64,000 nt of DNA, taken from the NCBI GenBank assembly GCA_963843795.1, contig CAWJLW010000006.1, positions 310,001 to 374,000 of the forward strand. Direction: 5' to 3'. Below, piece by piece: positions 1-64,000 of the stretch (position 1 is its first letter; every line of letters starts with the position of its first letter). A model generated the notes under the pieces. That model saw nothing but the letters and a program-made list of their open reading frames with translations, had not been told where the DNA came from and searched no databases. The position numbers were made by a program, and so were the translations under genes. This DNA comes from an uncultured bacterium. Its GTDB lineage: Bacteria > Armatimonadota > Abditibacteriia > Abditibacteriales > Abditibacteriaceae.

Positions 1-2012
1 CCGTTGGGGCTGATGAGCACAACGCGCAGATCGCCAACAAAAGTGTGCTGAATCTGTACGGAAACCGTAGCCGTAGCGGGCAAACTGCGCGCTTCACCGG
101 CGACCGCAAGCTCGGTCGTCACGCCATCGGTATTGAAGTCGGGAATCGCCAGATTGAGATTTTCTTTGCGCGCGCTTCCATACAAGCGACGGTAATCGAA
201 AGTCAGGCTTTCGACTTGACTGTCGTTGAGCGTGGTGGCGACCACTTTGGTCGTGCCACTGAGCGAAGCGCCATCAGCGGGAGTGACCAGCGTGGTTTTA
301 GGTGGATTGCCCAGCAAGGCCGCATAAGCGTTGACGCGGCCATAGCCGAAGAAATCGCTGTGACCGTTGCTATCGTATTTGCCTGTAGCCGGACTGATTT
401 TGTCGGCGCTATCTTCCAAACGCTGTTGCACTTGCACATTAGTCAAAGTCGGTTCGACCGACAAAATCAGCGCTGCTACACCAGCGGCCAATGGCGTCGC
501 CGAGGAAGTGCCACCGAATGTGTTGGTGTAATTCGCCGTCGCATTGTAACCCTTGTCGCCAGTGCGGTCGGTCGTGGTGATTGCCAGGTTGCCGCCGTTT
601 GAAGGTGCACAAATATCAACGGTCGATCCAAAATCTGAATAAGGAGCTTTGGTGTCGAAGTCGGTCGAAGCTGCCACGCTGATGACGCGGAAATAAGAAG
701 CCAAACCATCGAAATCAGAGTTTTCGTTGCCGTTACCCGCAGCGAATAAAATTACGCTCCCTTTGCCTGCGCGGCCACGCAGCGCCGCGTAATCGAGGCC
801 TGCTTTGATAGTGTCGGATATGGGCTGGGGAGTGTTAAAACCGTCGGGTGGGCCAAAACTGTCGGAAAGCACATCGGCGCCGTTATCAGTGGCAAAGCGA
901 AACGCATCGGACAGACTCGCATCGGAAATGAAACCTCCCAGCACTCGAATCGGCATAATCAAACAGTCGGGAGCCGAACCGCTCACGCCGATGCCGTTGT
1001 CGCCCTGCGCCGCTGCCACACCCGCGCACGCCGTGCCGTGATTGTCTTCATCTGTTCCCGGACTGGGATCGGTATCGTTATCAACGAAGTCATAGCCCGG
1101 AACAAGTTTGCCCGCGAAATCTTCGTGTGCCAGATCAACACCATCGTCCAAAATGGCGATGACAATGCTCGGATCACCTTTGGTGATGTCCCACGCCTTG
1201 AAAGCGCTGATGTCAGCACCCGGAGTGCCGCCTCCCTGACCGGTGTTATTTAAATGCCACTGTCGGGGCAATAGGGGATCGTTGAGTTCGGCTCGTGCTT
1301 TTAAGGAACCGCTTTGCGCTCTAACGCTTTTGGCGGCACTTTTGGCTGTTTTCGCCATCGCGCTGGCCGGAATCACGTCACGCTTTTGCCATTGGCGCAG
1401 AAAGTTGGGCTGCGCGAAAACTGCCGCACCCGATTCATATAAGCCGTTGGCTACGGCGATGGCCGAATACTTTTCTCCCACGCGCACCACATAACCGTTG
1501 GAAACCAAACCGCCCAACGGACGCACGATGCTGGCTCCGTAAGCGCCCAGCAATTGCTGAAGTTCGGTGCTTTGCACGCCCGTTTTGAAGCGCACATTAA
1601 TTTCGCCACTATCGACGACGGGCGCACTGCCTTGGCCGAAAGTGCGCACGGCTTTTTCGACGTTGGGCGAGCTTTCGAGACGCGCGCGCAGAGCGTTTTG
1701 CTGTGCATTGCTGGCGTTGGGATCGACCGGCACAAATAGAAAATGATTTGGTCCGTAACGCAACGTCCCGCGCGAACCGTCCAGCGCTTTTTCGCTGGTC
1801 AAACCGTTCAAAATCGCGGTTGAACTGTTGGGTTTTACCTGCACGCCAAGCCACGACGAACTACCCAAAGGCACGCGCTGACCATCGACCCAGTAATAAT
1901 TGTCGCCGCCCAGACGCGGAGCATTTTGTGCGTGGGCAGCTTGCACTCCCAAAGCACCGCCCAGCGCAAAGGCACCCAACGCTACACCCATCCACTTTTT
2001 ATTATTTTCCAT
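1..2012 (-). CDS. Secreted subtilisin-like S8 serine protease with proprotein-convertase P-domain (runs off left edge; not in the ORF track)
   Basis: Manual translation from ATG 2012 (AAGGA RBS): signal peptide MENNKKWMGVALGAFALGGALGVQAAHA-Q. Catalytic motifs VIAILDDG, DNHGTACAGVAAA and FGGTSSATP are in one frame (His and Ser frames checked); P-domain HTFVGDLRVVLISPNG at the edge. Confidence 0.9.
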   Translation of the reverse strand, partial: MENNKKWMGVALGAFALGGALGVQAAHAQNAPRLGGDNYYWVDGQRVPLGSSSWLGVQVKPNSSTAILNGLTSEKALDGSRGTLRYGPNHFLFVPVDPNASNAQQNALRARLESSPNVEKAVRTFGQGSAPVVDSGEINVRFKTGVQSTELQQLLGAYGASIVRPLGGLVSNGYVVRVGEKYSAIAVANGLYESGAAVFAQPNFLRQWQKRDVIPASAMAKTAKSAAKSVRAQSGSLKARAELNDPLLPRQWHLNNTGQGGGTPGADISAFKAWDITKGDPSIVIAILDDGVDLAHEDFAGKLVPGYDFVDNDTDPSPGTDEDNHGTACAGVAAAQGDNGIGVSGSAPDCLIMPIRVLGGFISDASLSDAFRFATDNGADVLSDSFGPPDGFNTPQPISDTIKAGLDYAALRGRAGKGSVILFAAGNGNENSDFDGLASYFRVISVAASTDFDTKAPYSDFGSTVDICAPSNGGNLAITTTDRTGDKGYNATANYTNTFGGTSSATPLAAGVAALILSVEPTLTNVQVQQRLEDSADKISPATGKYDSNGHSDFFGYGRVNAYAALLGNPPKTTLVTPADGASLSGTTKVVATTLNDSQVESLTFDYRRLYGSARKENLNLAIPDFNTDGVTTELAVAGEARSLPATATVSVQIQHTFVGDLRVVLISPN

Positions 2013-2384
2013 CTGAAATCCTTAGGCGCCGCCTAAACGTCGCAATTTAAACCCAAACTATCACTTAACTCAAAACACGACTGCATTGTTCAAAAAATTG
2101 TTCCGGTATCCCTACAATTTACAACCCGAAAAAGCCGCTTGTCAAATTATACTGCCTGGGGCTTTGGATGCCTTTTCATTCCGACTTTCGAGTATTCCCC
2201 GTTGAGCGCCAAACCTCACTTCGCCGAAACTTTATCAAGGTGTGGTGCGGCTTCCACGAAAAAATTACTGGTCCTGAAACCAAATTATGACACCGCTTCG
2301 CCCAGCACCGCTTTGACGATTATCGAAAGTTGTATCCCCGCGTTCGACCTTCCTGCAAGTACTTGCGGGGCAAAGTTCGCGATT

Positions 2385-3113
2385 TCAAGAAACGCTCTGG
2401 CAGGAAACGATGACGCGATAGGGCGAGTGAGGCAGCGTGCAAGTGATGAGGGTGAGCATAGCCGGGCCGTTGGGATCGGATTGTAGCACGCTGGTATCAA
2501 GCTCCGAAACCTGTCCGATTTGCAGCACTTGATAATCGAAACTTTCGTCGCGCGTTTGCAAGCGTATGATCGAACCGGGCATCAGACCTTCAATTTTATA
2601 AAACCACGAACCGGCGACGTTGCGATGACCGGCGATGACGCAGTTTCCCCGCCGTCCCGGCAGCGCGGTTTGCGGATAATGAATCGGCCCCCGCGCCAGA
2701 TCGGCTTCCGAAGTGCGCTGCACGACAACTGCATCCAAATCCATATCGGGCGAAACGATACGCGTTTTAGGCCATTCGGGTGTGGTAGGCGTAATTATCT
2801 GCGGCGCAGCCATTTCCACACCACTGGCCGCCTGACCCGCTTTGCTGGCGCTCGTCGGTTTTTTCAATGCTGGTTTGGCGCGTGCTTTCTCGGCGGACGT
2901 TTTCGCTGCTGGCGTGCCTGAATTTTTCGATTTCGGGTTTTGCGTGCTCGGCGTGTTTTGCCATTCGGCCATTAATTGACGTTGGCTCCACCGAGCGTAA
3001 GCCGATTGAGCGGCAGGCCACAGTGCGAGGGCAATACCCAGAACGGCGATTACAGATAAGGCGGCGCGCAGGCGTTGGCGCGAGGTTTGGGATAAAGAAG
3101 ATTGGGCGTTCAT
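2385..3113 (-). CDS. Sortase (class D/E-like)
   Basis: N-terminal TM anchor; IAGHRN (His), TLITC (Cys) and downstream Arg; likely start MNAQ at 3113. Confidence 0.9.
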   Translation of the reverse strand: MNAQSSLSQTSRQRLRAALSVIAVLGIALALWPAAQSAYARWSQRQLMAEWQNTPSTQNPKSKNSGTPAAKTSAEKARAKPALKKPTSASKAGQAASGVEMAAPQIITPTTPEWPKTRIVSPDMDLDAVVVQRTSEADLARGPIHYPQTALPGRRGNCVIAGHRNVAGSWFYKIEGLMPGSIIRLQTRDESFDYQVLQIGQVSELDTSVLQSDPNGPAMLTLITCTLPHSPYRVIVSCQSVS

Positions 3114-3203
3114 GAGAACGCAGTTTAATATGTGTGCCACCTAGCCGCTGTCGTAAGTCGCCTGCAAGTCCTTGCCGCAGATTTAGCGCGTTCATAAACG
3201 ACA

Positions 3204-3236
3204 CATCGCCCGCAGTCAATAAAACTGCGGGCGATG
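3204..3236. terminator. Stem-loop between sortase-substrate gene and sortase
   Basis: CATCGCCCGCAGT-7 nt loop-ACTGCGGGCGATG perfect 13-bp stem. Confidence 0.55.
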
Positions 3237-3255
3237 AAATTGCGTGTTTTTAAGT

Positions 3256-3654
3256 TTAGTTGGCGCTCAGCTTGCGACGCATCAACAGCGCGCTGCCAGC
3301 AACCAACGAACCCAATAGGGTGAAAACCAACGGCTCGCCACCGGTGTTGTCCAAAGGTGCAGAGTCGGTCACTGCGGTGGTGCCGTAACCCGGATCGCTT
3401 CCATAATCGACGGTTTGTGTGGTGGTGGTCGAAGTCGAATCAATGGTTCCTGCGGTACCGGCTCCGCCCATTGAGGATCCCCCACCCATGCTACGCGAAT
3501 CGGTGTATCCGCTGCCACCCATGCTGCTAGAGCCGCTCGAACCCATTGGCGCACCGCTCGCTGATGGCGAAGCCGATTGTGCCATTGCCATGCCCATCAA
3601 AGCTACTGTTGTGCCGACGCTCATCAGAGCGCTCAAACCTGTACGTCGTGTCAT
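3256..3654 (-). CDS. Small Ser/Gly/Thr-rich secreted protein with LPXTG-like sorting signal
   Basis: GAGGAGG RBS; signal peptide ending AMA-Q; C-terminus LDNTG + hydrophobic helix + MRRK tail. Confidence 0.8.
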   Translation of the reverse strand: MTRRTGLSALMSVGTTVALMGMAMAQSASPSASGAPMGSSGSSSMGGSGYTDSRSMGGGSSMGGAGTAGTIDSTSTTTTQTVDYGSDPGYGTTAVTDSAPLDNTGGEPLVFTLLGSLVAGSALLMRRKLSAN

Positions 3655-3919
3655 GTTTTCCTCCTCGAAAGTGGCCTTTATTTTGGCAGAAAACCCCGCG
3701 CCATGCCAAGCCCTTTCGCCCTAAATTCTCTTGGATTGCTTTCAACCGTGCGTGTGGTTGTACGCTGCATCATGCCCATCATACCATTTTAGAGAGCACG
3801 GCGTCAATCATTTCAGTGTTGTTCTTTTGAAATCACACGCGTGTCCAACCTGTCACACTGCGTTTTTCGGGCCAGAAATTTTACCTGCCCGCAAATTTTT
3901 TATAAAGTCCCACATTTTT

Positions 3920-4930
3920 ATGGTCGCCGCATCTTCCTCGCGCCGCTGGCTTTTGCTCTGCTGCGCGCTTTTCATCATCATTGTTCTCGCGCTCACTGTC
4001 GGCGCGCCGATTCCGTTGCACGATTTATGGTCGTCAAACCCTGACGCACGTGCCATCGCTCAGCGCATTTTTATTACCATCCGCCCACCGCGCGTCATCG
4101 CCGCCTTATTAGTCGGCGCCAATCTCGCGGTTTCCGGCTCCGCGCTCCAAGCCGCTTTTCGCAATCCCTTGGCCGAGCCGTATTTGCTGGGCACGTCGGC
4201 TGGCGGCGCATTGGGCGCGGCCATCGCGCTGTGGTTACAACCGTCGACATGGCCCATTCTTGGACAGGTCGGAATGGTTTCACTGTTTGCATTCATGGGC
4301 GCTCTGGGCGCATCGCTGCTAATTTCGCAATTGGGGCGCGGACGACGCGCCAATGGTGCGCCGCAATTCGACCGCGCCTCGTTACTGCTGTGCGGAGTTG
4401 CGGTGTCGTCACTTTTGGGTGCGCTAATGTCGCTGATTATTGTGTTGTCGCCGCGCATCGAATTGGCGCAGCAAGTCGCGTTCTGGCTTCTGGGCGGACT
4501 CAGCGGAGTGACGCCCGCACATAACTGGCTGCTTTTGCTGGCGTTGTGTGGTGGTTTGTGGATTTTACTGGGCAGCGCGCGCGATTTGAACGCGGCGCGT
4601 TTGGGCGATGAAGAGATGAGCGCGCTGGGTGTCGATGCCAAACGTTTGCATCGCCGACTTCTCATCGCTGCAGCCTTAATGAGTGCGGTCGCCGTCGCCG
4701 CTGCGGGCCTGATTGGTTTCGTGGGTTTGTTGGCACCGCACGCGATGCGCTTGCTGGTGGGCGCGCATCCGCGCGCGGCGATTCCCGGCGCAGCGATTGG
4801 CGGCGCGGTTTTACTGTGCGCGTGCGATACTCTGGCGCATTCAGTCGTGTCCGCGCAGGAAATTCCCGTTGGCATTTTCACGGCGTTGCTGGGTGTGCCA
4901 TTATTTTTGTGGTTGCTGCGCCAATCGTAA
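3920..4930 (+). CDS. FecCD/BtuC-family iron-siderophore/cobalamin ABC permease
   Basis: IRPPRVIAALLVGANLAVSGSALQAAFRNPLAEPYLLG, GLIGFVGLLAPH, EIPVGIFTALLG. Confidence 0.9.
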   Translation: MVAASSSRRWLLLCCALFIIIVLALTVGAPIPLHDLWSSNPDARAIAQRIFITIRPPRVIAALLVGANLAVSGSALQAAFRNPLAEPYLLGTSAGGALGAAIALWLQPSTWPILGQVGMVSLFAFMGALGASLLISQLGRGRRANGAPQFDRASLLLCGVAVSSLLGALMSLIIVLSPRIELAQQVAFWLLGGLSGVTPAHNWLLLLALCGGLWILLGSARDLNAARLGDEEMSALGVDAKRLHRRLLIAAALMSAVAVAAAGLIGFVGLLAPHAMRLLVGAHPRAAIPGAAIGGAVLLCACDTLAHSVVSAQEIPVGIFTALLGVPLFLWLLRQS

Positions 4931-4970
4931 CTCGTAACTGCACTGCAAGTACTTGCAGTGCACATTTCTC

Positions 4971-5807
4971 ATGCTTCATCTCGATTCTCTGGTCATCGCC
5001 TACGATGCCGCTCCCGTTTTAAATAACGTTTCCTTGCGCGCCCAACGTGGCCAAATCACGGCGATTATCGGCCCCAACGGTTGCGGAAAATCCACTCTTT
5101 TGCGCTGTGCGGCCGGTTTACTCAAACCCCAACAAGGTCGCGTGGCTTGGAATGAACAGGATATTTTCGCGCTCGATGCGCGCCAACGCGCGCGGCACAT
5201 CGCGTTTCTGCCGCAAATTTCGAGTGCGGTCAATCTAACGGCGCGCGACATGGTCGCCTTGGGACGTACGCCCCATCTGGGCGATTTCGGCACGTTGGGC
5301 GAGCGCGATTGGCAAATCGTCGAACAATCTTTAAATCGCGTGGGCGCGACCGATTTGGCCGCTCGTGCGGTCGATGAACTTTCGGGCGGACAGCGTCAGC
5401 GCGTTCTCATCGCCCGCGCTCTGGCGCAACAAACGCCAGTGCTTTTGTTGGATGAACCGATTTCTAACCTCGATTTGCGTTATCAATTTGAAATTTTGAA
5501 ATTAGTGCGCGAATTAGCCGGTGCAAGTACTTGCACCGAGGAAAATGCCAATCCGTGCATTATCATCGTGCTGCATCATATTAATTTGGCTTCGAGCGTG
5601 GCCGATGCGATGCTGTTGCTGGATGAGCAGGGCGCAATCATCGCGTACGGTGCGCCCGAAATCGTGATGACGGGCGAAAATTTAAAGCGCGCTTTCGGCG
5701 TGCCGTTAGCAATCGCGCCGCATCCGCTAAGTGGACGTCCGCAGGCACAGGCGATGTGGAGCTTTGAAAACAACGATAAAAACGGAATCGACGCGCCTTC
5801 GTTATAA
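4971..5807 (+). CDS. FepC/BtuD-family ABC ATP-binding protein
   Basis: Walker A GPNGCGKST, LSGGQRQR, LLLDEP. Confidence 0.9.
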   Translation: MLHLDSLVIAYDAAPVLNNVSLRAQRGQITAIIGPNGCGKSTLLRCAAGLLKPQQGRVAWNEQDIFALDARQRARHIAFLPQISSAVNLTARDMVALGRTPHLGDFGTLGERDWQIVEQSLNRVGATDLAARAVDELSGGQRQRVLIARALAQQTPVLLLDEPISNLDLRYQFEILKLVRELAGASTCTEENANPCIIIVLHHINLASSVADAMLLLDEQGAIIAYGAPEIVMTGENLKRAFGVPLAIAPHPLSGRPQAQAMWSFENNDKNGIDAPSL

Positions 5808-5815
5808 TTTGCCCT

Positions 5816-6790
5816 GTGCTTTCCCAAAAATTTCGTCATTTTCGCTTTCTTTTGCCCGCCACAATTATCGCATTGAACGGCTGCGGCAGTGCGCCACAAT
5901 CTACCCCGGCTAACTCCCACGCAACTGTCAGCAGTCCAACTGGCAGCAGTCCAACGATAACAACGGGCCAGGTCGCAATGCCGCGCGACGATTTAGGTCG
6001 TGAAATCAAACTTTCGACACCGGCTCAGCGTGTGGCGATTATCGGCCCGGGCGCGATTGAAAGCGTGTATGAAATTGGCGCGGGCGCGCACGTCATTGGC
6101 CGCGATGCCTACGCCGATACGCCTCCGCCGGTGAAAAACGCCACTGTCATGGGCGATTTCAATGGGCCATCGGTGGAAAAAACCATCGCGCTGCATCCCG
6201 ATTTGGTCATCGTGCAGGGCGAAACTTACGACCGCGAGCGCATCGACAAATGGCAACACCAAATCGGTGCGCCAGTCGCGCAACTCTCGGCGACAACGCT
6301 TAAAGGCGTGGCTGATGATATTCGGAAAATCGGCGCGTGGTTGGGCAAACCTCAGGATGCCGAAGATGCGGCTCTGCGTTTGGCGGGCACGCCGCGACCG
6401 ATTGTCGTCGAAGCCAACGCGCCGGTCGCGTTTTTTGAAGTTGGTCGCGCGCAGCTTTACACGGCAGGCGATAACACGATGATTGGCGAAATTTTGCAAG
6501 CAGCCAACTTAAAAAACGTGGCCGCTGATCTCAAAGGTTACAAATCTTTCAACGGTGAAACTTTGCTGGCCAAGCAGCCCGATGTTTATATCGTGACAAC
6601 CGATAAGCCCGACAGCGGGCAAATTTTGCGAGACTTGAAAGCGCATCCCCTTTTGAAAAATTTGCGCTGCGTGCAAAACGGCCATGTCGTGGTATTGAAC
6701 GGCGATGAAGCGCTGCGACCCGGACCGCGTTTGCGCGACGCCATCGAACAATTGAAAAGCGATTGCCAGAAAATGAAATTGTATCGCTGA
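5816..6790 (+). CDS. BtuF-like helical-backbone substrate-binding lipoprotein
   Basis: Lipobox-like LNGC; DDLGREI, PSVEKTIALHPDLV, RPGPRL motifs; follows permease and ATPase. Confidence 0.85.
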   Translation: MLSQKFRHFRFLLPATIIALNGCGSAPQSTPANSHATVSSPTGSSPTITTGQVAMPRDDLGREIKLSTPAQRVAIIGPGAIESVYEIGAGAHVIGRDAYADTPPPVKNATVMGDFNGPSVEKTIALHPDLVIVQGETYDRERIDKWQHQIGAPVAQLSATTLKGVADDIRKIGAWLGKPQDAEDAALRLAGTPRPIVVEANAPVAFFEVGRAQLYTAGDNTMIGEILQAANLKNVAADLKGYKSFNGETLLAKQPDVYIVTTDKPDSGQILRDLKAHPLLKNLRCVQNGHVVVLNGDEALRPGPRLRDAIEQLKSDCQKMKLYR

Positions 6791-6845
6791 AACGCCGCTG
6801 CAAGTACTTGCAGCAATGGCGTTTCAGTTGTGTGGAGAAAATAAT

Positions 6846-8720
6846 ATGTGTGGAATTGTCGGATATATCGGAGAAAAACCCGCGATTGCGATTTTGGAAA
6901 ACGGTCTCAAGCGTTTGGAATATCGTGGTTACGATTCAGCGGGCGTTGCAGTTTTAAACGGTCACGGGATTCAAATGTGCCGCACGTTGGGCAAACTCAA
7001 AGCTTTGTCCGATGCGCTGCAAGAACAGCCTTTAGAAGGACATTTGGGCATTGGTCACACACGTTGGGCTACACACGGCGAACCCAGCGAAATTAACTCG
7101 CATCCTCACCGCGATGCGCAAAGCCGCGTTTACGTGTGTCACAACGGCATCATTGAAAACTATGCCGATTTGCGCCGCGAATTGGAAGCCGAAGGTGTCG
7201 GATTTCGCTCGCAAACCGATAGCGAAGTCGTACCGAACTTAATCGCGCGCGCCTACGATGCACTTTCCGAAATCGAAGGTGAAGAACGTTTCGCTCAAGC
7301 TGTGCGCGAAGGTTGCGCCCGTCTGCGTGGTGCTTATGCGCTGGCCGTGATGCACGAAGATTGGCCGGAAACTCTGATTGCGGTGCGCCACAAATCGCCG
7401 CTCGTCATCGGTTTGGGCGAAAACGAAAATGTCTGTGCCAGCGATATTCCCGCGCTGTTGAATATCACGCGTCGTGTGGTGTTTTTGGATGATGGCGAAA
7501 TGGCAATTTTGAAGCGCGACCATTATCAAGTCTGCGATTTGGATGATGGCAAGAAGCGCAGCAAAGCCGTCGAACGCATTGATTGGGACGAAGGTCAGGC
7601 CGAAAAGGGCAACTACGCTCACTTCATGCTCAAAGAAATCAACGAACAGCCCGAAGTGATGAACCGCTTGTTGGCGCGTTACACCAATCCCGAACGCACG
7701 CACATCACGCTGGATGGCATCAACCTTGAACCCAAAGAATTGCTTGGTTTGCGCCGCATTTTTATTCAGGCGTGCGGCACGAGTTGGCATTCCGGTTTGA
7801 TCGGCAAGTACTTGCTGGAGCGTTTGCCCAACATCGCAGTTGACGTCGATACCAGCAGCGAATTTCGCTATCGTGGCGCGATTTTAGCGCCCGATACGCT
7901 AGTCATTGCAATTTCGCAAAGCGGGGAAACCGAAGATACCAAGGCCGGAATTGAAGAAGCCAAAAGTCGCGGTTTGAAAGTGCTGTCGATTGTGAACGTG
8001 CCTGGCAGCGCCATCACGCGCATGAGCGACGGTACGATTTATACCAACGCCGGGCCAGAAATTTCAGTTGCTTCGACCAAAGCCTACACTGCCCAGATCG
8101 GCGCGCTATATTTGCTTTCTCTGTATTTAGGCGAATTGCACGGTTTGATCGACGAAGATCGGATGCAGCGCCGTCTGGCAAAATTGACCCAAACGGCCGA
8201 ATTGATGGAGCAAATGCTGCAACCCGAATCGAAAACATATCAGGCCGTGCAGGAAGTCGCTGCTGCAATCAAAGATTCGCAGCACGCTTTATTCATCGGT
8301 CGCGGTTTCGGTTATCCATCGGCACTGGAAGGCGCTCTCAAATTGAAAGAAATTTCCTATATTCACGCCGAAGGCTACCCGGCTGGCGAACTCAAACATG
8401 GTCCGTTGGCCTTGATTGATAAGAAAGAGCGCACTCCAGTTCTCGCGATTGCGACCAGCGGCATTGTCTATGAGAAGATGATTTCCAATATGCAGGAAGT
8501 GCGCACGCGTGGTGGTCGCGTCATCGCAGTCGCGGGCGAAAGCAACCGGGAAGTCGCCGAACACGCCGATCACGTCATCCCGATTCCCGAACTTACCGAA
8601 AGTTTCGCCCCGTTTCTCACTGCCGTGCCGCTGCAACTGCTGGCGTATTATATTGCTTTGGCGCGTGGCAACGAAGTCGATCAACCACGCAATTTGGCCA
8701 AAAGTGTCACGGTCGAATAA
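6846..8720 (+). CDS. glmS: Glutamine-fructose-6-phosphate transaminase
   Basis: MCGIVG start, LEYRGYDSAG, GHTRWATHG, SQSGET, PRNLAKSVTVE. Confidence 0.98.
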   Translation: MCGIVGYIGEKPAIAILENGLKRLEYRGYDSAGVAVLNGHGIQMCRTLGKLKALSDALQEQPLEGHLGIGHTRWATHGEPSEINSHPHRDAQSRVYVCHNGIIENYADLRRELEAEGVGFRSQTDSEVVPNLIARAYDALSEIEGEERFAQAVREGCARLRGAYALAVMHEDWPETLIAVRHKSPLVIGLGENENVCASDIPALLNITRRVVFLDDGEMAILKRDHYQVCDLDDGKKRSKAVERIDWDEGQAEKGNYAHFMLKEINEQPEVMNRLLARYTNPERTHITLDGINLEPKELLGLRRIFIQACGTSWHSGLIGKYLLERLPNIAVDVDTSSEFRYRGAILAPDTLVIAISQSGETEDTKAGIEEAKSRGLKVLSIVNVPGSAITRMSDGTIYTNAGPEISVASTKAYTAQIGALYLLSLYLGELHGLIDEDRMQRRLAKLTQTAELMEQMLQPESKTYQAVQEVAAAIKDSQHALFIGRGFGYPSALEGALKLKEISYIHAEGYPAGELKHGPLALIDKKERTPVLAIATSGIVYEKMISNMQEVRTRGGRVIAVAGESNREVAEHADHVIPIPELTESFAPFLTAVPLQLLAYYIALARGNEVDQPRNLAKSVTVE

Positions 8721-8739
8721 ACCTTTGCCCAAATGTCAA

Positions 8740-8773
8740 AAAAGCGCGCTGCAAGTACTTGCAGCGCGCTTTT
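8740..8773. terminator. Bidirectional terminator-like perfect palindrome with GCAAGTACTTGC core
   Basis: AAAAGCGCGCT-core-AGCGCGCTTTT between convergent glmS and lon stops. Confidence 0.75.
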
Positions 8774-8774
8774 C

Positions 8775-11240
8775 TTAATGATTTGCGATGGCGGGATCGT
8801 TGGTCTCGGCGTCTTGTTCCATCGGTGTCGCCGCGCGGGTTTTGCGAATCGGGCGCGCGCCTTTTTTGGGCGCGCCGTTGGTGGCTTTGCCGCGCGATTT
8901 GGGCAGTAAGACCAGTTCGACGGCTTGCTTGATATCGTTGACGAATTCGAAAGTCAGTTCGCCGCGCGTGGCTTCGGGAATTTCGCGCAAATCGGTGCGA
9001 TTGCGCTCGGGAAGCACTATCGTCGTGATGCCCGATTGACGCGCGGCGAGAACTTTTTCTTTCACGCCGCCAACCGGCAAAACGCGACCTGTCAGCGTCA
9101 CCTCGCCGGTCATCGCGATGTCGTGGCGCGCCGGTCGACCGGTAAGTAGTGAAGCCAAAGCCGAGGCCATCGCGACGCCCGCTGAAGGGCCATCTTTGGG
9201 AATTGCGCCAGCAGGAACGTGAACGTGAATCGCACTGCCGTCCAAAGCGCTTTTGGGAATGCCGAAGTCGCTGGCATTGGCGCGTAGATAATCTAAGGCG
9301 ATTTGCGCCGATTCTTTCATCACGTCACCGAGTTGACCGGTGAGGACAAGCCCACCTTTGTGCGGCAGTTTTGTGGTTTCGATAAACAAAATTTCGCCAC
9401 CTAAGGAAGTCCACGCCATGCCGGTCGACACGCCGATTTGCGCTTCGCGTCCGCCCATTTCGGGAATGTATCGGCGCGGGCCAAGAAATTCCTCCAGCAC
9501 TTCTTCGGTCACTTCAAAGGTATCGCGCTTGCCTTCGATTTGTCCGTGTTCAGCGATATGACGCGCGATTTTGCGGCACACGCTGCCCAGTTCGCGTTCC
9601 AATCCGCGCACGCCCGCTTCGCGCGTGTAACCTAACGTAAGCTCGCACAAAACGTCTTGTGGAAGATTGATATCGCCTTCGCGCAACCCGTTTTCTTCCA
9701 TCTGGCGTGGCAGCAAATGTTCGCGTGCGATAAAGACTTTTTCTTCCAATGTGTAGCCAGCGATGCGCAGAATTTCCATGCGGTCACGTAGCGGAGCCGG
9801 AATTGTATCGAGTACGTTTGCGGTCGTGATGAACATCACGTTGCTCAAATCGACCGGCACTTCGAGATAATGGTCTTTGAAACTGTTGTTTTGCTGTGGG
9901 TCAAGTACTTCCAGCAACGCTGAAGTGGGATCGCCGCGATAATCACTGCCCAATTTATCGACTTCGTCCAAAATCATCACCGGATTGTTGGTGCCCGCGT
10001 CGCGCAAACCTTGCACAATACGACCTGGTAACGCGCCGATGTAAGTGCGGCGATGGCCGCGAATTTCGGCTTCATCGCGCACGCCGCCCAGGGCCATGCG
10101 GACGAATTTGCGGCCTAACGCATTGGCGATTGAATGCGCGAGGCTGGTCTTACCCACACCGGGTGGGCCAACGAAACACAAAATTGGGCCTTTGGAATCT
10201 GGCTTCAATTGTCGCACCGCAAGATATTCCAGAATGCGCTCTTTCACATCATTGAGGCCATAATGTTCTTCATCCAAAACTTTGCGCGCGTGCGCTACGT
10301 TCAAGTTATCGGACGTCGAGGTCGTCCACGGCATCGCGATGAGATAATCGAGATAGTTGCGCACCACGCCATATTCCGCCGCGCCCTGGGGCATACGCGC
10401 TAAACGGTCGAGTTCGCGATTAGCGGCTTTGAGCGCATCTTCGGTCATGCCCGCCTGGTCGATTTGTTCGCGCAGTTCGTCGATTTCCTGCTGCTGATCG
10501 TCGCCTTCGCCCAATTGTTTTTGAATTTCGCGCAACTGCTGGCGCAGCAGAAATTCCCGCTGCGATTTATCCAGCTCGCGCCGCGTTTCGCTTTGAATTT
10601 GGTCGGTCAATTCCAAAACCTGTACTTCGCTTGAAGCCAGAGCCGAAACCCGCTCCAGACGTTTTTGCACGTTCAATTCGTCTAGCAAACTTTGTCGCAC
10701 GTCAGGTTCGATATTCAATGTCGAGGCCACGAAATCGGCCAGTTTTCCCGGCTCGTTTTGCTGCTGCGCAGCGGCAAAAGCGTCTTCGGGCAAGACTGGC
10801 GATAGTTCGACAATGCGATTGAAAGTGCCCAGCAAATTGTTCATCAAGGCTTGCGCCGTCGTGTTGCGCTCGGTACTATCGGTGATGGGTTCGATGCGGG
10901 CGCGCAGAATATTATCGGTGTTGGTGAAATCTTTTAAATGTACGCGCGACAAGCCCTGCACGATGATTTGCGCTGTACCATCGGCGGCGCGCATCATGCG
11001 CATCACAGCCGCCGCGCAGCCAATCGGATGCAATTGTTCGGCTGTCGGGTGTTCAATTTCACTATCGGTTTGCAATGTAATGGCGATTAAACGGTCGCCA
11101 TTGAGAGCGGCGTCCAGCGCGCGCAAAGAGGCTTCACGTCCGACAGTAATCGGCGCGAGCATAAACGGGAACAAAACTAAATTCGTCGTGGCCACGACCG
11201 GCAAGGTTTCCGGCAGCGGCGGCATTTCATTGGAAGCCAA
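8775..11240 (-). CDS. lon: ATP-dependent Lon protease
   Basis: [40 protein letters not shown]; probable TTG start at 11240 after GAGGTGG. Confidence 0.97.
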
Positions 11241-11303
11241 AATCCACCTCAATAATTGTTTGTAAAGCCCGGCAAGTACTTGCCGGGCGATTTTTGTTGA
11301 GTT

Positions 11304-11897
11304 TCAAACTTTGCTGCGCGAGATTTGCGCCACGATTTCCCGCGCTACTTCGCGCGCACTGGTGTTGTCGCCATCAATTACAATATCCGCACTCTCTTCG
11401 TACCATTGCGCACGATTTCTCAACAGTTCCTGCACGCGCTGCGTCGTCTGTTGCAAATTGAGTGCGCCTTGCCCATCAATCAGAGGGCGCGTGCCAGATT
11501 GACTGCGAATGCGTTGGGCTAAAGTTTGTGGCGTAGCGCGCAAATACACGACCGTCGCACAAGCATTTCGGAGCAACTGTCGATTTTCGCTTTGTGTCAC
11601 CACACCGCCGCCGGTCGACAGCACGCCATCATTTTGCAAGGCCGCTTGCAACAATTCAGTTTCCAGACCACGAAATGCAGCTTCGCCATGCAGAGCAAAA
11701 TAATCGGCAATCGAAGTCTCGATTGAATTTTCGATGAGCGCGTCCAAATCGCGCCACGGCCATTGCAGTTGCGCGGCCAGAAGTTGTCCGACGTGCGATT
11801 TGCCGCTGCCCATGAAACCGATGAGGACAATTTTATCGTTAGCAATATTTTGATTCATGCGTGCTGCAAGTACTTGCGATGCCATTTCGTTCATCAA
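11304..11897 (-). CDS. aroK: Shikimate kinase
   Basis: LIGFMGSGKS, GEAAFR, STGGG, RPL; true start may be ATG 11858. Confidence 0.93.
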   Translation of the reverse strand: MMNEMASQVLAARMNQNIANDKIVLIGFMGSGKSHVGQLLAAQLQWPWRDLDALIENSIETSIADYFALHGEAAFRGLETELLQAALQNDGVLSTGGGVVTQSENRQLLRNACATVVYLRATPQTLAQRIRSQSGTRPLIDGQGALNLQQTTQRVQELLRNRAQWYEESADIVIDGDNTSAREVAREIVAQISRSKV

Positions 11898-11903
11898 AGC
11901 TGC

Positions 11904-13214
11904 TCACGAGCGCAAATGATTCTGGCCGCGCACGATGTATTTATTGGTCGTCAGCGCTTCCAAACCCAGCGGCCCGCGCGCGTGCAACTTTTGCGTCGAG
12001 ATGCCGATTTCCGCGCCCAAACCGAACTCGAAACCATCGGTGAAACGCGTCGAAGCGTTGGCGTAAACCGCTGCGGCATCGACACGGTTGAGAAAAATTT
12101 CGGCGTTGGCGTAATCGCGCGTGACAATTGCTTCGGAATGGCCAGTACCATGATTTTCGATGTGTTCCAATGCGCTTTCCAAATCATCGACAAGGGCAAT
12201 CGACAAAATTAAATCGTTGTATTCCGTGTCCCAATCTTCATCTGTCGCTTCTGGCATCGCGACAATTGCGCGCGCGTTTTCGTCACCGCGCAATTCAACG
12301 CCCGCGCTTTTTAAACGCCCACAGATTGGAGCAAGTACTTGCGTGGCACAATTGCGATGCACGAGCAGCGTTTCCAGCGCGTTGCACGTACTGGGACGTT
12401 GAACTTTGGCGTTAAAAACCAGTTCGACAGCATCTTCGACTTGCGCCGATTCATCGACAAACATATGACAAACGCCACCGGCGGCGAAAATAATGGGCAC
12501 GGTTGCGACTGCCGAAAGCGATTTTTTCAAAGCCTCGCCGCCGCGCGGCACGATTAAATCAATCAAGCCCGACAACTGCGCCATTTCGGTCGTCGCGGCG
12601 CGGTCGGTCGTATTAATCATGGCAATCGCACCATCGGGCAAACCGCATTTTTGTGCGGCTTCATTGAGAATTTCGCCCAGCAGCGTGTTGGAGTGAAAGG
12701 CTTCGCTTCCTCCGCGCAAAATCGTCGCGTTGCCGCTTTTAAGGCACAAAATCGCCGCTTCAACGGTGACGTTGGGACGCGATTCGTAGATAATTCCGAT
12801 AACGCCTAATGGTGTGCGCACCTGCTCGATTTTCAATCCGTTGGGCAAAGTTTGCCCTCCGGTAATTTGTCCGACCGGATCGGGCAACGCGGCGACTTGA
12901 CGACAACTTTCGGCCATCGCTGCGATGCGCTGCGGTGTGAGTTTCAAGCGATCCAACATCGCTTCGCTCAAGCCGCGCTCGCGTCCGGCGACCAAATCGC
13001 GCCCGTTGGTTTCGATAATTTCCGCTTCTCGCTCGATCAAAGCATCCGCCATGGCGTGCAGCGCGTCGTCTTTCTGTTTCGACGACAGAGCGCGCAACTT
13101 TCCAGAAGCGCGCTTAGCTTTTTCGGCCAAAGCGACAATTTGAGCACGCAGCGGATTTTCAGAATCGGCGTGACCGTTTTGAGAATGAGGTGCGTTTGAG
13201 ATTTCGATTTTCAT
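11904..13214 (-). CDS. proA: Gamma-glutamyl phosphate reductase
   Basis: PLGVIGIIYESRPNV, CNALETLL, NASTRFTDGFEFGLGAEIGISTQKLHARGP. Confidence 0.97.
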   Translation of the reverse strand: MKIEISNAPHSQNGHADSENPLRAQIVALAEKAKRASGKLRALSSKQKDDALHAMADALIEREAEIIETNGRDLVAGRERGLSEAMLDRLKLTPQRIAAMAESCRQVAALPDPVGQITGGQTLPNGLKIEQVRTPLGVIGIIYESRPNVTVEAAILCLKSGNATILRGGSEAFHSNTLLGEILNEAAQKCGLPDGAIAMINTTDRAATTEMAQLSGLIDLIVPRGGEALKKSLSAVATVPIIFAAGGVCHMFVDESAQVEDAVELVFNAKVQRPSTCNALETLLVHRNCATQVLAPICGRLKSAGVELRGDENARAIVAMPEATDEDWDTEYNDLILSIALVDDLESALEHIENHGTGHSEAIVTRDYANAEIFLNRVDAAAVYANASTRFTDGFEFGLGAEIGISTQKLHARGPLGLEALTTNKYIVRGQNHLRS

Positions 13215-13345
13215 ACTTTGATTATAAGTTGCGCAGCACAGCGAAACAAAAAGCGCGCTGCACGTTACTTGCCCTCACGGGGCGTTGAGACTTCGACGCT
13301 TAATTTTGGCAATTGGCGATGCTATGTTTAGACGGATGATAAAAG

Positions 13346-13379
13346 AAAAGCTCCCTGCAAGTACCTGCAGGGAGCTTTT
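13346..13379 (-). terminator. Terminator-like hairpin with variant core GCAAGTACCTGC
   Basis: AAAAGCTCCCT-core-AGGGAGCTTTT just downstream of the 13398 stop. Confidence 0.65.
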
Positions 13380-13397
13380 GATTCAATATAGGTCGAT

Positions 13398-13622
13398 TTA
13401 TTCGCCGTCGCCGCCATCGCGCGGGCCGGGTTTGGGCGCGGGCTTGCGTGGGCCTTTATCATCTTTATCCGCTACTGTATTCGGGTTCGGATAATGCAAA
13501 GAGGTAACCTGTGGTGCAGTGACCGCCGAATTGGCTTGCGCGGGCGCGCTTAACAGTGCGATGCTAAACGGAACAATTAACAACAGCGTGACAATATGGC
13601 GAATGGAAAATTTGGTGTTCAT
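13398..13622 (-). CDS. Small secreted hypothetical protein (74 aa)
   Basis: AAGGA RBS, signal peptide ending PAQA, own terminator. Confidence 0.65.
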   Translation of the reverse strand: MNTKFSIRHIVTLLLIVPFSIALLSAPAQANSAVTAPQVTSLHYPNPNTVADKDDKGPRKPAPKPGPRDGGDGE

Positions 13623-13756
13623 GCTTTTCACGTCCTTGCGGCTTCGTTTTTCATTGTAGCATAGAAAACGCAGTCGATGTTTACGAAAGACTCTGCGCCT
13701 ATCGACGTTACTGCGCCGCGCCGTGTTCATTCAAATTTAAGCTTTGCGCCAACTTT

Positions 13757-16048
13757 TTAGCTCATCAAATTTGGTATCGCATCATTGAACGCGCTCGAAA
13801 CCTGCGCCAAAGGCAAGTCGATAACTGTAGAAAGTAAGTTGGCGCGATTATCAGAAATCAGCAAACGCGCGCCGCCAACGGTGCCCAAAAACGTAATTGG
13901 GACGTGCGCCTGCTGCGCCAGTTCACGTAAGCGCGGCAAATGATCGGCGCTCAGTGAAAGTACAATGCGTGACTGTGTTTCGCCAAACAGCACGCTGTCC
14001 AGACGAATATCGCGCGCATCGGCCACCGATTCGGCCAACTCGATTTTTGCGCCCAATCCGCTGATGATACAGCTTTCGGCAATCGCAACCGCCAAACCGC
14101 CATCCGCGCAATCGTGTGCCGAATGCACCAAACCGGAACGAATCGCGGCTAAAGTGAGCTTTTGCACCGCGAGTTCGCGTTCTAAATTCAACTCCGGTGG
14201 CACGCCGGCTTCGGTATCATGAATCGTCGCCAAATATTCGCTGCCGCCCAGTTCGTCGCGGCACTGTCCGACTAAGACGATCAAATCGCCCGCTTTTTGA
14301 AAGCCTGAACCGACGTGCGCTTCCACATCAGGCAGCACGCCGACCATGCCGATAAGCGGCGAGGGATGAATTACCGAGTCGGCGGTTTCGTTATATAAGG
14401 AAACGTTGCCCGAAACGACCGGCAGATGATAATGTTTGCACGCATCGACGATGCCTTCGATGGCGCGCTTGAACTGCCAGAAACGGTCGGGCTTTTCGGG
14501 GTTGCCAAAGCACAAACAATCGGTCACACCCGCCGGCTCGGCACCCACGCACACTAAATTGCGTGCACATTCGGCAATCGCCAAACGCGCGCCTTCATAC
14601 GGATCGAGATAGCAGTAACGCGAATTGCAATCGGTCGTGACCGCGATGCCTTTATTGGTTTTCGATTCGCGAATTCGCAGCACAGCAGCATCGCCCGCGC
14701 CCGGAATCAAAGCCGTATTAACTTGCACCGAATGATCGTATTGGCTGTAAGCCCACGCTTTGGACGCAATATTGGGCGCGCTCAGTAAACGTAGCAGGAC
14801 CGAGTTCATATCGCCCGGAACATTAAGTTTCGCGGCGTCGAACGCGCGCGTTGCTTTGAGATATTCCGGCTCTTCAAACGGCAAATCGTAAGTCGGTGCG
14901 TCGGCCAAACTTTGCGCACTCATTTCGGCGACCACTTCGCCGCGATGTGTGATCGTGAGAATGCCATCGTCGGTGACTTCACCCAGCACGCGAGCGTGCG
15001 CGCCCCAACGGGCGAAGATGTTGGCGACTTCGTTCTCGCGTCCTTTGGCCACCACAGCGAGCATACGTTCCTGCGACTCGCTCATCATGATTTCAAAGGC
15101 TTCCATGTCGTCTTCGCGTAAGGGCACTTGATCCAAATCAATCGTCATGCCGACGCCGCCTTCTGCGGCTTGCTCGCACGTCGTGCAAGTCAAACCTGCC
15201 GCGCCCATATCTTTCATCGAAACAATGGCTCCGGTCGCGAGAGCTTCGATGCAAGCTTCAATTAAACATTTTTCGGCAAACGGATCACCGACTTGAACCG
15301 TCGGGCGCGCGGCCAAATCGCTCATTTCGTGCGAGGCCAGAACCGAACAGCCGCCGATGCCGTCGCGTCCGGTCGCGTTGCCGAAATACATTACCGAGTT
15401 GCCCGCGCCGCTCGCCGCGCCGCTGGCAATTTTGCCTTCTTCGACCACTCCCACGCTCATCGCACCGACCAAACAGTTGCCACGAAAACTCGGATTGAAA
15501 GCCACTTCGCCGCCCACAGTCGGAACGCCGATGCTGTTGCCGTACCACGAAATGCCTTCGACCACGCCCGCGAACAGATAGCGCGCTTTGGCTCCGTGTT
15601 CGGGATCGTCCAATTCGCCAAAACGCAACGCATCCAAACAGGCAATCGGACGCGCGCCGACGGTGAAAATGTCGCGCACAATGCCACCGATGCCGGTCGC
15701 CGCGCCCTGACGCGGTTCGACTTGCGACGGATGGTTGTGCGATTCCATTTTGAAAACGATATACAAACCGTCTTCCAGTTCGATTCCGCCGGTGTCGGCA
15801 CCGCTTACCGCCGCGTAATGGCCGGTTTTAGGGAACGTTTTGAGCAGGTTTTTCGAGCGCGGATAGCCGCAATGCTCACTCCATTCGACCGAATACATTG
15901 CCAATTCGGTCGAAGATGGCTCGCGGTCAAGAATCTCGACGACGCGCTGGTATTCGCCTTCGGTCATGCCCAGTACGCGTGCTTTTTGCAGCATATCGGG
16001 CGAAATCTCCGGCGTTGATTGAATGTCAGTTTCGGTCGAAGCAGCCAT
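13757..16048 (-). CDS. purL: Phosphoribosylformylglycinamidine synthase subunit PurL (small type)
   Basis: WSEHCGY, ESHNHPS, GAATGIGGIVRD, DMGAAG, SESQERM, VSGNVSLYN. Confidence 0.97.
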   Translation of the reverse strand: MAASTETDIQSTPEISPDMLQKARVLGMTEGEYQRVVEILDREPSSTELAMYSVEWSEHCGYPRSKNLLKTFPKTGHYAAVSGADTGGIELEDGLYIVFKMESHNHPSQVEPRQGAATGIGGIVRDIFTVGARPIACLDALRFGELDDPEHGAKARYLFAGVVEGISWYGNSIGVPTVGGEVAFNPSFRGNCLVGAMSVGVVEEGKIASGAASGAGNSVMYFGNATGRDGIGGCSVLASHEMSDLAARPTVQVGDPFAEKCLIEACIEALATGAIVSMKDMGAAGLTCTTCEQAAEGGVGMTIDLDQVPLREDDMEAFEIMMSESQERMLAVVAKGRENEVANIFARWGAHARVLGEVTDDGILTITHRGEVVAEMSAQSLADAPTYDLPFEEPEYLKATRAFDAAKLNVPGDMNSVLLRLLSAPNIASKAWAYSQYDHSVQVNTALIPGAGDAAVLRIRESKTNKGIAVTTDCNSRYCYLDPYEGARLAIAECARNLVCVGAEPAGVTDCLCFGNPEKPDRFWQFKRAIEGIVDACKHYHLPVVSGNVSLYNETADSVIHPSPLIGMVGVLPDVEAHVGSGFQKAGDLIVLVGQCRDELGGSEYLATIHDTEAGVPPELNLERELAVQKLTLAAIRSGLVHSAHDCADGGLAVAIAESCIISGLGAKIELAESVADARDIRLDSVLFGETQSRIVLSLSADHLPRLRELAQQAHVPITFLGTVGGARLLISDNRANLLSTVIDLPLAQVSSAFNDAIPNLMS

Positions 16049-16075
16049 AATTGAATGAATTTGAATTAAAGTTTT

Positions 16076-16486
16076 TTACGATTGGTTCGCCAAGCCCGCA
16101 AGTACTTGCACCTGAGTTTCCGTCACCGGAACGACGCTCAAGCGCGGCAAACGCACCAAATCCCAGTCCTGCAATTGGTCGCACGCTTTGATTTGCTGTA
16201 ACGTCACCGCGCGCTTCCATGGTTCGCCCGCGCGCACGTCGCAAACCGCCCACTTTTCGTCGTCGCCTTGCGGGTCGGCATACGCGCCGCGCGTCACCTT
16301 AGCCGTGCCAATACACGCGCGTTCGGTTCCGGTGTGATAGATAATTGCCACGTCGCCCTCTTGAATTTGCCGCAGATATTGCAACGCCAGAGGTTGTTTC
16401 ACGCCGTCCCAGACAGTTTCGCCGTCGCGCTGCAAATCGGCGAACGAGTAATGATCGGGTTCAGTTTTTAGGAGCCAAATCGCCAT
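16076..16486 (-). CDS. EVE domain protein
   Basis: WLLKTEP..YSFADL, WDGV, YHTG, RLSVVPV. Confidence 0.9.
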   Translation of the reverse strand: MAIWLLKTEPDHYSFADLQRDGETVWDGVKQPLALQYLRQIQEGDVAIIYHTGTERACIGTAKVTRGAYADPQGDDEKWAVCDVRAGEPWKRAVTLQQIKACDQLQDWDLVRLPRLSVVPVTETQVQVLAGLANQS

Positions 16487-16630
16487 GAGGATGAACTACA
16501 GAGAACACAAAAATCACAAAAAACGAGAAGCACGGGGATTGAGTTCTGATTCTTCGCGCAAGTACTTGCAGAGTGTTTTAAAAATTTTTGCGCTCTTCGT
16601 GTTCTCTTAGCAGTTTTGCACTGAATCGAA

Positions 16631-17374
16631 TCAGTCGTCGCGCACGCTAAGCAGGCCGGAATCGCGGCTACGCGGGCGATCTGTAGCGAACGGTTCGACA
16701 ATCGAGCGAAAAATCAGCAAGCCATCTTCGCTGCCCAGCAGCATTTCGCTCGCGGCTTCGGGGTGCGGCATCAGGCCGAACACATTGCCGTCGGCGTTCA
16801 TTACACCCGCGATATTGCCGACGCTGCCGTTGGGATTAAATTCCGCCGTCACATCGCCTTCGGGCGACGAATAGCGCAGCAGGATTTGGCGCGCGCTTTC
16901 CAAATCGCGCAAGGTTGCGCGGTCGCAATAGTATGAACCTTCGCCGTGACGAACCGGCAATTGCAGGACGTCGCCGATAGAAGTGAGTTGGAGGAAACGA
17001 TTGTCGTTGTTCTCGACGCGCACGCAGGCGCGCGTGTCACAGCGAAAATGGCCGGTTGCGTTGCGCCGCAAAGCGCCCGGCAAGAGTCCGGCTTCGCACA
17101 GAATTTGAAAACCGTTGCAGATGCCGACGACCGGTTTGCCAAGGCCCGCAAATTCACTGACCGAATCCATGACGGGCGAAAATTGCGCGATGCAACCGGT
17201 GCGCAGATAATCGCCATGCGCGAAACCGCCCGGCAAAATAATCGCGTCGAAGGCCGACAAATCGGTGTCGCCGTGCCAGACCAGACGACCGGTGTGGCCC
17301 ATCACTTCGCGCACGACGTGAAGGCAATCGCGCTCGCAGTTGGTGCCGGGAAAAACAATGATGCCGAAATGCAT
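16631..17374 (-). CDS. purQ: FGAM synthase glutaminase subunit PurQ
   Basis: FPGTNC, PGGFAHGDYLR, GICNGFQIL, GLMPHPE. Confidence 0.97.
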   Translation of the reverse strand: MHFGIIVFPGTNCERDCLHVVREVMGHTGRLVWHGDTDLSAFDAIILPGGFAHGDYLRTGCIAQFSPVMDSVSEFAGLGKPVVGICNGFQILCEAGLLPGALRRNATGHFRCDTRACVRVENNDNRFLQLTSIGDVLQLPVRHGEGSYYCDRATLRDLESARQILLRYSSPEGDVTAEFNPNGSVGNIAGVMNADGNVFGLMPHPEAASEMLLGSEDGLLIFRSIVEPFATDRPRSRDSGLLSVRDD

Positions 17375-17448
17375 AATCGGAAGAGGGAATTTAGAATTTG
17401 GAAATTAGAATGGGTGGTGCAGATACTTGCACCGCAGAAATTATGCGT

Positions 17449-18171
17449 TTACGCTTTGGGCGGACGGACGAAAACCCACGGCACTAATCCGCTTTGACGC
17501 GCGATTTGGCCGCGTTTGGTATCATCGGGGTAAGTATCCAAAGTGCTGCCACTGGAAACCACGTTTTCGCCTGCGCACAAAATCCACTGAGCGTTGTGCG
17601 CGTCCAACTGTTGGCGAATCCATTCGCCGTGCTTGCGCCACGCCAATTCATGCAACGCTAATTTGTCGGCGGGGCTGAGAGTTTGAAATCGTGCGAAATC
17701 CATCGCGAATGGTTCGGGCGTGGCGGCTTCGCTGCGACTGATTTTCGAATTGGCCAATTGCTCGCTGGGTGTCATCGCACTGGCCGGAGCGGTCGGAATA
17801 GTGGTTTGCGAGGAAGGAACTTCGCTTTGATTAACGGTTTCACCCGTCGAACTTACCACGCGCGCCGGCGAGCGATCCAGCGGCTGAACATCGACGACGT
17901 TGGGCGCATCGTCGCGCACTTGAGTTTCGTCGAAAGCGATTTCGTAATCTTCGATAACCGGATTGGCCAGCAGCTTTTGGCACATCTCTTCGAGTTGGTT
18001 TTGCAAAGCATTGCTGTCGGCGCCATCAGCGACTTCGACCGTAATGAATTTACCAATGCGCACATCGCGCACCGTTTCGTAACCCAGTTGATGCAGCGCT
18101 TTGGCGACCGTCGCGCCCTGCGTATCGAGAAGCGCCGGTTTAAGCGTGACGTGAATTTCCGCAATTGCCAT
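17449..18171 (-). CDS. purS: PurS with long C-terminal extension
   Basis: First ~80 aa VTLKPALLDTQG..VRIGK..MCQKLLANPVIEDY; then ~160 extra aa. Confidence 0.88.
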   Translation of the reverse strand: MAIAEIHVTLKPALLDTQGATVAKALHQLGYETVRDVRIGKFITVEVADGADSNALQNQLEEMCQKLLANPVIEDYEIAFDETQVRDDAPNVVDVQPLDRSPARVVSSTGETVNQSEVPSSQTTIPTAPASAMTPSEQLANSKISRSEAATPEPFAMDFARFQTLSPADKLALHELAWRKHGEWIRQQLDAHNAQWILCAGENVVSSGSTLDTYPDDTKRGQIARQSGLVPWVFVRPPKA

Positions 18172-18237
18172 ATTTTTCGTTCTCCAAATTTCAGCCCGAC
18201 AGTTTAAATCAAATCCACCTGCAAGTACTTGCAGCGT

Positions 18238-19599
18238 TCAGCCAACTACATCATCAACCAACTGCGCCGCCAGCCCGACATAGCTTTGCGGCGTCAATTC
18301 CAATAACCGTTTTTCTTCCTCTGCTGGCAACTTCAAGTTGCGAATAAAAATACGCAAATCGTCCAAATTCAAACGTTGGCCGCGCGTTAATTCCTTCAAT
18401 TGTTCGTAAGGATTGGCGTGACCAAATTTGCGCATCACGGTCTGCACCGCTTCGCCCAAAACTTCAGGATTCAATTCTAAGTCACGCGCCATCGCCGCTT
18501 CGTCTAACGAAAGCGCTTTCAAACCACGACGACACGCGCCCAGCGACAAAAAGCTGTGGCCGATGGCCACGCCCAAATTGCGCAGGGTCGAAGAATCGGT
18601 CAAGTCGCGCTGCAAACGTGAAATCGGCAGTTTCGCGGCCAGATGGCCCAAAAGTGCGCTGCTGATTTCGGCGTTGGCTTCGGAGTTTTCAAAGTTGATC
18701 GGATTGACTTTGTGCGGCATCGTCGAGCTGCCAACTTCGCCCGCGACGGTTTTCTGACGGAAATAGCCCAGCGAAATATACGTCCACACGTCGCGGTCAA
18801 AATCGACCGTAATCGCGTTGAAGCGCATTAGCGCGTGGCACGCTTCGGCGATGCCATCGTGCGATTCGATTTGCGTGGTCAGCGGATTGAAATCCAAGCC
18901 CAATCCAGTAATGAATTCGCGCGAAAAAGCGGGCCAATCGACGTCGGGGTAAGCCACGCTGTGGGCGTTCCAGTTGCCGACCGCACCGTTGATTTTGCCC
19001 GGATATTCCAAGTTTTCAATTTGCTGTATTTGCCGACGCCAGCGATAGACGAAAACACCCAGTTCTTTACCGATTGTGGTCGGCGAAGCGGGCTGTCCGT
19101 GCGTGCGCGCCAGCATCGAAGCGTCGCGCGTATCGCGACTGAGTTGCGCGACTTGTTCGACCAGTTCAATCGCTGAAGGCAACCATTGTTCGCGAATTCC
19201 GCCGCGCAACATCAAGGCATAAGCGAGATTGTTGATATCTTCGCTGGTGCACGCGAAATGAACCCATTCGCTGACATCGTTTAGCGTCGAGGGCGCGAGC
19301 TGTTCTTTAATCCAATATTCGACCGCTTTGACATCGTGCTTGGTCGTGGCTTCGATTTCTTTGACTTGTGCCGCGTCGTCTTCACCGAAATTTTTCAGCA
19401 AATCATCGAGAAAACTGTTTTCTTCGGCAGTGAAAGCGCGCACTTCGGCGATTTGAGGTTGCTGTGACAACGCGCGCAGCCAGGCGATTTCGACTTGCAC
19501 GCGATGCGCGATGAGTGCGGCTTCGGAAAAGTAGGGCGCGAGCGGCGCGCTTTGAGTTTGGTAACGGCCATCGAGTGGCGAAAGCATCGAAAGAGACAT
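18238..19599 (-). CDS. purB: Adenylosuccinate lyase
   Basis: LSPLDGRY, HDVKAVEY, ARTHGQPA, GSSTMPHKVNPINFENSE; start MSLSM at 19599. Confidence 0.96.
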   Translation of the reverse strand: MSLSMLSPLDGRYQTQSAPLAPYFSEAALIAHRVQVEIAWLRALSQQPQIAEVRAFTAEENSFLDDLLKNFGEDDAAQVKEIEATTKHDVKAVEYWIKEQLAPSTLNDVSEWVHFACTSEDINNLAYALMLRGGIREQWLPSAIELVEQVAQLSRDTRDASMLARTHGQPASPTTIGKELGVFVYRWRRQIQQIENLEYPGKINGAVGNWNAHSVAYPDVDWPAFSREFITGLGLDFNPLTTQIESHDGIAEACHALMRFNAITVDFDRDVWTYISLGYFRQKTVAGEVGSSTMPHKVNPINFENSEANAEISSALLGHLAAKLPISRLQRDLTDSSTLRNLGVAIGHSFLSLGACRRGLKALSLDEAAMARDLELNPEVLGEAVQTVMRKFGHANPYEQLKELTRGQRLNLDDLRIFIRNLKLPAEEEKRLLELTPQSYVGLAAQLVDDVVG

Positions 19600-19866
19600 A
19601 AAAATGAGTTTTGCGCACTGCAAGTACTTGCCACAAATAGTGCGTGGCGTTTGCGCAGCACGAAATGAAAACGCACAAAGATTGTAGCCCGCGAGCGCGT
19701 TTCTCACAATACACCAAAAAATGTTGGCTGCAATTCTGCGCCTGCGCTGAACTTTTTGCACGGCTTTGCGTCCATAAGGGGCAAACTTTTCTGCAAGCAC
19801 TTGCAGGGCTTCTCCGTTCCGAACTCTGTCGATTTCGTCCATTTATTTCGCTTGTCGAGGTCAAAT

Positions 19867-22800
19867 ATGCCACGCCCTTTCCCTCACGTTAAGCTTTCTC
19901 GCTGGTTCTTGTTTTTCGCTTGCGCATTTTCGCTGACAGTGGTTCGAGCTGTTGAGCCGACTGAATCGATGGGCGATGCGTGGCGTTTGGATGCGGCGAC
20001 TTATCTGGGCGATGCGGGAGATGACAACGCCAGCGCAATGGCGCTGGGCAGCGATGGCGCGCTATATGTCGTGATGAATAGCACAGTTGTGCCCAATGAA
20101 GATGTGCGCGATTGGCGCGCGGAGAACACCAAGAAAAATGTCGGCTACGATATTGTGCTGCGCAAATATCATGCTGGCGGCAGCGAGTTGGAATGGACGC
20201 TGTTGCTGGGCGGTGCGGGTTCGGATGTCGCTCAAGGATTAGTTTTAGATCGCGACGACAACGTTTATCTGTGCGGCAGCAGCGACAGCAGCAGTCTGTC
20301 GCGCGATACACAACTGCGCGTGGACAAGAACGAGCGCGCAGCTTTCGTCTTGAAAATTGATGCGAATGGCGAGCGCGTGGTTTGGAATCGCTGGTTGGGC
20401 AGCGGCGGCGAAAGCAGCGCGCGCGCGATTGCTCTGGATAACGCGGGCGGCGTATGGCTGGGCGGCGACACAGCAGCGCAGAATTTCGTAACGACCAGTC
20501 GCGTGGGCGCGGGCGGTGGCGTCGATGGTTGGATCGCGCAGTTGGATAGTGCCGGGCAGTGGCAGCGCGCGGTGCGCATCGGCGGCACGAGCGATGATTT
20601 CGTGCGCGCGCTGAGTTTCGACGAACAGGGCACTTTGTGGCTGTGCGGCGATACCAGTTCGCGCGATTTTCCGACTTCGGAAAACGCCAAAACGCGTTTC
20701 GCAGGCGGTAGCGACGCGTGGCTGGCGCGTCTTGCCCCCGATTTGAGCACGTTGGAAAGCACCAGTTTTTGGGGCGGCGAAGGTTCGGATTACGCGCGCG
20801 CTCTGGCGACACGCGATGGCCGCGTCGTGATTGCGGGTTTTTCTTCGAGCGCGCGCGACGATAATCTACGCGCCGAACGTGTGGGCACTTTGGGTCGCTG
20901 GGACGCTTTCATCGCGCAGGCCGATAGCGCGGGCGATGCGTGGGACTGGTCGCAAATCTGGGGCGGCCGCGACAACGATTTTGCGGCGGCATTAGCCCTC
21001 GATTGGCGCGGTGCGATACTCGTCGCTGGTCACAAAGATTCGTCCGATTTTCCTTCTAACGGCCCCAATTGGAATACTCAAACTCTGGGCGCGCGCGGTG
21101 GCATCGATTCGTGGCTGCTGCGTTTGGAACCTGTGGAAGCCAGCGATGAAGGCGACGATCACAAAATTGTGACGAACAGCGGGCAGGTGAAGCCCAGCGA
21201 CCTGTTAATTTTGGGCGGCAGCGGCGATGATTGGCTGCGCGGCTTGGTTTTGGGCCGCAACGGAGTAGTTTTGACCGGCCAAACTTCTTCCAACGACTTT
21301 CCGCTTTCGCACTCTGTTCAACCGGCAAGCGGCGGCGCGACCGATGCGTTTGCCATGTGGTTGCGGGGACAGGAAAGCACGCTCACCGCTTTTGCGCCCG
21401 ACAGCGAATTTCCCAACGATCCCGTGCCCGCGACCGATTACCCTAACGATCCCACGCCTAGTGCGTATCCCAGTGATAGATATTCCGGTGATACATATTC
21501 GGCTAATGCCTATCCTCGTGACGATTATCCGAGTGATTACACTCCCGACCCCTATCCAAACTCATATCCGTATCCCAACCCGTACCCGTATCCAGCGCCT
21601 TACCCAAATCCGTATCCTTATCCCGCGCCGTATCCCTATCCGCGTCCTCGACCCGGCGATTATGGTGGCGACAGGCCAGAATTGAAGCTGCGCATCGACC
21701 CGCAAACCGTGAGTGAACGCGCCGGACGACGCGCAGCGCTGGGCGAAGTGTGGCGCAATACGCGACGCAACGAAACACTGGTTCTCACACTGGAAAGCAA
21801 TCGTCCCGACCGCGTGCGCGTGCCCAATCGTTTGGTGATTCGGCGCGGCGAAAGTTCGGCGACGTTCTGGATTGATGTTTTGGACAACGACCGCGCCGAT
21901 GGCGACGTGAAGGTTTATATTACAGTGCGACGTGGCACCTCGTATTACAATTTCAATTCCGACGCCGAAAGTTTGCGCGTGCTCGACGACGAGGGCGGAC
22001 GCGGCAACGAGGGTGCTCCCAGTCCGTTTTATCAGCGTTTGAATCTACGTATCGAACCGCAAAGTTTGGACAGAACAGGTGCCGGAGCAGCGCGCGGTCG
22101 CGTTACGCGCGGCGGCGATTTATCGCGCTCTTTGCGCGTGAATTTGACCAGCAGCGCACCGACAGTAGTGCGCGTGCCATCTCAACTCCTCATCGAGGCG
22201 CGCCAAGATAGCGCCGATTTCTCGGTTGATGTCGCGCCCGAAGCGCGCAATTCCAATCAAAGAATTCAAATTAAAGCGAGCGCCGATCAAGCGCTCGATG
22301 CTGCGTTCACCATAACGTTGAATGGCACCAATCGTCCTGACCCGAATCGTCCGCCGGTGCCAAATCGCAATTTTCGTCTGGAAGTGACGATCACCCCCGA
22401 CGAAGTGCGTCCCGGCATCACGCAAGCGCGTGGACGTGTGCGACGCAACGGCACTTTAGACGCGCCGTTAATTGTGGCGCTGAGTTCGAGCGATACAAAT
22501 CTGGTGCGCGTGCCGCCGCAAGTGACGATTCCTGCGGGACGCGATGGCGTCGATTTTCCCGTGGTCCTCAATCCTGCCGTGCGCACGGGTGCTTCGACGG
22601 CAGTTGTTGAAGCCACCGCGTTGGGTCAGCGCGATGCGACCAGCGTGCGCTTCCAACGCGTCGATTCTCCCAACACGCCCACTTCGCCCTTCGATCCGGT
22701 GCGCCCCGTGCCGCCGCGTCCAACAATCGATCCGCGCTCGATTCCTGCACCGATGATTCCGCCCAATCCGCAGCGCCGCCCCAACTATCCGCCCGATCCC

Positions 22801-23544
22801 GATCCTAATCCCGCGCCCGTTCAGCCCACAGCGCCACGTCCCGAACCAGAGCAAACCAAACCCAGATTGTTTCCCTTTCCACCACGCCGCGAACCTGAAC
22901 AACGTGACACACGCCCCGATGCCACACAACGTAAAGAAGCGGAGGATGCTGAAAATAACCGAATTGAGCGATTGAAGGCCGCGCTGGAGGCTTCTGAGCG
23001 CCGCGCTGCACAAAAAGCCGCGCAAGAAGCCGCAGAACGCGCAGCGGTTCAGAACGCAGGAGCGCAGGACGCTGCCCGACAAAAAGCTGCACAAGACGCG
23101 GCGGCAGAACGCGAGGCCGCCCAGCGCAAAACTGCTCAAGATGCCGCTCAGAAAGAAGCTGCCGAACGTCGCGCGGCCTACGACGCGGCGCAGCGCGAAG
23201 CCGCACAACGTGTGAACGAGCAGCGTCAAGCGGCAGCAGATGCGGCGCGCCGTGAAGCGGCAAAACGCGCGGAAGAGCAGCGCGAGGCGACACGACGTGT
23301 GAACGAGCAACGCCAAGCGGCGGCAGATGCCGCACGCCGCGAGGCAGCGCAACGTGCGGAAGAACAGCGCAGAGCGGCAGCCGCAGAAGCGGCGCGACGT
23401 GAAGCCGCGCAGCGTGCCGACGAACAGCGCAGGGCAGCAGCAGATGCGGCGCGCAGAGCCGCCGAAAAAGCGCGCGACGATGCGCGTCGCGAGGCCGAGA
23501 AAGCCCGCGATGACGAACAGAAAAAAGCTGCCGGTCGTCGCTAA
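19867..23544 (+). CDS. Large secreted multidomain protein: SBBP-like beta-propeller, Tyr-Pro repeats, three Ig/Calx-beta-like repeats, Pro-rich linker, Ala/Glu/Arg helical tail
   Basis: Signal peptide; repeated GG.G.D....LA.D..G..Y..G.T.S.DFP units; three V.L.S..P..VRVP....I..G..S..F units; EAAQRA-type repeats. Confidence 0.75.
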   Translation: MPRPFPHVKLSRWFLFFACAFSLTVVRAVEPTESMGDAWRLDAATYLGDAGDDNASAMALGSDGALYVVMNSTVVPNEDVRDWRAENTKKNVGYDIVLRKYHAGGSELEWTLLLGGAGSDVAQGLVLDRDDNVYLCGSSDSSSLSRDTQLRVDKNERAAFVLKIDANGERVVWNRWLGSGGESSARAIALDNAGGVWLGGDTAAQNFVTTSRVGAGGGVDGWIAQLDSAGQWQRAVRIGGTSDDFVRALSFDEQGTLWLCGDTSSRDFPTSENAKTRFAGGSDAWLARLAPDLSTLESTSFWGGEGSDYARALATRDGRVVIAGFSSSARDDNLRAERVGTLGRWDAFIAQADSAGDAWDWSQIWGGRDNDFAAALALDWRGAILVAGHKDSSDFPSNGPNWNTQTLGARGGIDSWLLRLEPVEASDEGDDHKIVTNSGQVKPSDLLILGGSGDDWLRGLVLGRNGVVLTGQTSSNDFPLSHSVQPASGGATDAFAMWLRGQESTLTAFAPDSEFPNDPVPATDYPNDPTPSAYPSDRYSGDTYSANAYPRDDYPSDYTPDPYPNSYPYPNPYPYPAPYPNPYPYPAPYPYPRPRPGDYGGDRPELKLRIDPQTVSERAGRRAALGEVWRNTRRNETLVLTLESNRPDRVRVPNRLVIRRGESSATFWIDVLDNDRADGDVKVYITVRRGTSYYNFNSDAESLRVLDDEGGRGNEGAPSPFYQRLNLRIEPQSLDRTGAGAARGRVTRGGDLSRSLRVNLTSSAPTVVRVPSQLLIEARQDSADFSVDVAPEARNSNQRIQIKASADQALDAAFTITLNGTNRPDPNRPPVPNRNFRLEVTITPDEVRPGITQARGRVRRNGTLDAPLIVALSSSDTNLVRVPPQVTIPAGRDGVDFPVVLNPAVRTGASTAVVEATALGQRDATSVRFQRVDSPNTPTSPFDPVRPVPPRPTIDPRSIPAPMIPPNPQRRPNYPPDPDPNPAPVQPTAPRPEPEQTKPRLFPFPPRREPEQRDTRPDATQRKEAEDAENNRIERLKAALEASERRAAQKAAQEAAERAAVQNAGAQDAARQKAAQDAAAEREAAQRKTAQDAAQKEAAERRAAYDAAQREAAQRVNEQRQAAADAARREAAKRAEEQREATRRVNEQRQAAADAARREAAQRAEEQRRAAAAEAARREAAQRADEQRRAAADAARRAAEKARDDARREAEKARDDEQKKAAGRR
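21545..21642 (+). repeat. Coding Tyr-Pro tandem repeat
   Basis: PYPNSYPYPNPYPYPAPYPNPYPYPAPYPYP. Confidence 0.8.
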
Positions 23545-23616
23545 TTCTGACTTTCACGACCGTCTGCAAGTACTTGCAGGCTTCACAATACGAAATTTCT
23601 GCACAAGAAACCAGAA

Positions 23617-23650
23617 AACCGCGCTCTGCAAGTACTTGCAGAGCGCGGTT
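23617..23650. terminator. Perfect palindrome with GCAAGTACTTGC core between convergent genes
   Basis: AACCGCGCTCT-core-AGAGCGCGGTT. Confidence 0.55.
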
Positions 23651-23772
23651 CGTATTTTAGTTGCACGAAAGTGGTCTTCACGGCTGAGAAAACTTCGTTT
23701 CTTGCGCGGCATTTTGCGTGCGATTGCGACCCAAACATATCATCGCACCCAAAGCGTCGCCAACTTTCACTG

Positions 23773-23991
23773 TCAATCTAATCGGTTCTTCCAAACTAAC
23801 GCCGCTGCGAATAGCAAAACTGCCACGAAAAACGCGGCATTGGCCACCCAATCTTTATCGAAGCCAAAAGTGTTGGCGAGCTTGTAACCGACCGAAAAGA
23901 ACAGTTCGCCAAGCACCCAAATTACAACTGCAATCGCAAGAAACTTTGCGCCGATTCCAAACCGATTTCCGATTCCATTCATGAATTTCAC
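23773..23991 (-). CDS. Small two-TM membrane protein
   Basis: 72 aa, two hydrophobic helices, no competing gene. Confidence 0.55.
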   Translation of the reverse strand: MKFMNGIGNRFGIGAKFLAIAVVIWVLGELFFSVGYKLANTFGFDKDWVANAAFFVAVLLFAAALVWKNRLD

Positions 23992-24040
23992 TTTTCAAAC
24001 ACCAAAAGCGCGTTGCAAGTACTGGCAACGCGCTTTTGGG

Positions 24041-24499
24041 TTATAAATTTCCGGTTTCGGCAAAGCGCTTGAGCGCGCGATTGCGCTTGCGCAGAAAATC
24101 GCGCAAATGCGGGCCGACGAAAAACTTATCGGCCAGCGCGCCCAAAATTCCCAACGGTGAACGCCATTCCAGAATATCAATCATCAACGTGCCGCCGCTT
24201 TCCGCATGAAACTCGTGCGTGTGGCGCATTTGAGCAAACGCGCCCTCAGTCATTTCATCGACGAACTTTTGCCCCATTTCAAATTCGACCACGCGCGAAC
24301 CCAAGCGCTGGCGCACGCCAAAATGCACCGCTTCAAAAGTCACGCTTTGGCCCAAACCAATTAAACCGCTCGTTACGCCCGCGACCGCGCGTTCGTGCGT
24401 GTGCGCGGCGCAACGGCAATGTAAACCAATGTCGCGCGCCAAATCGAAGCAATTTTGTGGCGCAATTTGAATCCAAGTTTCTTCGTGTAAACGGGCCAT
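24041..24499 (-). CDS. SRPBCC/START-like family protein
   Basis: CFDLARDI..H, HFGVRQ, FVDEM..GAF..MRHTHEF, SPLGILG. Confidence 0.85.
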   Translation of the reverse strand: MARLHEETWIQIAPQNCFDLARDIGLHCRCAAHTHERAVAGVTSGLIGLGQSVTFEAVHFGVRQRLGSRVVEFEMGQKFVDEMTEGAFAQMRHTHEFHAESGGTLMIDILEWRSPLGILGALADKFFVGPHLRDFLRKRNRALKRFAETGNL

Positions 24500-24565
24500 A
24501 AATTTTTCCGTTTTGTGTTACGATAATGTCAAGAGAGAGAAATCTCAATTGTCAAGGAGTTTACG

Positions 24566-25117
24566 ATGAGCAATTGGTTGAAAAAACGTGTCGTGATGTG
24601 GTGCGCGTTGGTAGCCTTACTGGGTAGCGCTTGGTGCGTTTCGAGTGTGCGGGCGCAGCAAGGACCGAACTTATCAAATATTTTTGTTCGTGCCCGCGAA
24701 AATGCGCGTCGCAGCAGTTGCCAGAGCAATCTCAAGCAAATTAGCTTGGCAATTCTTCAATACGAGCAGGATTACGACGAAAAAATGCCGCCCGCGCGCG
24801 AATGGGCCGAAGTAATTCAGCCTTACGCTCGAACCCGTCAGATTTTTCGCTGTCCCAACGTGTCCAATCCCAAAGGTTTCGGTTATGCCTATAACTCGCG
24901 TCTGTCGCGCAAAGGCTTCGAGGTTCTCGGCAAAATCGAAACTTCGCAAATGGTGATGCTCTACGAAACCACCGATTTGCGCTGGAGCGCTTATGGCTTG
25001 GGCGAGAAACCAGCGTTTCGCCACTTAGGTGGCGCAAATTACGCATTTCTCGATGGCCACATCAAATGGTTTGAGAAAACTCAAATTCCCCAATTCACAT
25101 TTCAATCCAAGAAATAG
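24566..25117 (+). CDS. DUF1559-like / H-X9-DG-CTERM protein lacking a prepilin N-terminus
   Basis: FVRARENARRSSCQSNLKQISLAILQYEQDYDE and RHLGGANYAFLDGHIKW. Confidence 0.85.
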   Translation: MSNWLKKRVVMWCALVALLGSAWCVSSVRAQQGPNLSNIFVRARENARRSSCQSNLKQISLAILQYEQDYDEKMPPAREWAEVIQPYARTRQIFRCPNVSNPKGFGYAYNSRLSRKGFEVLGKIETSQMVMLYETTDLRWSAYGLGEKPAFRHLGGANYAFLDGHIKWFEKTQIPQFTFQSKK

Positions 25118-25118
25118 C

Positions 25119-25154
25119 AAAAAGCGCTCTGCAAGTACTTGCAGAGCGCTTTTT
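25119..25154. terminator. Bidirectional terminator-like palindrome with GCAAGTACTTGC core
   Basis: AAAAAGCGCTCT-core-AGAGCGCTTTTT between convergent stops. Confidence 0.75.
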
Positions 25155-25167
25155 TTTAAACGTTTCC

Positions 25168-26409
25168 TTACAAAGCGCGCCAACCTATATCGCGTCGATA
25201 TTGCGCGCCTGCAAACTCAATTTCCTCGATTCCGCGATACGCCGCCGTGCGCGCGCTGCTGAGATCATCGCCCAAACCGGTTGCGGCCAGAACGCGCCCG
25301 CCGTTGGTGACGATTTCGCCATTTTCGGTTTTAGTGCCCGCGTGAAAAATCAGCGCGTTTTTCTGCGCGTCGTCCAATCCGGAAATCACGTCGCCTTTGT
25401 GCGAACTGGCCGGATAGCCTTTGCTGGCCATCACGACCGTCATCGCGGCTTGCAACGACCATTGGACATGATGCGAATTCAACAGCGCGCCATTGCCGAC
25501 GCACGACAGCAGAAGCGGCAGCAGATCGCTTTCCATGCGCGGCAAAACGACTTGGGTTTCCGGATCGCCGAAACGACAATTGTATTCCAGAACCTTCGGG
25601 CCGTCTTCGGTCAGCATCAAACCGGCATAAAGCACGCCGCGATAAATGATGCCTTCGCTTTTCAAGGCGCGCACTGTGGGCAGTAAAATCGTCTCAAGAG
25701 CGTGATTGACTGCGTTGGAATCAAAAATCGGAACCGGCGAATAACAGCCCATGCCTCCGGTGTTCGGGCCAGTGTCGCCCTCACCGATGCGCTTATGATC
25801 TTGCGCGGGCACCAGCGGCAACACGTTTTCACCATCGGTGAGAGCCAAAAGCGAAACTTCTGGGCCGCTGAGAAATTCCTCAATCAAAACCTGCTGCTGA
25901 CCGCGCGCCGCATTTATCACCACATCGACAGCTTCCATCGCTTCCGCGCGATTGTTGGCTAATACGACACCTTTGCCCAACGCCAAACCATCAGCTTTGA
26001 CGACCATTGGCTTGTCGGGCGCGTCCTGCAAGTACTTGCGGGCGCTTTCGCCGTTCTCAAAGGCGTGAAAATCGCCACTGGGAATGGCATATTTGCGCAT
26101 CAATTCTTTGCAAAAAATTTTCGACGATTCCAATTGGGCGGCTTCTTGCGTCGGCCCAAAGGCGGGAATGCCGACGGCTTCCAATTGATCGACCAGGCCA
26201 GCAGCCAGAAAGTCGTCCGGCCCGATGACCACTAAATCGGCGCCGATTCGCTGCGCAATTTCGACCGGTTCGCCTTGCAAGCATTCGGCAATTTGGGCAA
26301 TACCTGCATTGCCGGGGCTGCAAAACAGTTGCGTTAAAAGCGGACTTTGCTTTAATTTCCAGCACAGCGCGTGCTCACGCCCGCCGCCGCCGATGACTAA
26401 AACTTTCAT
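25168..26409 (-). CDS. purD: Phosphoribosylamine-glycine ligase
   Basis: GGGGREHAL, KADGLALGKGV, QDHKR..GDTGPNTGGMG, EYNCRFGDPETQ. Confidence 0.98.
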   Translation of the reverse strand: MKVLVIGGGGREHALCWKLKQSPLLTQLFCSPGNAGIAQIAECLQGEPVEIAQRIGADLVVIGPDDFLAAGLVDQLEAVGIPAFGPTQEAAQLESSKIFCKELMRKYAIPSGDFHAFENGESARKYLQDAPDKPMVVKADGLALGKGVVLANNRAEAMEAVDVVINAARGQQQVLIEEFLSGPEVSLLALTDGENVLPLVPAQDHKRIGEGDTGPNTGGMGCYSPVPIFDSNAVNHALETILLPTVRALKSEGIIYRGVLYAGLMLTEDGPKVLEYNCRFGDPETQVVLPRMESDLLPLLLSCVGNGALLNSHHVQWSLQAAMTVVMASKGYPASSHKGDVISGLDDAQKNALIFHAGTKTENGEIVTNGGRVLAATGLGDDLSSARTAAYRGIEEIEFAGAQYRRDIGWRAL

Positions 26410-26436
26410 ATCAATTTAAATCCTCTGCCACACGTT

Positions 26437-26470
26437 CAAAACGCCCTGCAAGTACTTGCAGGGCGTTTTG
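26437..26470 (-). terminator. Palindrome with GCAAGTACTTGC core downstream of dnaB
   Basis: CAAAACGCCCT-core-AGGGCGTTTTG. Confidence 0.6.
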
Positions 26471-26481
26471 TTGAGCAAAAA

Positions 26482-27945
26482 TTATTCGTAACCGCCATAA
26501 GGGTCGGGCGCCAAATTCGTGAAGCGCGCGAATTCCGGCTGAAAGCCCAGGCGAATCGTGCCGGTTGGCCCGTTGCGCTGCTTGCCGATAATAATTTCGG
26601 CGATGCCTTCATCGGGATCGGGTTCGTCGGGCAAACCGTTTCCTGCGCCGCCGCTGCTGCCGCCACGCTGATTCTTGTCTTTGTGAAACGCTTTGTTTTT
26701 GTAGTAGCTGGGACGATAAATGAACGCGACGACATCCGCTTCGGCTTCAATTGAACCCGATTCGCGCAAGTCGGAAAGCATCGGACGCTTATCTTCGCGG
26801 CTTTCCACGTTACGCGATAATTGAGACAGCGCGATTAATGGACATTTCAGTTCGCGCGCCATGCTTTTGAAGCTGCGAGCGATTTCCGAAATTTCGTGCG
26901 TGCGGTTATCGTTTTTGCCCGCGTGATGCGCCAGCTGCAAATAATCGACGACAATTAAACCTAACTGCCCGTGTTCGGCGATCAAACGTCGCGCTTTGGC
27001 ACGCATTTCAAACGTACTTTGGCCCGGCGTATCATCAATAAAAATCGGCGCTTGATACAAGTTGTTGACCGCATTCGTTACGCGATGCCAGTCGGAATCC
27101 TGCAAAAAACCGCGCCGCAAATCGCGCGAGTTGATCTGCGCCTCGCTACAAATCAAACGCTGCACCAATTGGTCTTTGCTCATTTCGAGCGAAAAGACCG
27201 CGACCGGCAAACGATCTTTGAGCGCGATGTGATGCGCGATGTTCAAACATAAGGCCGTTTTTCCCATCGAAGGCCGCGCCGCTACAATGACCAAATCGGT
27301 CGGTTGCAAACCCGAAGTAATGTCGTCCAAATCGGTGAAGCCAGTCGAAATGCCGGTCGCCTCGCCTTTGTGCTGGAACTGGCGCTCGATCTGGTCATAC
27401 GCCTGCATCAGCAGCGGTTTGATGTGCGAGAAGCCTTCGCCGATGCGCCGCGAGCCGATCTCGAAAATTTTGCGTTCGGCTTGGTCGATGAGGTCATTGA
27501 CATCTTCGACATCTCCATACGCCAAACCGGAAATCTGTTCGCTGGCCGTCAGCAATTTGCGCAGCACGCTTTTTTCGCTGACGGCTTTGGCGTAGCTCTC
27601 GACGTTGGCCGCAGACGGGCATTCGGAAATCAGCGCGGTGATATATGCTGCGCCGCCGCTGGGTTCGAGCTGGCCTTTGCGGCGCAATTCTTCGCACACG
27701 GTGATGAGATCGACCGGTTCGCCTTTATCGAAAAGCGAGGTGATGGCGGCGAAGATGGTGCGGTGGTTTTCGCGGTAGAAGTCGTCGCGATTGAGAAACT
27801 CGATAGCGCGCGCAATGGCGTCGCGCTGTAAGAGCATCGCGCCCAATGTGCTTTGTTCGGCTTCGATAGATTGAGGCGTGATGCGATCTTTGGCCGAAGG
27901 CCGATTGTCGTCGCGCTGGGGAAATTGAATGAGATGGGGATTCAT
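26482..27945 (-). CDS. dnaB: Replicative DNA helicase
   Basis: PQSIEAEQS, AARPSMGKT, VDYLQL, SQLSR, DLRESGSIE, KQRNGPTG. Confidence 0.98.
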   Translation of the reverse strand: MNPHLIQFPQRDDNRPSAKDRITPQSIEAEQSTLGAMLLQRDAIARAIEFLNRDDFYRENHRTIFAAITSLFDKGEPVDLITVCEELRRKGQLEPSGGAAYITALISECPSAANVESYAKAVSEKSVLRKLLTASEQISGLAYGDVEDVNDLIDQAERKIFEIGSRRIGEGFSHIKPLLMQAYDQIERQFQHKGEATGISTGFTDLDDITSGLQPTDLVIVAARPSMGKTALCLNIAHHIALKDRLPVAVFSLEMSKDQLVQRLICSEAQINSRDLRRGFLQDSDWHRVTNAVNNLYQAPIFIDDTPGQSTFEMRAKARRLIAEHGQLGLIVVDYLQLAHHAGKNDNRTHEISEIARSFKSMARELKCPLIALSQLSRNVESREDKRPMLSDLRESGSIEAEADVVAFIYRPSYYKNKAFHKDKNQRGGSSGGAGNGLPDEPDPDEGIAEIIIGKQRNGPTGTIRLGFQPEFARFTNLAPDPYGGYE

Positions 27946-28104
27946 TGTTTTTTCTCCTGAATTGTTCGGGACGAGACTATAAGTCGCAACTCTTTATCCT
28001 CATTTTCGTTTTGCAAATGCAATCCAAAGCATAACCCGACCGGGCAAGTTTTGCATCTCTACGGCGCGTGCTTTTTAGGCGGACTCTTTTAACAGCTCGC
28101 AATC

Positions 28105-28142
28105 TTAAAAACGCGCTGCAAGTACTTGCAGCGCGTTTTTAA
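28105..28142 (-). terminator. Palindrome with GCAAGTACTTGC core downstream of rplI
   Basis: TTAAAAACGCGCT-core-AGCGCGTTTTTAA; a variant copy follows at 28158. Confidence 0.65.
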
Positions 28143-28178
28143 CTTTTATTTTGTGCTGCAAGTACCTGCAGCGCGTTT

Positions 28179-28679
28179 TTACGCCGCGGTGTCAGCGGCT
28201 TCGGCAACCGGCGCGGCTTCTTCGGCGGGAGCCGGAGCGTCGCCGACTTGAACCACCAATTGCTGTGTGATGTCACGGTGCAAAACGACCGGAACAGGGT
28301 AAACGCCGACTTCGCGAATTGGCTCGGACAAACGAATTGCTTTGCGGTCGATTTCCACGTCGAATTGTTTCTTCAATTCTTCTGCGATATCGGCATTGCT
28401 AATCGAACCGTAAAGGCGACCTTTGTCGCCGACATTGGCGGGCATGACCAGAGTTTTGCCTTCGATTTGAGCGGCCAAGGCTTCGGCGCCGCCGCGCAGA
28501 CGGTTTTGGCGACGATCATCAACACGCTTCATATTGTCCAAATTCGCCATCGCGCTCTTGGTGGCGGGAATCGCCAGTCCGCGCGGCACCAAAAAGTTGC
28601 GCGCGTAGCCATCGGCAACCTCGACTACATCGTGAGGTGCGCCTAATTTTTCCATTTCTTCTGTCAAAATAACTTTCAT
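28179..28679 (-). CDS. rplI: 50S ribosomal protein L9
   Basis: MKVIL..LG..DVVEVADGYARNFLVPRGLA, GRLYGSI. Confidence 0.97.
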   Translation of the reverse strand: MKVILTEEMEKLGAPHDVVEVADGYARNFLVPRGLAIPATKSAMANLDNMKRVDDRRQNRLRGGAEALAAQIEGKTLVMPANVGDKGRLYGSISNADIAEELKKQFDVEIDRKAIRLSEPIREVGVYPVPVVLHRDITQQLVVQVGDAPAPAEEAAPVAEAADTAA

Positions 28680-28729
28680 ATCGTTTTCCTTCACACACTT
28701 ATGGTGCGCTTAAATTTCAATTTCACATT

Positions 28730-30502
28730 TCAGCGGCGCAAACGCACGCCGATAGAATTGGCATTGACACCGTTTTGTTTTTCGCGCCCGATGAGTAAAT
28801 CGATTTGTGGGCTGAGACGGATGCCGCCGTATAAGTTATACGAGTTGTCGTTGGGATCGTAATAGTTGCCTTCCAGAGAAAATCGGCCCTTTTGATAGTC
28901 GGCACCGACGCCCAATTTCGAGCGATACAAACCGTAACGCAACGTTCCATTTTTACCTAAAAAGCGTCCGCTCTGCAACGTCACGTCGGTGTCTTCGCCG
29001 ATATTGGCCAAGCCGGCGCGAAAGGGAGCGCCAAATAATTCGCTGTTGAAAGTCAGGTCGCCAAAGTTGCGACCGCGCCCATTAATGCTCTTGCCCAGAT
29101 GCCGATAGGTGAAATCGAGGCCACCCGGAGAATACAACGTGCTGCGCTCAACGGCCTTGGTCGTAACGTCAGTTTTGTCGGCTTTGGGACGTTTGCCGCC
29201 CAACAAGGCATTGATGCGCTCCGCAGTCGCTTGTGTAGCTTCCAGTGTAGCGCGCAGACTGGACGGAATCGCTTTGAGATCACTTTGTACCTGCGGATCG
29301 CCCGCCACCGTTTTCAAGCCTTCGGTCACGGTCAGCAAATTTTGTGTGGTGGCTTGCAAAGTCGTCGCAGTTTGCGACAAAGTGTTGAACGTGCTTTTTA
29401 GTTGCGCTTGATTATCGGTATTGCCAACTAAACTGTTAATTGAAGCGGCCGTGGAAGCCAGCGAACTTGAAGCGTCGCGAATCGAAGCGATGGTGGTTTT
29501 GAGTGCTTCCTGATTGTTAGGATCATCGCTCAAACGGCGAAAACCCGCGGTCGTCGCTTCAACGTTTTCTGCTGAACGGCGCAGCGAATTGAGCGCCAGT
29601 TGGGTGTTTTCTTTCAAACCACCCTTATCCACGATGAAGCGCAGGGATTCAGTGAGGCCACCCAAATTTTTTGCTGTGCCGTTGAACGAAACCAATAATT
29701 CGCGTAACTGACCGCGATTTTCTCCGACGATGCCGTTGGCCTGTCGCAGAAATCCATCGGCCTGATTGAGTAACCCGCCAGTCTGGCGCGTTAAACCGTT
29801 GAGATTGCGCGCGGCAATTCCAGCCTGCCGCACGGCAACGACGCCATCTTGCGAGGCTTGAGCCGTGTTGTTAAGAATGCGTTCGATTTGACGTTGATTA
29901 CCGGGGCCGAAACTTTTGTTGGCTGCATCGGATAATTTGGTGACGTTCTCAAAAGTGCGTGCCAAACGCTGCTGGTTGTCATACGACAAAATGCCTTTGT
30001 TGACGCGGTCGAGAGTGATATTGACTTTTTTCAAAGTCTTGCCTAAATCTTCGGCCAATACGCCAGCGGAATCGGTGAGAGTAGCGATGCCCGGTGTAGC
30101 GGTGCCGGGAATGATTTCCGATTCGCGATTGGCGACATAAGTCGGCGCGTCGGGATCGAACTCGCCGCGAATATCGACGAAGTTTTCGCCGATGAGCGCG
30201 CTCGATTGCACCGTGTAACGATAGGAACGCAGCAAGCGATACGGCGGCGTGGCATGACGGATGGCGATTGAGATGAGCGGGCGTTGCGTGGCCGAATCGA
30301 GCGCGACAGTTTGTACCGTGCCGACTTTGATGCCCTGCAAACGCACGTCGTTGCCCGCTGCGATAGTGGCCGCGCCATCTAAACGAATGGTGTAAATGTC
30401 GGCGCCAAAGCCGATGCCGCGCAGGAAAATATATCCGGCGGCCATCAAGATAAACGCCAGTACGACGACCGCGCCCACGCGGGCTTCATTGGCTAAACGC
30501 AT
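28730..30502 (-). CDS. mlaD: Long MlaD/MCE-family protein with helical stalk and beta-rich C-terminus
   Basis: EARVG TM anchor, VRLQGIKVGTV, LIGENFVDI; downstream of mlaE and mlaF. Confidence 0.85.
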   Translation of the reverse strand: MRLANEARVGAVVVLAFILMAAGYIFLRGIGFGADIYTIRLDGAATIAAGNDVRLQGIKVGTVQTVALDSATQRPLISIAIRHATPPYRLLRSYRYTVQSSALIGENFVDIRGEFDPDAPTYVANRESEIIPGTATPGIATLTDSAGVLAEDLGKTLKKVNITLDRVNKGILSYDNQQRLARTFENVTKLSDAANKSFGPGNQRQIERILNNTAQASQDGVVAVRQAGIAARNLNGLTRQTGGLLNQADGFLRQANGIVGENRGQLRELLVSFNGTAKNLGGLTESLRFIVDKGGLKENTQLALNSLRRSAENVEATTAGFRRLSDDPNNQEALKTTIASIRDASSSLASTAASINSLVGNTDNQAQLKSTFNTLSQTATTLQATTQNLLTVTEGLKTVAGDPQVQSDLKAIPSSLRATLEATQATAERINALLGGKRPKADKTDVTTKAVERSTLYSPGGLDFTYRHLGKSINGRGRNFGDLTFNSELFGAPFRAGLANIGEDTDVTLQSGRFLGKNGTLRYGLYRSKLGVGADYQKGRFSLEGNYYDPNDNSYNLYGGIRLSPQIDLLIGREKQNGVNANSIGVRLRR

Positions 30503-30573
30503 AATTGTTCACTGCTTGCTGCTTAAATCTGTTCTCAACGTTCTGCAAGTACTTGCAGAACGAATTGTGGCTT

Positions 30574-31503
30574 TCACACAACCGTGATTGGCCCCTGCGC
30601 TTCGCCGCGCATGAATTGTTGCACGACTGGCGAGGGATGATTTTGAACTTCTTCCGGCGTGCCATCGACTTCGATGCGCGCATCATATAACATAATCACG
30701 CGATCCGCGATCCGCAAAATTGAAGACAGTGAATGCGAAACCACGATATTTGTGGTGCCTTTCTGGTCACGCAATCCGACAATCAAATCATCAATTACGC
30801 GCGCCATCACCGGATCAAGGCCACTGGTCGGCTCATCGTACAGAACGATATCCGGATCGGTCGCTAAGGCGCGCGCCATCGCCACGCGCTTGCGCATTCC
30901 GCCGGAAAGTTCCGAGGGCAGTTTGCCCAAAATATCGGTTTCCGGCAGTCCGGCATCTTCCAAACGTTCAACGACAATCTTGTGGCGTTCGGCTTTGGGC
31001 ATGCGCGCTTGTTCCAAGCCGAAGCCAACATTTTCTTCCACTGTCAGCGAATCGAACAGCGCACCGTATTGAAAAACAAAGCCCATATCGGCGCGCACTT
31101 CACTCATCTGCGCTTCGGTCAAGCCAACGATATTGCGTCCGTTAATCAAAATTTCGCCGCTATCGGGCTGCTGCAAACCAGCCATCAAGCGCAGCAGCGT
31201 GGTTTTTCCCTGGCCGGAAACGCCCATCACGCAGAGAATAGATTTCGGCGCGACTTCAAACGAGACATCATCCAAAATCAAGCGCCGCCCACGATTGCGC
31301 CGCAAACGTTGCGCTCGCTCGCGCGCCACCCGCATCAAACGCGCGCGCCGACTTTGGTCTTCATCGTCGGCTATCGTGGTATGGGGGTCTTCGGCGTCGG
31401 GATCGGGCACGCTAAACGACACATTGCGGAATTCGATGATTGGGGCCGCAGCGTTTTTCGCAGAAGATTCAGTTGTGATCTCGGTATCAGCGGAATCTGG
31501 CAT
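30574..31503 (-). CDS. mlaF: MlaF/Mkl-family ABC ATPase
   Basis: GVSGQGKTT, FQYGALFDSLTV, PSELSGGMRKRVA, LYDEPTSGLDP. Confidence 0.9.
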   Translation of the reverse strand: MPDSADTEITTESSAKNAAAPIIEFRNVSFSVPDPDAEDPHTTIADDEDQSRRARLMRVARERAQRLRRNRGRRLILDDVSFEVAPKSILCVMGVSGQGKTTLLRLMAGLQQPDSGEILINGRNIVGLTEAQMSEVRADMGFVFQYGALFDSLTVEENVGFGLEQARMPKAERHKIVVERLEDAGLPETDILGKLPSELSGGMRKRVAMARALATDPDIVLYDEPTSGLDPVMARVIDDLIVGLRDQKGTTNIVVSHSLSSILRIADRVIMLYDARIEVDGTPEEVQNHPSPVVQQFMRGEAQGPITVV

Positions 31504-31511
31504 AGAACAAA

Positions 31512-32300
31512 TCAAAACGAAATCAGATTGGACGAATCCTGCAAAATTAGGCTGAGGAAAAAGTCGAGCATATAAACGCCCATAATCGCGAAAACAACTG
31601 AGGAAGTCGTGGCGCGTCCCACACCTGCCGCGCCGCCCTTGGTCGTCAAACCCTGACGACAGCCGACTAAAACCACAATCAAAGCGAAAGGAAACGTTTT
31701 CACCAAACCCTGCACTTGATCCTGCACCGTAGTAATTTCTTGAAACGAGCGCCAGAACAATGCGGGCGCCACGCCATTGCTAATCGCCGCCACGTAACCA
31801 CCCAACACGCCTGCGCCATTGGCGAGCAGCGTAATCAGCGGCATCATAATCAGCGTGCCTACCAGGCGAGGCACCACTAGGTAGCGCGTCGGGCTGGTCG
31901 CCAGCGCACGCAGCGCATCGACTTGTTCGGTAACCACCATCGAACCCAGTTCCGCTGCCATCGCCGAACCCGAACGCGCCGCAATCACAATCGCCGTACT
32001 GATGGGCGCGATTTCCAAAGCCAAGCTTTTGCCAACCAAACCACCAACCAATCCTGGCTGTCCATATTTGGCTAACTGAATCGATGCGTAGAGTGCGGCG
32101 ACCGCGCCGGAAAAGCCCACGGTAATAATTGCGATAAGCAAGGAGCCAACGCCAACTTCGGCCATCTGGCGCACGGTGTGGCGATAGGAAATCGCGCCGC
32201 GCACGATGAAACCCATAGATTCCCAGAACAAAGCGGAAATTTGGCCAAAAAAAGTGAAGAATTCGGCAAAAGCCGCTTCCAGGGGAACTTGTCGCTGCAT
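31512..32300 (-). CDS. mlaE: MlaE-family ABC permease
   Basis: RSGSAMAAELGSMVVTEQVDAL, YLVVPR, GGAAGVGRATT. Confidence 0.92.
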   Translation of the reverse strand: MQRQVPLEAAFAEFFTFFGQISALFWESMGFIVRGAISYRHTVRQMAEVGVGSLLIAIITVGFSGAVAALYASIQLAKYGQPGLVGGLVGKSLALEIAPISTAIVIAARSGSAMAAELGSMVVTEQVDALRALATSPTRYLVVPRLVGTLIMMPLITLLANGAGVLGGYVAAISNGVAPALFWRSFQEITTVQDQVQGLVKTFPFALIVVLVGCRQGLTTKGGAAGVGRATTSSVVFAIMGVYMLDFFLSLILQDSSNLISF

Positions 32301-32481
32301 CGCGACATATTATAGCGCAAACCGCCTTCGCTCCTTCGCCAAACCAAGCCGTTGCAAGTACCTGCAACCCCGTTGGCATCACATTTTTGACAAAAGAAAC
32401 TTCTGTAGATAATTGTATGGCGCCGCGACGCGAAAAGCTTTGTAAACTTCGCTTGGCTCCGAGTTGCACTTGAAAACTGTT

Positions 32482-33000
32482 ATGAAAAATTCTTCCGCTC
32501 TTGATTCCCCCCTCGCGCCCGAAAATTCTCTGTCTCCCACAGCGGCGTCAACTTCCTCGTTGCGCATCGCGTGGCCGCATGTTGTGTTGGGAATTATCGG
32601 ACTGGCGATTTCGTTTTACGCCGTGCATTTGCATAAAATAGTCAAAAGTGGCGGCAGCGCGTGTGGCATTTCGGAAACCATTTCGTGCGACAAAGTTTTG
32701 GCTTCATATTGGGGTGCGCCGCTGGGCATTCCTTTAGGCTATTTCGGCGCGCTGTTTTTTGCGCTCGTGATTATCACCGCGATTTCCACCGTGCCAATTG
32801 ACACGCCGCGTCGCGCTATCGCCCTGCCGCGTTTGTTGTTAGCGAGTTGCGGCATCTTGGGTTCGATGGCTTTGACCGGAATTTCTATCGCCTTAATTCA
32901 CGCCGTGTGCCCGGTTTGCTTGGCCACGCACGCCACCGTTTTAGTGAATTTCCTGTTCGCGCTGTGGGCCTATTTCGGTCCACCCATTCGTCAATCGTAA
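32482..33000 (+). CDS. Vitamin K epoxide reductase (VKOR) family protein
   Basis: CGISETISCDKVLAS, GIP..G, VCPVC CxxC. Confidence 0.88.
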   Translation: MKNSSALDSPLAPENSLSPTAASTSSLRIAWPHVVLGIIGLAISFYAVHLHKIVKSGGSACGISETISCDKVLASYWGAPLGIPLGYFGALFFALVIITAISTVPIDTPRRAIALPRLLLASCGILGSMALTGISIALIHAVCPVCLATHATVLVNFLFALWAYFGPPIRQS

Positions 33001-33009
33001 AGTGAAAGC

Positions 33010-33045
33010 AAAAAGCGCGCTGCAAGTACTTGCAGCGCGCTTTTT
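33010..33045. terminator. Bidirectional terminator-like palindrome with GCAAGTACTTGC core
   Basis: AAAAAGCGCGCT-core-AGCGCGCTTTTT between convergent genes. Confidence 0.75.
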
Positions 33046-33055
33046 TATTATTGAA

Positions 33056-34048
33056 TCAATCCATCAACGCTTTTGCTGCGGACCAACCGGAACGAATGGC
33101 GCCTTCGACTTTCGAACCGCCGAATGCGTCGCCCGCGAAGATTAAATTCGCTGCCTCCCAGCGCAAAAATCCGTCGTCGCGCGCGTGATTGGGTTTGGAA
33201 AACTTCCAGCGCGCGACCGATGATGCACGGATTTCCGCGCCCAGAAACACTTGCGCGGCACTAGCAAGTACTTGCACCGTGCTCGCGTCGTCCAAAGCAT
33301 AATTTTGCGCGCTCCACTGGGGCGCGCCGTGAACGGTAATGGCGCCTTCGACACCCGAAACGCCTTTCTGAAAATTATCGCCGATCCACGCAATTGGTTC
33401 TTCTTCGCAATACAACGCGCCCGGAGCGGGAACGCGACCCGCATTTTCTAGCCACAGCAGAGCGGCCACGCACGATTCATAAGTCACATCTTCCAATTGC
33501 GCGCGCAAATTGGTGGGCAAATTCACCGCGCCCGCATCCAATAACGCCAGCGATTGTGGAACCGGACATGTAAGCAACAGCGAACGCGAAGTGCAAGTAT
33601 TTGCATCATCGAAAGTCAGTGTCCACACGTTGTCATGCCATTCCAATTTTGTCACGCGCTGTGCGGTCTGAATGTTTAAATCTTGCGCAAGATTTTTGGC
33701 GAGGGAACTCATGCCGCTCGTGGCGCAATAGCGCGGATGACCATCGCTTTGCGCTTCAATTTTGCCATCGAGATGCGCGGTTGTCTGACCGCGAAACCAT
33801 TCGTGCGCCAAGCCATTGTCGCACCAATCGCGCACGATTTGTTGAAAGCGCTCGTCGCGCGCGGTGAAAAATTGCGCTCCGTGATCGAAGTGCGCGGTTT
33901 CGCCGTTATCTTCCAAGCGCCGCGTCGCCATGCGCCCGCCCACGCCGCGCCCTTTGTCGTAAATCGTGGTTTCGATGTTGTGGGATTTTAGGTCGCGCGC
34001 GCAGGATAATCCGCTCAGTCCGGCTCCGATGATAGTGATTTCGTTCAT
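33056..34048 (-). CDS. Renalase-like FAD-dependent oxidoreductase
   Basis: IIGAGLSGL, DKGRGVGGRMATRR, FDHGAQFFT, GDAF..VEGAIRSG. Confidence 0.9.
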   Translation of the reverse strand: MNEITIIGAGLSGLSCARDLKSHNIETTIYDKGRGVGGRMATRRLEDNGETAHFDHGAQFFTARDERFQQIVRDWCDNGLAHEWFRGQTTAHLDGKIEAQSDGHPRYCATSGMSSLAKNLAQDLNIQTAQRVTKLEWHDNVWTLTFDDANTCTSRSLLLTCPVPQSLALLDAGAVNLPTNLRAQLEDVTYESCVAALLWLENAGRVPAPGALYCEEEPIAWIGDNFQKGVSGVEGAITVHGAPQWSAQNYALDDASTVQVLASAAQVFLGAEIRASSVARWKFSKPNHARDDGFLRWEAANLIFAGDAFGGSKVEGAIRSGWSAAKALMD

Positions 34049-34065
34049 GATGTTAATGATGGCAA

Positions 34066-34103
34066 AAAACAGTCCGCTGCAAGTACTTGCAGCGGACTGT
34101 TTT
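34066..34103 (-). terminator. Palindrome with GCAAGTACTTGC core downstream of htpX
   Basis: AAAACAGTCCGCT-core-AGCGGACTGTTTT. Confidence 0.6.
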
Positions 34104-34118
34104 CGAGAATTCTGTGAT

Positions 34119-34988
34119 TTAAACCGGCAGCAGCGACGGGTCAAATTGCAGTTGCTGCAAGCGCTTGATGCGCTCTTCCATCGGCGGATGTGTCGAAAAC
34201 AAACTGGCGATTCCGCCCACGCCGCGCAGCGGATTCACAATGCGCAAATGAGCGGTTTGCGGCGCGGCGAAGCGCGAGGGAATACGTTGCGCGCCGCCTT
34301 CGAGCTTCGAGAGCGCGTGAATCAGACCATCGGGCGAGCCGGTGAGTCGGGCAGCGATGGCATCGGCTTCAAATTCGCGCGAACGAGAAATTGCCATCTG
34401 CACCATCATCGCCGCAATCGGCGCGATAAAAACCATCGCAAGGGCCACAAGCGGGCTGCCATCGCGGTCGTCGTGACGCCCCATGCCGCCGAACATCGCC
34501 GCGAAACGGCCCATATTCGCCAGCATCATGATCGCGCCCGCGAGCGTGGCCACGACCGACATAATCAAGGTGTCGCGATGCTTGACGTGACCGATTTCGT
34601 GAGCGATTACGCCCTCGACTTCGCGCTGATTGAGAATTTGCAGCAATCCACGATTGACGGCAATCGCCGCGTGATTCGGGTCGCGTCCGGTTGCGAAAGC
34701 GTTCGGCTGCGGGTCGTCGATCACGTAAAGTTTCGGCATCGGAACTTGCGCGCGCTGAGCGAGTTCTGCGGTCATCTGATAAAGCGCAGGCGCATCGGCT
34801 TGCGACATCGGGCGCGCGTTGCTCATACCGAGCACGATGCGGTCGCTGAACCAATAAGAACCGAAATTCATCACAATCGCGAACAGAAACGCGAGGATCA
34901 TGCCTTGCTGCCCGCCGATAACGCGGCCCATCACGACGAAAAGCGCCGTGAGAGCCGTCAACATCAAACCAACTTTAAGTGTGTTCAT
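34119..34988 (-). CDS. htpX: Zinc metalloprotease HtpX (M48)
   Basis: PNAFATGR, AHEIGH, ISRSREFEAD, FSTHPP. Confidence 0.95.
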   Translation of the reverse strand: MNTLKVGLMLTALTALFVVMGRVIGGQQGMILAFLFAIVMNFGSYWFSDRIVLGMSNARPMSQADAPALYQMTAELAQRAQVPMPKLYVIDDPQPNAFATGRDPNHAAIAVNRGLLQILNQREVEGVIAHEIGHVKHRDTLIMSVVATLAGAIMMLANMGRFAAMFGGMGRHDDRDGSPLVALAMVFIAPIAAMMVQMAISRSREFEADAIAARLTGSPDGLIHALSKLEGGAQRIPSRFAAPQTAHLRIVNPLRGVGGIASLFSTHPPMEERIKRLQQLQFDPSLLPV

Positions 34989-35269
34989 GGAAGTTAAAAA
35001 CGAAGTTTCAAAAACGAAGTTTGACCGCGTTTATGGACGCACACTATTCGCTAACGTTGCGCATTTCGGGCGCGCTGATAACGCCCATCACGACAGGCTT
35101 GCGAACAAAATTTTACTTCGTCCCAATTCTTCGCCCATTTCTTGCGCCACGCGAACGAACGCCCGCAAACCGGACAAATTTTGGTCGGCAAATGTTGTTT
35201 TTTAACAGCTTTCATATCGCGCGGCGCGGCTCAAATTGTGCGCCAAACCGGCGGCAAGTACTTGCCACC

Positions 35270-37465
35270 TCAGACCGCAACTGCCGCATCTGACAGCGGT
35301 AAAACAATTGTCACGCGCGTGCCTTGTTGCGGGGCCGAAGCAATCGCCAGTGTGCCGCCGACGATTGCCAGCATGGTGCCGTGCAAAGATAAACCCTGTC
35401 CACTGCCGCCCGCGCCATCGCGCGGCAAATTTTCGTTTTCGGGTGGAACACCGATGCCATTGTCTTCGATGCAAATGGTCCAGTTATCGCTGCGTTGCAG
35501 CGTCACTTTCAATTGCAATTCTCGACCGGGCGCACGCGCGTAACGCGCGGCGTTGCGAATCGCTTCACGCGCGGCGTGAAACAACACTTCGCCGGTTAAA
35601 GCCGGCAGTTGCGCGGCCTGAAGTTCGGTTTCGGCATCAATTGTAAATTCGGTGTTATCGAAATGACCGGCGAATTCGTAATTCAAACAATCGCGCAGCG
35701 CACCCGCCAAACCTTTGCGCTCCCATTCGGGCGTGGTCGAAAGCGGCATTTCACGCAGCAGATTGGAAATTTGCCGATGTACATCGGCCAGCTGATTCAG
35801 GGTTTCCGTGCCCGCGCCATTCAAATTTGGCAGCGCGCTGAGCGAAAGCATCGCCGCGTGCAATTGCGGCAAAATATCGTCGTGGAGGGTGCGGCGCGTG
35901 CGATGATCGACCAGACGACTTTGAGTGAGTTTGCGGCGCTGTAAATCCATTAATCTGGCGGCAATTTCGCCGCCAGCGCGCGTATCAATCAAGCGTTCTC
36001 CGCCCGATTGCGCGATTTCAATTTCTTCCTGTGCGAACAACGCGTTATCCGCGCGCGCTCCCAACAAAAGAACGCCGCTCAACCCGCGTGTACTCCAAAG
36101 AGGAACCGCCCATTGCGCGCCACCAAAATTTTCGCTTTCCACTCCGCAGCACAAACGCACATCTTGAAGTTTTTCGACCAGATTGGCCAGCGAGGGCGCG
36201 CTTTTCGTGGTGGGAAAACAAAGCGGTGGCCCGAAAAGCGGAGAAACTGAACCCAATGGAATGAGATACGCGACGCGCACATTCAAAACTTCTGCGCACA
36301 GCGCGCGAAATTGTTCGCTCGCGCCTTGTTGTGGTGTGGACGTTTGGTTTTCGTCGTCTGCAAGTACTTGCAGCGCGCTTTGGCCGCCCAAAAGCGAATC
36401 GAAGAAATGTTGCGACCGCAAAAAAGGCCGCAAACCGGCGATATGCGCTTCGCGGTCGGCAAAGCTGCGCCACGCGAAAAGCGCGTAAGAAACGCTAAGT
36501 AAAATCGTGGTCAAAAGCAGCGGATAAACCGGACGCAACGGCAACGCCCACGCCAATGCGACCAGGGCGCTGTAAGCGGCGGCGAGCAGAACGAATTGGC
36601 GCCACTGCTTGAAAAAACCGCGTCGCGGCAAGGCTTGGGCGCTGAAAATTTCGTGCGAGACAATCGCTTTGCCCATCAAAACAATCGCGCCCGAAATCAA
36701 AACCGTCGCCAGCAAATCGACGCTATCAACAAAGGTAATCACCTCGCTGACTACTCGCGCCGGTTGTTCGCGCAGCACGAGTGCCACCACGCGTTCCAAA
36801 ACCAGCGCCACCAAAAGCGATACGCAAAATTGCAACACGCTCGAACCAATCAGCCACGGTCGCGCGCGCCGTCGCGCCTGGTCGCCCATCAAACGTGCCG
36901 TCGGGCCAGGCCGTCGCAAAGCATCAATTGAAAGCACCCCGCACGCCAACAGATATGGCGGATAAAGCGCGAACAGCCACGGCAGCGCGCGCACGCGGAA
37001 GCGCCCGTCGAAATCGGCCATCAATTGCAGCAAGCGAAACGGATTGACGACAAAAAGCACGATAATCAGCAAAATTGCGATGAAAATCGTGAAAGCGAGC
37101 CAGCGTTTCTGCCGACGATACAACTGCGAACGTTGAGCGCGTGGCAGATGATTGTCGTCCCAGAAACCGGCATACCATAGCATCAAACCATACCAGCCCA
37201 GCGGCAGCAAAATGACGCTGCACCAAGCCGGAATCCACCAACGTCCCATTTGTGCCAGCAAATCTTCGAGATGATAATCGAGTGTGGCGGTGTGACCAAC
37301 GAAAAAGAGGCCACCCAACATCATGCCAAGTCCCGCGACCCAAGCGACCCAAGCACCACGCCGCGCCTGCAGCCACACGGTGAGGCCGAGCCACAGCAGC
37401 ACGATGGTGTTGAACATCGAAGCCGTCGCAATGCCCCATTGCACAAATTCGGTGGTGAAGTTCAT
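35270..37465 (-). CDS. Multi-TM sensor histidine kinase (HisKA_3 type)
   Basis: Many TM helices, GAF-like linker, RRTLHDD H-box, EAIRNAARYA, EDNGIG, GQGL. Confidence 0.85.
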   Translation of the reverse strand: MNFTTEFVQWGIATASMFNTIVLLWLGLTVWLQARRGAWVAWVAGLGMMLGGLFFVGHTATLDYHLEDLLAQMGRWWIPAWCSVILLPLGWYGLMLWYAGFWDDNHLPRAQRSQLYRRQKRWLAFTIFIAILLIIVLFVVNPFRLLQLMADFDGRFRVRALPWLFALYPPYLLACGVLSIDALRRPGPTARLMGDQARRRARPWLIGSSVLQFCVSLLVALVLERVVALVLREQPARVVSEVITFVDSVDLLATVLISGAIVLMGKAIVSHEIFSAQALPRRGFFKQWRQFVLLAAAYSALVALAWALPLRPVYPLLLTTILLSVSYALFAWRSFADREAHIAGLRPFLRSQHFFDSLLGGQSALQVLADDENQTSTPQQGASEQFRALCAEVLNVRVAYLIPLGSVSPLFGPPLCFPTTKSAPSLANLVEKLQDVRLCCGVESENFGGAQWAVPLWSTRGLSGVLLLGARADNALFAQEEIEIAQSGGERLIDTRAGGEIAARLMDLQRRKLTQSRLVDHRTRRTLHDDILPQLHAAMLSLSALPNLNGAGTETLNQLADVHRQISNLLREMPLSTTPEWERKGLAGALRDCLNYEFAGHFDNTEFTIDAETELQAAQLPALTGEVLFHAAREAIRNAARYARAPGRELQLKVTLQRSDNWTICIEDNGIGVPPENENLPRDGAGGSGQGLSLHGTMLAIVGGTLAIASAPQQGTRVTIVLPLSDAAVAV

Positions 37466-37612
37466 AAATCGGAATGTGAAACTGGGGAGGTGGAAATTAA
37501 GATCTTCGTTTGCAACTCAATTATCGGAAGTTGCAGGGTACGAGTCTTTGACTCGTTCGTATTTGAACAAATAAAATTCGATTCCTATTTCTTGAAATGG
37601 TAATGGCAACAA

Positions 37613-37638
37613 GGGCGGGTCAGAGACCCACACCCTAC
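37613..37638 (-). repeat. GTAG-type REP-like hairpin
   Basis: Minus strand GTAGGGTGTGGGTCTCTGACCCGCCC: GTAG followed by an imperfect hairpin; single copy in window. Confidence 0.4.
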
Positions 37639-37724
37639 AAAACATGCTTAAATCAATCAGATTCGTTGCCAGAGAAAGTGGCAAAAGTGCCCGGCAAGTA
37701 CTTGCAAGAGACTCTACCTTCGCT

Positions 37725-38471
37725 TCAGCCTTTCCACGCTACGCGTTTGCCGCGTTCATCGCGCACGGTCGCGTTGCCGTCGTCGTCCCATTCGATCAAG
37801 CGCCCGGCGCGCAGAATTAACGCAGCGCGCAATCGGGCGACTTTTTCATCGGTCGCGGTATCATTTAAGCCCCAAGCCGTATAAATCATGCCATTGGTGC
37901 GCGAAATGGTGCGCTTATCGCGAAAGCCCATGCGCGCGGCGATGTGTTCGTTGGTCATGCCGATAGCCAGCATTTGCGCGACTTCGCGTTCGTTGGGTTC
38001 GAGCAAACTGAGCGGCGATTGTTCGTCTTTGCGCCGCACTTCCTGCACGCGACTTTCAATGTCGGGGTCGATAAACGAGCGCCCCGCGACGGCATCTTTC
38101 AACAGCGGAACGATCATCGCGGGCAAGAGGTAATTCGATTTGCGCACATACGCGTAATGGCTTAAAATGCCCGACGCGCGGAAATCGCGATAATAAGCGT
38201 CGTCGTCTTGAATCGAATAAAAAACCAGGGGCAAACGCGGAAATTCGCGGCGCAGCGCGACGGCAGTTTGAATTCCGTTCATCGGTCCGTCGAGCTGCAC
38301 GTCCATCAAAACCGCATTCGGGCGTTTTTCTGCATCGTGCAAGCAGTAATCGAGCGCGTCTTCACCCGCGCCGCAATCGTGCACAACGCGCACATCTCCT
38401 GTACTTTGCAGACCATCTTTCATCGCCGGTCGCAATTTGCGATTATCTTCCACCATCAAAATCTCGATCAT
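37725..38471 (-). CDS. NarL/LuxR-like response regulator
   Basis: MIEILMVEDN, VLMDVQL, C-terminal HTH-like LEPNEREVAQMLAIGMTNEHIA. Confidence 0.88.
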   Translation of the reverse strand: MIEILMVEDNRKLRPAMKDGLQSTGDVRVVHDCGAGEDALDYCLHDAEKRPNAVLMDVQLDGPMNGIQTAVALRREFPRLPLVFYSIQDDDAYYRDFRASGILSHYAYVRKSNYLLPAMIVPLLKDAVAGRSFIDPDIESRVQEVRRKDEQSPLSLLEPNEREVAQMLAIGMTNEHIAARMGFRDKRTISRTNGMIYTAWGLNDTATDEKVARLRAALILRAGRLIEWDDDGNATVRDERGKRVAWKG

Positions 38472-38597
38472 AATTCGCCTCGCTGTGAATTGATTTCTCG
38501 TGAATTCAATCCTACAACGCGCCGCAAGTACTTGCGCACACCCGCGTGCAAGTACTTGCGGCGTTGCGTGCAATATGAATTGTTAAAATAAATTACA

Positions 38598-39098
38598 AGA
38601 GCAACGCCCTGCGAGCCGAATATTTCATTACGCCGGGAGAATATCTCGCCAGCGAACTCACTCGTCAACACAGGCACGAGTACGGTGACGGCTTTATCTA
38701 CGCGCGCCGAAAGCAGCATCGAACACATTCGCATCGTGGGCAATCTCTGCGGCGAATTTGGCAATCAACTTCGTGGCCAAACGTGCTAAGCTTTTTCTTG
38801 CGATATAAAAGTACGCATTTGCTGCGATGCCGCCGAATTCTACTATTATCTCGGCGTGACCGTTGACTGCACGAACGCGGACAACCAAGCAATGTTTCTC
38901 GAAGCGCCGCGCGTGATTTTCGAGGTGATGTCGGTCAGAACCGAGCGCACTGACAGAGGCGAGAAATTGCGCAATTATCAAGCACTCGATGCGCTGGATG
39001 TTTACGTTTTGGTCGATCCGCTTCATGTCTCCGTCACGATTTATTGCCGCACTCCTGACGGGTGGCAACGCGAACTTCTCACCGGCTTGCGCGAATGA
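38598..39098 (+). pseudogene. Uma2/DUF820 (PD-(D/E)xK) endonuclease pseudogene
   Basis: ITPGEYLASE..RHEYGDGFIYA, then frameshift near 38703, HIRIVGNL..LRGQTC, in-frame TAA 38787-38789, then PRVIFEVMS..TDRGEKLRNY; no clear start codon, truncated end. Confidence 0.8.
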
Positions 39099-39500
39099 AA
39101 TTGCCTTGCAAGTACTTGCGAAAACGTGATTGATCTTTTGAAAAAGTTCTTGGTTCTATGCGCTTCGGATACGAATTTTCTATCCATCAATGCGGCTTTT
39201 CTTCTGGAATTTTTGTCCGACGAATCTGACGTTTTTCTAATTCTTCTTACTGGGCAGCTTTTGGATGGTTTTGGCTTTGCTGGTGCCTTATCGCGTCGAT
39301 AGAGGAATGGCGATGGTTAATTCGGCTCAAGCAGCGTTATGTAAAAGGCGTCCTACTGAATAGGATGCGCACTCGGTTTTGTATTGGCTGCGGGGCTAGT
39401 TGGTGAGCGACTGATGATGGGATTTAAGGCAGCTTATTGTGCCACTGCAGAGGGGCGTTTGTTTCATAAACCCTAATTCGATTTTTTCACAGGACACATT

Positions 39501-40691
39501 ATGCGAGCAAACCTTTCGGCAACCATTTTTCTGACAAGCATTTTGAGTATCAGCTTCACCCTCATCACAATCACAGTCCGGGCTGATACCGTGGTGCGCT
39601 GGAAAAAGACGGTCGTTGATTCGAAATTTCGGGCTGAGGGCGTGGCAGTGGTCGATGTGAACAAAGATGGCAAGGCCGATATTCTGGTCGGCGATTTCTG
39701 GTACGAAGCGCCCGCCTGGACTGCCCACGAAATTCGCAAGCCGCTGGAACTGGGCGATGGCTCGAACTCGTTCAGCGAAGCCTTTCTCTGCTTCGCGGAT
39801 GATTTTAACGGCGATCAATGGCCCGATCTGCTCGTGATTGGCTTTCCCGGCGCAGCCGCAAAGTGGTATGAGAATCCGCAAAACAAAACTGGCCACTGGA
39901 AGGAACACGAAGCGTGGCCAAGCGCCAACAACGAGACTCCGCAATTTGCTGATCTCTTCGGTGATGGTCACAAAGTCCTAGTCATGGCGAGTCAAGCCGA
40001 GGGACAGATGGCGTGGTTCTCACCACCGCCCAATGGCCAGGGCCGATGGACGATGCACCCGATCAGCGAAGTGTCCACTCCAGAAAATACAACGCCCGGC
40101 ACAAATCGCTATTCGCATGGTTTGGGCACAGGCGATATGAACGGCGATGGCCGTCTCGATGTACTGACCAATCAGGGTTGGTGGGAACAGCCGGAAAAAG
40201 CCCGCGAGCGCATCGAGTCGTGGTTGTGGCATCCGGTCAATCTCGGCCCCGACTGCGCCGATATGCACGTCGCCGATATGAACGGTGATGGCCGACCCGA
40301 CGTGCTTGCTAGTTCAGCGCACGATAAGGGCGTCTGGTGGTACGAGCAAAGGCCGAACGGCAAATTTCTGCGCCACACGATTGCTACCGAGTTCAGTCAG
40401 AGTCATGCCCTGCGTATCGTAGACATTAATGGTGACGGACATCAAGACTTGGTAACCGGCAAACGCCGTTGGGCGCATGGCCCGACTGGCGATATCGAAC
40501 CAAACGCGCCCGCCATGCTGTTTTGGTTCGAGCGTAAACCTGGCGCGACGGAGTTCATCGCTCACCAGATAGACAACGACAGCGGCATCGGAACTCAATT
40601 TTCCATTAGCGATATAAACGCTGATGGCCTGCCGGACATCGTAGTGGCGAATAAAGAAGGTGTGCACCTGTTCGAGCAGGTAAGACCTTAA
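39501..40691 (+). CDS. Secreted FG-GAP/VCBS-repeat beta-propeller protein
   Basis: Signal peptide; repeated DVNKDGKADI, DMNGDGRLDV, DINGDGHQDL, DINADGLPDI. Confidence 0.85.
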   Translation: MRANLSATIFLTSILSISFTLITITVRADTVVRWKKTVVDSKFRAEGVAVVDVNKDGKADILVGDFWYEAPAWTAHEIRKPLELGDGSNSFSEAFLCFADDFNGDQWPDLLVIGFPGAAAKWYENPQNKTGHWKEHEAWPSANNETPQFADLFGDGHKVLVMASQAEGQMAWFSPPPNGQGRWTMHPISEVSTPENTTPGTNRYSHGLGTGDMNGDGRLDVLTNQGWWEQPEKARERIESWLWHPVNLGPDCADMHVADMNGDGRPDVLASSAHDKGVWWYEQRPNGKFLRHTIATEFSQSHALRIVDINGDGHQDLVTGKRRWAHGPTGDIEPNAPAMLFWFERKPGATEFIAHQIDNDSGIGTQFSISDINADGLPDIVVANKEGVHLFEQVRP

Positions 40692-40743
40692 GAGCTATGC
40701 TAAGCGCGATGCAGCCAGGGTAGATTTCGATGGATTATTTTCG

Positions 40744-42066
40744 TTAAGCCGGTGCTGCTTCTGGCGATGCTTCTGGCGCGGCTTGCTTTTCAAGCACATC
40801 GGCGATTTCTTCGGGTTCGCGGAAGGTAAACCAAAAGGCGATGGCACAGCCGATTGTCAACAATGCGGGCACGAGAAAAATCATCGGCCAGTTGACAGCA
40901 CCGGGAATCATGCGGGCGGCGTCGTTGGGGTCGGGAACGAAGGTGGTGTAGTGGTCTTTGAGCCAGCCGCAAAATATCGTACCGATCCAGTTGCCAATGC
41001 CCAGAGTCACGATGGTCAGCAGGCTTTGCGCGCTGCCGCGAATGTCTTTGGGCGCGACGCGGTCGATATAAATGTAAGACGTGACGAACACGAACGCGAA
41101 GCCGATGCCGTGAAACGACATCGAAGCCAAAACGAGCCAGACGGGCTTTTGTAGAGCAAAAATCAGATAACGCAGCGGCCACGCCAGAGTGCCGATGACC
41201 AGCGTTTTACGCAGTCCCAAGTACTTCAGAGACAGCGGAGTGAATAAACCCAGACAGATAATCTCGGCGTACTGAGCGATGCTTTTGTACAGCGAAACCA
41301 TATTGTGATTGATGGCCAAACCCTGTTCCATGAACGGACCAGAGAGCACATAGTAGAACTGAAATTCCGTCGAAACCACGAGAGAAATCAGAATAAATGC
41401 CGTGAATCCGGGCACTTTTTTGAACAAAGTGAACGCTTTGGTAAAAGCCCACGGGTCTTTGTCTTCGGTCGAAGGCGGAGTGTGCGGCACCAAGAAAGAG
41501 GCAATGGCGAAGGCAATTCCCATGATGGCCGCCAGATGCATTTCTTCATAAGGCGCCCAGGTGCCTTTGGCAATCGACGGTTTGGAAAACAAATAAGCGG
41601 TCAAAGCCAAGCTGGCAACAATCCAGCCGACGGTGCCCGCCGTGCGAACGATGGTGAAGTCGCGCTCCTGCGCGATTTCGCTTTTGCCCTGACGACTCAG
41701 GTGATAAAAAACTATCGAATTGGCAATGCCCAAAGTCGGGGCAAAAGCCAGCGACCAGACCCACATCCAGCCAATTAAGCCGGTAAAACTTTGCTGCTGC
41801 GCCATCATCCACGCCGAGATGGCGCAAACCGAAGCCGCCAGTCCCATGAAGATTTGGCCGGGCATCAAGCGATCAACCAATTGGCCGCCGATGAATGGCG
41901 TGATGATGCAGGCCAGCCACAGCACGCCGTAAACCGCGCCAATCTGCACGCCCGTGGCGTTAAGGCGTTCGCTGAGCGTGGCACCCAGAATCGGTGTCCA
42001 ACTGCCCCACACGGCATATTGAAAAAACATCATCGCCGCTAATTTTAAGTGCAACGGAATTCTCAT
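40744..42066 (-). CDS. MFS transporter, nucleoside:H+ symporter-like
   Basis: MMFFQYAVWGSW, RTAGTVGWI, HGIGFAF, DIRGSAQ. Confidence 0.88.
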   Translation of the reverse strand: MRIPLHLKLAAMMFFQYAVWGSWTPILGATLSERLNATGVQIGAVYGVLWLACIITPFIGGQLVDRLMPGQIFMGLAASVCAISAWMMAQQQSFTGLIGWMWVWSLAFAPTLGIANSIVFYHLSRQGKSEIAQERDFTIVRTAGTVGWIVASLALTAYLFSKPSIAKGTWAPYEEMHLAAIMGIAFAIASFLVPHTPPSTEDKDPWAFTKAFTLFKKVPGFTAFILISLVVSTEFQFYYVLSGPFMEQGLAINHNMVSLYKSIAQYAEIICLGLFTPLSLKYLGLRKTLVIGTLAWPLRYLIFALQKPVWLVLASMSFHGIGFAFVFVTSYIYIDRVAPKDIRGSAQSLLTIVTLGIGNWIGTIFCGWLKDHYTTFVPDPNDAARMIPGAVNWPMIFLVPALLTIGCAIAFWFTFREPEEIADVLEKQAAPEASPEAAPA

Positions 42067-42165
42067 TGATTCTCCACCTTTGGGCAATTTTAAAGTTGAA
42101 TAATGCCTGCTGCAAGTACTTGCAGCCAGATATTTTGGGAGTTACGCGCGACGGTTCGGGTCACT

Positions 42166-43455
42166 TTAGCGTGGAATGCGACGGATGTAGATGTTTTTGA
42201 AATAAAGCGGCGCGCCGTGGTGTTGCAGCTCGATTTGGCCGGTCGGATAAATCGGCTTGTCGCGCTCCCAATAGTTCTCCATCGTGACGTTGTGAACCAC
42301 CAGTTCATTGTTGAGAAAAACCGTGACTTTATCACCGATCATCAGAATGCGGAACCTATTCCACTCGCCGATGGGTTTATCGGCTTTGCGCGTGGGTTTG
42401 CTCGGATTCTTTTGGTTGTTATACAAACCGCCCGAACCAACCTCATCGTCCCAGATTTGAACTTGTGGGCTGCCGCGCAAATAAAGGCCGCTATCGCCTT
42501 TGGGTTCAATTTTCCAATCGACGAGCATCTCGAAATCGGCGAAATCTTCGCTTGTGCAAAGGCTGTTGGCCTTGCCATCGTAAGTGATGACGCCATCAAC
42601 TGCTTTCCAGTGCTGAAACGCTTTTTCGGTCGCAACCTTTTGTGCCTCTGCAAGTACTTGCGCACTCATTTTCGCGCGCGCCGGTGGGTCGGCCACCAAA
42701 CCTTTCCAACCCGCCAGGCTCATTCCATTGAACAGCGCGGAAAAGCCGACGGGCGGCACATTATTGGGTGCGGGACGCGATAAATCTTGAATGGCGATGT
42801 TACGGAACTGAACTTCAGCGGGACCATGTCCGCAGAAACCAACGTAACCCCGTTCGCGCAGCATGCCGGGATGTTGGGCCAGAACTTCTTTATCAGTCAC
42901 GTTATTCAGGTTAGTATCAACGGTCGTGATGCCATTGACCGTCACGGTAATGTGGCGACCGACGGCGCGAATTTCTTCGCTGTTCCATTCGCCTACCGGT
43001 TTCAGTGCGCCGCGCTTGGCAGGAGCGACTTTATAGATCGAGCCATGATATTGTCCGGCTTCGAGATTGGCGTACTGAGGAGCCGAATCGTCGAGCACCT
43101 GAACTTCCATGCCAACATAAGCGGCATCGCCTTCTTGAGGTGAGCGAATCGCCACCCCGTTGTTGCCCGCAGCGGATAATTTGAACTCGAAGCGAAAAAC
43201 GAAATCACTATACTGTTTTTGCGTGTAAAGATTGCCACCACCTTCGGGCGGGCAAACCAGGTTGCCATTTTTCACGACGTAGCCCGGCCCCGTAGCGCCT
43301 TTGATCGTCCAACCATCCAAGCTGTTGCCATCAAATAAAGACACAAAAGGAATGCCGTTTGTCGGTTCGGAAGTTTGTGCCGCGCAACGATTGTCGACAG
43401 AAGTTGACACAGCAATCAAGGCAGAAAGAAAAACTTGTATAATAGGTTTCATCAT
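42166..43455 (-). CDS. Secreted tandem DUF1080 (3-keto-glycoside hydrolase/hydratase family) protein
   Basis: Two SLFDG/ALFNG..L.GW..GEWN..F.NI domains; signal peptide. Confidence 0.9.
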   Translation of the reverse strand: MMKPIIQVFLSALIAVSTSVDNRCAAQTSEPTNGIPFVSLFDGNSLDGWTIKGATGPGYVVKNGNLVCPPEGGGNLYTQKQYSDFVFRFEFKLSAAGNNGVAIRSPQEGDAAYVGMEVQVLDDSAPQYANLEAGQYHGSIYKVAPAKRGALKPVGEWNSEEIRAVGRHITVTVNGITTVDTNLNNVTDKEVLAQHPGMLRERGYVGFCGHGPAEVQFRNIAIQDLSRPAPNNVPPVGFSALFNGMSLAGWKGLVADPPARAKMSAQVLAEAQKVATEKAFQHWKAVDGVITYDGKANSLCTSEDFADFEMLVDWKIEPKGDSGLYLRGSPQVQIWDDEVGSGGLYNNQKNPSKPTRKADKPIGEWNRFRILMIGDKVTVFLNNELVVHNVTMENYWERDKPIYPTGQIELQHHGAPLYFKNIYIRRIPR

Positions 43456-43713
43456 AGGTCTTTTAAGCTGGGCGAAGAATTGAACGGCATCTCAAATTTA
43501 CCGTGCTAACGAAAATTTATCATGCTAACTTATGACATGCATTTGAATTGTACCTGATTTCGCATTTTGTTTGTAACACCTGTTAGATTGTGCCATCTGC
43601 GCCTCGTTGTGTTCAGGCTAAACCAGCCGCCTTCTCTGAATTGGAAACCTTTCTTTCAGAAAAGTATTTAAAATCGTATTTTTTCTTTGAGATACCGATT
43701 ATCGGAGTTCATT

Positions 43714-45066
43714 ATGCAAACTACCCGACGATATTTTCTTCAACAATTAGCGGCTGGAGCCATCGCGGCGCCCCTTATAGGCCGCGAACTGGGCGCACAC
43801 GCTCAAGGCGCAAAGCCTACAGACATCGTCCGCCACGCCACTTTTGGTTGTAGCGGCATGGCTTGGGGCGACATTCAAACTTTCGCCCAACATCCGGCCA
43901 TCAAGGTTGTCGCGGGTTGTGATGTGGATGCCAGTCGTACGGCGGAATTTCGGCAGAAGTTTCCCGATGCGCGCATTTACAGCGATTATCGCGAACTTTT
44001 GGACAAAGAAAAAGATTTGCACAGCGTGAACGTCTCGACACCAGACCATATGCACGCGCCGATTGCCATGGCAGCGATGCAACGCGGTTTGCACGTTTAT
44101 GGACAAAAGCCCTTGGCCCACGATCTTTATGAAGTGCGACGTCTGACCGAATTCGCCCGTGAAAAGAAGCTAGTGACACAAATGGGCATTCAGATTCACA
44201 GCAACTTTTGTTATCGTTCGGCGGTCGCAGCAATACAAAAGGGCACTATCGGTAAAATTAAAGAAGTCCACACCTGGAGCAACAAAAAGTGGGGCGATAA
44301 CAGCCCGATGCCCGACCGCACCGATCCGATTCCAGCGGAATTTGATTGGAATAAATGGCTGGGCGTCGCAGCCGCGCGGCCTTATATCAGTGGCTTTTAT
44401 CATCCCGGAGATTGGCGCAAGCGTCTTGATTTTGGAACCGGCACTTTCGGTGATATGGGCTGCCACATCTATGACCCGGTTTTCAATGCGCTGGCGCTCA
44501 CTTCTCCGATTACGGTGCGCAGCGAAGGCGCCGCGCCCAACGCGCATTCGTGGGCGACAGATGCCATTATTCATTATACGTTTCCCGGCACCGCTTTCAC
44601 CGAGGGACAAACCGTAAACGTCACTTGGTATGACGGTGACCAGAGACCTCCCCTCGAAGTTCAAGCCCAAGCGCGCCCCAAAGGTGCCGCTTTAGATGAC
44701 CCGCGCTATCGTATGAACGATCAGGGCAGCATTTTCATTGGCACCAAAGGTGTGATGGTTTTGCCTCACGTCTCGATGCCCAAGGTTTACGGCGAAGATA
44801 TTGCCGGCGATGCCGTTGAAAAGCTCGATAACCTCGATCACTATGCCCAATTCGTCGATGCCATTCTGGGTAAAGGAACCACGACCGCCCATTTCGGCTA
44901 TTCCGGTCCACTCACGGAAGCTGTTCTCTTGGGTAGTGTGGCCTCACGCTTTCCCCAAACGACGCTGCAATGGGACGCCACCGCGATGAAGTTTCCCAAC
45001 GTGCCCGAAGCCAACCAGTTTGTCCGACGAACTTACCGCCCGGGTTGGGAAGTGGACGGGCTATAA
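43714..45066 (+). CDS. Tat-exported Gfo/Idh/MocA oxidoreductase
   Basis: MQTTRRYFL Tat motif, STPDHMHA, HVYGQKPL, GDMGCH. Confidence 0.92.
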   Translation: MQTTRRYFLQQLAAGAIAAPLIGRELGAHAQGAKPTDIVRHATFGCSGMAWGDIQTFAQHPAIKVVAGCDVDASRTAEFRQKFPDARIYSDYRELLDKEKDLHSVNVSTPDHMHAPIAMAAMQRGLHVYGQKPLAHDLYEVRRLTEFAREKKLVTQMGIQIHSNFCYRSAVAAIQKGTIGKIKEVHTWSNKKWGDNSPMPDRTDPIPAEFDWNKWLGVAAARPYISGFYHPGDWRKRLDFGTGTFGDMGCHIYDPVFNALALTSPITVRSEGAAPNAHSWATDAIIHYTFPGTAFTEGQTVNVTWYDGDQRPPLEVQAQARPKGAALDDPRYRMNDQGSIFIGTKGVMVLPHVSMPKVYGEDIAGDAVEKLDNLDHYAQFVDAILGKGTTTAHFGYSGPLTEAVLLGSVASRFPQTTLQWDATAMKFPNVPEANQFVRRTYRPGWEVDGL

Positions 45067-45354
45067 AACACCAAACGATTACAATTGCTGACTTTCTCCC
45101 AAGTTCATAAAAATACCTCCAAATGGATTCTCTGGGAAAAAGTCAAAGCTGAGCAGAGCAAACAACGGTCAAAAATGCGGCTTTAACGAAGGGGAAAGAA
45201 CATAAAAGAAGTGCTCCAAAACCCTCCATCACTCAGCCGTGACCCTGTGCAAGTAACTTGCACAGGGTGTTTTAGCCGAATGAGTTTAGTTACGTAGCAT
45301 TACAATCTTCCTTTATTCCCCCGATTTGTTTGTCGTAGACGTCCATTGATTCAC

Positions 45355-48165
45355 ATGAAACTTAGCTCCGCTGTTTCTGCTCTGACACTGCTCACTTTTG
45401 CCGTTCAATCTTTTGATGCTGTTCGCGCCATTGATGGGCCAATGGGAGTCGAACGCGTGGCGCGCGAGACGCACGTCGGCTATGAAGTTTCGGGCGATGG
45501 CAGCGACGACGCACTGCGCTGGGTGCAGATTGATTTGGGTCAAGTGTTGCCGGTTGAGAAAGTGAAATTGTTTCCGGTTGTGGACTGGACGCCCAACGCC
45601 CAGGGCTTTCCGTCGCGTTTCAAAATCGAAGTTTCCGACGATGCCAAATTTCTCAATCCCACGCTTATCAGCGACCAAACTGGCGCAGATTTCCCCAATC
45701 CGCACGATGAAGTTGGCGTATTCACGGGCGCTGGCAAAAGCGGACGTTACGTTCGATTGACAGCAACACATTTGCGCAATCAAAAGCTGGCGCTGTCGAA
45801 GTTTGAAGTCTGGTCGGGCGGCAAAGATGTCGCACAAGGCCGCGCCGCCCAAGATTCGCAGCGCGGCGAACTTGGCACACTTGCTCTCACCCGCGCGCCG
45901 CGTCCTCAAGGCGAAGAAGTCGTGACGGATAATCCGCAAAACGTCACTCCGGCAGCGAGTTGGAAGCCGGTGGCTTACCGCGCACAAACGCCGCTGGCAG
46001 GCGTTCATCTCGGTGAGGGATTATTCAAAACCGCGATGCAAAATAATGTTTCGTATTTGATGAATTCGTTTAGCTTCGACGAGCTGGTACGCCAGTTTCG
46101 CGACCGCGCGGGCAAACCTCAGCCCGTTGGAATGAGAAAGCCGGACGAGTTCTGGGAAACCACATTGGCTGGCTCGAACGCCGGTCGTTTCATGATGGGC
46201 GCGGGCAATACGCTGCGCTGGATGGACGCGCCCGCACTGCGCGAGCGCATGAATAAAGTCGTTGATGTCATTGACGAATGCAAAGAACCCAACGGCTACA
46301 TCATGGCGTATCCGCCAAACACGATTTTCCAAAGCGAGCGCGGCGCTTACACACGTTCTTGGACAACTCATGGATTGATCGAAGCGGGTTACGCGGGCAA
46401 CCCGAAAGCGTTCAAACTGCTGCGCGGCTATTACGATTGGTTCGATACCAATCCTTATTTGCCCGAACTTTTGCGGCGCGGCGGGCAAGGCGTGCAGGGC
46501 ATGATCGCCAACACACGAACATATTTCACACCAATTGGCAAGCCAGCTGATTTGCAAGTGGTTCAGCGTTATTTTCAAGAAAATTACTGGGTCAATCAGC
46601 TATCGAAACGCGACCCAAAAGCGATTTGGCAATATCCTTACGACCATCCGCACAACTATCTCCTCACTTCACTAGAACCGTATCTCGATTTATATCGGGC
46701 GACCGGTGAAAAACGTTATTGGGACGCGGCGAGCGGCGGTTGGGATTTGTATCATAATCATTGGGAACATATCGGCGGCAGCATGGCGATTTGCGAGGGC
46801 GACGTTTATCCGCCCGATTCCAAATTTTTGCACCGTCACACCGGCGAACTGTGCGGCAACGTTTTTTGGTCGCGCTACAATCAGCGCTTTCATCTTCTCA
46901 ATCCCGATGTCGAAAAATATGTTGCTGAAATCGAAAAGTCGATTTATAACATCGCGCTGCCCAACCAAATCGGCGACAAGGGCATTCTTTACCACGCGAA
47001 TATGCTGGGTAAGAAAGACAGCAGTTCGGGTTTCAACAAAAATACTTGCTGCGAAGGTCAGGGCACGCGAATGTTCGGGTCGCTACCTGAATATATTTAT
47101 TCGATTGCCAATGATGGCTTATACGTCGATTTATTTGCACCTTCCGATATTACTTGGAAGCAAGGTAAAAGTACTTTGAATTTGGCGACGGAAACTCAAT
47201 TTCCGTTCCGCAATAACGTCGCGTTGCGCTTCTCCTTAGCCGCGCCCACGAAATCGAAAATTCGCGTGCGCGTTCCGAATTGGGCGACGAAGCCGATGGC
47301 AATTGCAGTCAATGGTAAATTTGTCGCGACTGGCCAGCCGGGCACTTACGCAGCTTTAGAACGCCGCTGGAAAAACGGTGATACTATCACGTTCAATTTG
47401 CCTGCTGCACTTCGTCTGACCGAATACGAAGGCGCCGAGCAAAACGACCAGCAACCGCGTTACGCCGTGCAATATGGCCCGGTTTTGATGGCCGCCATAA
47501 GCACCGGCGCCGACCGACCCGAAGCGCGCTTTGCCTTAACTGCCAACGATTTGAAACAACGTCTTCAGCAACAATCGGGCAAACCATTACATTTTTCGGT
47601 CGCGGGCAACTCCGATTACGAGTTCGTGCCTTATTGGGAAGTCGGGATGGATCAAACCTTCACCTGCTTTCCAGTTATGGCTACCCAAATTCCCGGCCCT
47701 GAACGGGTGCAGCCAAACAATGTCGCGCTGGCCAGTAAAGGCGCGACGGCGACTTCCGACAGCGAATATGAATTGGAAAAGGGCAACACGAGCGAAGCCA
47801 TTGACGGCGTCATCGCCAGCTTCGATGATTTTTCCAATCGTTGGCATTCATCGAACACTACAGCGCATCCGCATTGGATCGAAGTGAAATTGCCCAAAGC
47901 CACGGCCATCGGAAAAGTCATCGTTCACTTCGCCGACCCGCAAGGTCATCCACTGAATTTTCAGGGCAGCATACGGGTTGGCGGGCGGGACAAGATCGTT
48001 TTCGACGAAAAGAATTATCAAAAGCGCCAGCGCTATGAAATCATTCTCGATGGTGCGCCAATCACTGACACGTTTCGTTTCACCATCCGCGATTCGGCCA
48101 ATCCTCAATTCCCCAACGCCGCCCAAGTCAGCGAAATCGAATTAATTCCCGCACGCTCGCGGTAA
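45355..48165 (+). CDS. GH127/GH146-like beta-L-arabinofuranosidase with N- and C-terminal discoidin (F5/8) domains
   Basis: GELCGNV and TCCEGQG Zn/Cys motifs, GLYVDLF, RVPNW, YGPVLMA; WVQIDLG and HPHWIEV discoidin motifs. Confidence 0.82.
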   Translation: MKLSSAVSALTLLTFAVQSFDAVRAIDGPMGVERVARETHVGYEVSGDGSDDALRWVQIDLGQVLPVEKVKLFPVVDWTPNAQGFPSRFKIEVSDDAKFLNPTLISDQTGADFPNPHDEVGVFTGAGKSGRYVRLTATHLRNQKLALSKFEVWSGGKDVAQGRAAQDSQRGELGTLALTRAPRPQGEEVVTDNPQNVTPAASWKPVAYRAQTPLAGVHLGEGLFKTAMQNNVSYLMNSFSFDELVRQFRDRAGKPQPVGMRKPDEFWETTLAGSNAGRFMMGAGNTLRWMDAPALRERMNKVVDVIDECKEPNGYIMAYPPNTIFQSERGAYTRSWTTHGLIEAGYAGNPKAFKLLRGYYDWFDTNPYLPELLRRGGQGVQGMIANTRTYFTPIGKPADLQVVQRYFQENYWVNQLSKRDPKAIWQYPYDHPHNYLLTSLEPYLDLYRATGEKRYWDAASGGWDLYHNHWEHIGGSMAICEGDVYPPDSKFLHRHTGELCGNVFWSRYNQRFHLLNPDVEKYVAEIEKSIYNIALPNQIGDKGILYHANMLGKKDSSSGFNKNTCCEGQGTRMFGSLPEYIYSIANDGLYVDLFAPSDITWKQGKSTLNLATETQFPFRNNVALRFSLAAPTKSKIRVRVPNWATKPMAIAVNGKFVATGQPGTYAALERRWKNGDTITFNLPAALRLTEYEGAEQNDQQPRYAVQYGPVLMAAISTGADRPEARFALTANDLKQRLQQQSGKPLHFSVAGNSDYEFVPYWEVGMDQTFTCFPVMATQIPGPERVQPNNVALASKGATATSDSEYELEKGNTSEAIDGVIASFDDFSNRWHSSNTTAHPHWIEVKLPKATAIGKVIVHFADPQGHPLNFQGSIRVGGRDKIVFDEKNYQKRQRYEIILDGAPITDTFRFTIRDSANPQFPNAAQVSEIELIPARSR

Positions 48166-48461
48166 GCAACCAGCGGCTGTATGGGATCAAAACACGCAGG
48201 AGCGATGAACTCTCACCAGTCATCGTTCCTATCGCTGGGATAAATGACATTTTTAGATTGAAACAGCTATCCAGCCTAAAATAGCAGCTTTTAGGCACAG
48301 GCTTTCATGGCTGGGATTAAATAGGCACTTGCGTGCGGAAATGGTGGTTTCGGGTGCGATAAAAAACGGTTTTGCGCGCTCGTGCAAGTACTTGCGGGCG
48401 GCCTACAATCAAAGCACAACGCCGATTTTGCGGTGTTGAAACTTGATTTGTGGAGGCCGTC

Positions 48462-49376
48462 ATGACCGAACATCCGATTCCCCCCTTGAAAAAGCCCGCC
48501 AGCAGTGCGCCGATTGAATGGCTGCGCCAGCTCGATTTGTTGCTGCGCGGCGAAGCGACCAAATTGTCTGCGCTGCAGCGCGGGCGCATCGAACTTCCCG
48601 AAAACGGTATTTCCTTAATCGTGCTTGCGCTGGGCTTGTTTTACGGCGCGTGTATGGGAACTTTCGCGATTTTTAACAAAGGCGAAATCTTGGGCGCGCT
48701 GTTGCAGATGTGCGCGACGATGGCCAAAGTTCCCGCGCTGTTTTTCTCGACGCTTTTGGTCACCTTTCCTTCGCTTTACGTTTTCAACGCGCTCGTCGGT
48801 TCGCGCTTGACTCTGGCCAGCGTGTGGCGCTTGATGATCGCGATGCTCGCTGTGATGATGGCGATTCTGGCCTCGCTTGGCCCGATTGTCGCGTTCTTCT
48901 CGATTAGCACCACGAATTACCCGTTCATGCTACTGCTGAACGTCATCGTGTTCGGCGTGGCGGGTTTTCTGGGCCTGAAATTCCTGCTGCACACGCTGCA
49001 TCGCCTGAGCATCGTTTTACAAGACGCCAAACCAATCGAAAACACGCCCGCAAGTACTTGCAGCGCGCTGGAAACTGAAAACACCGACGATTGTCTGCCC
49101 GCCGTGCCCGCACCCGATGCCAAAACTCCAATCAAAGCGCAGCGCAAAGAAGGCGCTTTAGATCGCGTCGATGATCGGATGCTGGGTTCGGATGTAAAAA
49201 CGGTTTTCTATTTATGGATTGTGGTTTTCGCTTTGGTCGGCGCGCAGATGAGCTGGCTTTTGCGCCCCTTTATTTCGGCTCCCGATAAGCCATTTGTACT
49301 GTTCAGCGCGCGTGAATCGAACTTCTACGCGGCGATTTGGGACGCGCTGCAACACGTTCTGGGAATGTCGTATTGA
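48462..49376 (+). CDS. Multi-TM hypothetical membrane protein (Yip1-like)
   Basis: GGAGG RBS; FYGACMG, KVP.LF, VGAQMSWLLRPFI, SNFY. Confidence 0.75.
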   Translation: MTEHPIPPLKKPASSAPIEWLRQLDLLLRGEATKLSALQRGRIELPENGISLIVLALGLFYGACMGTFAIFNKGEILGALLQMCATMAKVPALFFSTLLVTFPSLYVFNALVGSRLTLASVWRLMIAMLAVMMAILASLGPIVAFFSISTTNYPFMLLLNVIVFGVAGFLGLKFLLHTLHRLSIVLQDAKPIENTPASTCSALETENTDDCLPAVPAPDAKTPIKAQRKEGALDRVDDRMLGSDVKTVFYLWIVVFALVGAQMSWLLRPFISAPDKPFVLFSARESNFYAAIWDALQHVLGMSY

Positions 49377-49406
49377 GCTGCGAACCAGTCGAAACGGAGG
49401 TGCGCG

Positions 49407-50096
49407 ATGAACCGAAAATTGTGGCTCGAACGGGGCGATGCAATGCTCCTGCAACTACTTGCAGGAGCGTCGCGCGAACACAGCGCGCACGAACACAGCG
49501 CGCACGCGATGCGCCGCGCCATCTGGTGCATCGTGTGCGGTGGCGCATTGTATGGCGCGTGCATGGGAACTTACGGTTTGGACGGCGGGCGCTGGCCGCA
49601 AATTGTGTGGTCGGCCATCAAATTGCCGCTGCTGCTATGCTTGAGCGGCGCGCTCAGTTTGCCGATTTTCACAGTCTTATATGCGCTGGCCGGTTTGCGC
49701 GACGACTTTGCGCTTGTTTTACGCGCGCTCTTGCGAACTCAAGCCGTTCTGGCGATTGTGCTGGCCTCATTCGCACCGCTGGTTGTGCTAATTTACGCTT
49801 CGCTGGGCACCCAGGCGCGCAGCTACGATTGGGCGCTTGGCTTCAATGTTTTGATGTTCGCGATTGCGGGCGGCGTGGCGCAAACCGTGTTGCGCGCCGG
49901 ATGCCGCGAATTGTGGCAGCGCGACGCGCGGCATCGACAATTGCTCAACGGCTGGATGTGGCTGGTCGGTTTCATCGCCGTGCAAATGGCGTGGGTTCTG
50001 CGCCCCTTCGTCGGCGAGCCACATTCTGCGATGACATTTTTTCGTCCCGACGCGCTGAGCAACGCCTATATCGCGCTGTGGAATTGGATTTTCTAA
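49407..50096 (+). CDS. Multi-TM membrane protein paralogous to the upstream gene
   Basis: GGAGGT RBS; LYGACMG, KLPLL, VQMAWVLRPFV, SNAY. Confidence 0.75.
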   Translation: MNRKLWLERGDAMLLQLLAGASREHSAHEHSAHAMRRAIWCIVCGGALYGACMGTYGLDGGRWPQIVWSAIKLPLLLCLSGALSLPIFTVLYALAGLRDDFALVLRALLRTQAVLAIVLASFAPLVVLIYASLGTQARSYDWALGFNVLMFAIAGGVAQTVLRAGCRELWQRDARHRQLLNGWMWLVGFIAVQMAWVLRPFVGEPHSAMTFFRPDALSNAYIALWNWIF

Positions 50097-50130
50097 AAAG
50101 CGCGGCGCAAGTAACTTGCGGCGCGCTTTT
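50096..50130. terminator. Terminator-like hairpin with variant core GCAAGTAACTTGC
   Basis: AAAAGCGC arms, between convergent stops. Confidence 0.6.
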
Positions 50131-50132
50131 CA

Positions 50133-51755
50133 TCAATCGGTGTTTACCAGCTTAAATTCGCCATCGTTTTGCTTGGCGATGTTTTCCAGCAGGCGCGTGG
50201 CGAGAAAGCTATCGTCGGTGCCATCGGGATTTTTACCGACTAATCCGACCGTAAAAATGCGTGCTTTGGGTGTCGCGTTGAGAACGCGCACGCGCGCGGC
50301 GAGCTTATCGAAATCGGTCTCGCCATAATTGGGCACTCCATCAGTGATGAGAACCACGACATTGACGTCGCGCATCTTCAGGGCGCTTTCCATCGCGGCT
50401 TCGACATTGGTGCCGTCGTTCAACTTCAACTTGTCGAGAAACTTGTTGCCCTGAGCGACGTTTGCGGGCGTGGCGGGTAGCAATTCTTTTTTGAAAACGC
50501 GCATCTTTTTGTAAAGCACAACGATGCCAAACGATTCTTTGGGCTGCAAAGTTTTCAGTGCGGCGCGCAATTCAGCTTCGGCGCGGTCGATGCGCGGCTC
50601 CATGCTCCACGAAATATCCAACACGTAAACAATGTGGCGCGGCCCGCTTCCACTGCTATCTTTGCCCAAGCCAAACGGTAAACCTTCACCGCTGCTCCCG
50701 CCACCACCGCCGCCTCGATTTCCGTTGCCATTGCCGCCTCTTCCATCACCGTCGCCCTTGCCGTCACCGCTTCCCTTGCCTTGACCGTTGCCGTTTCCGT
50801 CGCCTTTGGAATTTCCACTGCCTTTTCCGTCACCGTTGCCATCGCCGGTTTTGTCACCGCTGCCATCGCCCGCAGCGTTGCCTTCGCCTTTGCCCACGCC
50901 ATCGCCGCTGGCATCTCCAGAGCCTTTGCCAGAACTGTCGCCGTTGCCATTGTTGGCCGGATTAGGGTCGCCGGGTTTGCCCGCTTTTTCTTCGCCTTTT
51001 TCGGTTTCGCCAGCGCCACTGGTGCCCACTTCGCCGCTTGCACTTTGTCCGCCGCTGCTGCCGCCGCCATCTTGCGAGCCGGAACTGCCGCCCGCGTTGC
51101 CGCTCTTTTCAGCGCTGGGATTATCGCCCTTGAAATCGTCGGGCGTGGCTTCAGGCCTATTGGTTTGCGGCGCGTTTTGATTCGATGGAGTTTGCTCTGG
51201 CGGATTCGGATTGGGATTTTCGGCCACGCGCGGCGCGGTCGGCTGTTGCGTTTCCGGCTGTGGCGTTTCCGGCTGTGGCGTTGCGACAGGCTGATTGCCG
51301 AGTTTGGGCGCAACTGGTTTAGGCACAACGGGTGCGGCAGTTGGCGCGGTCGTCGGATCGGGCGCGGCGGTTGGAATTGGTTGAGGTGTTGGTACGATTG
51401 GCGTGGGAGTAAAAGCGGGCGGCAATTTAAGCGGCGCAAAAGTGGGCGCCGCGACGATTTGCGGCGGCGTAGGAATAGGCGTCGGTTCGAGTTGGAATTC
51501 GCGCGGTGAAATCTGCGGTTGCGACGCGACGGGTCGCGGGCGACGTTCGGATTTGGGAGTTTTGACGCGGGCGACTGGCGTTTTTTTGGGCGTTTGCGGC
51601 GCGGGAGTTGAAAGCGCTGAAGTTTCCACGAGCGAAACTTCTATCAGGCGCGAAGCGGGCGGCGCTTGGTTGAGTTGTGCCAATCCCAGCACTGCGATAT
51701 GCAGTAGAAGGGAAAAAAGAATTGCCAAAGAAAACCAGCGATGTTCGCGCGTCAC
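50133..51755 (-). CDS. TonB-like anchored Pro-rich/Gly-rich protein with C-terminal vWA domain
   Basis: SLLLHIAV TM, long Pro-rich and GDG-rich linkers, MIDAS VLDISWSM, GTN, LITDG; GTG start inferred. Confidence 0.82.
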   Translation of the reverse strand: MTREHRWFSLAILFSLLLHIAVLGLAQLNQAPPASRLIEVSLVETSALSTPAPQTPKKTPVARVKTPKSERRPRPVASQPQISPREFQLEPTPIPTPPQIVAAPTFAPLKLPPAFTPTPIVPTPQPIPTAAPDPTTAPTAAPVVPKPVAPKLGNQPVATPQPETPQPETQQPTAPRVAENPNPNPPEQTPSNQNAPQTNRPEATPDDFKGDNPSAEKSGNAGGSSGSQDGGGSSGGQSASGEVGTSGAGETEKGEEKAGKPGDPNPANNGNGDSSGKGSGDASGDGVGKGEGNAAGDGSGDKTGDGNGDGKGSGNSKGDGNGNGQGKGSGDGKGDGDGRGGNGNGNRGGGGGGSSGEGLPFGLGKDSSGSGPRHIVYVLDISWSMEPRIDRAEAELRAALKTLQPKESFGIVVLYKKMRVFKKELLPATPANVAQGNKFLDKLKLNDGTNVEAAMESALKMRDVNVVVLITDGVPNYGETDFDKLAARVRVLNATPKARIFTVGLVGKNPDGTDDSFLATRLLENIAKQNDGEFKLVNTD

Positions 51756-51864
51756 GAGCTGCTCACCTTTTGCGACAAAGTGAATGCGGGACGACGATAA
51801 CAGCCCAAAGGTTCGATGTTGACCAAATGCCTGCACTGCAAGTACTTGCAGCACGCTTTGTTTA

Positions 51865-52947
51865 TTACGAAACAGCTTTTGTGCTTTCCACTGCTTTTGC
51901 CGGAGCTGAATTATTTAAGCCCGCGACGGTGATTTCAAAAATGCTGGGCCAGCGCTTGCCGCTAATCCAGATGCGTTTGGTCTTGGGGTCGTAAGCGATA
52001 CCGTTCAAAACGTCTTCGTGCCCGTTGCGCGCGCTGGCGGGCAGTAGGTTGCTGAGATCGAGAAACGAAGTGATGTGGCCGCTTTGCGGGTCGATGCGCG
52101 CGATGATATCGGTTTGCCAGATGTTAGCCCAAATTTCTCCGTTAATCCATTCCAACTCGTTCAAATTCGCCTGCGGTTGGCCGTTAATCGTTACAGGAAC
52201 GATATGCTGGACGGTGAAAGTTTCGGGATCGCGGAAGGTGATTTTGTCCGAGCCATCGCTCATAATCAAACTTTTACCGTCTTGTGTGATGCCCCAGCCT
52301 TCGCCTTGATAATCGAACTGGTTTTTCAATTCAAAACTGTTTTTGTCCCACACATAAGCGCGCTGCGATTGCCATGTGATTTGAATTAGCTTGTCTTTCC
52401 ACGCCACCAAACCTTCGCCGAAAACATCGGCGGGCAACTCTTTTTGCTTCAGCACTTTGCCCGAAGGATATTCCAGACGACGCAAAGACGATTCACCTTC
52501 GATACCAGTGCTTTCATAAAAGCCGCCATCTTCCCACAGCAAGCCTTGCAAAAATGCGTTGCGGTCGTGCGGAATCGTTTTTACGACGCGCCAACTGTCG
52601 CGCAGCGCGCGCTCGCTGGTCGGTGCCGAGGCACCGTTAGAATTGTTTTTGCCGCCGAAATTCTCCGTGCGCGCCATGCGTTCGCGCGCGGCATCGGCGG
52701 GCGGACGTGGATGTCGTGCTTCGCGCCACGAAGCCGCTCCGATGAGCAGTGCGGCGGGTATGGCGAGCCACCACAAAGGAAAACGTCGTGGTTGATTTTG
52801 AGCGGCATACTGCGAACGGATTTTAGGTTCGCTCAGCGTCGAATTTTGGGTGGTGTTGGAATTGGAAGGCGCGCTTTTCATAATCAGTGGCTCGTTGCGA
52901 AATTGATCGGGTTTTGGTGCGAAATCGGCAGTGATGTGCCGCGCCAT
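51865..52947 (-). CDS. Glutaminyl-peptide cyclotransferase (plant/bacterial type I QC)
   Basis: PHDRNAFLQGL, ESTG, FGEGL, GEGWG, LNELE, DVLNGIAY, GKRWP; N-terminal TM; start may be 52881. Confidence 0.92.
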   Translation of the reverse strand: MARHITADFAPKPDQFRNEPLIMKSAPSNSNTTQNSTLSEPKIRSQYAAQNQPRRFPLWWLAIPAALLIGAASWREARHPRPPADAARERMARTENFGGKNNSNGASAPTSERALRDSWRVVKTIPHDRNAFLQGLLWEDGGFYESTGIEGESSLRRLEYPSGKVLKQKELPADVFGEGLVAWKDKLIQITWQSQRAYVWDKNSFELKNQFDYQGEGWGITQDGKSLIMSDGSDKITFRDPETFTVQHIVPVTINGQPQANLNELEWINGEIWANIWQTDIIARIDPQSGHITSFLDLSNLLPASARNGHEDVLNGIAYDPKTKRIWISGKRWPSIFEITVAGLNNSAPAKAVESTKAVS

Positions 52948-53058
52948 AGTTTACGCGCCGCACGCGCGAAAGTGTGCTGCAAGTACTTGCAGCACACTTT
53001 ACGAGTTGTAATTTCGTGAGTAAAACCTGTCCGCGTAAACTAGAGGGCAATTAAAAGG

Positions 53059-54354
53059 ATGACAACTATGCAGCAAACTGCAACACAGCAAACAAAATTC
53101 CAACCGCCGGACACCAAGTTCGATAAAGATGGCGAATTGCGTCCCGCCTTGAATTTCGCTTCGATTCTCGATTTGTTGAAGCAAACTTGGACTGAATGGA
53201 ACGAAGACAAAGCGCCGCGTCTGGGCGCGGCCTTCGCGTATTACACGATTTTTTCCCTCGCGCCGTTGTTAATCGTGGCGATTACAATCGCAGGTTTTGT
53301 GTTCGGCGACAAAGCCGCGAGCGGACAGATTCAAAAAGAAATTTCCGGTATGATCGGGCCAGACGCTGCCACGATGATACAAAACATGATCGACAGCGCC
53401 AGTAAAAGCAAAAATACCGGCATTTTCGCTTCGGTCGCCAGCATTGCCACCTTGCTTCTGGGTTCTTCGGCGCTTTTTGGGCAGTTGCAGGAATCGTTGA
53501 ATACAATTTGGGAAGTGGCCCCCAAGCCCAGCGGCGGCATTATGCAAATGCTGATTCAACGATTGCTCTCTTTTTCGATGGTTTTGGGCGTGGGTTTTGT
53601 GCTGTTGGTGTCGCTTGTGCTTTCGGCTGGTATTACTGCTGCCGGTCATTTTATGGGCGATTATTTGCCAATGCCCGAAGGCACTTTACAATTGCTCAAC
53701 TTCGTGGTGTCGTTTTTCATCGTCACGTTGCTATTCGCGTTAATTTTTAAAGTGCTGCCCGACGCTGAAGTGAAATGGCACGACGTATGGATTGGTGCCG
53801 CTATTACTTCCCTGTTGTTCGCACTGGGACGTTACGGGTTGAGCATTTACCTGGGGCGCGCGGGCGTTTCGTCGGCTTACGGGGCTGCGGGTTCTTTAGT
53901 GTTGATTTTATTGTGGGTCTATTACGCGGCGCAAATTTTGTTTTTTGGTGCGGAATTCGCGCAGGTTTATGCCAATCGCTACGGTTCGCGCGTGCGGCCT
54001 TCAGAAAACGCCGTTCCAATGACAGACGATATGCGCGCCAAACAAGGTTTGCCGCGCTTGAGCGATTTGCAATCGACCGAAATCGCGCAGGACGCAGTGC
54101 AAAGTGGAAAAAAAGTCGGACGTGTCAGCATTCTGCATAACCAAACCCCGCAAGAAGCCACATTGAGCCAAAAAGGTCAGGCCAAAAAGGCAAAGCAAAG
54201 TGCCAACAAAGCCAGCGATTTAGATTATTTGCTCGGTTTGTTCGGCGGCTTGCTCGCGGTTTTGGCGTGGGTCGAAACGCGCGACAGCAAGCGACGCAAG
54301 AAACTCAAAGTAGCGACCGAAGTCGAAGAAACCGAACCCGATTCAAAGCTATGA
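53059..54354 (+). CDS. YihY/BrkB family membrane protein
   Basis: APRLGAAFAYYTIFSLAPLL, YGAAGSL, LWVYYAAQILFFGAEF. Confidence 0.92.
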   Translation: MTTMQQTATQQTKFQPPDTKFDKDGELRPALNFASILDLLKQTWTEWNEDKAPRLGAAFAYYTIFSLAPLLIVAITIAGFVFGDKAASGQIQKEISGMIGPDAATMIQNMIDSASKSKNTGIFASVASIATLLLGSSALFGQLQESLNTIWEVAPKPSGGIMQMLIQRLLSFSMVLGVGFVLLVSLVLSAGITAAGHFMGDYLPMPEGTLQLLNFVVSFFIVTLLFALIFKVLPDAEVKWHDVWIGAAITSLLFALGRYGLSIYLGRAGVSSAYGAAGSLVLILLWVYYAAQILFFGAEFAQVYANRYGSRVRPSENAVPMTDDMRAKQGLPRLSDLQSTEIAQDAVQSGKKVGRVSILHNQTPQEATLSQKGQAKKAKQSANKASDLDYLLGLFGGLLAVLAWVETRDSKRRKKLKVATEVEETEPDSKL

Positions 54355-56747
54355 AAAAATCTTACTTTGCCGCCTTCGTGCTGTGTAATGCTGCTTTTGG
54401 CACTGCAACTTTTCCCTTTGCCAACTTTCCAGGCCTCACTGTGGCGCGCGCCGCGCGTCTGCAAGTACTTGCAGACGGTCTTGCGTTATTCAATCGGCAA
54501 ATTCAGCAAGCGCCGACTGAACCGATTAACCTGATTGCCAATGGAAACTTCGTGCGCGAAAGCGAAGTTTGGAATTTGAGCGGCACTGCAGATACCACTT
54601 ATCTGGCGGCTCCGCCCGAAGCCAGAGGCCGCGCTTATCGCGTGCGCGTCGCGCCCGCTGCGGATGCCGCACCGTGGTCGATTGCGCTGCGTCAGACTTT
54701 GAATACCAGCGTGAAAAACGGACAAAAGTTGGTTGTGCGATTGTGGCTGCGTTCGCCGCAAAGCGTGCCGGTCGGATTGATTGTCGAAAGTTCCGGCCCG
54801 GCTTACGATAAAATCGTGGAAAAAACCGTAACGGCGTCGCCGCAGTGGCAGCAGTTCGAGGCGAGCGGGCAAAGCACCCATGATTACGAAAACGGAAAAG
54901 TTGGTCTGCTGTTGCAATTGGCGCGTGGCACGGGCGACGTTGAAATCGCCGGAGTGCAGGTTTTCGATCCCGACGCGCCGCAACAAAGCGCACTGCGCTC
55001 GACGGCCACGCCACAAAATCCGCAACTGTTGTTGAAAAATGGCACTTTCGGCGCGCCCGATCTCAGCGACTGGAGCGGCTTCGGTGCTTTCGATGACGCC
55101 AACGCGCGCCTCAAAGCCAGCATCATTCCCGCTGCTGCCAATATCGTCGGCAGTGAGCGCGCGCTGCAATTGAAGAGCGATCCGACGCCCGAAATGCAGC
55201 CGTGGAATTTGAAACTGAGCCAACCTATCTCTCAACCCATCGAAGATGGCGATACGATTTACGCGCGCGTATGGATGCGTTCGCCCGACAATGCGCGTGC
55301 AGGCATTATTTTCGAAGAAGTCGCCGCGCCTAATGCCAAAGACATCAATCAAAGCGTGAAGCTGAAGCCGCAATGGCAGGAGTATCGGTTCGCCGGCATC
55401 GCGCGTCGCGCCTTTGCGCCCGGCGAGTCGCAATTCAACTTTTTTCTTGGCTATGGGAAAGGCACCGTCGAGATCGCCAATTTACGTCTGGAGAATTACG
55501 GCAGCGCGCCGCTTGAATCGTTCGACCAAACCATCGACTATTTCGGCGGCCAAATCGACGACCAAAGCTGGCGCGCTCCGGCTCTCCAACGCATCGAAAG
55601 AATTCGCAAGGGCGATTTCACGGTTCGTGTGGTCGATGCCAAAGGCAAGCCGGTTTCAGGTGCAACAGTCTCGGTCGAACAGCAGAAACACTGGTTTAAA
55701 TGGGGCACAGCGGGCCCAGCGAGCCTCTTGCTCGACGACACAAGCCCTGATAGCGAAATCTATCGTCAGCACATCAAGAAGTTGTTCAACACTTTCGTGT
55801 TTGAAAACGATTTCAAGTGGCCGCAATCGCAAACACCCGCCGATCTGAAGCGCATCGACAGCGCAATCAACTGGCTTAACCAAAACGGTATCAATAATAT
55901 TCGCGCGCACAACGTAGCGTGGGGTTCCGCACAATATCTGCCGCAGGGCGCGCTTGATTTGGACAAAGACGCCTTGACGAGATTAGTCGAGGAGCGCGCG
56001 CGCACGATTGTCGAATTCGGGCGCGGCAAGGTTTACGTGTGGGACGTGGTGAACGAAGCGGCGACCAACACCGCGCTGTGGGAGAAAATCGGCTGGGACG
56101 AATTTGGCAAGGTTTACAAAATCGCGCGCGCTTATGATCCCGATGTGAAATTGGCTTACAACGATTACAACATCGTGAACGAGGCTCCCGATGGCGGCAA
56201 GCAGCGTGTGAAAGTTTTCGAACGCATCAAAACTTTGCAAGCGCAAGGCGCACCCTTAGATATTATCGGCCTGCAATCACATTTCGGGGTGCCGCTGACG
56301 CCGATGAAGCGCGTTCTGGAAATCATGGACGAAACGGCTAAATTCGGCACCAAACTCGAAATCACTGAATTTGATGTCGGCGTGAAAGACGACAAAATGA
56401 ACGCGGCTTTCACGCGCGATTTTCTGACTGCGGTTTTTTCGCATCCCGCCGCCGATGCTTTCGTGATGTGGGGTTTCTGGGCCGGTGCGCACTGGCGCGC
56501 CAGCGATGGCGGCGCGATTTTTAATCGCGATTGGACACCACGTCTGGCTGCAACCGCGTATGAAGATTTGGTGCTGAAACAGTGGTGGACAAAGTTGAAC
56601 GGCCAGAGCACTAAAACCGGTCGGTTTTCCAATCGCGCTTTTTACGGCACGCATCTCATCACCGTCGAGAAAAACGGTAAGCGCACCACGCAAACTGTCG
56701 CGCTTGTGCCCGGTGGCGCCAGAGAATTTTCTGTCGAACTTCCTTGA
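54351..56747 (+). CDS. GH10 endo-1,4-beta-xylanase-like enzyme with two CBM4/9-like modules
   Basis: FENDFKW, WDVVNE, YNDYN, IGLQSH, ITEFD, WGFW; two N-terminal NG.F..PW..WQ modules; ATGA overlap with upstream gene. Confidence 0.88.
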   Translation: MKKSYFAAFVLCNAAFGTATFPFANFPGLTVARAARLQVLADGLALFNRQIQQAPTEPINLIANGNFVRESEVWNLSGTADTTYLAAPPEARGRAYRVRVAPAADAAPWSIALRQTLNTSVKNGQKLVVRLWLRSPQSVPVGLIVESSGPAYDKIVEKTVTASPQWQQFEASGQSTHDYENGKVGLLLQLARGTGDVEIAGVQVFDPDAPQQSALRSTATPQNPQLLLKNGTFGAPDLSDWSGFGAFDDANARLKASIIPAAANIVGSERALQLKSDPTPEMQPWNLKLSQPISQPIEDGDTIYARVWMRSPDNARAGIIFEEVAAPNAKDINQSVKLKPQWQEYRFAGIARRAFAPGESQFNFFLGYGKGTVEIANLRLENYGSAPLESFDQTIDYFGGQIDDQSWRAPALQRIERIRKGDFTVRVVDAKGKPVSGATVSVEQQKHWFKWGTAGPASLLLDDTSPDSEIYRQHIKKLFNTFVFENDFKWPQSQTPADLKRIDSAINWLNQNGINNIRAHNVAWGSAQYLPQGALDLDKDALTRLVEERARTIVEFGRGKVYVWDVVNEAATNTALWEKIGWDEFGKVYKIARAYDPDVKLAYNDYNIVNEAPDGGKQRVKVFERIKTLQAQGAPLDIIGLQSHFGVPLTPMKRVLEIMDETAKFGTKLEITEFDVGVKDDKMNAAFTRDFLTAVFSHPAADAFVMWGFWAGAHWRASDGGAIFNRDWTPRLAATAYEDLVLKQWWTKLNGQSTKTGRFSNRAFYGTHLITVEKNGKRTTQTVALVPGGAREFSVELP

Positions 56748-56759
56748 AATGGATGAAAT

Positions 56760-56799
56760 ATAAAAAGGCTCCTGCAAGTACTTGCAGGAGCCTTTTTAT
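56760..56799. terminator. Bidirectional terminator-like 40-bp perfect palindrome with GCAAGTACTTGC core
   Basis: ATAAAAAGGCTCCT-core-AGGAGCCTTTTTAT between convergent genes. Confidence 0.75.
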
Positions 56800-56810
56800 G
56801 CTTGGCTGAA

Positions 56811-57977
56811 TTATTTCAGCAAAACTGGTCCATTTTTGATTTTGACGCGCATGATCGAATACGGTTTGACGCGCAAATCGTGTCCCCAGTGATACGCCGC
56901 TTGGCGGTGCAACTGGTTGGCGGTGAAATATAAATATCCGTCGCGTGCCACGCTCAGCGTGTCGGGCCACAGAATTTGCGGTCCGGCGACGATGGTTTCG
57001 TAAAGTCCATTGGGCGAACGGCGCAAAATCGCGTTGTTTTCGTAATTGGTGCAGTAAACATTGTTTTGGTCGTCGCTTTCCAAACCATCTGACGCGCCTT
57101 TATCGCCATGATCGATCACCGTTGCCGCAACGGCTTGTGGTGAAGAATTTTCATTGGCCAAAACGTCGGTACTGACGCTATATAAACGGCGTGAAGAAAG
57201 CGGGCAATAATACAAGCGCTTACCATCGGAAGAAATCGCGATGCCATCGGAACCCAGTCCGATATATTTGATTTTCTGGCCCGGAATGCGTTGCATAAGG
57301 GCGCGGTTTTCCACTATAGGAACGAATTTTTGCACCGCTTTGGTTGAGGGATGGTCGTTCAGTTTGCGCCACGAGCGTCCGCTCGCCAAATCAACCACGA
57401 TGATGCCGTTCGCGCCTGGCCCGCTGCTATCGGTAATGAACGCCATGCCACCTTTTCCACGCCGCAAATCGAAACGCACGTCGTTGAGATAGGTATATTT
57501 CAACGCCACATTGGACGGAAATTGAATCACGCGAATGACTTGGTTGGTTTTCAGGTCAATGCCCACCAATTTTGGCCCACCCGCTATCACCGGCCCGAAA
57601 TTCACGCTGCCAGTGTCCAACGCCCACAGCCTGTCCAGCGGATCAACCACGACGCTTTGCACGGAAACGAAACGCTGGCTGGCCGGAATATCGCGCCGAT
57701 TCCATTGCGCACTGGGAAACGCGCGCGCTTTGCCGCCCACGACTTCGGCGACCGTGAATTTGACATTATCGCCCCAGCGCGGAAAATTGGTGAAGACGCG
57801 CCCACCCGCTGAAACCGTGACGCCAGTCGGCATCGGCCCGCTGAATTGCGCGACGACTTCAGGTTTCCCAATGCGCGTTTGTTGCTGAGGTAATTGCGCG
57901 TGCGCGCCGTATTGAGACGCGCCAAAAGTGCTGCAAGTACTTGCAGCCAGGCAGAAAGTTAAAAAACGTCGATTCAT
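56811..57977 (-). CDS. Major royal jelly/yellow family (L-dopachrome tautomerase-related) secreted protein
   Basis: PTGVTVS..GRVFTNFPRW, FVSVQSVVVD, LWALDTG, YLNDVRFD, WPDT, NQLHR; GAGGAG RBS. Confidence 0.9.
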   Translation of the reverse strand: MNRRFLTFCLAASTCSTFGASQYGAHAQLPQQQTRIGKPEVVAQFSGPMPTGVTVSAGGRVFTNFPRWGDNVKFTVAEVVGGKARAFPSAQWNRRDIPASQRFVSVQSVVVDPLDRLWALDTGSVNFGPVIAGGPKLVGIDLKTNQVIRVIQFPSNVALKYTYLNDVRFDLRRGKGGMAFITDSSGPGANGIIVVDLASGRSWRKLNDHPSTKAVQKFVPIVENRALMQRIPGQKIKYIGLGSDGIAISSDGKRLYYCPLSSRRLYSVSTDVLANENSSPQAVAATVIDHGDKGASDGLESDDQNNVYCTNYENNAILRRSPNGLYETIVAGPQILWPDTLSVARDGYLYFTANQLHRQAAYHWGHDLRVKPYSIMRVKIKNGPVLLK

Positions 57978-58136
57978 TTTGTCTCCTCGGAAATATGCTA
58001 CGCTTTGCTCTTGCAAATTGGGTGACAAAATTGCGCGTTGTTTTGACAATCACCTGAAAAGTTACAATAAAAGCGCTGCAAGTACTTGCAGCGCTTTTCC
58101 TATCTCAATTCGTTGTCTGGCTCATCCTTTTTTGGC

Positions 58137-59747
58137 TTATTCAGGCGTGCGATTTGGATGTTCGCGGGTGGCTTGATACCAGTTCTCGACCTGAGCGCGC
58201 CATTGCGAGTCGGGAAAGCGTCGCACGAACTCGTCCAAAAGTTGCGCGGCGACAATTGGATCGTCCAAGCGTTCGAGATAGATTTGCGCGCCGCGTAACA
58301 ACGCGGCTTCGCTTTGAGGGGCTTTGGGATGAAAATAAGCGATCTTGACGATGGTTTCCGCCGCGCCGCGCCATTGACTGCGCCGCATCATCTGCTGGCC
58401 CAGCGCCATCTGAATCTGGGGCGGTAACACCCAATCGGGATAATGCGTGGCGGCCTCGAGATATAAGTTTGCACCCTGTGCATTTTCGTTGCTTTTGAGA
58501 AATTTTCCGATGGCGAGAGCATAGTTTTTCAATGCGGCTTCGCGGTCGCCGCGCTGGGTGTGCGCCTCGGCCAGCAGTTGATAACCAACCGGATCGTCGG
58601 GCTTCATTTGCACTACTTTTTTGGCCGCGTTAAGCGCCGCGTCCGCGCCATTGTAGATGTCATTATCTAAAGAACTGCGCGCGTCATCGACCAGATATTC
58701 GGTCGTGCCTTCGCGCTGAGAACCGATGATCAATGCGTAAATTACGCCGCAGCCCAAACCGCCGATGTGCGCCCAATAAGCCACGCTGCCTTGCTTGCCG
58801 GTTGCAATTTCAAGAAGTGCCGGCAGCAAATTGAAAATCACGATCCATGCGCTGATGACCCACGCGGCAGGCAACTTCCATGTGCCCCACAGCTCGTTTT
58901 CGCCGCGCAGATAAATTGCCAGTCGCACTGCAATTGTGCCTAAAACTGCGCCCGAAGAACCGATGAAAAAATTTAAAAGGCTGCCCACAATGCTGGAGCC
59001 GATAATAAAAACTAAAGTTCCAGACCAATTGAGATAAGCCATTTTGACCGGCGTGCGATAAAAGCGCGGTGCGAACAAGCCTTGCACGCCCGCAATTGCT
59101 CCTGAAGCGCCCAGAAACGGATACAGCAGCGCTTTGGGCGCGAAAGTTTGCGTCATGAGGTGAAACATCAGCAAAGCCGCGAAGCCGCACACGCCATAAG
59201 CCGGAGCGTAAAGTTTTGGCCCCAAAGTGTCTTCGACAGCGCGTCCAAAAACCCACAGCATCAGCATATTGCCCAGAATATGCTCCAAATCGCCGTGCAG
59301 AAACATCGAAGTCAGAATCGTCCACAGTTGAGGCGCGCCGGCGCGGTAAGCGAAAAGATTGGTGGTGTTGGGATGTACGTCGAAAGTGAACAAATCGTCG
59401 AGATGCTCAACTGTCCACTTCAAACGCAGCACAACGGGATTGGTCACGTCGTCGGAATCTTTGGCGAGTTCCGTGAGATCCACGCCTTCGTAACGCAAAT
59501 TTTGCGGCAGTTGCATCTGCTGATCGTCTTTCATCGTTTGAATATTCTCGACGAGCGTGCGCACTTCGGGGCCATCGGTATATAAACAATAATTGGAGTA
59601 CAACGTTGAGCACGCGAAAACCACCAGATTAATGGCGATGAGAAAATAAGTGATGCGAGGCGGGCGACGCGCGGGCCGTTCGACGTTGTAAGGCAGGGAC
59701 AGCAGCGCCAGCACGAATAAAAATAAGGAAAAGAAAAAGGAAAGCAT
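58137..59747 (-). CDS. Rhomboid intramembrane serine protease with C-terminal TPR-like region
   Basis: TSMFLHG..HILGNM, GASGAIAG, AYWAHIGG; helical C-terminus. Confidence 0.9.
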   Translation of the reverse strand: MLSFFFSLFLFVLALLSLPYNVERPARRPPRITYFLIAINLVVFACSTLYSNYCLYTDGPEVRTLVENIQTMKDDQQMQLPQNLRYEGVDLTELAKDSDDVTNPVVLRLKWTVEHLDDLFTFDVHPNTTNLFAYRAGAPQLWTILTSMFLHGDLEHILGNMLMLWVFGRAVEDTLGPKLYAPAYGVCGFAALLMFHLMTQTFAPKALLYPFLGASGAIAGVQGLFAPRFYRTPVKMAYLNWSGTLVFIIGSSIVGSLLNFFIGSSGAVLGTIAVRLAIYLRGENELWGTWKLPAAWVISAWIVIFNLLPALLEIATGKQGSVAYWAHIGGLGCGVIYALIIGSQREGTTEYLVDDARSSLDNDIYNGADAALNAAKKVVQMKPDDPVGYQLLAEAHTQRGDREAALKNYALAIGKFLKSNENAQGANLYLEAATHYPDWVLPPQIQMALGQQMMRRSQWRGAAETIVKIAYFHPKAPQSEAALLRGAQIYLERLDDPIVAAQLLDEFVRRFPDSQWRAQVENWYQATREHPNRTPE

Positions 59748-60021
59748 CGTGAAAATTCCCTACAACTGCTGATAGAAAGTGTGCTGGTTGAATTGAATGT
59801 GGCTTCGTCTAAACCTCCGAAAAGCTCGGAGCTAAAATGCGTTGCGTGTCTTGTGAAATTACGGACGGCACGACATACTGAGGGCACTCGCGCCAGATGC
59901 GAGTTTATTTGTAAAGCCGCAAAAATTCTTTTTCCTGAAAATTTTTCTTGCAAGTACCTGCTGGTCATGATTGAGACAGGAACGAGGTAAAAGGCGCGGT
60001 AGTAATTTACGGTTTAATTTT

Positions 60022-60801
60022 ATGACATATTGTTTGAGTTTATATTGCGAGAGTGGCTTGGTTTTTCTATCCGATTCGCGTTCGAGCGCGGGCATGGACA
60101 ATATTAACGTGCATCCCAAAATGCACGTTTACGAAACGACGGGCGAGCGCGTGATTGTGCTGCAATCGTCGGGCAATTTATCGCTTACTCATTCGGTCTT
60201 AGCGCTCATCGAAGAAGATTACGTCATTGCACAAAACAAAGAAGATCATCGTCATTTGCTCAACCAGAACACGCTTTTCGACACAGCGCGTTATGTCGGA
60301 CAGAAAATTCGTCAGGTGCATGAATTAGATCGTGCCGCGTTGGAAAAAGATGAAATCCGCTTCAACGCGCATTTTTTGGTTGGCGGCCAAATCATCGGTT
60401 TGCCACCGCAAATCTACTACGTATATCCCCAAGGCAACGCGATTCACGCCAGCGAAGATTCACCCTTTTTGCAGATCGGCGAGTTCAAATATGGCAAGCC
60501 GATTTTGGATCGCGGCTTTAATTACACTTCAACTATTGACGAAGCCGTGCGCTACGGCGTGCTGTCGATGGATTCGACGATGAAAAGTAACGTTTCGGTC
60601 GGCCCTCCGATTGACATCATGACTTACAAGCGTGATTCGCTCCATGTCAGCCAGCGCGTGCGCTTGCAAGCTAACGATCCGTATTTGACCAGCGTAAGCA
60701 AACAATGGACAGAAGGTTTAGCTGCCTTAGTTCAAACCGTGCCGATTTTAGAATTTCCACCCGAACCGCAAGATATCAATCCCGAACCTACCAGCGGCTA
60801 A
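60022..60801 (+). CDS. Proteasome-type Ntn protease (Anbu family)
   Basis: MTYC start, SDSRSSAG.DNI, SGNLS, QIGE.KYGKPILDR, SMDSTMKSNVSVGPP. Confidence 0.93.
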   Translation: MTYCLSLYCESGLVFLSDSRSSAGMDNINVHPKMHVYETTGERVIVLQSSGNLSLTHSVLALIEEDYVIAQNKEDHRHLLNQNTLFDTARYVGQKIRQVHELDRAALEKDEIRFNAHFLVGGQIIGLPPQIYYVYPQGNAIHASEDSPFLQIGEFKYGKPILDRGFNYTSTIDEAVRYGVLSMDSTMKSNVSVGPPIDIMTYKRDSLHVSQRVRLQANDPYLTSVSKQWTEGLAALVQTVPILEFPPEPQDINPEPTSG

Positions 60802-60809
60802 ATAGCAAC

Positions 60810-60859
60810 AAAAACCGAAAAGCGCCCCGCAAGTACTTGCGGGGCGCTTTTCGGTTTTT
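60810..60859 (+). terminator. 50-bp perfect palindrome with GCAAGTACTTGC core after Anbu
   Basis: AAAAACCGAAAAGCGCCCC-core-GGGGCGCTTTTCGGTTTTT. Confidence 0.75.
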
Positions 60860-61016
60860 CGGCTTAATATAGTGCGCGCGGCTTTGGCTGTGTTGAAAAC
60901 GCGCGCTGAAATGCGGATGATTGGATTGGAAAAATCTATTTCTATTTTAAGTGAAAATCCATGAGAAAGACATCAGATTTTACACATCGGCAACACGCGC
61001 TGGCTAAGCTGAAAAC

Positions 61017-61835
61017 ATGAATTTAAAAGTCGCGGCTCACGCCGTTTATCACACAGCTTTACAAACTTCTGCTTTATTACAACTGGAAGTTTCCGATGCA
61101 CCCGGACAGCGTACCAAAAGCGAAAGTTTGAATATCGGCCCGCCTCTCGAAGCCGCGCCTTTTTTGGACATTTTTGGTAATCGGAATCGTCAACTCGTTT
61201 CACCTGAAGGTGCCGATTTGACTATTGACTACAACGCGCAAATTTCGCTCGACAGTGACACTTCGCCAATCGCGCCTCGTGATTTGCTCGCCGTGCCGAC
61301 GCCACAATTGTCGCCGCGTGAACTCGCGATGACGTTTCCATCGCGCTACTGTCAAAGCGATTTGCTGGCGCAGGCCGCCAGCGATTTGTTCGGTTCATCC
61401 AAAACAGGCGCGGCACTGGTTTATGAAATCTGCGATTGGATGTTCCATAAAGTGACCTACGAATACGGCCACACCACCGCAACCACGAGCGCAGCCGATA
61501 TTTTTCTCACGCGCATCGGCGTGTGCCGCGATTTCTCCCATTTGGCCATCACCTTTTGCCGCGCGCTGAACTTACCGGCGCGTTATGCTGCGGGCTATTG
61601 TCTCGAACTTGAACCACCCGATTTTCACGCGTATTTTCAGGTTTATCTCGCCGCGCCCAACCCGACGTCCGAAGCGGCCGGACAATGGTATTCGTTCGAT
61701 GCGACGGTCGAAAAGTTGCGACGCGGCCTGGTGAATATCAGCGTGGGCCGCGATGCCGTCGATACTTCAATGCTGACCTTTTTCGGAAACGCTGAACTCA
61801 AAGAACAAACTGTCAGTGTGCAGGAAATCGACTGA
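61017..61835 (+). CDS. Transglutaminase-like protein
   Basis: PSRYCQSD, GVCRDFSH, DFHAYF, FDAT, GRDAVD. Confidence 0.92.
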   Translation: MNLKVAAHAVYHTALQTSALLQLEVSDAPGQRTKSESLNIGPPLEAAPFLDIFGNRNRQLVSPEGADLTIDYNAQISLDSDTSPIAPRDLLAVPTPQLSPRELAMTFPSRYCQSDLLAQAASDLFGSSKTGAALVYEICDWMFHKVTYEYGHTTATTSAADIFLTRIGVCRDFSHLAITFCRALNLPARYAAGYCLELEPPDFHAYFQVYLAAPNPTSEAAGQWYSFDATVEKLRRGLVNISVGRDAVDTSMLTFFGNAELKEQTVSVQEID

Positions 61836-61879
61836 GATTGATGAAAGCGAGCTGCAAGTACTTGCAGCGCAATTTTATT

Positions 61880-63164
61880 TCACGGCACCCAACCGTGGCG
61901 CACAAAAGCGGAAAAAAGCAGCAGATTAACAAACACGAGCGCTTCAATTGTCCAGCGCAGGCGATTTTTGCGCGCGGCGATAATCGCGATGGCAATTGGC
62001 AGAAGCCACGCTAGAAAAACGTGGCGCGGCAGGCTGAGATAGGGCGCGGAGTAAAAACACAAAGCCGCAGCGATGGCAGCCAGCGAATATACGATTTCGG
62101 TGGCGTGCGGTCGCGGTCGCAAGTACTCTGCAGGCCCATAACCCAAAGCCCGCCATCGCCCAACCCAGCAGCCAGTCAATATACAGCGCATAAGCGGTGG
62201 GAGTTTCGGAAAGGGGAAACGCCTTAATTAAACGCAAGGTTTCCAGAAACGGTTTCCATGGCGTGCTCAGGCCCGAACCCGGCACTACTAATCGAGTGGA
62301 AGGTGACACAATCCAACTTTTCACCAGAGCGCCCGCTCCGCTGTCGCTTTCGACTTCGCCCAGAACGAGCACGCGATAAATCGAATACGACGCATAAGCC
62401 AAAATCGGCAGCGACAAAGCGAAAATGCTGGAAGTTTGAAAGCTATGGTGTTTGCTGGCGCTTCGATTTTCGCGCCACATTTGCCACCATTGCCATGCCA
62501 AAGGCAGCAATAAAACCAAACCCTGCTGGCGCGCCAGCGTGGCAGTTGCCGCCAGCGCACCGGCCAGCCACAAGCGCCGCTCGCGCATCGCCCACAGCGC
62601 GCCGATGGACGCGGCCAAAAAAGTGCTTTCGGTGTAAGGCGCGAGCAAGACCCAGCCCAGCGGCCCCAAAACCAACGCCCACGCCGCGCCTTGAATCGCA
62701 GAATGTTGAATTCCAACCGTCAGTTGCGGTGCATAGAATTTGGCGACGTAGCGCGCGATCAAGACACAACAAATCCAGCACGCGAGCGTGGAAACGATGA
62801 GCAGCGAAAGTTGGGCGTTGCCGGTCAAGGCGTAAAAAGGTTTGGCCAAAAGCGGAAACAACGGATGAAACGAAGCGGTGCCATCATCGAGACGATAACC
62901 ACGCGTCACGATGCGTTCATAATATTCGTAATCGTAGCGCATCCATGGCGAAACCCACACGCGATGCCACCAATCTCCGCTGAGCAGATGCGGCGGCCAC
63001 ACCAGCACGCGTTCTTCTAAAACCGTGTCGGGGAACATGGCCGAAATAAACGCGCCCCACGCGCCCCACAGCACGCGAATCAGCAGCAGCATTCGCAGTG
63101 CGCTGAGCCAGTTCGTCCAATCAACCAGAATTTTTGGCTTCGGTTTCATAGCGTCAGATTGCAT
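61880..63164 (-). pseudogene. GT-C (PIG-V/mannosyltransferase-like) membrane glycosyltransferase with apparent +1 frameshift at ~62128 (real or sequencing error)
   Basis: WMRYDYEYY..I..GY, FHPLFP, PYTESTF, RQQG in ORF 61944-63260; hydrophobic C-terminus with SLPRH in ORF 61880-62191; deleting C62128 fuses the two. Confidence 0.75.
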
Positions 63165-63234
63165 AATTATCGAAGAGTTGCCACTACGGTGAGCCACTAC
63201 AGTGCGCCACTTATTACAACAAAAAACAACAAAA

Positions 63235-63278
63235 AAAGCGCGCTGCAAGTACTTGCGCAAGTACTTGCAGCGCGCTTT
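63235..63278 (-). terminator. 44-bp perfect palindrome containing two tandem GCAAGTACTTGC cores
   Basis: AAAGCGCGCT-core-core-AGCGCGCTTT downstream of the transglutaminase. Confidence 0.7.
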
Positions 63279-63296
63279 AGATTGAGCTGAGATATT

Positions 63297-64000
63297 TTAA
63301 ATCGGGTCGGCCCATACGATCATTGACTTCAGTTCGGCGCTGCCGTAAGTCGTAATCATCGCGCAATCGACGGCATCGCGACCGCGCGCAATCGGCACGC
63401 GACCGATGCGCGGAAAATTATGACGCGCATCAAAAGTGTGCCATGCGCCATCGAGCCACACTTCAAACCACGCGTGAAAATCCATCGGCACGTTCGGCGG
63501 CTTGACACCAACATCAGGCATATAGCCGAAACAATAACGCGCAGGAATATTCAAGGCACGGCAGAACGTGATGCCCATGTGCGCGAAATCACGGCAAATG
63601 CCAGTTCCCTGATTCAAAATATCGACCGTTGTCGTGAACGGATTGCTGGCGCCTTTTTGATAACTGATGTTTTCGTGCAGCCAATCGCAAACCGCTTGCA
63701 CGCGCGCCCAGCCCGGCTTGGTGTTGCCGAACAGTTCCCACGCCTTGTTGCTCAAAACATCTGAAAAGCAGTAGCGGCTGCTCAAGGTGTAAACCAGCAC
63801 ATCATCAGGCAACTCTTCTAACGGTTGTTGAATCGCATCAGGAACTTGTGGGTCGGGCGAAGTCGGCACGCGAAAATTTGCGTTGTAGGTAAACTTTGTG
63901 GTTCCCGCGCCGATAGTGAAACGCGTGACATGATTGCCGAAACCGTCCTGATACGAAGTGAAAGGAATCTCTGGTTCGATTTTCCAACTTTCGCTTTCAA
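63297..64000 (-). CDS. Transglutaminase-like protein (5' end beyond window)
   Basis: Frame open to the window edge (YQDGFGN); SSRYCFSD, GICRDFAH, DFHAWFE, FDAR, GRDAVD. Confidence 0.92.
   Translation of the reverse strand, partial: ESESWKIEPEIPFTSYQDGFGNHVTRFTIGAGTTKFTYNANFRVPTSPDPQVPDAIQQPLEELPDDVLVYTLSSRYCFSDVLSNKAWELFGNTKPGWARVQAVCDWLHENISYQKGASNPFTTTVDILNQGTGICRDFAHMGITFCRALNIPARYCFGYMPDVGVKPPNVPMDFHAWFEVWLDGAWHTFDARHNFPRIGRVPIARGRDAVDCAMITTYGSAELKSMIVWADPI

Follow-up and report, generated by a model that had tools for sequence, protein, structure and literature searches.

A hyper-abundant GTAC-centred palindrome with lineage dialects in the Abditibacteriaceae: a candidate self-DNA signal associated with an orphan methyltransferase

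The window, that is, the whole 64,000-nucleotide stretch analysed here, belongs to a 4.3-Mb genome (G000) of the Abditibacteriaceae, a family that we assigned by protein names. Between positions 2355 and 63268 it carries 43 dispersed exact copies of the perfect 12-bp palindrome GCAAGTACTTGC, against 0.02 expected in shuffles of the 64-kb window, together with nine single-mismatch copies (52 within one mismatch). An earlier, sequence-only reading of the same DNA had put the exact copies at about 43, which our count reproduces, and the near-copies at about 13, of which the presence holds and the number does not; its roughly ten-thousand-fold enrichment, calculated from 4^12, was overstated, the shuffles giving approximately 2,000-fold. 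By the gene calls made in this analysis, the exact copies lie both between and inside genes, as had been noted, with 32 in spacers (21 tandem-gene, seven convergent, and four divergent) and 11 in coding sequence. An Rfam search of the window returned 0 matches. The coding copies are as follows:

5523..5534, + strand: in an ABC ATPase gene, Ala-Ser-Thr-Cys frame
7804..7815, + strand: in glmS, Lys-Tyr-Leu frame
11866..11877, - strand: in a shikimate kinase gene, Gln-Val-Leu frame
12331..12342, - strand: in proA, Gln-Val-Leu frame
16098..16109, - strand: in an EVE-domain gene, Gln-Val-Leu frame
26028..26039, - strand: in purD, Lys-Tyr-Leu frame
33264..33275, - strand: in the gene of a flavin amine oxidase; a short-read contig spans the copy with 0 differences
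36360..36371, - strand: in a sensor kinase gene
42650..42661, - strand: in a 3-keto-disaccharide hydrolase gene
49050..49061, + strand: in an ORF of no assigned product, Ala-Ser-Thr-Cys frame
54461..54472, + strand: in an 826-aa hydrolase-like ORF

Approximately one-quarter of the copies are predicted to form the tips of terminator-like hairpins, which we regard as a probable secondary use of some intergenic copies. Head-to-tail doublets of the 12-mer occur 24 times genome-wide. The hairpins and the doublet of the window are:

8740..8773: hairpin with A/T tails and a copy at its tip, between the convergent glmS and lon (z -5.9), predicted to be a bidirectional intrinsic terminator with a GUAC loop
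23617..23650: terminator-like hairpin with the copy at 23628 in its centre
25119..25154: terminator-like hairpin 3' of purD, with the copy at 25131 in its centre
26437..26470: hairpin between dnaB and purD, with the copy at 26448 in its centre
28105..28142: terminator-like hairpin 3' of rplI, with the copy at 28118 in its centre
33010..33045: bidirectional terminator-like hairpin with the copy at 33022 in its centre
34066..34103: hairpin 3' of htpX, with the copy at 34079 in its centre
52969..53000: hairpin in a divergent spacer, with the copy at 52979 in its centre
56760..56799: terminator-like hairpin with the copy at 56774 in its centre
58069..58098: hairpin with the copy at 58078 in its centre
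60810..60859: longest hairpin of the window, centred on the copy at 60829 (z -9.5)
63245..63268: head-to-tail 12-mer doublet within one hairpin

Across the whole genome, GCAAGTACTTGC occurs 2,567 times against 0.12 expected under a motif-masked order-3 Markov model, with 70% of copies intergenic and 29% within reading frames. The consensus is sharp, there being 506 single-mismatch copies; both halves of the palindrome are needed, and mismatches in the GTAC core are not rarer than those in the flanks. Longer forms include 1,290 copies of the 14-mer TGCAAGTACTTGCA and 879 of a 16-mer, with no conserved arm past ~14-16 bp. These counts support as real the genome-wide, HIP1- or DUS-like word that had been proposed from the window, and the accompanying idea of a trans-acting factor stands, in that some such factor must select GCAAGTACTTGC.

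Density is even along contig C6, without origin or terminus bias, and the longest copy-free gaps in the genome are islands rich in IS and mobile genes. This flat profile leaves the suggestion of a matS/parS-type site unsupported: unlike matS, parS, Chi, or KOPS, the word is not confined to origin or terminus, nor is there strand skew in the arm of the element of a relative (G006), which occurs evenly on the two strands at each locus. Moreover, copies avoid one another within approximately 1 kb (pair correlation 0.44-0.68 at 0.1-1 kb), and short-range exclusion is also seen in the relative G009 (0.04-0.64 under 600 bp). Genes with 0, 1, and 2 occupied flanking spacers hold 0.259, 0.183, and 0.127 sites per kb, respectively, and control words show no comparable drop in genes next to occupied spacers. 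Spacers hold ~0.54-0.72 sites each, independent of their length. In four genomes, the ends of orthologous genes showed no shared occupancy.

Within genes, 749 copies are in frame, mostly gap-free, and the encoded peptides are inflated 15-34-fold (ASTC 34x, KYLQ 21x, and QVLA 15x), with the motif's own codons used in 498 of 561 QVLA occurrences versus 0.4% expected. Coding sites fall in variable stretches of genes, and conserved genes are poor in them (0.08/kb at identities of at least 75% versus 0.31-0.33/kb below 65%). Among 77 aligned coding sites, 52 have no gap nearby, while the remaining 25 lie near alignment gaps, compared to a background of ~11%.

The exact word is near-absent elsewhere, with 0-3 copies in each of 40 relatives, but this search is misleading because relatives carry dialects, which were revealed by de novo sampling. 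Lineage variants of the kind that the sequence-only reading had anticipated were thus found: dialects with an AGTAC core (e.g. CAAAGTACTTTG and TCGAGTACTCGA) occur in 7 of the 27 family genomes compared, namely G000 and six relatives, and are patchy on the Lon tree. Most are perfect palindromes and some are spaced inverted pairs. In G006 the element is usually an inverted pair of 22-24 bp. A wholly asymmetric word was rejected there, as the second arm is perfect in 73 of 152 elements and matches at 6 or fewer of 10 positions in 40. Some coding sites are orthologous across genera with their flanks rewritten. Specifically, an in-register core was found at orthologous codons in G001 (5/12 vs 4/185 controls, p 4e-5) and G009 (5/36 vs 10/531, p 0.0015), weakly in G012 (3/18, p 0.10), and at 0 of 11 in G006. 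In addition, an AGTAC-core signal was assigned by eye to 16 of 80 metagenome loci. No AGTACT excess was present in 145 sampled genomes from the phylum's other families, a metagenome search with one window protein gave no match, and a genome-contig collection (an estimated 15 of 64 parts) held no second carrier of the 16-mer, with 36 loci of one site each. No description of the signal was found in the literature searched.

Genes that co-occur with the word were identified outside the window, where a methyltransferase/nuclease pair tracks the signal. An N6/N4 methyltransferase, an orphan in the signal genomes, is encoded in 22 of the 27 family genomes, including 7/7 signal genomes. It is probably GTAC-specific, because GTAC is depleted in loci carrying the enzyme, being the most depleted 4-mer (0.40) in 63 signal-free methyltransferase loci versus 0.81 in 36 control loci. 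The putative partner of the methyltransferase, a Type II nuclease (PADLOC REase_II match, E 3e-8), is found in 13 family genomes and in 0/7 signal genomes (Fisher 2e-4, the kin being not independent); all 13 are signal-free, and 11 of them are almost devoid of AGTAC-core words. The methyltransferase is not by itself a predictor of the signal (p 0.28): G004 and G007 carry the enzyme with neither nuclease nor signal. The G015 copy has EPPY in place of DPPY, and one metagenome locus (L142) combines the nuclease with mild AGTACT enrichment. G000 and G001 lack D12 and C5 methyltransferases, and therefore have no second shared enzyme for the flanks; nor does the methyltransferase have a conserved gene neighbour in signal genomes among the matches listed. 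A single-sequence fold of the putative nuclease reached a pLDDT of 34 and no solved structural relative was found. Searches of phages and plasmids pointed to no characterised enzyme for GTAC, and a PabI-type GTAC glycosylase matched 0/31 genomes in a search that had no positive-control match.

No reader protein for the word was found among the candidate families searched. The competence proteins ComEC, ComEA, and DprA were found, as was a type IV pilus operon. The signal-free relatives tested likewise have competence genes and do not differ in their set of pilin genes, which two signal and two signal-free genomes share (minor pilins 30-44% identical). In G000, pilC and one minor pilin are split, at a rate that does not clearly exceed the 0.8 frame switches per 10 kb of this assembly. 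Mrr (25/31) and EVE (26/31) do not separate signal from signal-free genomes, and GIY-YIG, MutL, DprA, PilC-family, ComEC, and ComEA likewise fail to do so.

We hypothesize, with about an even chance of being right, that GCAAGTACTTGC is a species dialect of a family-wide AGTAC word, a methyl-marked tag for uptake or recombination of self-DNA that spread by drive after a restriction system decayed. An ancestral lineage would have carried a GTAC restriction-modification pair that kept GTAC rare; the signal-rich genomes retain the methyltransferase and lack the nuclease, and the orphan enzyme would methylate GTAC. A reader in the transformation pathway may prefer the methylated core plus approximately four flanking bases on each side, whereby site-bearing fragments would recombine more often and point mutations towards the consensus would spread, until about one site per kilobase saturates the benefit. 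Flank preference appears to differ by lineage, with some orthologous sites keeping the core and taking local flanks, and part of the intergenic copies, as predicted from folding, may have been co-opted as terminator hairpins. More tentatively, and at somewhat less than even probability, the words may form a third family of uptake signals for self-DNA that arose from a decayed GTAC restriction-modification system: the nuclease, where present, would purge GTAC, and where the methyltransferase alone is left, a reader of methylated GTAC and of rapidly evolving flanks would convert that core into a species-specific dialect.

By analogy, it seems an evenly balanced proposition that the word works like DUS/USS, Campylobacter RAATTY, and HIP1, yet is none of them. 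DUS and USS are scarce in newly acquired DNA, originate by point mutation, and are evenly spread (PMC7811141); they inflate peptides and occupy variable sites (PMC2817400), are co-opted as terminator hairpins (PMC1852404), and, in the case of DUS, form dialects around a shared core (PMC3630211). Like these signals of Neisseriaceae and Pasteurellaceae, the word has thousands of exact copies ~1 kb apart that far exceed near-copies (2,567 vs 506), is scarce in acquired DNA and conserved genes, appears to arise in place, and shows shared-core dialects and putative terminator co-option. It does not belong to the GCCGTCTGAA or AAGTGCGGT families (consensus in PMC2817400), its phylum is unrelated, no ComP-like receptor was identified in the pilin gene sets compared, and, unlike the non-palindromic DUS/USS, most of its dialects are perfect palindromes on a predicted methylation site; an uptake role is putative. 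HIP1 (GCGATCGC) contains the site of an orphan methyltransferase and is highly iterated in genes and spacers (PMC4390886), and a methylation-dependent gain in transformation has been reported for it (bioRxiv 2024.09.10.611283). Shared with HIP1 and the alternative HIPs of cyanobacteria are a hyper-abundant palindrome in coding and non-coding DNA and its spread without indels (52/77 gap-free). The orphan methyltransferase is present in 7/7 signal genomes, and its predicted site, judged from GTAC depletion, lies inside the word. The differences are a distinct word of 12-14 bp with a GTAC core in a non-cyanobacterial host, many species dialects including spaced inverted pairs, a strongly intergenic placement in G000, and tracking by loss of a putative cognate nuclease; moreover, HIP has a period of tens of kb (PMC5861425), whereas we observed short-range exclusion and a best long-range period of 34 kb that was not significant (p 0.064, in a simpler test than that of PMC5861425). 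In Campylobacter jejuni, CtsM methylates palindromic RAATTY, which separates own from foreign DNA at uptake (PMC8468864). The palindrome is likewise a predicted methyltransferase site here, but the 6-bp RAATTY signal is the methylation site itself, whereas this word adds ~8 bp of lineage-specific flank to a 4-bp core, with a putative function.

An intracellular repair ratchet (Elhai-type), in which hemimethylated GTAC with preferred flanks guides the strand choice of mismatch repair and formed sites are protected until each kilobase is filled, would fit the orphan methyltransferase in every signal genome, the MutL found in 5/5 genomes tested, and an exclusion range of ~1 kb, similar to that given for methyl-directed repair in PMC4390886. 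We consider it unlikely, though a serious candidate, as MutH-family matches occur in 4/31 genomes and 0/7 signal genomes, signal-free genomes carry MutL too, and the ~3,800 GTAC sites outside GCAAGTACTTGC in G000 mean that the 12-bp requirement needs a further reader. A little less probable again is a site for a dimeric chromosome-organising or methylation-reading protein (SeqA-, GcrA-, or nucleoid-protein-like), with one site per kilobase selected. The palindrome with its two required halves, the even spacing and gap filling, and the constant number of sites per spacer are consistent with such a protein; against it, SeqA and GcrA families match 0/5 signal genomes with positive controls detected, no long-range period is significant, close kin lack the word, and sites turn over across lineages.

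REP elements have a conserved long arm and a GTAG foot. The core or remnant of a REP/MITE-type mobile repeat, spread by an HUH (RAYT) nuclease, shares with the word abundant, mostly intergenic palindromes with hairpin extensions, and the gap excess at coding sites, the G006 inverted pair, and two G000 genes resembling Y1 transposases, each flanked on either side by a copy, also point that way. Such flanking copies are expected anyway because there is one site per 1.5 kb. Unlike REP (a 20-40-bp arm, extragenic only), the word has no long arm or GTAG foot and many in-frame copies, some orthologous across genera; copies repel one another with no clustering, and Y1 nucleases are inconsistent (no Y1_Tnp match in G006). 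The HUH/REP reading raised earlier is thus unsupported and very unlikely. Slightly more improbable is a lineage-specific terminator or RNA-hairpin motif only. Predicted hairpins are strong, and 277/427 convergent spacers in G000 hold a copy, 69% of those copies extending by at least 5 pairs, but 235/452 divergent spacers are also occupied, such stems accompany just 4% of coding copies, and the rewritten proteins are left unexplained; G009, where they occur at 13/347 copies, largely refutes this as a sole cause. The frame switches of the assembly, seen in 20 of the 231 genes tested, could hint at a library or assembly artefact, an outcome against which the sequence-only reading had cautioned along with a known REP family, and we found neither: the artefact is refuted, its residual probability being negligible, by in-frame placement with codon-frame bias, orthologous sites, different dialects in six other assemblies, and a short-read contig from run X1, which may share its sampling source with the assembly, covering window positions 33140-33322 and the copy at 33264 with 0 differences.

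The origin of HIP1 and of uptake sequences is an open question, each known case giving one word or one reader. The Abditibacteriaceae constitute a natural experiment with three GTAC states among close kin: avoided where the nuclease is present, close to background where, in most cases, neither enzyme is found, and hyper-abundant, with dialects, where the methyltransferase occurs alone. A specific enzyme pair can be named, flank-specific readers are predicted and could be mapped by comparing dialects, and the 1-kb exclusion range is a measurable quantity to be explained by uptake, repair, and chromosome-structure models alike. If the third-family reading is true, a single family would display the two extremes as well as the transition from one to the other. 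The cultured relative Abditibacterium utsteinense carries homologues of both the methyltransferase and the nuclease, and could act as a nuclease-positive comparator.

The 12-bp palindrome GCAAGTACTTGC, centred on GTAC, occurs in 43 exact copies in the window, where 0.02 are expected, and in 52 copies when up to one mismatch is allowed. Across the source genome (G000; 4.30 Mb in 11 contigs) we counted 2,567 exact and 506 single-mismatch copies against an expectation of 0.12 under a motif-masked order-3 model, which bears out the genome-wide signal proposed by the sequence-only reading. Flanking bases are not invariant, with A, G and C/G preferred and then a T-rich stretch. One coding copy is bridged with 0 differences by a contig from a short-read run (X1), perhaps from the assembly's own sampling. 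The signal is real and apparently undescribed: in a search of largely open-access main texts the exact word was not found, and five dialect words returned only papers unrelated by title (genome-survey supplements could list such words). The same literature yielded nothing on repeats in Abditibacteriaceae.

Protein names place G000 near Abditibacterium utsteinense, family Abditibacteriaceae. In 40 relatives exact GCAAGTACTTGC reaches at most 3 copies per genome, while pieces of 5-20 kb from 19 genomes revealed dialects: CAAAGTACTTTG in G001, TCGAGTACTCGA in G009 and also G015, CGAGTACTCG in G012, and AGTACGGTCGA in G006, there mainly as spaced inverted pairs; the AGTAC core was also present in a 2.4-kb piece of G019. 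Whole-genome forward hits to RAGTACKB (controls, 286-1,388) sort the family's 27 genomes into 7 enriched (1,486-4,630), 7 intermediate (107-470) and 13 nearly free of it (2-28), and no AGTACT enrichment was seen in 145 sampled genomes from the phylum's other families. At coding sites of G000, the relative's core is in register in 5/12 cases in G001 (same-peptide controls, 4/185), 5/36 in G009 (10/531), 3/18 in G012 (p 0.10) and 0/11 in G006; orthologous gene ends revealed no shared occupancy.

Against 3,443 genes predicted ab initio, 1,793 copies in G000 are intergenic and 749 coding; the other 25 lie at edges or the ends of contigs. Coding copies are read as Gln-Val-Leu (490), Lys-Tyr-Leu (144) or Ala-Ser-Thr-Cys (115). 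A copy occupies 277/427 convergent, 1,099/2,102 tandem and 235/452 divergent spacers, and stems with at least 5 extra pairs accompany 69%, 29% and 17% of these copies, respectively, and 4% of coding ones. Five hand-picked long-stem copies fold with z of -5 to -9.5 around a GUAC loop; of two others picked for short stems, only one folds, and weakly. Contig C6 has about 30 copies per 50 kb on either side of the GC-skew turn, and two 26-kb gaps and a site-free contig end carry IS elements, restriction genes and conjugation-like genes, as judged from protein starts. This end (C6:3590000-3623414; 0 copies, conjugation-like genes, GC up to 67%) may be a foreign element or a mis-join or mis-assembly.

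The coding copies fit a pattern of substitution at permissive places. The peptides ASTC, KYLQ and QVLA are inflated 34-, 21- and 15-fold in G000 (control peptides, about onefold), and of 561 QVLA occurrences, 498 are spelled with the codons of the motif, including two rare ones. When sites were aligned with orthologs from four relatives, no gap fell within 15 nt in 52 of the 77 pairs; the other 25 have a gap there, compared with a background of about 11%, and insertion may have produced a minority of copies. Identity in the flanks of sites is 0.44, compared with 0.59 for the average gene, and site density is 0.08 per kb in genes of at least 75% identity.

Occupancy is 0.54-0.72 copies per spacer, alike for lengths from 30 to >500 bp. 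Coding copies become denser farther from an intergenic copy, rising from 0.08 to 0.49 per kb. Genes with 0, 1 and 2 occupied flanking spacers hold 0.259, 0.183 and 0.127 sites per kb; none of seven control words drops comparably, the biggest change being that of CAGGTG (0.149 to 0.116). Pair correlation in G000 is 0.44-0.68 at 0.1-1 kb and about 1 further out, a pattern repeated in G009 (0.04, 0.25 and 0.64 under 600 bp). These curves therefore suggest that a site's benefit reaches saturation at a range of about 1 kb. A similar curve would be expected if close pairs were selected against, but such selection would not create sites on its own.

The enzyme that co-occurs with the signal is a methyltransferase with no conserved neighbours among those listed:

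C6:2517365-2518135, N6/N4 methyltransferase with a DPPY motif, the sole match in G000

Of the 27 family genomes, 22 carry an orthologue (two with internal stops), including all 7 signal genomes. Among 80 metagenome loci with a homologue, 16 were labelled signal-rich by eye, adding dialects such as AAAAGTACTTTT, pairs of AAAGTACGCCY arms, and relaxed forms, and 1 duplicate was dropped. In the remaining 63, no 4-mer is more depleted than GTAC (0.40, compared with 0.81 in 36 unrelated control loci), and from this depletion, our sole basis, we infer GTAC specificity. A 215-aa protein matching a PADLOC Type II nuclease model adjoins the methyltransferase in G020 and G017 and is found on 13 of the 80 loci. 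Thirteen family genomes encode this putative nuclease and none of the 7 signal genomes does; three of the latter are only 63-89% complete. Among methyltransferase carriers, 7/9 without the nuclease and 0/13 with it have the signal (p 2e-4, kin not being independent). Exceptions are G004 and G007 (methyltransferase alone, no signal), G016 (neither enzyme, still depleted), G015 (methyltransferase reading EPPY) and locus L142 (nuclease with mild enrichment). On Lon and methyltransferase trees the signal is clustered but patchy, a pattern that would permit one early origin followed by losses. In G014, G005 and G041 a HARE-HTH + Mrr nuclease gene immediately precedes the methyltransferase (L090:7790-8584, L093:579-1376, L084:1026-1892).

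Every genome tested, G000 included, has ComEC, ComEA, DprA and pilus genes, signal or not, and the pil operon comprises the same genes in four relatives, two with the signal and two without; pilC is split in G000, which the assembly's frameshift rate could explain. Searches of signal genomes for MutH (0/7), SeqA and GcrA (0/5 each) found none. Mrr, EVE, GIY-YIG and MutL did not separate signal from signal-free genomes; the stand-alone EVE-domain gene within the window's purine operon (16076-16486, minus strand) is not signal-specific, being present in 26/27 family genomes.

We hypothesize, at roughly even chances, that the word serves a drive favouring uptake or recombination of methyl-marked self-DNA, in which GTAC would be methylated and a reader would recognise the core with its flanks; the putative nuclease, in the genomes that have it, would cut GTAC. 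A repair ratchet is a live but rather improbable alternative, and a chromosome-binding protein, also live, is slightly less probable still. The G000 word shares several reported features of uptake sequences: dialects built on a common core (PMC3630211), reuse as terminators (PMC1852404), inflated peptides (PMC2817400), and an origin by point mutation, rarity in recently gained DNA and an even distribution under drive (PMC7811141). If GTAC is the enzyme's site, the nested orphan methyltransferase would match HIP1 (PMC4390886, PMC13756078, bioRxiv 2024.09.10.611283) and C. jejuni RAATTY (PMC8468864). This case is distinguished by a set of dialects sharing one core, linked to the state of a restriction-modification pair.

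Elsewhere, the few AGTACT sites of signal-free relatives cluster on some contigs (G017 contigs C63, C30 and C56; G024 contig C98) and look like the dialects GCAAGTACTTGC, TCGAGTACTCGA and ATGAGTACTCAT, which suggests either that islands came in from signal-rich kin or that contigs were misbinned. Other short REP-like repeats (ACACCAGCCACGTCC, AGCAGCCACGGC, CCTCCGCTCCTC, AGGGATGAGG, AGAAGGGGAGAA) occur in signal-free relatives (L007, L006, L015, L017, L020). AGTACT is nearly absent from the phylum's families f11 and f34 (0-45 copies per genome), which suggests that further lineages avoid GTAC or AGTACT. It is also rare in G010 and G021 (126 and 48 copies in 7.5-8 Mb). In these two the methyltransferase was not detected, and GTAC in the samples is close to normal; a different restriction system or a legacy effect may be responsible. 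A tailed phage of 38-42% GC (L292, IMGVR_UViG_3300009514_000019; also L231, L249, L256) encodes a portal, terminase and prohead protease. It shares almost no proteins with G000 and carries TGCAAGTACTTGCA every ~3-4 kb, mainly as GTGCAAGTACTTGCAC and at gene boundaries, probably as an independent phage operator or promoter element.
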